From Paraphysomonas bandaiensis (lineage: Eukaryota > Protista > Chrysophyceae), in assembly GCA_965644295.1 (NCBI GenBank), contig CBFFRP010000291.1:165602-229601 (forward strand): a DNA stretch of 64,000 nucleotides, read 5' to 3'. A program made the position numbers and the translations under genes. Numbering within the stretch: position 1 is the first letter of the stretch; each line of letters starts with the position of its first letter. Positions 1 to 64,000 of the stretch are shown one piece after another. The notes beneath the pieces were generated by a model. It did no database searches, was not told the DNA's origin, and saw only the letters and a program-made list of their open reading frames with translations.

Positions 1-983
1 TCACCATGTACTTGTACCTGTATACCTGCAGTACAGGCTCTTCTCTTTGTCCAACACACTCATAGCACCGCTGCACTGTCATACACACGCACCTTACACT
101 CTACCTCCTCCTCGAGAACCTCCAGACAAACCATCTCCCCTCCCTCCGTCTCTGACACCTTGCCGTCATCTTCCTTCCACACACACTCTATGCCTCAGTC
201 TGTACCCCCCTGCACCAACACAGACACTAACAAGGGCAGCTGAGGACGTCCGAGTCTCTCCTCCAGACCATCATCATCATCACGATCATCTCGTGCATAG
301 GTCTATCAGAGTACCCGACCTTGGCAGACCTAGTTCTGTTGCGCAGTCCCCCTCTCCTCAATCAGATGTTGCCTCTTTTGCACCATCACACTCCCTCTTG
401 ACTCCCTGTTGCTGGACACACCGGATGACCCTCATATCCCACCCCTGTACAGCTATACACCCTCTTGCATGTGTTCTCTACCGCTGGCTAAGACAGCAAA
501 AGAGCCTATTTCGACGCTTCTTCACAGTAGGCCATAACCTTTTGCAAGACCTTCATCCACATACCTCCGAGCCACTTGGAACAATGCCTAAAGGAAGGCC
601 ACCAGATCGCCAATCTCAGAAGGGCATATTACTGTTTCCCCTAACTGCCATAAGGCTAATAAGTCAGTCCCCGTGAGGTACATAAGGCTATCTATCATAT
701 AGCGAGTGGAGTCTCATCCCAAGAGGAGACCTCCAGATCACACGCGCCGGTGAGTCCCAGGACACACGATCATGGCGAGCCTCATAACACACACTAAGAA
801 CGGAAGTGGTTGCACCTTGGTGCTTGCGGCGACGCACAAGCAGCTTCTGTAGCGTTAAATAGTAGGATAAAAGAGTTTGTATTGATTAGTTACGGGTAGT
901 AGTCTAACTAGTATGACTAGCATTCTTCTAGCCACTAATTGGTGCAGGCTTTCAACGCCTATTGCTAAATAATCAGACATTCA
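1..983 (-). mobile_element. Decayed LTR-retroelement 5' end: ~195-bp LTR-like segment (790-983) plus PBS-like GTTATGAG; internal region runs off the window
   Basis: On the minus strand the segment starts TGAATGTC. It shares blocks with 52387-52594 (AAGCTGCTTGTGCGTC.CCGCAAGCACCAAG.TGCAA) and its start with 14834. It is followed by GTTATGAG, resembling the Copia GGTTATG(A/G)GCCC half-tRNAiMet PBS. No intact gag/pol is readable. Confidence 0.45.
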
Positions 984-1061
984 ATATACACGTGTACAGT
1001 TTATGTATGTATGTACAGTACTTCTCTTAATATACTGTAATATATAATACACATCAGATAT

Positions 1062-1480
1062 CAGGGGGCGATAACAATATATTGCAATATATTGCCAGCA
1101 AAAATTAATGATAACAATAATAATATTTTAAAGACCAATAATAAATATGTTGCAATATATTGATATATATTAGGCGCTAAGAACAAAAATTAGCTCGATC
1201 GGTAGTAACTAGTTAGTATAGGATACAACATGATGATGAAAATCCAATAACAATGCAGCAACTAGTAGTACTCCAAGTATTCCAGCTCTTCGTCACTGTC
1301 GCCCTCATTCTCGTCATGATCGGACGGTCCATCACCTGTTGTACTGCCTTTGCGGTCCACAAACGCTTGTTGATGCGAAGAAACAGCAGCCGTTCGAGGC
1401 GTCGTGGGGTCATTCCTTGTTGCAAGAGTGTCATGATAATCATCTTGGCTCTGCTGAAAAACCCCTTTGAATAATATCAG
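1062..1480 (-). mobile_element. hAT-family DNA transposon remnant (transposase C-terminus plus one terminus)
   Basis: Minus strand reads VFSRAKMIIMT..QGMTPRRLERLLFLRINKRLW, matching the hAT C-terminal dimerisation pattern (FS.A....T..R..M.P..LE.LLFLR.N). A CAGGG terminus at 1062 carries subterminal CAATATATTG repeats. Confidence 0.65.
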
Positions 1481-1563
1481 CATCTACGGAGAGGTGGGAA
1501 GTGTTCTATTCTACTGTATTGTTCTTACAACGGTCATAACTCAAAACCATCAAATTACAGCTC

Positions 1564-2820
1564 CTATACGAAAGATGGACATGGAGGGTCCTGTGAACGA
1601 ACCCACTGCAGAACATCCAAGTGTCCTCCATCAGCAGCAGCAGTGCAAGTACATTTACTCCATGGACATGGAGGGTCCTGTGAACGAAGCCACTTCAGAA
1701 CATCCAACTGTCCACCCTGTGCAGCATTACTGCAAGTATATTCATTCCATGGACATGGAGGGTCCTGTGAACGAAGCCACTTCAGTACATCCAACTGTCC
1801 ACATCTAGCAGCAGAACAGCAAGAATCTGAATTCCATGGACATGGAGGGTCCTGTGAACGAAGCCATTTCAAAACATACATGCGACCACACTCTGAAGCT
1901 GCTTCACAGCTCCATTCATTCCATGGGCATGGAGGGTCCTGTGAACGAAGCCACTTCAGAACATCCAAGTGTCCATTTCTTGCAGCATCATGGCAAGTAT
2001 ATATATTCCATGGACATGGAGGGTCCTGTGAACGAACCCACTTCAGAACATCCAAGTGTCCACATCTAGCAGCACCAGTGCAAGTCCATTCATCCCATGG
2101 GCATGGAGGGTCCTGTGAACGAAGCCACTTCAGAACATTCAAGTGTCCACCTTTTGCAGCAGAACAGCAAGTATATACACCCCATGGACATGGAGGGTCC
2201 TGTGAACGAAGCCACTTCAGAACATCCAAATGTCCTCCCTCTGCAGCAAAATGGCAAGTATCTGAATTCCATGGACATGGAGGGTCATGTGAACGAAGCC
2301 ACTTCAGAACATCCAAGTGTCCACCCTCTGCAGCATTACTGCAAGTCTCTTCATCCCATCGACATGGAGGGTCCTGTGAACGAAGCCATCCCAGAATAGT
2401 TAAGTGTTCACCCTCCGCAGTAGCCCCCCAAGTCTCTTCATACCATGGACATGGAGGGTCCTGTGTATGTGTATCTATATGTGTGTATATGTGTTTCATC
2501 TGCTGTAGTCTGCCGTATTGTGCACATGTATCCATTAGTTTGGTGTGTGGGCAGCCCATAGACAGAGCCCATGAGACCATTGAGTTGGTCATACAGTAGT
2601 GAGATGCATGTGACTCAAGTCTCTCTCTGCTCTTATCAGTGTAGACTATCTCGTGAAATCTCTTACTAGTCATGACCACAGGAAGGAGAGCTGCGTATGG
2701 GATCATAGAGATGATGAGACGCAGCACATCATCATTAAGAACAGATATACTCGACTTATATGAACACTGATTCATAGTGTATATGAGTCTGATGGAGTGT
2801 TTAAGGTGAGATGAGTTCAT
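1564..2820 (-). CDS. Intronless F-box-like plus ankyrin-like repeat protein (10 x 29-aa GHLDVLKWLRSQDPPCPW repeats)
   Basis: 418-aa ORF with an N-terminal F-box-like LNDDVLRLIISMIPYAALLPVVMTSKRF and TCxxAAxxGHLxVLKWLR repeats typical of algal and giant-virus ankyrin-like proteins. The true start may be the later Met (MNQCS). Confidence 0.88.
   Translation of the reverse strand: MNSSHLKHSIRLIYTMNQCSYKSSISVLNDDVLRLIISMIPYAALLPVVMTSKRFHEIVYTDKSRERLESHASHYCMTNSMVSWALSMGCPHTKLMDTCAQYGRLQQMKHIYTHIDTHTQDPPCPWYEETWGATAEGEHLTILGWLRSQDPPCRWDEETCSNAAEGGHLDVLKWLRSHDPPCPWNSDTCHFAAEGGHLDVLKWLRSQDPPCPWGVYTCCSAAKGGHLNVLKWLRSQDPPCPWDEWTCTGAARCGHLDVLKWVRSQDPPCPWNIYTCHDAARNGHLDVLKWLRSQDPPCPWNEWSCEAASECGRMYVLKWLRSQDPPCPWNSDSCCSAARCGQLDVLKWLRSQDPPCPWNEYTCSNAAQGGQLDVLKWLRSQDPPCPWSKCTCTAAADGGHLDVLQWVRSQDPPCPSFV
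1570..2470. repeat. Coding tandem repeat, 87-bp unit, about 10.5 copies
   Basis: CATGGAGGGTCCTGTGAACGAAGCCACTTCAGAACATCCAA recurs with an 87-bp period. Confidence 0.95.
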
Positions 2821-2831
2821 ATCTATGTATA

Positions 2832-2982
2832 TACATATATAGACAGCATCTTATTTTTCGGAAATGTATTGAAGCAAAATTTATCTATATTACTGCAATA
2901 CAACTACGGCTGGAATACAGATAATTGTTGTCTCAATATTAGAGGCATATTGGAATAAAAATATACAAAGGATGCCGATACA
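2832..2982 (+). mobile_element. 151-bp MITE-like element, copy 1 (left TIR decayed)
   Basis: CAGCATCTTATTTTTCGGAAAT...ATATACAAAGGATGCCGATAC aligns with five other copies; TA flanks. Confidence 0.85.
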
Positions 2983-4004
2983 TATACAGTATATACAGAG
3001 AGCGGGACATACAAGCTGCACTATATCCCATATTGGTTCACAGAATACTGTCGTGTATATGATGGTATACCAGTGGAATACTCAAGCAATACAGAGTACA
3101 TTTTTGGGCTTATACTAAAAACCACTCTGTGATAGAAAACTGGCAGATTTCTATGGAATAGCCACTTTTGAGGTTGTAAAAACACTGTTTTGTATATAGA
3201 CAACATACTGAGTATCGTACAGCAGACAGCAGTATCATCTTTAGATCACAGCACAGTTACTACAAACATATATGAGTGACAGAGATTCAGATAGAGGATG
3301 CGAGTCACCCCTAAGAACAAGAGGAAGAACTGTTTGTTCTACGTATGTCTTGACCGTCTATAGTCTGGTTGAGTGATAGCTGTATATGAACTAACTACCA
3401 TACTATATAGATATATATACACATATATGGATATGAGATCATATGATATCATAATATGAATACTGCGGATACTATGAATTAATATTGTTAACATCATCAT
3501 ATTCTCCTTGAGATGAACACTATAGTGATATTATTAGGTGGTGAGTCTTGCTGAGTATATATCATGGTCTTGTAACCATTAATTGTTCTTAATGGCATTT
3601 ACTAGTACTTGATATATATTATGCTATAAAGAATGAAGTGTTTCAAAGATAGATGCCCCATTCGTAGTGCGTGGCCAAAGTGTAGGCTCGCTGGTATACC
3701 ACCTTTAAGTATCAATTTGGTGGAATTTCCTAGCCACACCGAAATTGGTGTAAAACCCTAGTCAATATTTCAATAAATTTTGATTGAATATGGTGATGAG
3801 TATAAGGAAAAGTTCTATTAGCTAAGCAGTAGTGGGGTTGATTGTCATGTGATCTTAATGACTAGTACTAATAATGGAATCTATGAATGTGTTTACTCAT
3901 TGACTAATGGTACTAATACATAGCAATAATAGTGTTGGGCAACAGTATTGTTGGGTCGTAGCATGTTCAGGTAGTACATCGTTGAGAAAATTGGGATTTC
4001 GAAG

Positions 4005-4337
4005 AAAGGTAGAAAAACATAAGTGAATTGTGTTTCTTTCCTGTAACTGATACAGCACATTATGCGTTGCGTGTTTTGTGTGTTTTGGTATATGCATATA
4101 TAGGGGTGGAGGGTGCCCTATATTGACAGCTTAACTAATTACCACGTTTGACCGCCTAGTAAGTGCAGCTGAGTGTTGCGACCGCGCACCTCTACCTATG
4201 TACACATTGCTCAGTGATAATGATGAAGCTAGATAGGTTCAGTATGTAGCTAACAAATAACGTACTATGTGACTTAATCAAGTATTAGTTAGATACCCAC
4301 CCGGCTCTACCTAAGTACGCACTCAGAATGGAGCAGC
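4005..4337 (-). repeat. Dispersed repeat, inverted copy of 22065-22470; contains an internal PIF/Harbinger-like TIR unit (4111-4337)
   Basis: Long colinear reverse-complement match (e.g. GCTGAGTGTTGCGACCGCGCAC; CTCTACCTAAGTACGC.CTCAGAATGG). Confidence 0.8.
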
Positions 4338-4627
4338 TTTGAGTGATTAGTGTGACTAGATAATTCAACCAACTTGACTACTAGGTTGAATAATAGTTCC
4401 CTATACAAACTGATACATATGATACGAGCATTCTTCATCCCCTTTGCTACACTGCGATTATTACTATAAATCTAGAATTGTTTTACACAAATCAGAGCAC
4501 TTGTTACACTTACAACAGTTTCCGCAACTATTGAATTATTATTACAAAAATACTTAATATATATCACAAATTATACGATGCCACATGTCACAAGCCAATA
4601 ACGTATAAGAAAGTAGAAAGCAGAGCA

Positions 4628-7406
4628 CTATTGTCCGCTGGAGCGAGGTCTCCGTGAACTACCCGAATCTTTTTGTGTATCCCTGGAGTCTAAAACCTCG
4701 GCAACATGACGATTCTTTTTCTTTGATATTTCAAGTTGATTTAAACTATCAATAATAGCACTGGTTTAAACATAGAAAATGGAAGATACATACACACAAC
4801 CTGTCTTCGATTGATTCCAGACGAACTTGGTGCACTTGGTCTACAACTTCACATGAATCCACCCTTGCAAATATAAATCACCCCATACTTCTCGAAACTA
4901 ATACACCATACCTCTGTGATAACTCTCTAATAAGAAGAGTGGTGTGTTGCCTATCAGCGTCAAGAGCTGCAGAATCTACCCCTTCTCCTTTCTAAAGTGT
5001 AGAGCACTTAAGATCACTGAAGTCAAATTTCCACAATACCAAACTCACAGATTTGAAATTTGCCCATTTGGCTTCTACGGTATTGAGTTTGTCTTCTAAA
5101 GCTAAATTCGTACGCCTCAAAGAACGAATCGCCTCAACAATATCCTGGACGGAGTGAATACTCCTCGACCCTACAGAAAAACATGTGATACAGAAAACGG
5201 TTTAAATTTACCACTACCCGATATAGAGCAAAATGACTCTAGTTTTCTAATGTGGTTAGCCAGTGCCTTAAACTCCGAAGGCTTTGCTGACGTCTCCTCT
5301 GTTGGGCGCTCTGTACGGATTTTAGATACGAAAATACTAATTGTGGTTAAGTAAACCTTCCACACGTGAGGTGCAGAGTAATTTTTCATGTTGGTGAACT
5401 TTCTTGTTAAGAGAACCAGTTGCATGTTTTAAACTGCTGAACTCCCTCTGTACATCTGTATATACTATTTTACTGACGGTTCATGAATGGGGAAAATAGA
5501 TGTCTTCATAACAGCAACAATCATTATATATACACAGGTACCAAACCTGCGAGAGAATGGCGGATGGAATCCACCTTTTTAATCTCAGACTCTACTCCAT
5601 GAACACGCTTTTTCACTAAAGAAGGATATAAGTCTATGATATGTGCTTCATACAGGGGGTGATTACGTACGATTGTTATACATTTCCACAACGGACTGTT
5701 CTGTAGAAGTTCGACCTCTACCTCCCAAGACAATCTCAGCTTTGATCACTTCGTCCAGTTCTAAATATTACACCAACTTAAATAAACGGCTGAAAAATAT
5801 GCCCTACTACACACCATTGATTCTTCCCTCAAGATCTACAACCACAGCTGACAGAGGGACTGAGAGGGGGGATCCCTGCTGGGCTCTCAGTTCCTGAATC
5901 TGAAGCATATGGCCACAACGTTAGATGTATTAGCAAGCATACGTACACCAGACACAACCTGTTCATTTGTAGCATCTAGACCTAAACTCAACTCTGAAAG
6001 GCTAGATATGTCTGTATTAAAATGATATCACGGCACATTCTTGGAGATACTTGTTCTAAACCTTCCGAATGCTTCTTTATACAGTTGGCCTGAGCCTGCA
6101 TCACAGAACATGTCAAAGTGGAAAAAACTGCAGCACAGTCAAACCTGCACATTATTCGAGAGACGATTCTCTGCTTGCTCTAGTGATACAATACGGCTCT
6201 CAATATCCCCATACAAACGTGTCTCTAATGCCTCCAGTTTCGACGTGGCAGAAACCTGTAGACGGCACCAACTTAAACATATAGGAAAGTTGCCTCTATT
6301 ATTAGTACCAATCGGGAAGTCGTAGTTTTCTTTAAGGCTTCATCTCTCCCAGCAGCAAGAAGACGCTCCATACGAGCGGAGTTAGTGCCTGATCCCGGGC
6401 TACTCTGAACATGACTTCCACCTATCATTCCATCCAAGTATCCCATTGGCATACCATCATCCCTACTTCTGCAGTGCGAGGTATATTAAGGCAGATAAAT
6501 TACACTGCCAATTATGTTACCCTAGGTTAAGTGAAGTTATGGTCTTTTCGTGTTCGGCAAGCACGTTTTCGATTGCTCGTATACTCTACACATACGGTAA
6601 ACTTTAGCACCAGTCGCCTCAAAAGTTCAGTCACTACGTACTCGCTCAACAGAAGCTCTATCCGCCTTATCACCCAGCCTCTCGTGAGCCTCTGTCTGGC
6701 CCATCTAATATAACATCAAAAAACCAGGTTATAGCTGCGAAATACTATTCCTAACCTTCATGTCCAATAGATACTTCATCTCCGGTCTGTCAACTTTCAA
6801 CGAAACAGTTTCTTGTAATTCATCTACAGTACAGCGTAACTTATTACAATGCTCTTTTGTTGCAAAATCTTGAAGCTGACTGTTGATTGACTTCACATTA
6901 ACTTCCAAATGAAGGAGGCGTGTCTTAATCTCATCAACATTTTTTTCTAATAGAGGAGAATGCTGACCATTACAAGACACTGTAGTCTTCTTTTGTCGAT
7001 AATTTGACATAACTAAATCAGTTTTATCAACTTTTCGTTTCATGGACTCATCAACATAACGAATTGTTGCTTTTCTTTCCATATTTGCTCGTATTTCTGC
7101 TAATTGTGCAGTTAATGAACTCATATCATCAATAGTAGCAATACGACTCTGTGCTATGAGTTTAGACTCTATCATATGACTGACATCCGTATTATTAACT
7201 TTCTCTACTGAGATTTTATCAATATCTTTACGTAGAGCAGAGAGTGTATCAGTTAATGAGGCTATTTGATGATGTTGTCGTTCTATATACTCAAATGCCA
7301 TACAGAATGAAGATCGTAGAACATCCTGCATATTTCTCCACTTCCCTTCACCATATGAGAGATCATGTAGATCAATACCAGGGAATAAAGTAGTTGATGT
7401 ATTCAT
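4628..7406 (-). CDS. Multi-exon hypothetical coiled-coil protein
   Basis: Exon 1 is MNTSTTLFPG...EGKWRNMQDVLRSSF with heptad-rich sequence. Downstream segments are bounded by GT/AG, and the last exon ends ...RPRSSGQ* at 4628. A single-gene model is assumed. Confidence 0.6.
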
Positions 7407-7813
7407 ATGAAAGAAGTTAGTATGTGAATATGTGATCCTCACTTCGTGGGTTTATCTTTTGGTTGTATCGTTGAGGTGTATGTATGATAATGTATGTGAG
7501 GGTTACCACATAGCCGTTTAGGTATTGATATAATTGAGGTAAAAAACACGGATTACATACGTCCGGTATGCATAGAGGATGAGGTGTAACTCCTTGTAGC
7601 CGGTATATATACTATGTTCATCCCACCACTACACATACATACATACATATATGGATGTAGTACATGTATGGATAGCTGTATGTAACCTCCCATATTTATG
7701 AACCAGCTTAATTAGACTGGCTAACACAGTTATTGCACTCAACAAGGGCATGATCTACCGTCCATTGACATCTGAATATAACCACACTCTGTGGGTGTGA
7801 ATTTAACATCATA

Positions 7814-10127
7814 ATGCCCACAACTGAAGAAGAATTATTCAGTGTATTATCTCTCGAGGTATATACATATATATATAGTCAAACTCTCTCATATATGATG
7901 TTAATACTTTGAATACTAGGCCAGCATATGGGATTCTAAAAGAAGTCAAGATAGAAATCGTATTAGAGAAGGCCCTCAGGCGATTCAGCGTATTGCAGCT
8001 AAAGTCGATAATGCCCTGAAGATACAGGCTCAAAAAGCACCCAAATTAACACTTTCACGAAAGAAAAGAGAAATATATCATTATAGAAACAAAGCTCTTT
8101 TAGATGATTTTCGAACTGAAAAATGTGGACTGGAAATGCTACTTGCTGACGGTGAGTCTGCTGTAGTTCGATACTACGGCAACAAGTCCAACATTATCAC
8201 TTCTGAAGTCGGTTTTATTCAGCCGTCTGAGTCATCCATTAATTCTCATTTAAATAAGAGTCAATTGCGGTTAACCGGTTACCCGCAGTCTTTAGTGGAT
8301 ATGTTACATGATCGCAACTGCATCGATGATGGAAACTCTACTGCAGCAGCATTGTGGAACATTCAGCGACAGATGGCTGGAGTTATTGGAGGGTCGCGTT
8401 TCAGTGAGGCTGAGCCTATCACTCGTCCGAGCAGTCTACTTGCAATGATAAATACTCTTCAGCTTGGGGAGATCATGCTAACAAAGGACAGCAAAGGGGT
8501 GGAAGATGTTACCTCTAAGTTGTCTCTTTTTTTTGTTCTCTGTGTGGATATGTTAATGGATATGTTGGCGTGGATGGAAACCCCTGAAGATAATGGTAGC
8601 AGCGCAGAATGCTTATACATACCGTTGGTGTTGACGCAATGTGTCAGAACACTTCGTGCTGTACTCATGTCGGATTGTGAAGGTGGATTTATTGCACACC
8701 GTAATCAAAATCCAGAGGAGACAAGGGAATACAACTCACGGCTAACGAATAGTCTGGTACAGTGGATGGACCGCTTAGCGGGCGAGAGAAAATGTCCATC
8801 TGTTCTTCCTAGAGATATTGCATCTCCGTCACCGAATGAGGTGTTCAGTGGTGGACATGCTACTCATGCCAATTCTCTCGTCACTGACTTGCTTGTCTGT
8901 GGGAAATGTGCGGTTCACCTTCTTTTGATTGAGAGTGATGTTAGTACGATATGTCATGGGTTAGGAGAGCCCTATCATACCGACGCAGATCGGTTAATTA
9001 GTTCTGGTAGTGCACTTAGTCTTATTGTCTTAACAGAGCTCTCCGGTATAGTCAACCCGCTTCGACGGGTCAGCCAAGGAGATGTCAGGGCAGCAGAGAA
9101 TGTATATAGTGAGGCTAGTGCCTGTCTGAATTTTACTGCTGTGTGTTTTACAACTGGGATGATATCGCTTTCGTTATTGAGGTGTCTGGAAATAGGACAA
9201 CAAGTCACGCATGATTGCAAATATTCTATGGCGGTACAGTCCGCATGGCTTCAAGCGATCTTATCATCTATCCTGTGTTTGTCTTTGGGCCCAACTGAAG
9301 CAGCAGACGACGATATTGTTGGTCAAATTAACGCCGCTAAGATGGCTCTGATGAAAGCAAAGATCAACGATCAACCTATGGATGAGGCTCACGCAACTAT
9401 GCACATCCCACTTAAGGGGCAGTTCTTCTTGTATCTCGGTACAAGTATTCATGGTGTCTTGGAGGCACTCTCATTACACATCAACGGTGCAAGCATACAA
9501 CATATGGGTTTTTTGATCACCCGGCTGTTGCTGAGAAGTCCGTTTATGACGAATAAAGACATTGAATCATTTCTGGAAGGTGTGCAGGAGCAGGAACTGA
9601 CAGAGGATGAGGTTAAGATGAGACGGGCTGAAAGACGCCGTAAGCGCGCAGAAAAACGACAAGCTGAGAAACTTAAAGCAAAGCTTCGAGGTGCAGAAAA
9701 TGAGAACGAGGGCGAGGAAGAGGGGTTTCCTGCTGTGGCTGAGGTACATGAAGAGGAGGAGGAGGACGACGATGGTATAAGTGTGACTTCTATTGATGAT
9801 TGGAAGGAATGTAACAGGGATGCTGATGATAAGCTTATCGACGAAAGTAAAGAAGATATTGACGGAAAACAACTTAGTCTAAGTGAGGTACTCGTGCTGT
9901 CTGGAGAGCAGAATATGCAGTCACCGGAGGTTATGGAACAATGGCTACTACTTATTCATCACCTAGCAACGAGGTCTGCTATGTCGAAACAATCACTTAT
10001 AAACTTTTATGTTGATCGAATTGTACATAAAGTACTGGCCATTCAGATTAGTGATACGTATGTTATTGCTTTGTGTGAAATTTGTTTGTCTTTATTAAAG
10101 GCAGATGAAGAGGAATCTGAGCTTTGA
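7814..10127 (+). CDS. Hypothetical helical protein (2 exons) with a charged/acidic tract
   Basis: Exon 1 MPTTEEELFSVLSLE, intron 7859-7919, then exon 2 in frame with the 663-aa ORF 8136-10127. Confidence 0.8.
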
Positions 10128-10738
10128 TTTAGTATATCTGAGTAGTATTATTGTATATTTCTTGTAAATATATAGAAATTCAAATTACTCTCTACAAGTA
10201 CTATTCTTTAGTTGGCGCGTCATAATACCGTACTAGATATAGTGCAGAGTAAGTAACAGAAATAGTACTAAGATTTTTCTCCGATGCTATGCAGTCAACC
10301 AGCCATCCTCTCGTCTCCTCATGACCACACAGCAAGGTTCCATGAAAAACAACTACACGCAACCACTTGTAGCAATTACTTTTCTAATACCAATTAATTC
10401 AATTTTTTCGAGGAAGTCCATGCGACCCCTCCCCTCCCTTGATAAATCATATAACCAAGAAGGGCCCATGTATACATTGCGTAGTATGTAGACCCGTCAA
10501 GTCGTTACCTGTCCCCCTCTCTCACACAACGTCTGCAGCATGTATTTGTGTATGTGTTACGCAAATAAGGTGCAGATCTAGTTAGGGTTTGCTTGGCACT
10601 GCACACAAGAAGTACGCAGGGATACTAATGCTTATGTTCACATTGCACATTCCAATCGTCAGAATTACTATACTACGAACAATAATGATAAAAACATATA
10701 TCAATCAATTCCGTTGTGATACAACTCTAAAACTAATA

Positions 10739-11344
10739 CTATAAATAAGTCTTCATAGTTCTCTCACGACTCAAACGCAATGGAGAGTCTGTTAACTTTG
10801 TACCGCAATACCGCACCGGGTGTCGTCTATAATCCACTTCTTTATACAACTTATTTTTCACTGCATGAGCCAGCAGAAATCGAAAGTTTGTCCAAAACTC
10901 CTCTGTGTGTCCCTCAGAAAGAGACATAACATGAGCCAGCTCGTGAATCGCTATATACCGAACCGTATTTTCATCCTCTAAATGCTGGCCATATTGTGAT
11001 GTACGAATACAAAGCACAATGAATTCTCCCTTATTAATAGAGTATGAGGTCAGATTGGACCTCCAGTTCTCCTTTATATTACCACTGCGATATCTTGATA
11101 TCAGTCGCAGCACACGATTATCATTCTTAAATCCTCTATTCAAATGAGTACATAGAGTGTCTAGTGTTCTCCTCACACGAGCAAGAAGATCAGCAGCCTC
11201 ATATTTATTATCGATATCAAGAACTGAATAAGATATATTGTCCACTTGAGATCTGATTAGATACAAACTGCGCTCTTCAGTTGCACTATAGATGATATTA
11301 GATGATAGGGAGAACCATACAATTATGGTAAATACTATGTACAT
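10739..11344 (-). CDS. Intronless Zn-metallopeptidase of the Nucleocytoviricota WLM-like family
   Basis: TSYSINKGEFIVLCIR, YIAIHELAHVMSLSEGHTEEFWTNFRFLL (HExxH plus GH), YRRHPVRYCG and an N-terminal hydrophobic anchor. I recognise this motif set from giant-virus metallopeptidases. Confidence 0.85.
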   Translation of the reverse strand: MYIVFTIIVWFSLSSNIIYSATEERSLYLIRSQVDNISYSVLDIDNKYEAADLLARVRRTLDTLCTHLNRGFKNDNRVLRLISRYRSGNIKENWRSNLTSYSINKGEFIVLCIRTSQYGQHLEDENTVRYIAIHELAHVMSLSEGHTEEFWTNFRFLLAHAVKNKLYKEVDYRRHPVRYCGTKLTDSPLRLSRERTMKTYL

Positions 11345-11382
11345 TATACACTTAACTGATCCATACCCAACTAGACGATTAT

Positions 11383-11533
11383 CGTATCGGCAGTCAGCAT
11401 CTAATTTTTCGGAAATAAATTGAATTAAATATACTCTTTATTAATGCAATACAACTACGGCTTTAATACAGGTAATTGTTGTCTCAATAATAGAGGCATA
11501 TATGAACAAAAATATACAAATGATGCCGACACG
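11383..11533 (+). mobile_element. 151-bp MITE-like element, copy 2
   Basis: TIRs CGTATCGGCA...TGCCGACACG; internal sequence aligns with the other copies. Confidence 0.9.
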
Positions 11534-11650
11534 ATGTATGTATGTATGTATGTATGTATGTATGTATGTATGTATGTATGTATGTATGTATGCATGTATG
11601 TATGTACAGTAGGTAGTATGTAGGTGTACGTGTGTATGTATGTAGGTAGG
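11534..11650. repeat. (ATGT)n microsatellite with degenerate GTAG/GTAT tail
   Basis: Direct reading; it abuts the right end of MITE copy 2. Confidence 0.95.
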
Positions 11651-11911
11651 TACACATTCTCTGAATTTGATTTTTTGAATTTGGCTCTTTTTCTTCTGGG
11701 TGTATATGTATGGTATGGTATGGTATGGTGTATATGGTGCCTGGTATTCTGCTGTGTATCATCTCTATACGACATGTACAGAGTGTAGTAGTCTCTCTAG
11801 TGTCTATATGCACATAGCTACAGTCTCCATACCATACATATATATAGAACCCTTCCATCTATCGATAACATCACATACATCCCCCTATCACCCCCCTCCC
11901 ATCCTCTTGTG

Positions 11912-14589
11912 ATGACAGATAAACTCTCCTTTCAACACATTGGCCTGACAGGCTACACTGTCGGAGCATTACACCTCGAATCCAGTGGCATGCAATGGAC
12001 TGATCGTTCGAACACAATCACTAAATCATTTGATGGTACATCTATTACACAAGCATTATGGACTGTATACGGAACAAAAGGACACTTAAGACTATATTTA
12101 AATGATGGAAACTTTGCGATCTTTGATGGATTCAGTAAAGAAGACAGAAACAATCTCAGCTCTGCTATGAATGAATACTATAAGATACAATTACAAGAAT
12201 CAGATGTATGTATATTCATATCTATAGTGATATATGTGTAATAATATATATATAGCCTGCTTGTGATGGAGGAAATTTTGGAGATATTGATTTGGATGGT
12301 AATAGAATGACTTTCAAGTCCGCCAAGACAGGAAAACAAGTGTTTGAGCTTGGTCTACATAATGTCTCCCAGTGTGTCCTCCCTAGAAATAACAAAGATG
12401 AAGTGGAAATTCAATTCCATGAATCCGGTACAGTGGATAAGGAAGAAGATATGCTCGTACATGTTCGACTTCGTTTTCCTACAATTGAAAATGTTGGCAC
12501 TGAGTCTGGAGATGATGAAGATTCTACTCCGGCGGAGCAGTTCCAGAAGAAAATAATGGAGCGTGGAATGGTCAAATCCATCACTGGTAACGTTATCGCG
12601 GAGTTTACCTCAGAGCAAGGCACGTTTGTTACACCGAGAGGAAAATACACAGTTCAGATGTACTCGACATTTATGCGCATGCATGGCGCCAAGTACGACC
12701 ACAAAATTCTATATAAAGACATTGAGAGACTCTTTTTACTTAAACGGCCGGATGCTGTTAGCGCGGCGGTGGTAATTGCCCTCACTAAGCCGATCCGTCA
12801 GGGTAATCAGAAGTACCCCCATTTGGTTTTACAAACTCACCGCATGGAGTATACACTGAGTATTAACTTATCAGAAGAGGAGATTCAAGAAAAGTACGAT
12901 GGTCAGCTCTCTCCAGAAATGACACTTCCTATGTGCAATATATTTGCTAAGGTTTTTAAAGTATTATCACAGAGCAAGGTAAGTACAGCAAGGGTATATT
13001 TCTCACGTTTCAGTCGTTTTAGCATTTATGTTCTGTCTAGTTACTAACTTATGTCCGATGAATGAATGCAGGTGTTCATATCCAAAGACTACAAAAGTGC
13101 GAGAGATGATGAGTGTGTTAAATGCTCCCACAAGGCTAACGATGGTCTCCTTTATCCCCTGACAAAGCTCATGATCTTTATTAACAAGCCTACGGCGCTT
13201 ATCCAGTATTCGGACATAGAGTACTGCGAATTCCAGCGTTATATACCTAATGCACACTCCGGTAAGGCATCGTCATCGGCCTCATTGCTATTTGTTAAGA
13301 TATGTGATGTAACTATGTGTGTTTTGCCTGCACAGCAACGAAAAACTTCGACTTATTTGTAAAGCTCAAGCCCACCGCTACTGTATATGGCGATATAAAG
13401 GAATACACATTCAGTGGTATTGAGAGGCCGGAGTATGCCCAACTCAACGCATTCTTAAGCAGCAGGAAACTTGACATCCGCTCTGATGACAACGGGGCTG
13501 GAGATATGTCTCTGTTGGAGCAGTTGGGCGGGATGGAGGAGGAGAGTGAAGAAGACGATGACTATGAGAGTGAGGAGTCGTCCGATAGTGGGAGTGAGAG
13601 TGACGAAGATGATGCGGTTATTGTTGAAGAAGAAGGGATACCCTTGAAGAAGAAAAATAGAGATAAGGTATTTTCATAAAAATTAGATGTAATACACCAT
13701 TGACAAAAGTTGCTTCGATAATATGTCTACACTTTTTTATGCTCTTAGTGATATATCGTGCAGAGAGGTCGGAGTGAAAAGACGTCTAAGCGCAAGTCTG
13801 AATCCAGTGGGGTAGATACCGCATCGCCTGCACCTGAAGGACGTAAAAAGGCTCGCAAAGACCCGAATCTTCCAAAGGGCGCAAGATCCGCCTATACATA
13901 TTTCCTAGAAGAGGTATTTAGTTATTACATTAGCATGAACTCATGTCCCTGGCATATAATTGGACTCTATTCACGCTAACACGTCATGGTGCAGCTAAAT
14001 CCGACCCTCAAGGCCGAAAATCCTGATGCCAGTTTCGGAGATATTTCTAAGCTTGCTGGGGAAAAATGGAAGGCGATGTCTGCGGAGGAGAAGGAGAAAT
14101 ATGAAGCTTTAGCGAGCTCTGACAAAGACCGATATGCTCAGGAGATGGCAGAGTATACCCCTGCTGATGGTTACGGTGATGATGGGAAGGCGCTGGGATC
14201 TACAGGTGGTAGCAAAGTCACTAAGAGGAAACGTGAAAAAGACAAGAATGCACCGAAAGGTACGGCTATGATTTAATGGATCTGGCATAAAAAATCATGC
14301 AGGTGCTTCGTCGGCATATATCATCTTCTCGACGAAGAACCGTCAGGCTATTAAGGATGAGAACCCGGAAATGACGAACACTGATATCGTAAAGGAGACA
14401 GGTGCTCGTTGGAGAGCTATGACTGCTGAGGAAAAGGCTCCTTATGAAGAGTTGAGTCAAGCAGACAGATCAAGGTACGAGAGTGAGATGGAAGCCTATA
14501 AACAGAAAAAAAGTGAAGCCGCGGACTCTGACGCTGAAGGGGGAGATGATGACGACGAGCCTATGGACGAGAGTGACGCGGAGGACTAG
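11912..14589 (+). CDS. SSRP1: FACT complex subunit SSRP1/Pob3, multi-exon, with two C-terminal HMG boxes
   Basis: FDGF, GGNFG, TPRGKY, PIRQGNQKYPHLV, DGLLYPL...FINKP and an acidic tract. HMG boxes are KDPNLPKGARSAY...GEKWKAMSAEEKEKY and KDKNAPKGASSAY...GARWRAMTAEEKAPY. Confidence 0.95.
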
Positions 14590-14833
14590 AAAAAATTAGG
14601 GTAGTTAGGTTATATTGCAACGTCTCTGCCCGTGTGACATTCGTTATAAGATAATTTATCGTAGTGTTGAAACGTTATTCAAAATTTTGGTGTTGAATCA
14701 AACAATTGATCTTACATTCTACTTCCACATGAATATGTCATAAAGAGCCCCCTACCAGTAATTAAACACTGAAACATAACGCGGAATTAAACACACTCTT
14801 TAAATACTAGCTATGCCTACTGATATTGATTAG

Positions 14834-15037
14834 TGAATGTCTTATTATTAGCTATATGTATTTAAGAGTCAGAACTAATTTAGCATTGCAATGTAACTAA
14901 CTAGTGCTTAACTCTGACATTATTATTACGTTTCTAGTTTCTATAGCCCTTACTCCCTACTTTTGGCTTACCCTTTATTCCGAATTCCGATAATTCTTCT
15001 TTTGTTAAGTGTGTACTCTTATAATTGCGGTTATGAC
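14834..15037 (+). mobile_element. LTR-like fragment (~195 bp) followed by PBS-like GGTTATGA; same family as 790-983 and 52387-52594
   Basis: TGAATGTC..ATTATTAG...TAAGAGTCAGAACTAAT...ACTAGT.CTTAACTCTGA is shared with 52387 onward. The ~195-bp distance to GTTATGA is the same as in the 983 copy. Confidence 0.55.
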
Positions 15038-15140
15038 AACGATTTCCATGCTGTATCAGGCAACATAACTGCAATACATGTATATATTCATATATTCCAC
15101 TGAGTCAAGGAGTAGGCGCATAGCTGCCTTTAAGTTTATT

Positions 15141-15290
15141 AAGAAACAGAAATAGTTTGATCTTTAAGATATGTTTAGTAACGAGAGGTTCACAAAACGA
15201 GATTGTGTTGTTTGTCACAATTCGTGCAGACGATATCAATTAACCTATCTAGGCTAACGACAAAGTCTCTGAGATCTAGTTAAGAATGAG
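15141..15290 (+). mobile_element. LTR fragment related to the LTR of the Copia element at 61109
   Basis: GAAATAGTTTG.TCTTT.AAGATATGTTTAGTA...CACAAAACGAG.TTGTGTTGTTT..CACAATT.GTG...ACGATAT...CTATCTAG matches 61231-61406. Confidence 0.75.
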
Positions 15291-15454
15291 TTAACTAACT
15301 TGATAAGAACTCGCTGTGTCCCTGATTGATACACTATTTAATCTTAATCATATAAGTAAGCAGAAAAGCAAATAATAATAAAAAACTATTCATAGACTCA
15401 ACATTTCTCGCAGTAGCAGAATAGTTTCAACTTAAAAAACTGCACGTACGTATA

Positions 15455-18400
15455 TTAACCTATTTTCTCAAGGATGTCCTTCAGAAGACCCTCAATTTTT
15501 TCGTTAGACTCTTCAAGGCGCAGAAGCTTTGCTTCAAGACTACTGTCCTGAACAAAAGCATCGTTTACCTCGTCGTCATACATGCGGTAAAAAATACGGT
15601 CTTCACAAAACTTTTCTTCGTCAGTCATCTCGCCTAGATTTTCAATAATTAGTGAAGTCTGCTCCAACCGCCACTGTGCAAGACCTTTTTCTTTTACACT
15701 TCCTGAAAAATAAGTATGAGATGAATGTACATAGTAACAGCGTAGTACATGAAACCACGACGATCAAATGTACACCTTACCATAGCTGTCACCCATAAGA
15801 GCAATCAAAAGATTTAGCAGTAGAATTGAAACAATCAGCATATACACTGCCGATAAAAACAGTCCATAGCTTTTCATGGAATATGACAGACCATCAAAAG
15901 CTTCTGGATCGAACCCACCCAGCATGAAGGAGAAAGAATTTATCAGTGAGCCATCAATTGAAGCGAAAGCTAAATCATCATCAACAGTAGAAATCAACCA
16001 AAAAGCTTGTGAAAATCCCAGCAATACAACAAAAACGACAAACATGAGAGCCTGCATGTCGTGTGCAATTCGTAGAATCATTGACACTGCAAAAGAAGCG
16101 ACAATTACACATATCACACAAATATGAAGACTTCATACCTAGTGGCCCAGTCGCTTCAAACGCTCGCAAATAATACAGTGTTTGAAACCACCTAGACACC
16201 AATATTATACAAGAAAATCTCACGTACTCTTCATCATTATACTTACATGCATATAGAATTTATACTGAGAAGAACTCGTGAGATTTGATTATCATCCCAA
16301 TAAACAAGCCTTACGATGTTTCCACATAATCCCGATATTATAATAGTCATTTCAATTTGATTCCAAACTTCTGAAAAATAACCCCCAGAGAGGTCTGTGA
16401 GCGTATTAAATTCGTTAAGCTCAGATTTCGCAATATAAACAGTGAGCAATAGTTGTAGTGCGATCAAACACAATGACACAGGCCAGTACGACGTATCTTT
16501 TAAATCACTGAAAGTATATACTGATATGGCACCGATTACCACGTATATGTAGTACACAGCCATCTCATAAATATGAACGGTTCTTCCAAACTTTCGCCAG
16601 GCATAGCTGAGAGCCATTTGTCCGACATCTGAGTCAAATATAGCAACGTTATCCAATTCATCACATACATCCGACATCGCTTGTAGCATAGATGTATGCG
16701 CCAAATGGGGCAAAGGCAAGTATTTATACACAACATCACGATGCTTGCAATGGGAATTGTTAGTATTTTTGTCCACAACTTTAGAGCTGTACATCTTCAG
16801 CCCGATCTCTTTGCTATCTTTCTCATACAAGAAGAAATCTCCATCTTTAATGGATTTTCTACGAGATGTTGGTTGAAGTTTGATACTACAAATGAGCCTA
16901 GAAAACTCCGCCGGGTATTCTCTTGATAACAGCAGCAGGTCTTCTCTCTGCAATTCAGCATTTTCATCATATAGAAGATCATCATCCCCAGAAGGTGTGG
17001 ATGTTAAGAAATGTATCCAACATGATACAATAGCGGAAACGGCGTGAGACTCATTTGCCGCAATAGCCATTGCCAGTAAGCTAGCCTCCACGCCGACTTC
17101 CTTACATGGCTTACTACTATTCGATTTCACGAGACCAATGCGGGTTTGAGGCAAAAATTCTAAGACGAATTCTATTTTGACTCGTTCAATGGCAAGTTTG
17201 AAAAGATATGAGTAATGAACAAAAAACGCTTCTGCACCGACTTCATTAACTAATTGAGACACTCTTGGCCAAGAGCTATCATATTCTCTAAGTGCCTCAG
17301 CCATGACATGACTATTCTTTTGTTCACTGTCGAATTCAAACGCTTGTCTCACAAAATCTTTGTTTGGTAGGGTACCAAGGAAGTCAAACGAAATGCGTAC
17401 AGTAGAGTCGGCTGAAGAACTCGCCACGGCAGGGTCGCCGTCGCATGGACAGAATATAGCGACCGATGTGACTTCGGCGGTATGTCCTTCAATTGTCTTG
17501 ATATGCTTAAATGTCTTGAGGGAATAAACTCTAATCGTCATGTCCTAGACGTGTTCATTAAATAGTTTTAAGCTTGCACATAATATACAGCAATGTACTA
17601 ATACCTCTAGTCAACGATATTCAAAATAATAAATATATAAGTAATAGACATGACGCATCGCTTACCCACGAACTGCTTACAAGTACTGGATACTGTCCCT
17701 CAATATCACGCATAGCAATCGACTGAATTTCATCTGTGTGTCCATACAGAGTGTGTTTAAGTGTATAAGGTTCCTCTAGTGACCAAATACGTATAACACC
17801 ATTGATATCTCCAGCAGCGACAATCGGACCATTGGGAAGGTTGAGAGTAGCCAAAGAGGTAAGGGGTGCATCACTATCATCCAAGTCGGCTAAAATATTT
17901 CCATCGCAAGACCACAATAAAATATTAGTATCAACTCCAGCACTTAGAAGAATGGGCTCGGTAGAAATATTACAATTTAGAGGAAGTTGATGTTTCTTTC
18001 CTGACCGACTGGAGGATGGGACACTTCCCCCAAGTTTTTTAGTGCGAGGTTTCGGTATATGAATATATGCGCACACGGCTGTAACATCAAAAGTGTGCGA
18101 ATCCAATACATGTTGACATTTACCAGTTTTCAAGCACCACATTCTCATGGTATTGTCTTCGCTTCCGGTCAAGAAAAATGGATCAACAGCTCTAATTTTA
18201 ACACCGTCAATAACCTGCTCGGAGACGCCATTGAACGAAAATATGTTTGTAATAGGGCCATCATGTCCTGTTATATCCGGCCCAATTTTATTTCCTTCCC
18301 ATAATTCATACATACGAATAATATTATCTCTTCCAGCACAAATAACAATATCTTGTGAAATGTCAATAACGTCTGTACCGTCTTCAGAAATAGGAGGTTG

Positions 18401-19885
18401 GAAAATATCAGAGGTGTATATAGCCACAGCACGCAATCGCTGGCTCGACACCTTTTTTGACCATACTTCTTCACTTCCACGTAGTTTCTGGGATATTTCA
18501 TACATCCGAAGCGTACCATCCTCAGATACTGTAACTACTGCTACGCACTCAGCATCACAGTACACTGCCATATCGTTGACACGGTTCCTTGATTCTTCTA
18601 CAACCGAATTTTGTGCAGTAGAACTTAAGCCTTCTTTCGTTCGAGATTCGTCCGTAATCTTCAACGCTGGTTTCAACTCAAGAAGACTCATTTCTTCAGC
18701 AAACAACCATGTTCTCAGAGTAGTATCTTTGCTTCCCGAAACAAGGATAATATCACCCTTATTTTCCGGAGATTCTAAACAAGTTACAGCGAGAGCTTCC
18801 TCCGTATGACCTTTAAACACCCTCAGCAGCTCTCCCGTTTCCAATGACCAAACTCTTATATTGCCGTTTGCACACGAGCTTACCACAATGGCATTCTCAT
18901 CGTCTGAGGAGCATAGTGCTATGTCTGTGATAGTCTCCTGATGGCCTTTGAGTGAACGAACTAAGTCGCCCGACTTATAGGACCAAATGCGAATTACAAA
19001 GTCTCGACAAATTGTTAAAATATACGTGGTAGAGTTACTTTTGCTATGATGCACAGCAATGTGCTTGATACGTGAGGGGTTGTTTTGAATTTCTTTTACA
19101 GGTACGGAGTTTCCAGATTGGTCTGGAGGTGCTAATTTCCACACTCGTATCACGCGGTCCTTTCCCCCACTAAACAACAGTGGGCCGTTTTCGGGGCATA
19201 TAAATACATCCAAGCATAAAACCCATGTTATAATAGCAGGATTCATGATAACATACATGTGCTCTCCTTTACTCATAGACCAAACGCGTATGGTTGCGTC
19301 TGTACTAGCGCTCACTATCACAGGGCTCTCACTCGACATTTCCACTATTTTCACTGCAGTTATTCGATTCGTGTGATATCCTGTTAACTCGAACAGATGT
19401 TTCCTAGGGGATGCATCTGATTCTGAGGTGGAGGAGGGAAGAGACCACACCCGTATCGACTCATCCCAACTACCCGTTACAGCCATTGGGCCCGTAGACG
19501 CAGAGTAGTATGAATCTAACGTAACTACTCGTTGTGTATGTCCTTTAAGCGTTGCTATACGTGTCCCATGTTTTAATGACCATATAAGCACTTGTTTATC
19601 TTCTCCACCACTCAATACAAGTGTATCTAATGCCTCTGGTAATGATAGAGTGGTGACTGAAAGTATCGCACTCTGATGACCTTTATACGTTATTCTAGGC
19701 GCTTTAATCGACTCCACTCCTTCAGATACACGAAACGCACTTATACGCTTACGACCACTTCGACTTGAGGTGTCTGCATTGCCATTAGAGTCTAATGAAT
19801 CCTCTCTATGAAATTGTGGTGGGTTGATACTAGGCAGTTGTTTAGGATATAACTTAGTACCACTTTCCGCGTGTACTTTTGCCAT
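15455..19885 (-). CDS. WD40-repeat protein fused to a TRP-like six-TM cation channel domain (multi-exon)
   Basis: More than 10 WD40 repeats (GH...SGxxDxxIRVW). Then WNQIE (S3), YYLRAFEATGPLVSMILRI (S4-S5), pore FSFMLG, S6 ILLLNLLIALMGDSY, TRP-box-like AQWRLEQ and a C-terminal coiled coil. Confidence 0.85.
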
Positions 19886-20356
19886 AGTGATATATACGAC
19901 AATGCTAATGAAGTCGAAGTGTGAAGTTACTATGAAGTTAAATCAAAGTCGAAGTGTGAAGTTAGTGTATCCAATAAGCCGACTGGCTGTTACAAATATC
20001 TTTTATATAGTAGTATACGGATAGTGTATTCTACTGAACTATAATAATCCTACAGGTGTACGATGGTCATATATCACGTACGATACACTGTAGTCATAAA
20101 AAGGGATGAGATACATAGCTATGAGCTGTGTGGGATGTTCCATACATTATACGCATCAATCTACACACTAGTTTACAGCAATATCAATACAAATACGACC
20201 TTTCAACCCTCTCATGTTGTAAAGGACACTGCTATGGCATATTTGAAGTGATTACAATGGGGTAGATATCCATTGTCATACAGTATACAAGATCACTAGT
20301 AGCATGAGGTTGTTATTAAGGATATCTGGTCCAAATATTCATCTTTCGCTTGTATC

Positions 20357-21424
20357 ATGAGTGAGTGGTCAGATTCTGTAGTGGCAATGTTTGCCGTGTC
20401 AGTAGTGATCCTGGTGGCAGAAGTATACATTCTTCTATTCAGAATAGCATATACTCATGTTAAGGTGGCATCAGGGCGACGTATAAGGTTTATGGAGTAT
20501 ATTGGTATGTCGAGCATTGTTACATCGGTGCTATACACCATTATAGCTCTATGTCTGGTTATATTGACTCAGAAACCTGATAAAGTGGCATGTGAAGTAT
20601 CCATCTTTCTATGTATATTTTTGTACGCCTCCAGCAAAATTCAGATATACCTATTCCTGGTAGAAAAGTCGCATCTAGTTCAAAATAATAGAGTGCGAAG
20701 ATCAGATTCGAACTTATACAAGTTGAATGTAATGCTCTTACTTCCATACATTGGGGTACTGGTCCTCATGGTTATTTATCGGATTAATAAAGTAGATAGT
20801 CAAGGTCACTGCGTAATAGGCCTCTATGAAGAAAGTTCAATTCCATTACTCATCTATGATACAGTGTTCAGTGTCTACATGTTGACTCTCTTCTTATATC
20901 CTTTACTTGCTGTACCAAGCCTAAAGTCGAGCTCCACGGGCAAATATGCAAAGAAAAATTTAGTTGGAGCTACTATATCAACTGTCAGTTCATTCGTTAA
21001 CATTTTTACTATATATGCATCCCACGGATCACTTCGGGGCCACGAATGCTTGTTTTACTGCTTGTGTGATGTGTTTGTGAATGTCGTGGTTCTGAACTGG
21101 CTTCTGGGGGGAATGGATGGATGCTGTAGACGCAATGAGGATGTTCAATGCATTAGCCCTACTTCTATGCCGGACGTACCAGCCAGAGAGGAGTCCTCGG
21201 TTTTCCCTGATCGCTTCACCCAACCTCCCTCGAGTAATCCAACTACTACAAGCTCAGGTCGCCAATTTTTTCCGCCCGGGACTCCAGTGGAAGGAGATCG
21301 TGCAGAGTCGATCCTATCTGTGTTCCAGAAGATACTGTTTCGCCGAACACAATCATCTGTCACCCCATTGCCTACGAATGAAGATAAAACTGTAACAAAA
21401 CGGCAAATTGAGTTTGTAGTGTAA
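20357..21424 (+). CDS. Intronless seven-transmembrane (GPCR-like) protein
   Basis: Seven hydrophobic segments; Cys at the top of TM3 (ACEVS) and in extracellular loop 2 (GHCVIG); Ser/Thr/Pro-rich C-terminal tail. Confidence 0.75.
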   Translation: MSEWSDSVVAMFAVSVVILVAEVYILLFRIAYTHVKVASGRRIRFMEYIGMSSIVTSVLYTIIALCLVILTQKPDKVACEVSIFLCIFLYASSKIQIYLFLVEKSHLVQNNRVRRSDSNLYKLNVMLLLPYIGVLVLMVIYRINKVDSQGHCVIGLYEESSIPLLIYDTVFSVYMLTLFLYPLLAVPSLKSSSTGKYAKKNLVGATISTVSSFVNIFTIYASHGSLRGHECLFYCLCDVFVNVVVLNWLLGGMDGCCRRNEDVQCISPTSMPDVPAREESSVFPDRFTQPPSSNPTTTSSGRQFFPPGTPVEGDRAESILSVFQKILFRRTQSSVTPLPTNEDKTVTKRQIEFVV

Positions 21425-21837
21425 CGAAACGTATAGTTTCGATATTGTGTGTATGGTGTTACTTGATGCTTTAAATCGAGTAAAATTTGTCTAAAAATAA
21501 GATAGGAATGTAGGATTGCATATATTACATTGTTTTAAATGTTTGTCCTGGGAAATGCTTACTTTTGTGCAGTTGGATTTCTCTGAAAATAAAAGATAAT
21601 AATACGCTGAACCTGAAGTGACTTTTTAACATTATACAGTCAACCCGGCCACACCAACACTGAATGAGTAGTTTTAATAAAGGAAAGGTTGACATTATTA
21701 AACTGGCCCTGTGAAGTTAAGCTGTACCAAAGTTTCCAAGGCAAGAGGGCTGCTTGTCATTTACAGCATGTTTAAGCATTTCAACCACTTAGTACTTAGT
21801 AGTGGTTAAAATATTACAAAGTCATATTATTACAAAA

Positions 21838-21915
21838 GTCAATTGATTGTCAATTATTGAAATCGGGACATCAAATCATAATTGCAATTGTATTTGATGC
21901 TTCAATTAAGTTGAA
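21838..21915 (+). repeat. Fragment of an AT-rich hAT-like non-autonomous repeat
   Basis: AATTGATTGTCAATTATTGAAATCGGGACATCAAATCATAATTGCAATT is the reverse complement of 24921-24985 and resembles 52238-52280. Confidence 0.7.
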
Positions 21916-22064
21916 ATACTTCCAATGTATTTCGGTTTGATTGTTGATGGGTAGACGTACAGCAATTTTTAAAATATATTTTCTCGACAAGGATGACAAA
22001 GGTGATGACAGTGAGAGTCTAGCTCAGAATGACTGCTGGTAGCAACATTAGACTTATCGTAGCA

Positions 22065-22470
22065 GGCTGCCCCATTCTGAGCGCGTACTTAGGTAGAGCC
22101 TGGTGGGGGCCGGGTGGGTACCTAACTAATACTTGATTTAAGTCCCATACGTTATTTGCTAGCTACCTACTGAACCCAACTAGCTACATCATTATCACAC
22201 GGTATTCAGCGCTGAATATGCAGTGAGACCCCGAGTGGGGAACTGCTGAACTGAGCAATGTGTACATAGATAGAAGTGCGCGGTCGCAACACTCAGCAGC
22301 ACCCACTAGAGGGCCGCACGCAGTAATTAGTTACGCTGTCAATATGGGGCACCCCCCATCCCCTTTAAATCTACGCATACCATACACACAAAAACAAGCA
22401 ACGCATAGTATATGCTGTATTAGGTATTATATAGTGGGGAAAACACAATTCACTTATGCTTTCTACCTTT
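22065..22470 (+). mobile_element. Dispersed repeat with PIF/Harbinger-like TIRs GG(C/G)TGCCCCAT (22065-22354); second copy at 4005-4337
   Basis: GGCTGCCCCATT...ATATGGGGCACCC inverted ends; colinear with the 4-kb copy apart from small insertions. Confidence 0.7.
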
Positions 22471-23578
22471 ATGGACACGAAGCCCATTCAAATTCTTTGC
22501 GACAAACCCGCATATTGTACACACAAGTCTCATCTTCTCCTCTACTCGCTTCTTTCGCTCTTCTAGGCAACAGAAGCGACGTCTAAATCAGCAAACTCGT
22601 TCCCGCAGGATGAAGCACTTGCCACAACCAATAGTGTTGAAAGGTTGTTCAGTTGTACATGCAAGCATACATATAATAATATACACAATATATATCACCA
22701 GCAAGAGGTCTCACTCTTCCTAGCATAGCCCAGATAAGTGACCAACCATAGCTAGCACTCACCAGAAGATAGACATCCAAATCTCACTCACAAGAGTATA
22801 GTTGAACGCCACAGCGTTACACAGTAGAGCTAAGATTGTTAAAGAATATGCAAGAGTATTACTTATGTTTTTACGCATGAACCGTCGCCGCTGCAATAAA
22901 AGTTAGGTTGTATTACTAGCTGTGGTGATTTACCATTGTATTTACTCTGGTAACTACTATTACCATTGTATTGCTGATCCGAGCTACTGTGGTGCCCTTG
23001 TGGCCGAACTACGATGAATCTAGTAAACCCATCTGAATCAATAGTGCTGAATGTTTTATTTTTCAGGTCATCAGCTCCGTAATGCCGCTCATGTTGTGCC
23101 TTGACAACAATGGAACCTTGGATTTCAGAAATAAACTCAGAGCTCTATAACTACTTTCTAAATGCTATTCCTGTAGTCGGCTCGGCTGTATTCCTCTTTT
23201 AATATTTTAGCCCAGCTATATGTACAAGTACTGTAATTACTTGTTTGTATGCAAGTAGTGGTTGATTTCAGTTACCATTGAAGCTCATTGATGTTATAGT
23301 GCGATAGATTCTCACTACGAAGCATGTGTAGCAGTATATGATACTGTAGAGAGGACTGATCCTCATCATCTCCGCAAAAATACTACAAACGACGTACAAA
23401 AACGCCAGATTTCTTATATAGCATCCTATAAATATTCCAGTATTCAAGCCATTATTAAGCAAAACCTCCTCATTCGATCCCCCAAAAATGACCCTTTTCC
23501 AAAAAAAAAACAGGGCCCTCTTTTCAAGAAAATTTCTGAGAAAATGAAGACCCATTACACATACTCGGAATTCCTATA

Positions 23579-23729
23579 CGTATTGGCATCCTTTGTATAT
23601 TTTTGTTCCAAGATGCCTCTAATATTGAGACAAAAATTATCTGTATTCCAGCTGTAGTTTTATTGCAGATATATAGAGTATATTTGCTTCAATTTATTTC
23701 CGAAAAATAAGATGCCGACTGCCGATACG
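23579..23729 (-). mobile_element. 151-bp MITE-like element, copy 3
   Basis: TA|CGTATTGGCA...TGCCGATACG|TA: TIRs with a TA duplication, as in Tc1/mariner/pogo elements. Confidence 0.9.
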
Positions 23730-23946
23730 TACAACTTACGTATACGCTATGTACAGTATGTTCTATCTATGGTGGTATGTCTGTATGGTATGTATAGTAC
23801 ATACTCGTATATGTACATGTATGTATCTCATAATCTCGCACTATCAGCGATACATGCATACATATACCATATAGAGAAATCAATCTACTAAGACAGTTCG
23901 TAGTCATATAACTTACAACTGTCTCAAACATTATCACAGTAACTCA

Positions 23947-24488
23947 ATGAGTGTATCATGTCTAGGGGAACTTCTTTATTTCCCACAAAAACAATTCTCT
24001 CCACGATTTGGAGATAAGTTTTTCACTGTCTACATACGTGATCATGCTATTAGAGGCAGTGATTCAGCATGTGGTGGTCGATTTGCTGTATATAAATTGG
24101 AAGTATGTCGCGGTAGGGAGAAGTGGTATATATATCGCAGATACAGGTACCATCCTACACAGTGTGTATATATATATGTATATATGTATCTTCGGCTCAT
24201 ATTTCTGACAGTGAATTTGATAAAATGAGAAAAGAATTATCCGATGAAATTCCAGCTAATGTAGAGACTCTACCTTCACTGCCCCCTAAAACTTGTTTTC
24301 GTGCCGTGGATGAGGTGGGAGGCGCTGTTTATGCATTGTACAGAAACTAAAGTATTCATGCTTAGGATTTTTTAAATGAAAGACAAAAGCAACTTGCTGA
24401 ATTTATGGAAAGTTTACTTGAAATTTTGTGCAAAGAAAATCTTTTGCATACAGATGCCCAGGCAGTTCGTTCATTTTTAGGCTTGTAA
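23947..24488 (+). CDS. Small PX (Phox) domain protein, 3 exons
   Basis: FAVYKLEV...WYIYRRYSEFDKMRKEL...LPSLPPK...FLNERQKQLAEFMESLL...VRSFLGL*. Confidence 0.88.
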
Positions 24489-24869
24489 TTGTTTCGTGGG
24501 AACTTGATAGCTGAGAGATCGACATCGGCAACTGCTTCTTTTTCTATGCCACCCTGAATTTGCATTGCTTGCAAAGCTGTTATACTGTTATATATTGTTA
24601 TAGACTCTATGTCTCTACATTTGTTTTCTTTAAGAAAAATTATATACTTCACTTAATTGTTATTGAATGAGTGCATTACACCGTATACAGTTACTTCGTC
24701 TCAAGTATACGTAGTGTTTGTAATACAGCTTACGATTGTGGCTAATATAGTCCTACTATGAATATTACAGACTTGCACTAATCTTTGATTATTATCCTAT
24801 AAATTGGAGTTTCGCCACAAACATGCTGTTTTTAACTACTTTTCAGTATAGAAACGTGATATTTTTTAT

Positions 24870-24999
24870 CTATTAATTGCAATTACTTGGCAACTAATTG
24901 AATCAAGCTGGAGTCAAATATAATTGCAGTTATGATTTGATGTCCCAATTTCAATTATTACAATTTCAATAGTTGACAATTAATTGGTACACAACCCTG
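24870..24999 (-). mobile_element. hAT-like non-autonomous element end (CAGGG terminus)
   Basis: Minus strand starts CAGGGTTGTGTACCAATTAATTGTCAA; related fragments lie at 21838 and 52238. Confidence 0.6.
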
Positions 25000-25345
25000 C
25001 ACATAACACACACACAAAACCGAAATGAAACTGCGGGAAAGATGATCTTATTTTGAGAAAAATTCACCCACATAAACTTTGTAAGGGGCTATCGTTTTCC
25101 ATCTCATAGCTAGTCTGGTATCTAATTCATACACAAACAGCCACAAGTGTTGTATTCTTGACGCGATAGAAATCACTATAAACATATAAGTAGTGCACTA
25201 ATTTGTGTGCAATGCATTGAAACAAGCGCTTCTATTCACCGCATATATTATTATACTCCAATCCTTACATAAAGCTGAATGACAGTTTCAAATAAGGTCT
25301 ACTGCATAGACGCAATGATAGATAGTCAACTTTACACGACAACAT

Positions 25346-28300
25346 CTAATACCCATATACAGCATTGAATTTTGGTGTTGCAGGTAGTGATCCTGGTATT
25401 CTTCTGCTCGACGAGGACGTATTTTCAGATAGAGGTGACATAGGAGGTACCTTTGTTGATACCACAGAACGGTGTATACCAGTTGAGACGTTACCACTGC
25501 TCGACTCAGCAGAGTTGGGGTCAACAAGTCGTCCTGTAGTCTATACAACGATTAGGCAATACAAGAGTGCTGTGTGACGTACCTTCAACTTGCTCAAGAG
25601 TCCACCACTCTTCCTGCTCTGAGGCAATTTGTTTTTCGAGGATAGTCGACCGTCGATTTGGTCAGATTCCGGGCTATCTCCACTGATAATATACACTCCA
25701 CTGCTGGAATCATGCAAACCGATGTTACTTCCATTATGACGATAGCCTTGGTGCTACGATAACTGCGTTATATATACGAATACGTCACGTGTAGAACATA
25801 TACCTTCTTCTTCATACGGCGAGAGCGCAATTGAAGAATGTCATTAGTATTAATTCGCATATAAGTCTGGAATATCAAGATTTCATGCGAATAAGATTCA
25901 ACCATGCTGATCATAACATCTTTGAACTCTGCAAATCGAGAGCCTATAATTTGCTCTTGCGTTATTCTTCTAACAATATCTTGAGATGGCACGTGAGAAG
26001 ACATCTGTCCCATAAACTCCTTCAGCGCAGATCCTACGACAGATGCCATGATATCACGGGATAGCTCTTCGACACCACTCGTACTAAGTCCTTCAATACT
26101 ATAACGCGCACTGGAATTCCCCATTAAATTATCTAAAAAAAGAAATTTACGAGATCAGAACTTCAGTGATATACACCCTACGTTTCTCTTTTAAAAGGTG
26201 GTCCAACACACTGAACCAGTGAGTTGTCACTGATTTGTTATCTAATCGCGAACATATCCCAGTCGCCAGCTTCACTGCCTACAAACAACAATGATCAAAT
26301 CGAATATTGCACATTGCGCACTAAACACCTTTGTGAATGAATTGTAACTGCTATATGCGGACTCTGATTGGTTCAAAAATTGCACAGTGTCACTTGAAGC
26401 TCCGATAGGTGCACTTGAAATACCCTTCCCCCCGCCGAGCCTCTTCATTGAACCACCTGTGAAGCCACTACCATATTCATTACATTGTGCCCGGACCATT
26501 TTTTCTACTTCACTATGTGTCTTAGCCAAGGATAAACTGATGTGTGATAAGCACATATCCAACGCCGCAACGGAATCGCCAGCCTTCTCTAGCAAATATA
26601 CCGTGGCATCAAATATCTCTTTGTTGCGGCATATTTGTAACGTTTCATCAAGAGGAAAATTGTTATGTGTGGATAAGAACTGAAACACGTCATGTGGTCT
26701 AAACGTAGACAACTGTGAAATATAAACGAATACTTGTTCAGTCGTTAGCACATCATCAGAGAGCAGCATGTTCTCAGCAACATCGGCAGCTGTGCTATTT
26801 GCTTCATGCGAAGTATCTTTCACGGATAGATCACTACCATCGCCACCTTTGGGGGTTCCTGTGGAGCCGTTTATAACGGCATCAAGCAGCTCGAACTGTA
26901 GTTTTTGATGCTTTTGAGTTTTTTCGATTATAGCAGAGATATGAGTTGGTGAAAGATAGAGAATCATTACATCTTTAGTTTTCTTCAAATCGATGCTCGC
27001 CAGATTCTCGATGAATGATACCAATACAGCACGACACTCTAAGTTGCGAGTTTCAGCAGAAGTGTCAGTTGGAGCTCCATCCGCTGCAGCAGTCATACCA
27101 GAAAAGAAATCGTGAATATAAGTGAACACTTTGCTACGAGTTTCATCATTCCTGTCAGATAAATAGCAGCCCAATGCATTCTTCAGTGTCGTGCTTGTCA
27201 ATCTGAGCTTCAAACCATACAACTTCAACGCAGGAAAGTAAAACCCGTTTCTTTCCAGTGACGCAGCCATAGATGCAGGGGATTGCGTCAACTTCCCTTG
27301 AGACGCAACCAATGCACACATTTTACTTTCTGCAACATCAGGAGGGCGTATATGAATTCGGCAGTGATTAACAATGTCGTTGATAAGTGCATCCGGTAAA
27401 GGGACATGTATTGACACCAACTGCTCTAAGGAATGCTCATAAAAGCAAACTTGGTATCCGTTATGAGCAGACATTTCTTCATCACAATATTTGGCGAAAT
27501 CAAGAATTGAACTGAAAATATCTCCAAGGGAAGCGAATCCAGATTCATTAGTTTGGGAGTGGTTTTTCTTAATTGCTGCAGCTGCACCATGCGAGTAAAG
27601 AGCCCGCGTAGACAAACTTAAGCAGTAGAAAAGGGCGTAGTAATCTATCTTGGATATGCCGTACAAATATGGGTAACGTTTCCTCCAAATGGACGACTGA
27701 GCCTCAGTAGGAGCATCACCAGGCATCGATGGAAAAGGAGCCAATGCAATAGGACTTAAGACACTATCGAGCAATGCTGCAAGACACGACGATGGAACAA
27801 CAACGCTGTCACCCCTAGGAAACATCCGACCTTCGGAAGTATACTGCAAGAACAGCAGCAATTTGTAGCCAACGTCCACTTGTTCTGGACTGGGAAAGCC
27901 AGTTGACTCTTGACCAACACCGCTCTTTGATTTTGTCTTCATCGCCATCATACGCTCAAATGTCCACTGAAATGCACCCCCAAAGTCCATTAATCCAAAC
28001 GCATACACATACAAGAAACTCGAATAGAGGTTGTATTTTTGAAGCAAATGTACAGTGGCGTTAATATCAATATCACATAGGTCAAAGTGTGCAATACACC
28101 TTTCCAGAAACGAAAACTTAGAAGCTTTAACTCCATAGTCTAGCAAATCAGAAAAAATCTTTGTGGGCAGATCTTTAATTTTTCGCCTACATCAACAAAA
28201 TGTAATACATATATGTAAATGTTGGAATCATCTTACTGTAGTATGAAAGGTTCCAATGACTCGATAAATATCGGTTGGAGATGAGATGCGGAAAATATAT

Positions 28301-30462
28301 GATAAATTTCTTCAAATAATACGTTAATGAGCTCCCCGCCAGCAATGATACAAAACTCGATGCACACTGCTGCTACAAGAAAATGATGACTTGCTACAAC
28401 TCCTCCGCTGCTTCGGCGTCCTGCACCTTGCTGAGAAGTGACCCCTTGCTGGCGGATCACTGCAAGTTCCACATACCGCCGAATGTACACTTCCATATCC
28501 GCAGCGGTCACGTCATCGCCTGTATGTCCTCCATCACCACTGTGGCTCTTTTTACCGGAAACTTCATAGCGATTTAAAGCAAGAGATAGTGCATCTAGCC
28601 ACTGCCCATCAGTAATGAGCTGATCCACTTGCTCGCGCCATGATTGTAAGTAAAACATAAACATTTTTTCTGGAGAAAGCATATACATCCTTTGTTTGAA
28701 TACTGAGACACTCAGGCCTAGAATATCGTCGAGTCCTTTGTTCTGCAAGCAAGAGTCCACAAGGGCAGAAATAGGCTCACTAAGACGAGACTTTTCCAAA
28801 ACAAAGTCTGGAAGGCGAAGAAGGCATATGTCAGATTTCGTAAGAACGATGACGTTATTAACCCCTAGCCAACGCACGGAAACAACCACGTCGTCAAGGA
28901 TCACTTCACCCAGTGTAAAGAAGTCATGTGGAGCCTCAGAGTTAATAATTTCGGCCTTTTGTTCCGACACACTTATCGGTGGAACGCAGCAGGCATATAT
29001 CTCAACTGTCTTTCCCCATCCCCTTGCCAGCAAAGGAAACATACCAGGAGCGCTACGTCCTGGTCTCGCTGACCCTGAACGAGCTTTTAATTGTGGAAAA
29101 TCCGACGCTGCGCCCCATGACCAGTCCAAGGTGACTACAAACCCCGGACGCACGACCTGAGTGTTGGGGTCAACAACTTCCGCAGGTGCCGCCCAACGAT
29201 TGAGAATCGTAACTTCAGGGTACACACGAATTACATAACTGCGGGTGCGTGCATTGAGTGCAATAATTTGTTCACTGCCTGGAAGAGGTGACGGTAATTG
29301 TTCAAATCCACTTTGAAGAGAACCTGCTCTATTCTGTGAACATAAATTGAGAGAACGGCCACATATTATCATCAATTATTACCTTTAAAAGCTCAGGATA
29401 GCACACATAAGGCTGCAGCGCTCGCATATCGAGAACACAGCCTGCGCTCCCATCTAATAGACATTCGACCTCAGATGTTACAGAGAGAAATAAAACCCTA
29501 GACAGCTTTGTTTTGTTAACCACTCCTTTGGAATCGACAGATATGATGCTGTAATCTCCACTAACTCCAGTACAATTACTTGCAACCTCTCCAACACCAT
29601 AGACGACACAAATCTTGACGATGCGGCATGTATGTAGGTCTGAGATACGCTTTATGATACTGCTCTTCGCTATCTCCCAGATAATGATTTCACCGTTGTC
29701 GTGGCCACACACAATGAGATCCGCAGCAGCGGTAATATCAACAGCAGTAACTGACTTCGTATTCCTTCCACTTGCTGGAGTAGACGACCCGATAACTTGA
29801 CGCATTTCCTGTGAGTGATCAAACAATAGAACAAGTCCTCTGGTGGTACCAACTGCTATAAACTTATTTGTGACGTGTAGTACAGTAGCAGTCCCAGGTC
29901 CATGCTGTTTGAATTGTGCATTTCTACTCAACTGACTAGATATTGTTTCCAAACATAGGCACTTCAGATGAGAGAGCTGGTCCCAATCGCCTTCTTGTTT
30001 CGAGGTCATCTTTGCTTGGAGTGCAGACGTCGCATGCTTTTCATTTGTACACATTTGCCGCTGTTCTCTTCGGTCAGCAAGCTCCAAAGTACTAAGCAAT
30101 GTAACAATTTTATTAGCACCATAATCATTTGATTCCTCCCATTCTGGCTCATTTCTATGAGCTACAGTGGCATCTAGCAGGAACTGATCTTTTGGCTGTG
30201 ATGGTAGCGGTGAGCTGTATGCAGATTTATTATCTAACACTTGAAGCAACTGATCAATTTCATTCTTCTCTTTTCCATCTTCCGCAAGAATTAAATCTAC
30301 TGGATCATTAATAGGAACTTTTGTAGGAGTAGTAAGAGAAGTGGGCTCATCATCTGAATCATTATCGTCTAATAGCTGCTCTAAATCCACACACATAACA
30401 TCCACATCATCATCACTGTCATTGGCATTTAAAATATCATCCAATGAAGGTAATTCACTCAT
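25346..30462 (-). CDS. VPS8: CORVET complex subunit Vps8 (multi-exon)
   Basis: GPGTATVLHV...FIAVGTTRGLVLLFD beta-propeller, WLDALSLA, VCIEFCI, FIESLEPFIL, LERCIAHFD...DIN, GYKLLLFL and clathrin-repeat-like DATVYLLEKAGD. Confidence 0.9.
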
Positions 30463-30584
30463 TTTTTATATTTGAGTTTGTATGGTGAGAGATAAGTGGA
30501 GATATTGGACCATTCCTTGATTAATAAGATAACACACACATATATATGAGAATAATGCTGCAATATAAGCATACTATAGATATG

Positions 30585-31209
30585 ATACATACATACATAC
30601 ATACATACATACATACATACATACATACATACATACATACATACATACATACATACATACATACATACATACATACATACATACATACATACATACATAC
30701 ATACATACATAAATACATACATACATACATACATACATACATACATACATACATACATACATACATACATACATACATACATACATACATACATACATAC
30801 ACACATACATACATACATACATACATACATACATACATACATACATACATACATACATACATACATACATACATACATACATACATACATACATACATAC
30901 ATACATACGTACATACATACATACATACATACATACATACATACATACATACATACATACATACATACATACATACATACATACATACATACATACATAC
31001 ATACATACATACATACATACATGCATACATACATACATACATACATACATACATACATACATACATACATACATACATACATACATACATACATACATAC
31101 ATACGTACATACATACATACATACATACATACATACACACATACATACATACATACATACATACATACATACATACATACATACATACATACATACATAC
31201 ATACATACA

Positions 31210-31238
<29 letters not shown>
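30585..31238. repeat. (TACA)n microsatellite, ~650 bp, nearly perfect
   Basis: Direct reading. Confidence 0.99.
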
Positions 31239-31241
<3 letters not shown>

Positions 31242-31369
31242 CCTGGATTGTTTCATATATGTGCCGTCGTATCATCACATTGCATCTATCCTGAACCTAT
31301 CCATAGGGAGAGTGATTTAAACCCTCATATCTTCTTATTCAACATAATTCGCCTCTTCCATATTTCATA

Positions 31370-32385
31370 ATGAGTATTAAGTTTGCATCAAGGTACGTAT
31401 AGTCATATATATACATGTATATCTATGCATACTAACAGTACACGCTATATATTCAGATTTCTTCAAGCTGCTGAAATTCTTAATGAAATACCCGGAGAGA
31501 AGTTCCCTTTACTATTGAATCGTATATTTCAGAAGCTTCACTTAAAGGTGATGATAATCAGCTGATATATTTGTATATACCTGACTGACTTGTGGCTCTA
31601 TAGAACGAAAAACTATTCTCTGACGCCGAAGAGGCTCAGCTAATGAATCTCTTTTCACTGACTGCGGAGAATTTAACGCTTGTATTAAACAGCTGCTGCT
31701 ACATATTTGAGCAGGTATTAACTATAGGGTTATCTGCTGTCGCCTTGCTACGTGGCGATTATTCTACGTACAGAGTGAAATATGTATTAGATTTTTATTT
31801 TAGAACTCTTTCTGTTATTATGTTGTGATCAGATTACATTCGATTAATAGTGCTGCTGCTTCGTTACTAGATTGATTATTTTTTATGGCCATACAGGCTG
31901 CATTTCAGGGGGTAGGACCAGAGCCTCTGTACGAACAACTCTTGGAGGCAGGCATCGATGAGGTTCACGGAAAGGTAGTCTCACTATCATGTACAAATGC
32001 ACTTTTAGTTATCCGCCTTATATCATCCAGGCGATTGGGCGTGTGTGGGCATCTGAACGTGCCGAATTCGTTGGAAAACTCAAGCAACGCTCTTTAGGAG
32101 CCAGCGCCCTCGTTGGGACAGACCATCATCTGAATTTGATGATCGGAGAAAGCAACCTCACTAAGCTACAGGAGCCTACTGCACTTTTTGAGTTCACTCT
32201 CACGACGCCTGGTGGCAAACAGGTCAGTGCGTATTATTTCATACAACTGTACGCATAACATATGATATTTGTGATTGTCTTAGGAAAACGAGAAAACAGC
32301 AGTGGAATTTTCTCATTCAGAATTATTTTCGTTTTTTCAAGACTTGGAGAGGGTGCAACAACAACTTGATTCACTTAGCGCATAG
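31370..32385 (+). CDS. COMMD10: COMM domain-containing protein 10 (multi-exon)
   Basis: KFPLLLNRIFQKLHLK...FSDAEEAQL...LVLNSCCYIFEQA, and a C-terminal EFSHSELFSFFQDLERVQQQLDSL. Confidence 0.9.
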
Positions 32386-33155
32386 TTGTTGACTTCAATG
32401 CTTGTGCCTATCTTGTAGCTGTTATTATTAGTCTAGACTCGTGGGTAGTATCCGACTCGTATATAAGAAACTTAATGTTTATGGTCTTTCATTATAGCAT
32501 TGTTGATTCATCATTACTATAATCAGTTTTATGACATGTAGCGTATAACCAATGCCAACATCGAGAACGTAGTATGTAAGAGCAATGGTAGACTGTCAAA
32601 TTGTATGTAATTATGTAACATTTAATGAAGGTTGTACTGGTGCATGTCGTATCGTGTAACACAAATAATGATGAGTAATTAGTAACTGCATATCGAGATA
32701 AATTATTAGTGGCGTCAACTGCAATTTTGTTGACGTATCAGATCGTTATTGTTTTTTTTTGGTGATACCTATACCTACTACATTGTACGCACGTAAATAC
32801 ATCATTCTCATTCTAGAAGTCTTAAGTAATTAAACAATTATGTCTACATGAAAATCGTCAATTTCTTATTCTGAACACGACTACAGAACGCGTTTACTTC
32901 GAGCTCTTATTTACACTTTGATATGCTACAAAAGAACACTACTTTCAGAAGGCAGCAAACTGAAGTATATTGAATCATTTCAGTGGTTGAAAATACATGT
33001 GCTTAAAGCATCCTGCGATAATCACTGATCTGAAGAAGGAAGCCTCGCTTCCAACGACTCTATCCACAATTACGCTGCAGTGTGGACGACCCAAGAGGTA
33101 TATTCTTCAAATGATAGGGGTGCCACACTGCATACGACGACCTCATCCGAATCAA

Positions 33156-34523
33156 CTACCGACCACGACGAATTCGGCTCCTCAATCTCTTGACGTGTTT
33201 ATAAAAACTAACGCTATTAAAATTCTGATCACTCAATGATCCGTCTAAATAGTACGTACGAAACAAGAGTGGCCGAAAGCCTGCTGCAGGTGCATTCTCA
33301 GATTTCAACATAGCTGTATTTTCACGCCCCCGGTGAATGACACGATAATCCCATAGCACCATGTCTCCCGCCCTCAATAGAGGGGACACAGAAGTCGAAC
33401 AGGTGTCGAAGAACTTAGTATACTGTGAGAAAATAAAAGAGTAATTGCGATTTGTTCCTGGAAGAAATTCAGTGGGTCCCATGTCATGCGATACATCGGC
33501 TCCTGCGATATACGCACTGATATGCGATAAGTCTGGGTCAATCATATCCCTATGCCAGTGCTGTCGTATGGCCCCCGATACACTCACGACAAGGCCATTA
33601 AACACATTCGAGAATGTAGGGTTTCGGTAGTCAACACAGTCCGTGTCTCCATGAAAGAGACATACATTGTCATATGTGAATGACGGAGAGACGAATTCCA
33701 ACTCCGCCGTACGCAACAGGGATGGGTAAATGATACTTGATTCAGCCAATTCCCACATGCGGGATACGGTATGCGCCCAGTTTTCAGACAGTAGCATTTC
33801 CCATCGTCCTATAACAAATGTAAAAATGACATACAGTTTCATATTCAAGTAACGTATGATGGAATGAGCATGTTCTATACATAAGTTCATATACCTTTGC
33901 CACGCATGGACACCTCGTTATATTTGAACCCATTCGATGTGGGATCCAGTCCAACTTCCGCAGACAACTGCATGACCTCTTCATACATACTCTTAGCCAC
34001 TTCGTGTGCCTCGCTCGCATATCTATGAGCGCAAAAAGTGATTACCATTGCAAGGACACCATTGTTGCAGATAAGCTTACCCACTAAACGGAGGCGTGTC
34101 ATCAAGTTCATTAGACGCTGACACAACAGCAAATCCGTTATAATGAAGAGATCGTGCAATTCCAGCAATATCAGTGCTCTTTAACATGAAGTTTCGTGCA
34201 GGCTCTGGACAAGTAAATCCACTAGTGTGTATTCTGTTAGCACTCACCCCCCTCTCAGTGTGGTTGCCAAAAGGATCCTGATGTATTACACCATTAAATC
34301 ACCAGTAAATTTACCTGTATAATGTGTATGTAAGTACCTGTACATCTATATCGTATGTATGATTGTCATACGCTCTAATGATGTTTCCCCCATATAAATA
34401 CGGCATCTCGTCAATATCCTTATAATACACGTATCTACCCACATCATACGCATTATTACCACACACATATCCAATAGGACAGATTAATAATACAGTGTGA
34501 ACTATAAGGATGATATAATTCAT
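33156..34523 (-). CDS. Signal-peptide-bearing PhyH-family Fe(II)/2-oxoglutarate dioxygenase (multi-exon)
   Basis: QHWHRD (HxD), GPTEFLPGT, LRAGDMVLWDYRVIHRGREN; hydrophobic N-terminus. Confidence 0.8.
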
Positions 34524-34938
34524 ATGAAATCCTTGTATTGTAGTGTATGTTATCTCTGATCCCTGGCTGTGTAATTACCTCCATTATAATTCCAGTATGA
34601 ACCTCTACACAACACCACTTTATACACTTATCCTCTAGATATCACTACTTTTCAGCCCTGAAAATATAGATATTCTAATATTTTCAAATTCCGGTCTGAT
34701 TTTCATGGATTTTTATTATGACTCTACAATGTACGAAGAATCTAGCCGTACAGTATAGCTGTACCCGCGTACATCAGTACACATACAGCTACAGTATATA
34801 TGGATATGTACGTACATCTACACAGCATCATGTCCTCTAGATGGCCCATACTGTATAGCTATATAACATCACGCACATCAATCGAGTGTCCACCATGTGA
34901 CAATACACAAAATATATCTCACAGATATAATCCCAACA

Positions 34939-36373
34939 ATGCCACGTGTAGAAGACTTATGCAATGATGTCTATTACTGCACAGATGATGATACTATACG
35001 TATCATTAAGCGTTACTTATATAATATAGCCTGTGAGCCTCATACACACACATACCGTACGATTAAACTCAATAACAAGAAGTTTAAACATATATGGAAC
35101 TATCAAGAGTGTCGTGTTTTATTTTATGGTTAGTTGATATGTTATTTATATATACATACTTATGAGTTGTGTATAACTATATATAAACTGTTGTAGAAAT
35201 TGGTTTCATTGTTTGTAACGATGTGTTGAATCTATCAATGGATGCCTCACTAGACGCACTGAATTATAGTGTTGAGTTTTTTCGACGTATCGGTCAGTTT
35301 TTATCTTAACCATTAGATTTTTTATGATAGTTTCTACAGAGAAAGAAGAGCAGCGTGTCGAGAGTTTAAATCTAATGCATGCGGTTAGACCTTCATCGTC
35401 ATTTCCGTGTAGGATTTTAATGGTTAATTACAAGTAGAATTCAGCTCCGGATGGTGTATCGTCAATTCCTGTTCCCTGTAGCATTAGGCAAACCGATCTT
35501 CACTTAGCAGCGGCTCGTGGAGATGCATTAACTGTGCGTACCCTTCTCCAGGCCCATTCAGGTGACATGAAACTTCAACATGTAGAGATATTTCGAGGAT
35601 ATTTTTGGGTAAACATGTATGGCGTGGGTATCTATTGGTATTTCTTATGTTTTTGAATTAACTACGGCCTGATAAATTGTGTTTATACCTGTATTATTTC
35701 TTCATATATAGACTGGGTTCATGTCAGAGACGAAAATGGCTGGCAACCCCTCCATGAAGCAGCGAGGGCTGGTGCTGTTGAGGTTGTGCAGTTGCTAATG
35801 GAAGCAGGTAGCAATCCGTAAAATGTTTTCTTATTTTGCAGTCAACTTACCTTTTTTATATCCAATGATGAAATGTAGGAGCTGATGTCACTGCAACTAC
35901 CAGTAATGGTGCCAGTGCATTGTGGTGGGCTGAGGAGTACTTCCCGTTGACCCATCCGTGTGTATCTAAACTTCGTGAGCTGCAGCACAAAAAGTGCAGT
36001 GAAACGTTAGTAACGGTGAACAACCCACCGCACTCTCGAAGTCCGGGACTGCCATCGAATAATTGCATGGTACGATACTATATTGCTGTTGTAGTGACAT
36101 ACATAAATATCACTTTCTGTTTTGCAGATATGCTTCAAAATTATTCGAGATTTTGGCTCAGGACGCCGTGCGGGTCGGTTCCTATCCCGATCGCCGCATC
36201 CTGATGCTGCCATTGAATGTGTCACATGCAAGTATCAGAAACAAGAAACCATAAAAGACAACGATAATCAAAATGCTGCGGATTATGTAGTGTGTGGAGA
36301 ATGCTATGATTTCGGAAAACATATGGGACATGCATCTGATCATAGGTTTGATGTGGTAGGAGCACGTTGGTGA
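34939..36373 (+). CDS. PUB-domain plus ankyrin-repeat plus C-terminal Cys/His (ZZ-like) zinc-finger protein (multi-exon)
   Basis: YLYNIACEP...YRTIKLNNKKF...IGF (PUB); DENGWQPLHEAARAG (ankyrin); CxxC...CxxC...H...H tail. Confidence 0.75.
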
Positions 36374-36566
36374 CGAATTCACGACGGCAGTGGTGTTAAG
36401 TGCTGTAATGGTGTAATGATAGGTATAATCCTATACTCTTGTAAATACATGTCTGATGTTTATACTATGTGAATAATAATTTTCTTTTTATTGGCATTAC
36501 TATTTTTCAGCTACGTACAACACAGCAGCAGATACATACAAAAAGGGGGCAAAGCAACACCACTAG

Positions 36567-39450
36567 CTACGTATATGACACGTGTTTGTCTAATTCTGTC
36601 GAATTAACAATACTCTTCAGTCTGTTGATATCTTCAAGGTATCGACATAACTGTAATAAACATACGTCACTTCAACAAAGGTAGAAATAAGAATAGTACC
36701 TCGTTTTTCAAGTGAATAACTTCGGACTGAGATTGATAACATGTGGGACAGGGGTTGTTTCCTGGTATTATAGATCGAGGAGTGTTAGTAGATTTGTCTA
36801 TATATTCGACGACACTGATATCAGTCAGTGTGCAAGTATCTATTTTAGATACTACTGGCGCAGGTGGCATTTTGCTTTGAATAGGCGGGGGAGGGGGAAC
36901 ACGAGACAATGGTACAATGTCGCGAGATACAGTGACCGTCAGAACGGGAGATCGAGGAGACGAACGACTCAGATCAGACTGTGGGGCAATAATCTGTAGG
37001 ATGATGACATTAACTTTTGTAGAATGCACGAAAGGTATACACGTATACACACCTGTTTTTTATTATCTTCCAGCGAAGAATCAATCAACTCGTGCTTGGG
37101 GGTGTCCACATCAGCACTGAAGTCATATCCTTGCATTTCCTTCTCGAGATTTCCAACTAATTCCATCACATCATCACGGCCGCCTGTATACTTCTGTCGA
37201 CTTTGCTTTACGTTATCTTCGTGCTGCACCGTTTGGGTTGCTGGCCTGACGTCGATTTCGCTTAAACTAAGTAAATCCTGGACACTGTAGACAGTCTTTT
37301 TTCTCTCATCGTCCAGTGTGTATATATTTCGAAGGAAATCGTCGTCGTCATGACCACCCACATCACACTCATACGGCTCAATAAAATCTAACGCAGATGA
37401 GTTTTCGGTATCCTTTTTGTTCTCAACTTCTTTCTCATGCCGCATCAAGTTTTCGGTACAATATTCGTCACCATTACCCTTTTCACCCCCGTAGGTATTA
37501 TGAGTAGGAGCATGAAAGCCCGGTTTGGGTTCAGCATGATGTTGGGGAACAAGTGAGCGGGAGAACTCCTGCTCCAGCCCACCATTACTCCTGAGCTGCG
37601 AGTGGGGGGCCCACGTCTCACTCAAGCGCTTCTGGACAATGGAAGGGTGTAATTGAAGGCGCTTTCTCGAGGATGACGATGAAATTGTATCTGGCGTGCT
37701 ACATCTACTCCTAATTGGCATATCACTGACGCCCTCCATTTCTTCCGCAGTGACATTGTAGCTATAGTCCACACGCTCCGTAGTGCTGTGCATCAAACGC
37801 GATGATGGAGGTGCACTTCTACTACGCTGTTTTCCGTGCGAATTGGGAGTTCTCAGGAGATTCCGTCGATACAATTCCCTGCCCCTATCACCGCCAGGTT
37901 CTTCCGCTTGTAAATCTCCTTGGGACAGAGCTGAATCATATTGTACAGCTTCTGGCGAAGGTCGTTCCTTCAGTATGTCGGGCTTCGACTCCGGATTCGG
38001 GGAGGGAACCGAAGGATCATTCTTGTGCACCGGCCACGTCCAGTCCTGCATTGCGGTAGACATATCTGCAAATATATCTCTCTCGCGCTTCACGGGCACC
38101 ACCACTTTTTTCACACAAGCTGCCCTAAAACACTGATGTTAATGCAAATCCCATATATATATATCAAGAACTTTGTATACATGCTTTCATGGATAAACTG
38201 TAAGTCTCCTACCTCGAAGCAAACACCAAAGTAGAAAGTGTTTCTTCATAGCTATGCAGACAAGGCCCTACAGTGGATATGAAGCATGTACGAGAGTTCC
38301 CACTCAAAGCATCGGCAAGCAATCGGGTAAGCTTAGAGTCTCGAAAAGGAATATGAGGGTGAGTCGATCCTCTAGAAGCTCGTTTCTTGGCTTTCCCACT
38401 TGTCCCTCCTGAAACTACACCGTTGGCGGCCAGGGCTTGCACACAATTCCCCAAAGCACTAATCGACTTGTTTATCGCTTTGGCTTCTTTTAGTCGTGCT
38501 CCTACTGACCCTGTTTTACGAACCCTTTCAGAACCTGCCAAGTCTCCAAAAGTGAACACATTGCGTGCAATTTTCCGCCGCTGGGAAACATTGGGCAAAT
38601 GGGTCCCGCTTGTTCCATCCACTTGCGACGAGTCTTCATCCATACAAGATGATGCATCATCCGAAACATTCTCCGGCTCATGTTCCATGGTTACTTGCAA
38701 CACAGCATGACTTCGGCTGCTAGCCATATTCATAGTCAGCTCATGAGTAACTCGATTAGCTACAGATGAGTTTATTAGGTCATACACAGCCGCTTCGTCT
38801 TCCACAGGGAAAGAAGATAGACCTTCCAGATAAACCCCTTTAACAGGGTCCTCTCGAACCAAAAGAGAACGCTTAGGAGTATGCTTTGTCGGTTCTAGAA
38901 GTAAATCTGTAACGGATTCTAGGTATATTTCGTAAAATGAAACATAAATCTTTCCATGTCGACCATCTTCGCGGCACTGGTTGATATAGGCAAATATGTT
39001 CCGTAACGAGTAATGCAAAATTCCTAAAGATCGTTCAGTGGGGTTGTTCCATCCATCAATTGTACCAAACATAGTGTAAGTCTTTCCTGTTTAATAGATG
39101 AATGATGAAATGAAACGCGAAGGTATATCGACAGTACCTGTTCCGGTCTGCCCATAACACAAAATACATGCATTAAAGCCTTTCGTAAAATCTTTGATTA
39201 TTTCATCACATGCATATTTATAGACAACTGCTTGACTTGCAGCCGTTCCAAAAACGTGATCGAAACGAAACTGTCTCGAATGAAACGCATCTCGAACTAA
39301 ATGAATAGTCTGACCATCCGGCTTAAGATTCACACAAACTTCAGGACCTGATGTTCTTGCAACACGTGCTTGTTTGTGATCTGTTTCATTGACAGGACGA
39401 ATTCTAATAACTACTTTAATAGCCGAAATATCAGATTTATTGCCTTCCAT
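36567..39450 (-). CDS. Kinesin motor protein A (N-terminal motor, multi-exon)
   Basis: IKVVIRIRP, FRFDHVF, YGQTGTG|KTYTM, SSRSHA, DLAGSER, HIPFRDSKLTRLL. Confidence 0.93.
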
Positions 39451-40062
39451 GCAATATATATACGTGTATATATCTAATCAGAGCATTCACTATACTGCTA
39501 TACAATACCTCTCAGTGCATGTTATGTTAGATGCAATATCATCTATCAGAATGATATTCTCTTACATTAACTGTGCTATGAGATTGATCTTATGGTCATA
39601 TATATGGCTGTCTTACAACACTTGGCTTTGCTGTACTTTTCAGTTAAATAAAAATGACAGTTAACTTTAAAATATACAGAAAAAGTGTTCCAAAATCAGA
39701 GTATTCTATAAAAATTAGAGAATATGTCATAAATTTAATGTGTTTCTGAACTGTATGCTCATCAAAATCCCGTAATAAGAGGAATGCATATACTGTACTG
39801 CTCCCCTGTACAGTTTGAAAATGCTTTAGAAAACCCTCAGTTTATAAGTTTTTTTTTGTCTTTAAAACTCTCATATTATCTGTACATATCCTAAAAACAG
39901 GTGATTTTCAGTACTCGTTTTCTATAAATCAGTTTAAAATAAATATACAAGAGCTTATCATCTACATGTACATGTATGTATGTATCTCTCATCTTACTAC
40001 ACATTAAACAAACTCATAGAACACAAGAATCTTATATATATACATATATATTGTGTGATTGA

Positions 40063-43000
40063 ATGAGTTCATATCGTCGATCATCTTGGCAGGATACAAC
40101 CCCCCATACTTACCCCTCATCGGGTGATACACACGATCTCTCACATAAATCAAATCCAAATAATTTAAGTATAAATTCAAAGAAAAAACATGGATTAAAA
40201 AAGACATCAAATATACCACATCATAAAGCAGGAAGGGTTAAAGTTGGTATTAGATGTCGTCCACCATTTCAAGAAGAAATTAGAAAATCAAAGGATACAT
40301 TTGTTCCCATTATATCCACTAAGAATGATCCTAATGATTCTCTTGGGAAAGTTGTATTAACATTACCGACAAGTAAACAACGAGAATTTCATTTTGATTA
40401 TGTATTTGGTCCTTCTAGTTCACAGGATGCTGTGTATGATAGAGTTGCTCGTCCCGTCGTCAGTGATGTACTCAATGGATTCAACGGGACTATATTTGCG
40501 TATGTGTAGTTAAGATAAGCGTGTGAGATACTAACAGTTTTTTATTTAGATATGGACAAACTGGCACAGGTTAGCAGCACGTAATTTACTCTAAAACTTA
40601 TTGATCTAGCCTGTATGTTAATTCGTTGACTTAATTGTGGCTTTTCAGGGAAGACCTACACTATGGGAATTCTCGAGGCCGTAGCTGATGAAAACGCAGG
40701 TGCCTGCTCTGATACGCTTGTGTTGTTGTCACGCAATGACTAGCTTTGTTAGTGGAAATTATGTTACAGAATTTTACTGTCTGTCTTGTTGTTATACATC
40801 TTTTTCATATCAGGGCTCATCCCGCGTGCCATATCTGGAATTTTCCGTCACGTTCAGCGACACCGACACGTCGATATTAAGGTGACCATGTCGTTTCTGC
40901 AGATATATCGTGAGAATATTCAAGACTTATTGTCATCTGCTGCCGTTGGGGGAGAGGGAGGTGCAGTCGGGTTTGTCGACGATAACTTGCCCATACGTGA
41001 GGACCCCACCAGAGGTTTTTATGTGGAGGGCTTGCAGGAGTATATTGTACATTGTTACGAAGAAGCTGAAGCTCTTCTCAATCTTGGTATGTGGCCAGTG
41101 CGAGTATAATCCACTATATATGCTACCACCAGTGGTGTAATATTGTTGTTCGTGGTAACGACATGTTTAGCACTGCATTAAGTACCCGTTGTAGAGTTGG
41201 GATTGAAGAGCAGCTTGACAACACTTTTTTCTTAATGTAGGGTTGGAGAGCCGAGCGATTGCTTCCACACTAATGAATTCTACTTCTAGCCGCAGTCATA
41301 CCGTACTGACCATAAGTATAGATCAGAGGGGTGATATACCTCTCGATGGAGAAGAGGAGGGCGTTGATGGAGGTCCTGTGTTGCGTCGAAGAGCGACAGG
41401 CGGGGCTCGCATTCTACATTCCAAGTTGCTAATGGTCGATTTGGCGGGATCAGAGCGAGTTCGGAAGACGATAAGCAGAGGGACGCGATTAGACGAAGCC
41501 AAGAGTATTAACACATCTCTATCTGCACTAGGGAACGTGATAGCGGCACTAGCTGAGTCGAACTCTGCTCATGTGCCGTATAGAGACAGCAAGCTAACAC
41601 GAATACTCCATGATTCACTTGGGGGGACAGCCTCCACCTCTTTAATTGCGACAGTTGGTCCTGCACCTAGCAATTATAACGAAACCCTTTCAACACTGCA
41701 GTTCGCATCAAGGTGTGACTACATCTAGATTGTACTACTTCAAAATGTGTCGTGGTTGTACATATTCGCATATGCTTACGTCGCATGTTATGTAGAATAT
41801 TTCTTGAAAAAATGTTGTTCCTGCAGGTGCATGGCAGTTAAGTCTACCCCCGTACAGCATGAAGAATTGGATTTTGCTGATATGTGCACTCGACTACAGC
41901 AGCAGCTGAGCACGGTGGAAGGCAAAATGGCCAAGAAGCTTAACGAGCAGCAAGAGAAATATGAAGCGACCATTCGACAGCTACGGGAGCAGGTAAAGTG
42001 TCGTGGGGCCTGTCTATAGCACATTATCTGTTTTTGGTGTGACAATGCAGATTTTATTTGTAATTTTTCTCGCAATGTACAGTTGAAAGCTGGTCGAGGC
42101 CATAATACTGGTCCTGTTCGTCTCCCTCCACAATCTTCTTCAGCGTTGAATTCAATACTGTCCTTCCTGGAGAGTGGTGGAGGAGGTGATAGCTGGCTAA
42201 CACTTGGCCCCTCAGGAGGACCGTGTGGAGAGCAATCCTCTGTACTGTTGGCTTTCTGCTTCGACACACTGCGTTCTTTACTCGACGCAACTGTTGATGG
42301 AATCAAGAGTGCTTCAGAACGTGCCAAACTGCATAAAAAGCAGTTACAGGATCGATACCGTGAGGAGAATGAACGTGAGCGTGCTAAAAGACGCGAAAGT
42401 GATGCTATGATGCGCGAAGACCCAATGCGAAAGTTGAAGGAGTTCAAATCTATTGGGTCGCATTTGGAGCCCTTGTCAGGAGCTGATGCACTGTCTAGAG
42501 TCGAGGAAAATTTTCTCACCGAGGGGATGGACGAGGACATTTTGTCCAGTGCAGTGCTAGTTGATACTCACATCATCCGACAGAGCATCACTGACTATTC
42601 TGACGCTGGAGACCTTGCCAGGTGTGTGTGAAAACGAATAGTTTTATTTCTGTGATGTCATCGTTATATCGCAATTTTAGAGCCCTCGACTACATGTCGA
42701 ACGGAATATCGATAAACCTGAAGCTAATAGCGGATTCGCTGGAGCGCAAGGACGGTACATTTAGGGGCCTCAAGGACGAGCTTGTGAAGCAAATGGTAGA
42801 AAAACGTAGCCGTGAAGAAGAGGTATATTTATCATCTGTTCTCATTTGGGAGAATTAATATTGCATTCGTATAGGTGGTGAATTGGTCTTATATATTAAA
42901 ATATTTGCTGGCTACCTCCTCCAAATTGCGTGGAGAGTTAGCTCGGCAGAAGAATCTATATAATCGCGACATCAGCAATGGGGAGACATTAGGAGAATCG

Positions 43001-44090
43001 AGAAGAGAGCGAGGAAACGAGCATGATCAGGAACTACTTTCTGCCCCCGAGTTGCCGAGGAGACCAGAGAGGAGTACATCTCTTCCATCTGCCGTGGACT
43101 TGTTGGAGAGTCGACGCAGACCTCAGGCCAAGGACGATAAATTATCGGACGGATCTCCCGTTGGCTCCCCACTTTCTTCCAGGAAACCACAGCCAGAGAC
43201 TGGAGGGTCGAGACCTTATGTGTCGCCCAGCGCCTCCCAGCAGCTTCAGCGTGTGCAGTATCGTATGCGGAGTGCTATCAGTGCAGAGAAAGAAGAGAGA
43301 CGTCGGCAAAACCATGCCGGTAAACTTGGACCTAGACTCTCTTCCGCGTATCCTGCTGTGCGTCACAATGCCTTTGAAATCGATCAAATAGGCCCACCAC
43401 CTGATGATGATGAAATTCTTAGTCTTAGTGAATCGGAAGCTGATGGATCATTCCGTAGTGCTGCCACGGTGGGGTCGATCCCCCCTCATGTATCGCGGTC
43501 TGTGAAACATAGTGCTTTTGCTAAGGATGTGGTGCATGGACTGGGAGTGCAGGGGGATCAGGCAGTGGCAGCGATGAGTGTGATTGATAGGGTCTCTAGC
43601 ATGTCTGATGAACAACTAAGAAGGGTTGATCCAGAGACAAGGGCACAGGTAAACGCTGTTGTGGTAGATATACTTGTGGTTTTTGAATATAAAATAAAAT
43701 GTTTATTTCCGTTATATCCACACGCTTGTGTTGGACATGCTATGTATTAAATTTGCTGTTGGATTCAATCCTTATTGACATTTATGGTAGATTATGTCTA
43801 TACGATCAGAGCTCGGATTGACTGGAAAGAGTAGTGGAGGAAATGCATCTCCACTTCGAGCTTCTCCAATGCCAGATCCTTACCATGATCGGTATTTCGG
43901 AGGAGATGTACACCCTCCCCGGCGGAGTCAGAGCAATGGCGCCATGAACAATCGGTATATATCACCTTTGGTTAATCCTAGAGCCGGAGGAATGTATAGT
44001 GCATCGTCATCCTACCAGCGAACTCCACAGATTGATGACTATGATGATGACACGTACTCACAGATAGATAGTGAATCTGATTGGAATTAG
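40063..44090 (+). CDS. Kinesin motor protein B (N-terminal motor plus coiled-coil stalk, multi-exon)
   Basis: VKVGIRCRP, FHFDYVF, YGQTGTG|KTYTM, SSRSHT, DLAGSER, HVPYRDSKLTRIL. Confidence 0.93.
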
Positions 44091-44218
44091 TCGTTGATAT
44101 ATTAATATTGATATATGTTCTATATTTAATTACATATGTATTGTGCTAAGACGTGGCTAACAAAACTTTACCTCACATCCTGTTGTATTTAGCTATCTAT
44201 ATTTGAAATTTTGTGTGA

Positions 44219-44399
44219 AACACAGAATGAAAATTGGTGGAAGATGTACTGCACTATAACTCAGATAGATGCGTTATAGACATCTTGCAACGTGAGAAGG
44301 CGAAATCTTTTACTCACGAAGAAAAGATGGTATATCAGTGGTTGTAGCTAGTAGCTAGGGTGTCGAAAGACGCCATAAATGCGGCTTATTTTCTGTGTT
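44219..44399 (+). ncRNA. Candidate structured RNA element, family unassigned
   Basis: A 9-bp closing helix AACACAGAA/TTCTGTGTT encloses three hairpins, including GGTGTC-GAAA-GACGCC. No family recognised. Confidence 0.25.
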
Positions 44400-45084
44400 G
44401 AGATCTAAAGATTCTATATACTTGCAATTGAGTGCAGTATTATGTGAGATACAAGGATCGAAAGATATATGTATTAGTACATTACATTGTGTAGTATGAA
44501 ACTGAAGTAGAAGTTGGTGACTATTCAGGATACGATTACTGAGTGTGTGGTTTGTACCACTATAGTAGTAAATGAATGGTGTTGAACACATCGAATACAA
44601 CATGATTCTTTATCATGCAATGTTATAATTTCATCTTATCAATTGAGAATAGCAAACCTTAGAAAGTAATGTCAACTTCTGTTATTCGGCTTTACCATGT
44701 GAATCACTTGTATGTCATCCCACGGCGTCGTATATGGGTGACTTCCTGTTTCCCTACGACCCAGGTATTACTGAAAGGACGTGAAGGGTTTGCTCGACAG
44801 AGAAGAGAGAGTGGGTGCTCCAGAACCATGCGCCTTCTTGACTTCATCAAAGTGATTCACAGTGAAAAAACGCAATTTTAAAGTTTCTAAAGATGACGTT
44901 TGGTGGTTTTATTTCTCCGTTCATTGATAACTCAATAGTAGTTTACTCATGCCTGACCAATTCGGAAACACAACACCTATATCATCACTATTTTAATCAA
45001 ATAAACATTTTGACCAAGGTGACAACGAAATGCTTTACGTTTACATACTATAGACACGAAAGAATATACATACTATTCCAGATA

Positions 45085-47065
45085 CTAGCGGGGATCGAGA
45101 ACCAGTTTGCTTTTTAGATAAGCTCTTATTTTATCTATGTAAACGCTTCCTGGAGTGACTAACTCCATATCATCCAAAGCTTTGAGAGCCTCAGCGATTT
45201 TACCCAATCTCTCGTACAAAAATACACGCTGCGCAAGAGCCTTCGAGTTGAGCCTGCCAATACTGATAGATTTTTCGAGTATGCGGACGGCATCATGGGG
45301 GAGCTATAAAAATATTACAACATATAAGTTTATATGATAGAATATATCATATACAAGTTCCAGAAAGCAATGAACATACACCGTCACAAAACCTACTCAC
45401 TTCATCAGATATTAATGTCGCGAGTCTGTGTAATGCTACTGCCACTCCCTGCTCCTTCTGTATATCCAACTCTAGCTCATTGTACAACTCATTCAAATTA
45501 CGCTCGGCAGCAGCGACTGACTCCTTGGCTATTGTTTCATATATTTCATCCCCCCACGACGCCAGTTTGAGTGTCGTATCTACCAGCATCATATGAATAT
45601 CAGGATGAAGAGGCCTGATGTCCAAAGCCACCCTATATGAGCACCGTATCAGCCGTTAATGGTATATAAATACTATGCTCTTCTTTTCACAGAGATGGAC
45701 TTATAATCAACACTAAAAGTGTCACTTAATTCTCACGTTACGACGTAATTCCTCATCATTGAAGCACAACTATTACTTACCGTAAATGCTTTTCCGCCTG
45801 CTTTAGATGTACTATCGCCTCAGATACATTTCCTTGCTGATAGACGGTCACTGCGCGAGATAGCAACCCTACTGCCATGTTCCTATGCGCATCACAGTCC
45901 ATGCTGTTTCCTCCTAAAATAATGGCCTGGCTGAGAGATATCCTATCAGAGGCCAGCCATACTGCCTGTTCCCCTATACCCACAACAAGGCCGCTTTCAT
46001 CCCTCAGAGTACTATGCGCATAGTCTTGCAGAACGTCAGAAGATGTCTCAGAGATACCATGAATATTCAATGTCATGTGTGACCATCCCGCTGGAACATA
46101 CATGACATCTCCTGTCATCTAGAAATATATAACCAGTCAAACACAGTTCGTCAAAGGAGGCAAAATCTAACGCGTATAACAATGGTAACTTATATTGTGT
46201 AATACCTGTACACATTCCAACGGGCGATATCCACGTTGTCCACGAGATGCCACTTCACAATCCTCACCATCTGTATCTGTCGTGGATAAACACTCCTGTG
46301 CAGAATATCTACGGGGTGAATAGGGAACAGACTTTAGTTTGGAGAAAGCATCCTCCAGTACGTGTGATATCCAGTGCGATGTTCCGGTATAAGGCCGCCA
46401 TGATCGTTGGATATTACGTGGTAGATGGTATCCTGGAGGGTACAAAAACCACTTCTTTTGCCCATTGACTAAACCCAGCCATGCCTCGCCATGCATATGG
46501 AACGGCAACCCTGTAACAAGTCGTTATTCTTTTTTAGTCATATTGAACAAGTGTATATCCAAATGACCTAAATTCAAACCCCCAATAGAAAGAACAGGGC
46601 TCACTGAATCTCTATCAATATCACTTCCAAAGTGTGATAAGATATGAGGTGTTGAGTAATCATTAAGTATCTTGGGATTAGTTTTCAATACATTCACATC
46701 AAATACAAGGATATCTGATATGTTATATCTATGTCCTGTAGATAGACTATCAATGGGATGCATGTCATCTGCTCGTCCATTAGAGAATACTATAGAGGGC
46801 TCATATCCGGTCTGTATGTAACATAACCATATATATATGTATGTATATGTATATATGTATGTACCTGTACAGATATATTACCATACTGTGATAAGAAGTA
46901 GGAAATAGAAGGCCAGTTAGATAGCAGTCCTCTCAAGATCACTGGACGGCTGTTTTTATATGACAGGAGGCTCTGAGAGCTGTCAGGGGTGATGATATCT
47001 ATATCGCATAGAGAGGCATAGATATCTGTGTATATGAGAAACCATATGAAGAGAGTGGTGTGCAT
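45085..47065 (-). CDS. JmjC-domain (JMJD8-like) protein with N-terminal signal peptide and C-terminal TPR-like region (multi-exon)
   Basis: RPVILRG...W, SIGG...GLPFHMHGEAWLGLVNGQKKWFLYPPG, ECVQ|MTGDVMYVPAGWSHMTLN. Confidence 0.85.
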
Positions 47066-47122
47066 AGAGGCCTTACTGCATACTGCAGATAATATATAGA
47101 CATGAAGTGAAGTGAAGTCAAG

Positions 47123-47273
47123 CATATCGGCAGGCAGCATCTTATTTTTCGGAAATGTATTGAAGCAGAAATTGTCTACACTACTGCAATACAACTACGG
47201 CTGGAATACAGATAATTGTTGACTCAATATTTGAGGCATCTCTGAACAAAAATATACAAAGGATGCCGATACG
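47123..47273 (+). mobile_element. 151-bp MITE-like element, copy 4
   Basis: CATATCGGCAGGCAGCATC...GATGCCGATACG. Confidence 0.9.
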
Positions 47274-47296
47274 CAGCGTTTGGAATGTAGCTGTGC

Positions 47297-47650
47297 ATGT
47301 AGGTAGGTAGGTAGGTACGTATGTATGTATGTATGTATGTATGTATGTATGTATGTATGTATGTATGTATGTATGTATGTATGTATGTATGTATGTATGT
47401 AGGTAGGTAGGTAGGTAGGTAGGTAGGTAGGTAGGTAGGTAGGTAGGTACGTATGTATGTATGTATGTATGTATGTATGTATGTATGTATGTATGTATGT
47501 ATGTATGTATGTATGTATGTATGTATGTATGTATGTATGTATGTATGTATGTATGTATGTATGTATGTATGTATGTATGTATGTATGTATGTATGTATGT
47601 ATGTATGTATGTATGTATGTATGTATGTATGTATGTATGTATGTATGTAG
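47297..47650. repeat. Compound (GTAG)n/(GTAT)n microsatellite
   Basis: Direct reading; two GTAG blocks, each followed by GTAC and a GTAT block. Confidence 0.99.
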
Positions 47651-48031
47651 GTTTATTTTTTATTTGTAAAAAAGACAGTTTTGGTAAAAAAACAAATATT
47701 TAAACCACGAAAATTTCCAATAACGAGAATTTTTACCATAATATCCAGAACTGACTGTATATGTACGCATTTTGAGGGGTTGTTTTACCCTAATTGATTT
47801 TTCACCGTTATAGTGACGATGAGGATGGGAATTATGTCCCTTGTTCCCTTGAAGGGTTTTTTGTCGTAGTTAGGTTTTTTGTGGCATTAGATACGACAAA
47901 CTTAAACACTCAACAAGTTAGTTAAGTATATCTATATCTATCTATATATCCCGGTAGAGCCTCTATTATACTGGGCTCCTGGGGTATATCCTCACTGCCT
48001 AGTTACTGATTATATCCCATATTCAAGTGAT

Positions 48032-51000
48032 ATGATCAGTCAATCATTAAGTATACCATCACCAACATCTGTTAGACGCAGGACAAGTTTATCTCATCGT
48101 CATGGACAATATGCTATCGTTACAGATGGATATGCTGATAGTGCAGTAGCTGATCCAGAGATATTTTCTAAATGTATTCGATTTTTTCCTCGTAGAATGA
48201 AGACTATACCATCCAGTGAGAGTCAGATAGAGCTCCATGGATGCTGTATGATCATTCAAGTGTTGGGACTTGTCGATATCTTTGAACAGTATGGAAGTGA
48301 AATGGATTCAGTGCTGGAGAGACATTCTCGAACTGCTAATGGAGCTTTGAAGACAATCATTCGTAGTGTGCACTCTCATGGAGGTGATATCATTAGTATT
48401 CAGCCACATAAATTAGTGTGTCTCTTTAGCCACCACAACCTACAGGGGCCTATTATTAGATGTGCGATGCAAGCCATACAATGTGGCATCCAGTTATGCG
48501 AAACCGGTATCCGGGATATAACTTTAAAGGTAGCGATATCGTATGGAACACTAAATTTCGCGATAATTGGCGGTTACAATGGCGTATGTAAGTATCTCAC
48601 CAATGGGTCTTGTATAGACTCTGCAGGTCAGTGTCTGAAATACTCTGAGGCTCAGGGTGTTTCGATAACGTCTGATGTACACAATGTTGTGGCACATGAT
48701 GTTTCGGCTGCGAAAATTGGCAATGGGTGTGTGAGAGTGTTGGGCCTGCGAGCCTCAACTTCAGAAGAAAAAACACGTCATTCTTGGGAGGTATGTACAT
48801 TGAACTGTATATATTGGTATTTAATATTGTAATGCTATAACATACGGACACATTATATTTGACAATGGTGTTCTAGGTAATATCAGCTACCACTAGTAGC
48901 GTGGGTTCTCTACTCTCGAGCAATGGCGAATTATTATTGTCGTATGGAGAGATTTGTGACAGAGATATTGTCAGCTGTGTACCTCCTCCTATTGTCTATG
49001 CTTCTGTTACTGATTCACTGGAGAGTGTACAGGGAGTGTGTACAGTAACGTCACTCTATATGAGAGTGGATTCATATATTTCGACTGCTTACCATGAGTT
49101 AACCAGTATGCAGTCCTTTTTATTTTCCATGCAAAAGTGTGTGGCTGAATGTGGGGGGTTCCTTCGACAGTTTCTCATTGACGACGCGGGTTGCGTGTTA
49201 ATTGGCCATTGGGGGACTCCCGCCCCTCCCTATTCGTCACACTGTGCGAAGGCACTTCGCTGTGCAGTGATGATGAAGAACGAGGCCAATAGACAATCAC
49301 ATTCCGTCTCAATTGGTATCACTACCGGAAGAGTGTATTGCGGAGTTGTTGGAACGGAGTTTCGAAGTGAGTACATAGCCCTGGGGAAGTCTGTTAACTT
49401 TGCTGTGCATCTGATGACTAATGCGACTGGACGTGTTTTAATAGACAACTCTACTTTTCAGCGGCTTCCTTTGGATATTGCATCGTGCACTTACGTAGTA
49501 TCATCGTTACTTGTTGATGACTCCTCCGAAGCATCACTGATTCACTGCTACACTTCATCTGTTCCACCTACAATGTATGCCCGAGACATTTGTCCCGATT
49601 CTGAAATAATTGTCGAGGGCTACGTTCGTCGAGTGCTATATTCCGCACTAGACTTTAGCAACGGCACAGCGTTCCTGTTTTCTGATACATCAATTTGTAG
49701 TGATTACTCCTCAGAATCTGATCAAGATAGTTCTGTCGTGTTGACAGCAAATTCACCACTACGAACTATATCTGACTCCACTTCAAATAGTAGTCAATCT
49801 AGAGCGTCATCCAGAGCCAGGGTATTTATTATCACGGGTGTTCCAGGAAGTGGTAAGAATATTTTGTACTTGATCTGTAATTAAAATGTATATAAATTAC
49901 ATTATTTTGAATCTATATTTCTATTGACTATTCCTCTATTATGCTGCGTATTAGGGAAGACGTGTATTGCCAATTTCTTCATCCGTCGCCTGGTGTCCCG
50001 TCAGTCGATGAAACGAGACAGTTGTTACAAGAATACTCGAGCAGGAGTCGTATACGTTTCATTGAGTGATGTAGATGACTCAACAGGAAGCTCCCTCCAG
50101 AAAATATTTCATGGTATATTCATGTGGTTCGATAAACACGATCATGAGAGTCAAAAGGCATTCTTGCTGAGCATGATAGGGGGAGCATTTCCTTCTTATT
50201 CTTCTGCTGGTGTGGTGTTGTCTATTTTCCCGATAATCGAAAAAATTCTGCAAGTTGACTGGGATTGGGGCGTATCATGCAGTGAAGAGGATAAAATGAT
50301 ATTCAGGGCGTATACTGATTACCGTGAAGACAAAAGTGATTTTGACGCTCTTGCAGAGCTGCTGTGTTACATTTTAAGCGAAGGGATACCAGCGTTATGT
50401 GTTGACAATGCTCACTTTATGTGTCTTGATGCTTGGAAAGTGATAACCCGCCTTTGTTTGATGGAACCAGCTGCGACTATTATTCTCACAATTAGAGAGC
50501 GAGAGTATCGAAAGCTCACCGCTTCTGTACGTTTAGTTGACACTTCGAACAACAGCAGATACAGAGAATACGGTGATCAAACGGAGCCATTCTTTCCTGG
50601 CAGTGATACTCCGAAGCCATCCCATGTTGCCACGCTATCGGAGGACGTGGTACCGTTGAGGTATACTGCCCCTTCATGCGATAGTTATTCTTATTTTGCT
50701 TGTAGGCATGCACAGGAGTACAATCATTTGGTTGAGGTACTACCATGCCATACTTTACGAAGACTTCACCTAAAGAAATTGTCATTGAAGACAGTTCGTA
50801 AAATTATGTGTCATCATTTTCATGATGAAATATATGAGTGCCACGTGAAAGCAGCTGCGAAACTAACATATTGTAACCCGTTTTTGCTCGGGAAACTTGT
50901 TCAATACGCGAAACAATCTTTCAGCCACGATTTGTCGAGTGCTGTGTTTCATATGAAAGGCGGTAATGTTGTTTCAAATATTTTAGAAAGGTTGCATCCG

Positions 51001-51807
51001 AGAGAATATGCTATCCTTGAAGCTGCAAGCGTGATCGGGGAGCAGTTTTATATCGATGTGTTGAAAGAAATAGTCCAACCTAGTCTATGTTGTAATTTGT
51101 ACCTTGGTATAAGTGTACTCGAAGAGACTGGTGTTATTATTGCTCTAGCAGATGGCTATTATGGCTTTATCAATGCCATTGTGCACAATCATGTGTATGG
51201 CAAAATTCCGGAAAGGTATGAAAGTGACTAGTTCGTCTATATTTCTGTGACTTTGATGGTATATTTGCAGTGACATAGGCAAGATGCATCTAAAGGCTGC
51301 TTCTGCCATTCAGAAGTGTTGTCCTACTGATTCTCCAGGCTACTCTGTGAGGTATGTTTGTATTATTTCATAAGGCGCTGTCTTAGATTATTTAACAGTT
51401 TAAGTTACCATTACGACAAGTGTAACGATAGCTCGTACAACAAGTTGAGGTACAGGCTGTCGTGCGATGCAGCCCGGAATTACTTGAAGAGACTCGACGT
51501 TGTAGCTGCTATGCCCTTTCTGGAAAGTGCTTATCAGAATGTAGCAACACGATCCGAAGCATCGTCACTATGTACGATATTATTGGAATCTATCAACGTA
51601 ACTCATGCTGAAATGGAAGCATCTAGAGACGGATTAACTCCCAGTCCTAAATTGAGTGGAATTCTTTGGCAGCAAGAGCGAATGTATGAAGCTTTGCAGC
51701 GGCGTCGCAGTGCTATTATTGGAATTGTTGACTATATGAAAGTAATATTTCATGTTTCCCGGTCCCCAGCTAAAGTACATTCTGCTGACCGTGTTGTATG
51801 GAAGTGA
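48032..51807 (+). CDS. Soluble adenylyl cyclase (ADCY10)-like protein: two degenerate class III cyclase domains plus STAND P-loop NTPase (5 exons)
   Basis: HSHGGDII, LKVAISYG, LRQFLIDDAG, SIGITTGRVYCGVVG...R.EY..LG.SVN.A..LM, Walker A GVPGSG|KT and Walker B LCVDNAH. Exons join in frame. Confidence 0.85.
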
Positions 51808-52386
51808 CGAGATTATACGTTCATGTACTGATTGTATAAGTTGACTTCAGCTGTGTCTTCCGCATTTGTTATTCTTGGCGTTTTCAATATTTGGAGCGCT
51901 CTGTTCAATTCGATCATTTAAAGTTTATATCTTACAATACAAAATAGTGCTGCTACATTATGTACTGTGTTTTAATTATGACGCCTAAGTTCATGTTTGA
52001 ACGTTGTGATATTATTGTGTATTGATTCACGAATAGTTTGATATACTGATGTATTTTGATATCTATGAAATGGAAACGTATATTTCTGATCCAGTGTTTT
52101 CAAATGCCAATATCAATATCTTGGTGAGTGCTGGTATAATACTATTCCTATATTCATAATTTGATTTAGCAAAGTACAGTAAATAATACATTTTATTATC
52201 TCATCCTCTGTGCTCAGCCAATACAGATAAAGAGTCTATTAATTGTCAATGATTGAAATTGGGACAGAGTATCATAATTTCAAATCACCAGCCATCAAAC
52301 ACGATGACTGGAAAGAGAAAGTTTCGGTTGCTCAGCGAGGTGGTGGTGGGATCTAAATACAGAGAGCGTAAGGTATCACCAAGTAG

Positions 52387-52594
52387 TGAATGTCAGATTA
52401 TTAGTTGTTAGCAATTGGCGTGTAAGAGTCAGAACGTCAGAACTAATGTATCAAGCAATTTAACAAACTAGTCCTTAACTCTGATATCCTACTATATGGC
52501 ACTCGAAAGACGAAAGCTGCTTGTGCGTCACCGCAAGCACCAAGATGCAACTAAACCTAGTATAATGAATAAAGGAATATTATATTACATAACA
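52387..52594 (+). mobile_element. Solo-LTR-like fragment (family of 790-983 and 14834)
   Basis: TGAATGTCAG start and blocks shared with both other copies; the right end is uncertain. Confidence 0.55.
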
Positions 52595-53728
52595 GTTGAT
52601 TTACTTCATCACTACATTACTCTAATAGTATAGTATGCACTACCTATTAAATACAGAAAGTGCTGCGCCTCACAATGACAATAACACTTAACATCAGTTG
52701 TACCTTTCAAAAAATGACGTTTCGATTAGTAACAAACATCTATAAATTAGTGTTTCTTACAGCATTTTCATTGTTTGGGAAGGCATTATCATCCTATCTC
52801 ATATACATACGTATACAGCATTCACATACACTTCTCGTACACTCCATTTTACTTTGACTTCATGATTTTTTGTTCACTATATCTTATGAGCGTATTATAT
52901 GAAACTCCTCAAATTGTTTAGTACAAGTATTAGGCGGTTTTGGCTTTGGTGAAAGTAACCAACTTATAAGGATAAGAGCAAAAGCGTCTGATGCTTTTTA
53001 AAACACCTCTCAATATACATAATACGACATGAAAAGTACCATACTATAAATGTTTTTTCATATAAACCATCAAAGAGTTGACTACACTCATACAAGAAGT
53101 AACTTCTTGTATATATCAGCTACACAACATACATAATAACAGTACTTGTAAGCAAACTACCACATATTCAGAATACTGTATGTGAAATTCAATTAAAACG
53201 ATTAGTCTTACTAAATACTGAAATAAAAACAGTTGTAAACAAGCTAATGAGAGTTAACGTAGGCATGGATATGTAACTGATGTCCTCGTAGGGCTATAAG
53301 CAATGATTAATAAGCTTACTGCAGTACACTCTTGTAATGTATCAACATACTGTTATCATCATAGATGCTGATACACGGAGAGAGTATCTGAACCCTAAAC
53401 TCCTCCTAAAAGTCATAAAAATCGCTGTTTTCCTTATAAAACTGGGTTATTAGCATTTATCTATTAATATTAGTAGTTTTCATAGAAATATGGGTTTTCT
53501 TTAATGTAAATCCACTGTTTTTGATGTTAGAGAAAATGTAGCCCACACAACAGTAAAAAATCAACGGAACTCTCCATATAGAACTGCAGCACTCTGTATA
53601 TATATGCATGTATATCCAACTATCCAACCGTTTTATATATGATGCAGTGTGTTTGTTTGATAATATAACCATACACACTATATTTCTATCGATATTAATC
53701 GCTCAACGAGTTAATTGTTGCTAGACAA

Positions 53729-54962
53729 ATGCATTCTTTCGTATCGTTGACGCTGCTTATCATTGCTGCACCATGCTATTGCGAAGATCCAATATCGTTT
53801 CACGACTTGTTTGTTGTTGAACCTTCCGGGAATGCAGTTATGCGATTACGAGGATACGACCGCGATGGCGACTCGGTATATTGTATGGATAATACAATTC
53901 ATGTCGGCTAAATTTTGTGTCCACAGTTGAAGTACAGAGTAACGTCTGTTCCGAAGTCTGGAAGTTTACACCAGCTCTCTAAGGTCTACAGCGCTTATGG
54001 TTACGATCCCAAGGACGGCACTCGCATTACCAACACGCCTGTTCTCGTCACTGGTTCAAAAAATAGAGTATACTACAAACGTTCTACCCCAGATATAGCT
54101 ACTAACAATAAGGTAAGTCATGAGAATATTATATACATCCAGCTAATTTCCTTGCAGTGGGGCACATTTAGTTACACTGTCAGTGATGCAAGGGCAACAT
54201 CTTATAACGCCACTGTTACTCTCGTACCCCCTTCTGGAGCAATTGTAGGAAGTAATTTTCTCTTGAACAATGAGGGTTGGAGGGTGGTCGGCAATAGAGA
54301 AGCTTACACGTCTGCCCAATACGAACCCTACAGCCGAGGTTTGCTATTGAACCACTACATTATAGGCACAGACGACAAAATTAATGTGGACAGTTCCGAT
54401 AGTCAAGATATGTCATTGTGGTACTTCGATGCCCCTGAATCCTATCTCGGTAATATGGGCATTGCATATGGGGGCTCTTTCGAGTTTACCGTGGCTGCCT
54501 TCTCAGGCGATTTTTCTCAGTTGAACGATGATGTGAGTACATAATTATGGTATAATTTTTATATTCTAATGTGCTTGTGATAAGGCGCATTTGGTCGTAC
54601 TGGACTGTGAAGATTGTGTTGGTCCTGTGGGTTCGGGTATCACGTTGGCGTATCCACTCAGCACCGCCCTTGCGAAACAGTCATTCAGTGGAGATGCGGT
54701 CACGTTTACTCTCTCATTACATGAGAAATCGGGATGGGTGAAAGATCCCCAGAATTCTCTCAAACGATGGACTACTCCATCCCAGTGTGATCTTATTCAA
54801 GTTCTCTCAAGACTATCGTCTGTCCGCATCCTTGGCGATTTCACTAGATGGTATGAGAGTGTTGCTATTGACAATGTGCTGTTTTACAATAAGAAGGGAG
54901 GACAGATTCCTGTATGTGCTATGCATCGACCTGATGCGAGCATATGTACGTGTTCAAATTAA
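53729..54962 (+). CDS. Secreted protein with a laminin-B (laminin IV)-like domain (multi-exon)
   Basis: Signal peptide; EGWRVVG, WYFDAPESYLGNMGIAYGGSFEF, LIQVLSRLSSVRILGDF, ESVAIDNV. Confidence 0.75.
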
Positions 54963-55597
54963 TCATGACGTGGAGTTGGTTAGTGTTAGAATTAAACGCA
55001 GTCAAAGTCAGTTGTATATTTTAAATAATAAGAATAGATCAACATGTCAGTATGGAATAAATACACGTATAGCGGGCGTTTTCCATTCTGGTAGTAAGCT
55101 GAGGAAGGAGTGCGTGAACTGTAGTATATGAAGTTGAGGTTCAGTAGAGCCTTGTGTGTAGTGTAAATAGCAATAGTAAACTAGCCCTTTCAATAATGCA
55201 GTAGTAGACTTCGGTCCTCATAGGACGAGAATATTTCTGTAGCACACTTGAACTACCCAGTAGGTTTTGGTTAAGTTCTTTTCTCGTTTCGTTGAAAAAA
55301 GTAAAATATTCGTATTGATTAAGATACGATACATAAAAATTTTACTCGACATAAAGAATCATAGTAAATAGGTAGTGGGCTACTGATCAATAGTAAGTGC
55401 TAACCACATCATTATTCAACATCCCTGAAAGAAAAACTAATGTTCATAGTAACAATGTTGCACGACAAAACAACTTATCCTAAATTTTGGTTTTTAAGTA
55501 CATCGGAGATATTCGTTATATAAACACTTCTCGTACACCCTTAAAAATTGAATTAGTGTGTATAAACCTATACTTAATTTATAGACATTACAATGAA

Positions 55598-55765
55598 TTA
55601 TGAAGAGTTATCATCTGCTAATTTCTTTGCTTTTATGCGTGCCTTATCTCGCAACACACCCTTGTGCATTTCCTCTTTCTCTGCTGTCTGTAGATAATGT
55701 ACATAAGCTACAATAGCACCCGATAAAATACAAGTGCCCAAGAAAATAGTACCACCCTTGGGCAT
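55598..55765 (-). CDS. PET117: Cytochrome c oxidase assembly factor PET117 (55 aa, below the ORF-track cutoff)
   Basis: MPKGGTIFLGTCILSGAIVAYVHYLQTAEKEEMHKGVLRDKARIKAKK...: one TM segment plus the VHxxQxxExxxMHxGVxRDxxR signature. Confidence 0.85.
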   Translation of the reverse strand: MPKGGTIFLGTCILSGAIVAYVHYLQTAEKEEMHKGVLRDKARIKAKKLADDNSS

Positions 55766-56406
55766 TATAATAGTGCCAATGTATCCACTGGATAAAGGTT
55801 ATACGCTTATTCTCCACTAAACCTGCAGGGAGTAGAAACTTAGTGAATCAAGCTATTTACTGGCAAGCTAATTTCAAGTCGCTCTATAGCTCTATACGAC
55901 TGATATGTACACACTTCATCATACATAACCATTCATCCCGAATCCACCAAATCAAATGGACATAAACCATTTCTGTGAAATTTTATTGGCTAATAAGTTG
56001 CAAGATGTTGAGTATTTTTTTCATCTAGAAAATCTGTGTATTTCGATATCAAAATTTATCTCAATATATCTCTAAAACCCTGAATTTTGATGACTGCTGT
56101 ATCAAAATACAGGAAATCTACCAATAAGTTATGATGTTGATGTGTGAAAATCTAGTGTAGATATTAAAATTTTGGTATGATAAAACAGCAGCCGTGAATG
56201 CATAGAGTTACATAGAGTCTCCTATAGTTATTATAGAGCTAAGACAAGACCATCATTTGAGTACAATTGTATCAGATATATCATTCAGTACCTCGTAATC
56301 ATCTACAGTGGTTAGACTAAAGGAGTAGTGAAGGAATAATTTCATCTATTTAAAGATGAATGTGTTCAATTTTATATTTGGTAATAAGACATACATATAG
56401 CGATGT

Positions 56407-58119
56407 ATGTATGGGATCATGAAACTGTTCATAGGGAAATCTATATTCCAAGCGATTGAAGAAGGGGATTTAGAGACCACCAAAGCTATTCTCGATAAGT
56501 CACCAAATAAGATACATACAATTGATGGGGTAAAGTGTTGGAGTGTAATGCCGATTGGATTAATGGGTTTATACAGAATGGGCTAACGCCTTTGCATTGT
56601 GCGGTGGACTCCCACGTTGATATTGCAGTGGAGCTGATTCGAAGAGGAGCTCGGATTCCAGTACAAAACCCTGTGCGTATAAATGCAGCCGTTTCACATG
56701 AATGATAATTTTTACAGGGGGGACCCTTACACTGGGCGATCGAAACCAAGCGGTTAGAGATAGCATTATGTTTAGTGGATACTGAAAGTGATATCAACAT
56801 TACCGATGCGGTGTGTGTTTGTGTTCTTCATTTTGTGGCGTGCTAAGACTTGTGTAGGACCAGTGCAGCCCTGTCGCAAAAGCTGCAGCGACGGGCATGA
56901 CTCCTGTGGTTCGCAAACTCATTGAGAAAAACGTCAATCTCGATACACAGACGAAGGTAGATATTTCTGAAAATTCAGTATTTGTATTAGTCTAAATTTT
57001 GTCTGAACCGAATTGTTGTTACTGCAGAAAGGTTATACAGCCCTTCATTTGGCTCTAAAGAATGCCAACATTGAAGCCGCGATATATCTCATAGAGACAC
57101 GTAAAGCTCTGAACATTCGTGATTCGGTAATATCATACTTCTTATGCGTGGTATTCATAATTATAACATTATATATGCGCGCAGCGTGGTAGGACTGCAC
57201 TTTGCCTTGCCATCAAGGAAAAACACTTCCCTATTGTTACGAAATTGCTAGATAACGGAGCTGATGTTGAACTCGAAGACGAGGTAATGCTGAAATATAC
57301 TTGATGATGTAAATGCTCATGTGACTTCTGTATAATCGGTGGATAGAATGGCTGGCGTGCTATTCATCGTGCCTGTAGTGATGAGAACGAAGAAGTATTG
57401 GCAGAATTGCTCTGCCGAGGAGCAGACCCGAATGCGCAAGATGAGGTATGTTTAAATCCAACCTTGTTGCATTTTACTTTACTCACTTATAAATGAATAA
57501 TATACAGAACGGTTGGACGCCTCTTCACTTGGCTTCATGGAAGGGCTACAGCGAAATGATAGGCATGCTCCTCAAACACCGGAGTGATGTTAACTTGACC
57601 ACTGTGGTGAGTCTTATTGCTTTTTGGGGTTTTTCGTTGAGTTAGTATTATGTTCTTATCAATCTGGACTCTGTTTCCTGTAGTAATCGTGCTCTCTCAT
57701 TGCAGGATGGAAATACAGCTCTTATGTGGTGCTTACGCGGAACATCATCACGGCACAAAGTCGTTGCTGATCGACTGCTTGATGCTGGTGCAGATGTCAC
57801 AATTGCCAACAAGGTATTGAAGCAAGAAAGATATATTCATATCGTTTATACGAATACAATGTGATCAGGAGGGACAAACCCCATTACATAAGGCTGCTCA
57901 ACTTGGCTATGGAAAAATGGCTATGAGATTGCTAGATCTTGGAGCTGATATTGAGGCGAAAAATAATGTACGTTTACACGCGATTGTTTGCGATACGCGG
58001 TTTTATTAAACTGTATCTTATAGGAAGGAGAAACACCTCTTGATGTTGCTAAAGATGAAAATGTCAAAAATCTTCTTAAAATGTCATTAGCAAAGAAGAA
58101 AATAGTTGATACAGATTAG
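56407..58119 (+). CDS. Ankyrin-repeat protein, 11 exons, one repeat per exon (not in the ORF track)
   Basis: Internal exons 56577-56672, 56718-56810, 56858-56956, 57028-57126, 57185-57283, 57347-57445, 57508-57606, 57706-57813 and 57869-57967 each encode one GxTPLHxA repeat. All introns are phase 0 GT-AG. Start at 56407 or 56419. Confidence 0.92.
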
Positions 58120-58881
58120 CATTACTCATCTGAAACGATGCTGCTGGGCTTCATTTATTGAAGGTGCAACGTGCCATGGATACCACAATATTTATCTACA
58201 TGTTACCTAAAGCTGTTGACTCAAAGGGGTCTGTAGTCTGTGGTGTATGTTACCTTTCGGTTGTAGTAATAATAGAGTTTGAGGCTGCCCATTGGTGTAC
58301 TCTGTTAGGAGTAGTTGTTAACTGCATCAGCCTATGAGCTTAGTACAATTCAACTGTAGCACAAAGAGAATGGTTGGACCTGTGACAAACAAATTGCAAA
58401 AGTATTGTTGGGTAGCTAGCTTCAATAAGTAAAATACTCTTGCAATAAGTGTTCCCTTGTATTGATATAAGGAAGCGATTACATCTAAAAGAAAAACCAT
58501 GACAATGGCTCACAAGTCAAGCTACTAATTCAGTTCGATTCGATTTCGTATTCCTCTACACGTGGAACTTTATTCTCTATCATCATCTCTCTACCTTATA
58601 GTATGGTAAGCCATATGGCGTCTTTAAATACTCTTGTATGGAACGAGTTCTAAGCAATTGTTTAATTGCTATAGCAATGCAATGCACCTTGCAAGATATC
58701 ACTTCTGTAAGGTTTAAGATAATATGGTTACATCACTGATCTGCGTATTGCAAAATTTCAGTTTTTTCTCCTAAAAACACAAAAAACCATACTTTTATTA
58801 ATTACTGAATAAAATATAGGGTTATCACATAATTAGACACATTTTATACTATGCTGCTACGACGTGTGTGTACTGCAGAGT

Positions 58882-59022
58882 TCCTATGTGTATTTTTGTT
58901 CAAAGATGCCTCTAATATTGAGACAACAATTATCTGTATTCCAGCTGTAGTTGTATGTAGGTACTATAGAGTAAATTTGCTTCAATATATTTCCGAGTAA
59001 TAAGATGCTGACTGCCAATATT
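58882..59022 (-). mobile_element. MITE-like element, copy 5 (one TIR lost)
   Basis: Reverse-complement match to the 151-bp consensus, ending GATGCTGACTGCCAATA. Confidence 0.85.
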
Positions 59023-59045
59023 GTGTACACTCTGTAGCATATTTT

Positions 59046-59197
59046 CGTATCGGCAGTCAGAATCATATTTTTTCGGAAATAAATTGAAGCAAAATTCCTC
59101 AATATTACTGATATACAACTGCGGCTGGTATACACATAATTGTTGTCTCAATATTAGAGGCATCTGTGAACAAAAATATACAAACGATGCCAATACG
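59046..59197 (+). mobile_element. MITE-like element, copy 6 (head-to-head with copy 5)
   Basis: CGTATCGGCAGTCAG...GATGCCAATACG. Confidence 0.9.
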
Positions 59198-59282
59198 CTC
59201 TACATAATCACACTGCATTAAAGTAACACTTACATTACCAGAGTTATATTCATATCATAACACGTAATCCTCATTTAATCCA

Positions 59283-60847
59283 ATGGAACCATCATCTCGA
59301 TCAGTGGATATTCACCCAGTGAGTTTTCTATTACACTCTATTGATATATGTATGATTAATTATATGTATTAGCTGGTAATCACATCTGTGTGTGATCACT
59401 ACACCAGACTCTCTCTAGGAGGATCTATTCTCCCTCCTAATGCTCCTGTGATCGGGCTGTTATTTGGCACTAGAGATGGAGTCAATACATCACTACATGA
59501 TGCCACTGAAGCTGTTTATCAGTACAGTGATTCTAATATTATATTAAACCATGAATCTATACTGAAGAAGAAGGAGCTCTGGACGGCGGTGTATACAACC
59601 CAAGAGCTAGTTGGGTGGTATACTGTAGGTACTGATGTGTCACCGTATCATCTCCAAATGCATAGAGAAGTACGTGTGTTGCTCTGTATTAGCGGTGAGG
59701 ATAACAACACGATTGTTTTTTAACAGATGATGGCGTTCAGTCCGGACTTATTGTTTTTATTTATGAACTCCTCAATTGATGTAGGTGCATCATCTGATGA
59801 TCTTGTCATTATAGTGCGTGGAATGTGTTGACATCCACTCACACTCATTCCACCTGTACACGCTCGTTGACGCACTAACTCCATGTGTTCTACGTAGCAC
59901 GATGCAAAGCACCTGCCACTCTCTGTCTATGAAATGCAGTCAGCAGGATCAAACCAGGCTTTTGTGGAGTGCACGTTGAAGGTAAATGTTTCTTGCCAGA
60001 CCTCACTCACCATTGTAACTATAATGCAGATTGAGTCCTCGGAAGTTGAAAAAATTGCTATAGATGAGGTGTTAAAATATGGCCACACTGATGGAAAATC
60101 ATCCGGTAAGGAGAAGTGTATGTTGTGCTATATATAGTGGTTACCTGTCAACTGTAATTCCATTATTTGGATAAAAAATGTATGCAAAGTGCACAACATC
60201 CTACATATTTTAGCACATTGTATCCTAGTGTAGATTACCCTAACGATATCCTTATTGTGTGGCTAGTGGAGGCACAGAATGCTTCAGTATTATCTTCACT
60301 TAAGTCGCTAGAGTCTCGAATCGATGTCCTCGTCACAGCTCTACAAGACATGCGGTCTGGTATGCGTCATATATACGTTATCAGCCAGTCGTTCACTACA
60401 TGCGAACGTAATTATAGCAGAAGCACACACAACATAATATTATATGCATGGGGTACTAATATAGATTGATTATATCTACAGGTAAAATTCCGAGAGATGA
60501 CGACCTCTTGCGCCATGCAGCATACATATGTGGAAAAATTCCTCCTTCTGGTCATGTCAGTGACCATATTCAAGAAAAACTAAATGAGGTGCGGTGCCGT
60601 CAATGCAAATCAATTACCAGATGTGTGATATGGTAGTGGATACCTTGCAGATGGAGATACTCTGTACATTCAATATAATCTCTACATCATTTAACATTTT
60701 TATCGTATTTCACAGGACCTAGAGGATACTCTTGCTGTATCACTGCTGAGTAGCATCAATTCAAACCTTACAATGCTAGAGGAAGTATATACATGTTACT
60801 CAGTAGCTCATGGGGAACGGGTTCCAACGCCCAGAATTCGAGGATAA
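59283..60847 (+). CDS. CSN6: COP9 signalosome subunit 6 (MPN- domain, multi-exon)
   Basis: VDIHP|LVITSVCDHYTR, VIGLLFG, ELVGWY, ESSEVEKIAIDEV, SLKSLESRI; no JAMM His residues. Confidence 0.85.
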
Positions 60848-61400
60848 GGTGAATATTTTCTCTGGTACCGTTTCTATACCTGGCGGATGCTATTTACAAA
60901 GCAAGAACACTTTGCACATTGCCTATTGATCGCTGGCCAATTATGTTACGTGTGATTGATAGTTTGTGGATGGTACCGCCATTTATGTATTGTTTTTAGT
61001 TTCTAGTTATTTACAGTGATAAGAAGGATTGCTCAATATCCTCCTGCTAAGTTCAATCGCCTTGGCTCTATAATCTGAGGGCTAGGGAACAATATATTAC
61101 TATACTATTGTTACGTGGCGTCCCTATTAGAATATGGACTGTATCCTAGTATATTCAATGTGGTACTTGAAGACAATGTACGAGAATACAGTGAAGTATG
61201 GTGATGTGTAGATGCTGTTATGATATTGAGAAAACTGAAATAGTTTGCTCTTTCAAGATATGTTTAGTAGCGAAAGGTCTACAGAAGTAGTGATTTATGC
61301 ATGGCACAAAACGAGCTTGTGTTGTTTAACACAATTTGTGTAAACGATATTAATAAATCTATCTAGTCTAACAACTTAATCTCTCTTTGATCTAAGTAAA

Positions 61401-64000
61401 ATGAGCATTTCCCAACATGGTAGCGAGCGAGGAGGAGAGAAGGAGGATAGAGGAGTAGTTCCTCAGTTCAACGAGACTAACGTTGAACAATGGATTGAGG
61501 ACTTCGAGACATTCCTTATGAGGAAGGAACAAAGCGAGGTAGCGGTGGAACTGCCACCTAAGGAGAGCGACTTCGGGGAGCAGCCACTTACGTTGATGGA
61601 GGAGAAGGCGTACAGACAGGCTGTGAAGAGGTATTGGAAGGCGAACGCCATAGAGCTTATTCTTACTGCAGGGATGCGGTGCAGCATTCCCCGAAAGCGC
61701 TGCGTAAATTCCATCTTACCCACAAAGCGTTCAAGGCAGAAGGGAGTGGTGTAAACAGGTTCAAAACACATGTAATGATTGATGAGTTGAAGAAGTGTTT
61801 TGCTGGAGGGAAGCAAAATAGGATCAGTGACCTCTTAACTCAATATGGTTCTTTCCGTATGCGTCCGGAGGAGACGGCGAAGGACTACGTACTACGGTTC
61901 GAACTACTGCTGAAGGAACTACAGGAGCAGCAGCAGGATATCTCGGAGGTATCAAAAACAAGTCGACTACGAGAAGGCTTGCTCAATGAAGAGTATGCTC
62001 AACTGAGAGTTGGATTATACTTGATGGATGATGATGTTAATTATGTAACTGTATCACGTAAGATAGAAGGCTATGATGATACTATGGCTGGGAAGGAAGC
62101 GTTGGAGAAGAAGCGTAAAAGAGTGGAGGAGCTGAACCTGATAGACAGTAAGAAACGATATCGCAGAGAGAGGGATCATCGTAAGAAGAACAACGGTAAG
62201 AAGAAGCCGATGAAGAAGGATACAGAGATTACAGGGCAGCGACCTGGAAGTGCCGAATATACTGGGTGCAGAAATTGTAAGTCAAAGGAACATCTTGCCA
62301 TCGATTGTCCAGCATCGAAAAAGAAGTACTCGCAAAGCAAGAGCAAGGCTGTGAGGTTTCAAGATGGAAGGAAACCAGACAAAAGACTACTTACAGTTGA
62401 AAACATCAGGCGTGGAGAGCCAGCGGATTTGTCTGACGAAGACGAAGCAAATATGATCGAGCAACAGGAAGAGTATCACTTGTCATGTAATGTGTATGAG
62501 ACGAATATATGCAGTAGTGTGCATGAGGATATTCACTATACATACATTGATACCTGTTGTTCGTCATCAATGTTTTTGATAAATGATGTGAATATACTTG
62601 ATAGTCATATGCACACATCAAAGGTTATTAATGGTTCGAAAAAAGGGTCAGAGATATGCGTCACGAGTGTGGGTTCCCGTGGAGCATGGAAGAACATTGA
62701 GGTATCAAGTCAGATAAATCGGTGTCTTTGTTCTGGACGGAAGTTGAACGATATGGGATATCGATTTACTGTATGGTATGGTATACAGATATATGACAGA
62801 AATACGGATGAGCTGGTGTTGGAGGGACCTATGAAGAATGGAATGACTGCTGTGCCAACACAGCAGTTATTGGAGCTTCCAGACGTATCGACATCCAGTG
62901 ATTCAGAAGTAAATCTCAGTGACCGTACGGGTGAGGATGAACTGGAGCTGTTACATAGGAGAGCGGGTCATTTTAACAAGCATGCGTTGGTAGAAGCCCA
63001 CAAAAGAATGCTAATTATTGGGACTGGACTGAAACGAAAACATCTCTCGAAACGTGTTTCCAAAGAACAGTGTCTATGTGATGTATGCGCCAGGGCGAAG
63101 ATCACCAGAGTAAGTTTTCGGACAAAGGATGAGGACTCCGTTCGTCCAAATTTCTCGGCCGATATAGCAGTATACTTAAATTGTCCAGCTCGAGGAGGGG
63201 AAATATATGTGCTCAAACTAACACACCATGCCAGTCGGATGTTCTGGTCGGAAGGGCTTGTTCATAGGACTGGGTCATCGGTACTGCAGGTTTTCAAGAA
63301 GATTTTTGAAGGAGATGTGAAAAGGTACAAATTAGAAATGCATCATTACCATGCAGATGGAGCAGGGGAGCTAATATGTGATGAGCTGCGACAATATCTT
63401 AGGTCACAGGGTTGCTATCAACATACGTGGAGCTCTACGGACTCTCCTGAGATGAACGCGATTGAGGAGCGGAAATTCAGGACCTGTGGTGAGATGACAT
63501 TAGCGATGCTGATTCAGTCAGGATTGCCTTCACAGTTTTGGCTAGATGCCTACATGGCAGCCAGGTACATATTAATTCGATTGCCTACAAAGACAGCGAA
63601 GGGGTATATGTCCCCTCTTGAATTTTTGACTGGTGAGGCTCCCAACCTGAAATATCTCAGAGTATGGGGGTGTCGTGCGTATGTCCTCACTACAAAGGCG
63701 GATCGACGGAAAGACTGGGACGACAAGGCCCTTATCGGATATCTGATAGGATATTCAGATGAAAAGGTAGGATATGATGTATATCTACCTGCGACTGATA
63801 GGGTCGTCACGTCGGTACATGTATTAACTGATGAGTCCATACCGTCACGCTCGGAGAGCTATTTCGCTGAGATAGATGCTCTTCGAGTGAAGGAGGCCGA
63901 GAGACCGAAAATTGTGTCTGACTATGCGGGCTTAGAAGGTACATATCATATTGATGATGAGGACGGACTTCTGTATAAGACAACAAGAGTTGTAGAACGT
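61401..64000 (+). pseudogene. Copia gag-pol with one frameshift near 61650; otherwise open to the window end
   Basis: VPQFNETNVEQW (gag N-terminus), zinc knuckle CRNCKSKEHLAIDC, protease YIDTCCS, LLHRRAGH...CDVC, integrase core SAD/HADGAGE/NAIEER, LRVWGCRAY. Confidence 0.85.
61418..61429 (+). promoter_or_regulatory. Primer-binding site, probably tRNAiMet (TGGTAGCG...)
   Basis: Immediately follows the LTR end CAACA; complementary to the ...GCUACCA 3' end of eukaryotic initiator tRNA. Confidence 0.75.

Follow-up and report, generated by a model that had tools for sequence, protein, structure and literature searches.

A candidate MITE-like family of 151-bp elements just upstream of genes in Paraphysomonas bandaiensis

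Promoter-proximal miniature transposons

MITEs with a bias toward promoters are familiar from plants and fungi, and elements of this kind often insert close to gene starts. Small non-autonomous transposons in barley lie directly upstream of transcription start sites (TSSs), with no detectable expression difference (PMC5738225). In Fusarium oxysporum, mimps (miniature Impala) are MITEs in the promoters of lineage-specific genes and the closest functional parallel to the idea of a mobile promoter; however, deletion of a mimp from SIX promoters left SIX1/3/5 expression unchanged (PMC3599309). Long terminal inverted repeats (TIRs) and an insertion bias in or near genes characterize MULEs (PMC6446971), and the Pithovirus M1/M2 repeats are ~140-bp palindromic MITE-like sequences with long TIRs, often arranged as tandem pairs, for which no transposase was found (10.1101/2023.03.08.530996). 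Transposons lacking a classical target duplication include Spy of the PHIS group (PMC4482050), Crypton (PMC3212892) and IS607-like elements (PMC3627910).

We analyzed a repeat family in a 64-kb stretch of P. bandaiensis DNA (hereafter the window). Like the plant promoter-proximal MITEs (Stowaway/Mariner and Tourist/Harbinger), its members are short, non-coding, TIR-bounded, uniform in size and upstream of genes. However, plant MITEs have TA or TAA duplications, whereas the Paraphysomonas element fits neither, has an indel-poor core and resides in a stramenopile-like protist. Mimps make a TA duplication and are Tc1/mariner-derived, unlike the Paraphysomonas element, and the 8-11 bp duplications of MULEs are found at none of its four two-ended copies. 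The Pithovirus repeats are set apart by their description, being viral, clustered en masse and flanked by a putative TA duplication, and viral contigs scanned with two patterns gave no match to our element. JGI metagenomes and GTDB genomes gave no match either; the host genome is absent from the scanned viral, metagenome and GTDB collections, and these blanks are uninformative on copy number or transcription, the host CSN6 exon being absent from the metagenome set too. Transposition of the duplication-free type could explain the missing duplication or a constant 2-bp core. Cryptons and IS607-like elements nevertheless do not match: TIRs are missing from both, and Cryptons terminate in direct repeats of 4-6 bp, whereas the Paraphysomonas element has TIRs and no such terminal repeat. 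Spy targets a fixed AAA/TTT site, which was not seen here.

Six copies and their ends

We recovered all six copies claimed in the original prediction, at 77-87% pairwise identity (nhmmer E<1e-43 in the 64-kb window), and an nhmmer profile search of the window found no seventh copy or fragment. Copy 1 (2832-2982, + strand) has lost its left outer 10-bp TIR and keeps the 131-bp core whole. Two TIRs are present in copy 2 (11383-11533, +), with one mismatch, and in copies 3 (23579-23729, -) and 4 (47123-47273, +), each with one CpG transition. Copy 5 (58872-59022, -) has lost the right outer 10-bp TIR, its homology running from 58882, and lies head-to-head with copy 6 (59046-59197, +) on the opposite strand, 23 bp apart, beside the same gene (CSN6). 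All copies are 151 bp except copy 6, whose extra T (152 bp) is the sole internal indel of the family, and none has an ORF of its own. The flanks are unrelated and the ends sharp, ruling out a larger element reaching beyond 151 bp; flank homology is confined to the adjacent copy 5/6 pair and to a microsatellite, an (ATGT)n array that abuts the right end of copy 2 (11534-11652, +) and recurs 23 bp beyond the right end of copy 4 (47297-47649, +). The six copies are dispersed over five loci, their tree is star-like (internal branches make up 9% of its length), and no autonomous partner or transposase was found in the 64-kb window.

In copy 4, the left 10-bp TIR (consensus CGTATCGGCA, whose outermost CG might represent duplicated target sequence) occupies 47123-47132 (+) and the right one (TGCCGATACG) 47264-47273 (+). 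The predicted 10-bp TIRs hold as a consensus and not in every copy: both are present in four of six, none has a perfect pair, and copies 1 and 5 each lack one, both losses ending exactly at the TIR boundary. The TIR also contains TCGGCA, a motif reported from Fusarium SIX promoters (PMC3599309), which we treat as a coincidence. A loose fold-back symmetry spans the entire element (self versus reverse complement, 114; shuffles, 50±11) and persists with the ends removed (84 versus 46±11), with no extra conservation at symmetric positions (p=0.35).

Flanking TA had been reported for two copies; we observed it on both sides of copy 3, while copy 1 has no defined left boundary. AT flanks copy 2, and no 2-bp repeat borders copies 4 and 6. 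A Tc1/mariner-type TA duplication (Stowaway, mimp) was rejected, as it occurs at one of the four two-ended copies, the rest showing AT, AG/CA and TT/CT. Mutator (8-11 bp) and hAT (8 bp) duplications gave no match at a common boundary across offsets of -6 to +6 and lengths of 2-12, and the flanks do not fit the 3-bp TWA duplication of PIF/Harbinger (Tourist). A palindromic CG duplication is an exact fit in three of the four intact copies and requires one CpG transition in the fourth, although it is indistinguishable from the TIR itself; counting the terminal CG as target duplication leaves an element of 147 bp.

CpG dinucleotides carry transitions at 8 of 32 sites, against 2 of the 230 G/C positions outside CpG (p=0.0001), a decay ~16-fold faster, and six of the eight lie in the TIRs. 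This decay resembles that of methylated transposons and suggests that the copies may have been silenced.

The reading we prefer, and hold at about even confidence, is a new family of non-autonomous, MITE-like DNA transposons that insert preferentially near promoters and are mostly passengers. The element consists of two degenerate inverted ends of ~70 bp each, back to back and capped by the 10-bp TIRs. Because the tree is star-like, a transposase encoded elsewhere would have mobilized it in one burst. Integration may prefer open DNA just upstream of genes, which would account for the placement described below, in either orientation and either without a target duplication or with CG duplicated. 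Host methylation after insertion would then have driven the decay of CpG sites and ends, and most copies would be passengers tolerated by the adjoining promoter. At the weakest step, we infer purely that the fixed length would come mainly from the transposition geometry of a minimal two-end element. The arguments against a passenger MITE are the lack of a canonical target duplication, the lack of a transposase in the window, and the indel deficit, the clustered, transversion-rich substitutions and the retained core described next.

Internal changes and spacing of the core

The six copies together show 62 internal substitutions and one indel, whereas control repeats of the window have 29 gaps per 119 substitutions (~0.2 gaps per substitution). 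The deficit gives p=0.0002, or 0.008 conservatively, and p=0.004-0.08 when the two lost ends are counted as indels; few control repeats were available, and the number of gaps in them shifts with the alignment. Substitutions are transversion-rich and clustered (p=0.0003-0.0005) in one 24-bp block at element positions 43-66 (47165-47188, +, in copy 4), which holds 28 of the 62 with its length unchanged. Compensating indel pairs can be drawn in this block with cheap gap penalties, but we do not claim them because adjacent mismatches are equally common in control repeats (33% versus 35%). Two anchors, CGGAAAT and GAGGCAT (47150-47239, +, in copy 4), have their starts separated by 83 bp in each of the six copies. 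Every copy retains the complete 131-bp core, whereas the other repeat families of the window are fragmentary.

The indel-poor core and 83-bp anchor spacing could reflect selection in place, and the combination of star-like tree, indel deficit and retained core is the same pattern that such selection would give. A clearly less probable account is that the family is MITE-derived and exapted: host selection would keep the 131-bp core as a cis-regulatory module with dispensable TIRs, holding two protein-binding blocks 83 bp apart, perhaps factor or remodeller sites that shape a nucleosome-free region. Consistent with this, one free block lies next to conserved blocks, invariant columns number 82 against 75±2.4 expected, both truncations are confined to the outer TIR and partial copies are absent; MITEs can also spread factor-binding motifs (PMC5950925). 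However, the CpG decay hints at silencing, words of the element do not recur in element-free promoters apart from generic AT-rich 7-mers, the distance to the ATG varies 20-fold with mixed orientations, and the deficit itself weakens once end losses are included. We find it doubtful that a transposon-derived cassette of selection-fixed spacing, 147 bp long inside its terminal CGs and moved by a mobilizer with an undescribed specificity for CG targets, sets promoter chromatin or start sites at many genes of the protist, genes acquired from giant viruses among them.

Internal A/T tracts, which had been noted earlier, were borne out for A5/T5 (~3x intergenic density); tracts of at least 6 are unenriched, and the A+T content of the element is ordinary (67% versus 64% intergenic). 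The proposed nucleosome positioning found no counterpart in ~10-bp AA/TT/TA periodicity over the element (p=0.79 versus shuffles), and periodic CG, looked for in the window, was absent. A sigma-70 scan stayed at chance level and has no relevance for a eukaryote.

A dispersed host element of non-transposon nature, be it a replication origin, satellite monomer, small structured RNA or SINE, propagated by gene conversion or retroposition, would accommodate the missing canonical duplication and transposase, the fixed length and the A/T-rich dyad. We consider this unlikely: the element has no Rfam or tRNA similarity, RNA covariation terms (+1.61 and +0.76) are unfavorable on both strands, there is no poly(A) tail, 5' truncation series or tandem array, and inverted repeats define the ends.

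Placement near gene starts

Every copy lies upstream of its nearest ATG. Copy 1 precedes by 11 bp an intronless F-box-like/ankyrin-repeat ORF (1564-2820, -; ankyrin by Pfam, F-box by eye), for whose N-terminus no homologue was found. In the divergent WLM/SSRP1 gap, copy 2 is 38 bp from the ATG of an intronless WLM metallopeptidase ORF (10739-11344, -). A spliced PX-like gene (23947-24488, +), labeled by eye and with no Pfam match in its first exon, begins 217 bp downstream of copy 3. Copy 4, in the divergent JmjC-like/cyclase gap, is 57 bp from the ATG of a spliced JmjC/cupin-like gene (45070-47065, -), so named from motifs and a homologue called cupin-like, and copies 5 and 6 precede a spliced CSN6-like (JAB/MPN) gene (59283-60848, +) by 260 and 85 bp. 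These distances agree with the original prediction that every copy is within ~260 bp of an ATG, and introns and convergent gaps are likewise free of copies.

Placement near the ATG exceeded uniform expectation at p=0.0005-0.0007 over all intergenic DNA and at p=0.0014-0.002 with 3' UTR space excluded, statistics that rest on five independent loci in one 64-kb window. All five element loci are 5'-proximal, but no copy of the other repeats is (0 of 11; p=0.0002), and the bias is unexplained by CG or TA site density. Those 11 copies occupy 3' and convergent gaps, with none in the 1 kb preceding an ATG. The other transposon remnants had been assigned to introns and convergent gaps: three do sit in convergent gaps, but introns hold none and most are on the 3' side of tandem gaps. 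At 15 of 20 gene starts no copy is the nearest neighbor, so promoters in the window do not need the element.

Random insertion followed by selection purging copies away from gene starts would suit a compact genome with short introns, where many insertions would harm. We judge it quite unlikely, however, as the 11 other repeat copies that persist in 3' and convergent gaps show that those places tolerate insertion.

Distance to genes went beyond chance within the window, but the associated claims of orientation and gene class held as counts without significance. The same end faces the nearest ATG in five of six copies (p=0.22), and in three of four at unambiguous loci (p=0.63); copies 2 and 4 are ambiguous because in a divergent gap either end faces a gene. 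Three of four unpaired genes carry a copy, against two of eight divergent gaps (p=0.15), as do both virus-like intronless genes (2/2, p=0.053). The best matches of the WLM ORF (43-51%) are on environmental contigs, one of them gene-dense and giant-virus-like, and a search of viral contigs, reaching close relatives only, found no locus for the protein. Neither virus-like gene had a protein in a collection containing the strain's transcriptome, which is weak evidence. An exact look-up of 18 window ORFs matched solely an element-free gene (20357-21424). Spliced models were searched a single exon at a time, and a JmjC exon matched a 1.2-kb unspliced contig ending 350 bp before copy 4. The switch from G to C skew served as a weak TSS proxy, being 14 bp away from the sole known transcript 5' end (one calibration). 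At WLM/SSRP1, JmjC/cyclase and PX this switch is not within the element, while at CSN6 it is found at the opposite end of copy 6, which gives no sign of a fixed TSS position. Hence, despite the 11-bp gap at copy 1, the 147 bp inside the terminal CGs and the giant-virus-like relatives of the WLM gene, a directional, nucleosome-length mobile promoter that activates unpaired and newly acquired viral genes is very unlikely indeed given these p values, the lack of 10-bp periodicity, the mostly off-element skew switches and the missing proteins.

The original prediction offered two interpretations. Its promoter-targeting transposon is supported by the TIRs, sharp ends, dispersed copies, star-like tree and 5' proximity, whereas its promoter or nucleosome cassette received no positive support from orientation, gene class, periodicity or CpG decay, and nothing shows promoter activity of the element.

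If the family is a passenger MITE, as we prefer, the gain would be modest: a new family, from a protist lineage that has received little study, and a marker of gene starts in that genome. It would still stand above the routine, in that none of the common target duplications matches its ends (CG being one possibility) and its core takes substitutions but hardly any indels. If constraint in place held genome-wide, the family would offer a clean, many-copy test of whether a transposon can turn into a regular component of promoters in a compact genome and aid the uptake of virus-derived genes.

Anatomy of a 151-bp fold-back repeat

We found the six copies of about 151 bp that had been predicted, at 2832-2982 (+), 11383-11533 (+), 23579-23729 (-), 47123-47273 (+), 58872/58882-59022 (-) and 59046-59197 (+) (copies 1 to 6). 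They are 151-152 bp long and 77-87% identical, homology between them ends at the element boundaries, and no additional copy or fragment was present within the 64-kb window. The predicted 10-bp terminal inverted repeats (TIRs) held as a consensus; both were perfect in none of the six copies, and copy 1 was without the left TIR and copy 5 without the right. Inverted symmetry spanned the entire element (self versus reverse complement, 114 versus 50 ± 11 in shuffles) and persisted with the ends removed (84 versus 46 ± 11), indicating that two degenerate arms make up the element in fold-back form. A second, distinct small fold-back was observed at 1058-1190; ATATTG repeats abound in it, and it is like another MITE type.

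The original prediction also described TA flanks; no duplication of TA, TWA or 8-11 bp was common to the four copies that have both ends. The CG dinucleotides at the two extremities could themselves represent a palindromic duplication of 2 bp (targets ATCGAT, TACGTA, GCGC and TCGC), giving a 147-bp element, a reading indistinguishable from a TIR without duplication unless empty sites are seen. At 147-151 bp, the element falls inside the usual MITE size range (81-274 bp in barley; PMC5738225). Tests of defining features went against membership in every one of Tc1/mariner, Mutator, hAT, Harbinger and Crypton.

Placement at gene starts

The window is eukaryotic, compact and intron-rich (40% G+C, ~20 genes), with genes that include SSRP1, Vps8, two kinesins, PET117 and a JAB/MPN gene. 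Gene content and the distribution of database hits point to a stramenopile, probably a chrysophyte. Copies 1 to 6 lay 11, 38, 217, 57, 260 and 85 bp from the likely ATG, gene starts being read by eye from the sequence rather than taken from mapped TSSs. With copies 5 and 6 merged into a single locus, 5/5 independent loci were within 220 bp of an ATG (p = 0.0005-0.0007 over intergenic DNA; p = 0.0014-0.002 with 3' UTR space excluded), a statistic picked after the data were seen. Allowing for this, the claimed clustering at gene starts is solid within the window. Weighting by CG or TA site density left the bias in place, and other repeats, with 11 copies in all, had no copy in the 1 kb upstream of an ATG (p = 0.0002 versus the element). 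The further claims of a preferred orientation (5/6, p = 0.22; two copies sit in divergent gaps where both ends face genes) and of links to genes without a divergent partner (p = 0.15) or to the virus-like genes (p = 0.053) did not reach significance on these five loci.

Other repeats were observed around the copies. Three long (ATGT/CATA)n arrays (11534-11652, 30585-31239 and 47297-47649) all occupy gaps between divergent genes, one gene having CATA on its sense strand; the first and third adjoin the right end of copies 2 and 4. A gap-rich repeat of ~330-400 bp (4005-4337 and 22066-22470; 87% identical at aligned bases) lies immediately 3' of a gene each time. Its two copies are 1.0-1.1 kb away from the right ends of element copies 1 and 3, are oriented alike with respect to them, and are separated from them by DNA without homology. 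Of a short family (21834-21926, 24876-24964 and 52230-52283), two inverted copies flank a 3-kb stretch containing copy 3 and the PX-like gene. Fragments of another family (809-877, 14831-14920 and 52384-52551) are invariably on the 3' side of genes. A Copia retrotransposon (gag, zinc knuckle and integrase by Pfam) occupies 61209-64000; its reading frame changes close to the start, and it is cut by the window's right end. Its 5' non-coding part recurs in decayed form at 15121-15305.

Among the genes, the two kinesins stand head to head with 612 bp between them (36667-44089), and the small PET117 gene (55598-55765, minus strand) is divergent from an ankyrin gene at 56407. A WD40 protein apparently fused to a channel-like membrane region is encoded at 15386-19885, and 48032-51807 encodes a protein that has both a cyclase domain and a P-loop-like motif. 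The intronless gene 20357-21424 is present in MMETSP, EukProt and JGI. Over 1464 nt its transcript matches the window at 100% identity, which shows that a transcriptome of the strain is public. This expressed gene encodes a multi-pass membrane protein without a Pfam match, has a 5' leader of 203 nt or more, and carries no element upstream. For the element-bearing genes, of which the spliced ones were searched one exon at a time, no transcript was retrieved.

Decay, probable constraint and promoter readings

The element tree is star-like, with internal branches making up 9%. CpG transitions affected 8/32 dinucleotides, and six of these eight fell within TIRs; the figure for the remaining G/C positions was 2/230 (p = 0.0001). 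We infer that this marks methylated, decaying transposon DNA. The interior carried 62 substitutions and one 1-bp indel, versus 29 gaps per 119 substitutions in four comparably diverged repeat families elsewhere in the window (p = 0.0002; 0.008 by conservative counting; 0.004-0.08 with the two lost TIRs scored as indels). Substitutions concentrated at element positions 43-66 (p = 0.0003-0.0005), the anchor motifs CGGAAAT and GAGGCAT were 83 bp apart in 6/6 copies, and both end losses halted at the TIR boundary. Together, these observations make it probable that spacing is constrained, be it in the lineage that transposes or at the insertion sites.

Nucleosome positioning had been proposed; the 10-bp AA/TT/TA periodicity was absent (p = 0.79), and A+T content equalled the intergenic background. 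The internal A/T tracts were enriched at 5 bp and not at greater lengths. Read as RNA, the strands lacked covariation and had no Rfam or tRNA match. A G-to-C skew switch lay 14 bp from the sole known transcript 5' end (20140 versus 20154) and may be a marker of start sites here; such switches occur upstream of several genes (7590, 11811, 20140, 30510 and 47693). At element-bearing loci, the switch, a weak proxy with a single calibration point, occurred at no constant element coordinate.

Mechanism and neighbouring genes

We regard a non-autonomous TIR element as the likeliest reading, at about even confidence. A transposase outside our view would have mobilized it in a burst, copies would have integrated in either orientation into open DNA at gene starts, and they would then have been methylated and tolerated. 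Anatomy, placement and decay were observed in the window; the transposase, the targeting of chromatin and neutrality are inferred. The element would work like the promoter-proximal MITEs of plants, which lie immediately upstream of TSSs and in barley went with no difference in expression that was detected (PMC5738225), and like Fusarium mimps, always in effector promoters yet deletable without effect (PMC3599309). Palindromic MITE-like repeats of 140 bp, for which no transposase is known, are also present in pithoviruses (10.1101/2023.03.08.530996).

The main rival, possible and distinctly less probable, is that the 131-bp core inside the TIRs was exapted as a cis-module of fixed spacing; MITEs are able to spread factor-binding motifs (PMC5950925). 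A reading of the element as a domesticated cassette is improbable. An origin other than a transposon is quite improbable. Random insertion followed by purging is very unlikely, and a directional promoter serving new genes is the least likely of all.

The intronless WLM peptidase gene (10739-11344) best matches environmental proteins 43-51% identical, one on a gene-dense giant-virus-like contig, so a viral affinity is plausible and the gene is a candidate transfer from a virus. That of the F-box/ankyrin ORF (1564-2820; ten 87-bp repeats) is putative; its CpG ratio is 0.27 versus 0.82-0.86 in other genes, possibly owing to methylation or to repeat-unit make-up. The collection containing the strain's transcriptome yielded neither protein, which length limits or assembly gaps may explain, so activation of these genes by the element gains no support.

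We found no earlier description of the family in the sequence collections or literature searched, the public collections scanned being without this organism and hence uninformative. Overall, the element is a real MITE-like family with a significant gene-start bias, and probably a new one.
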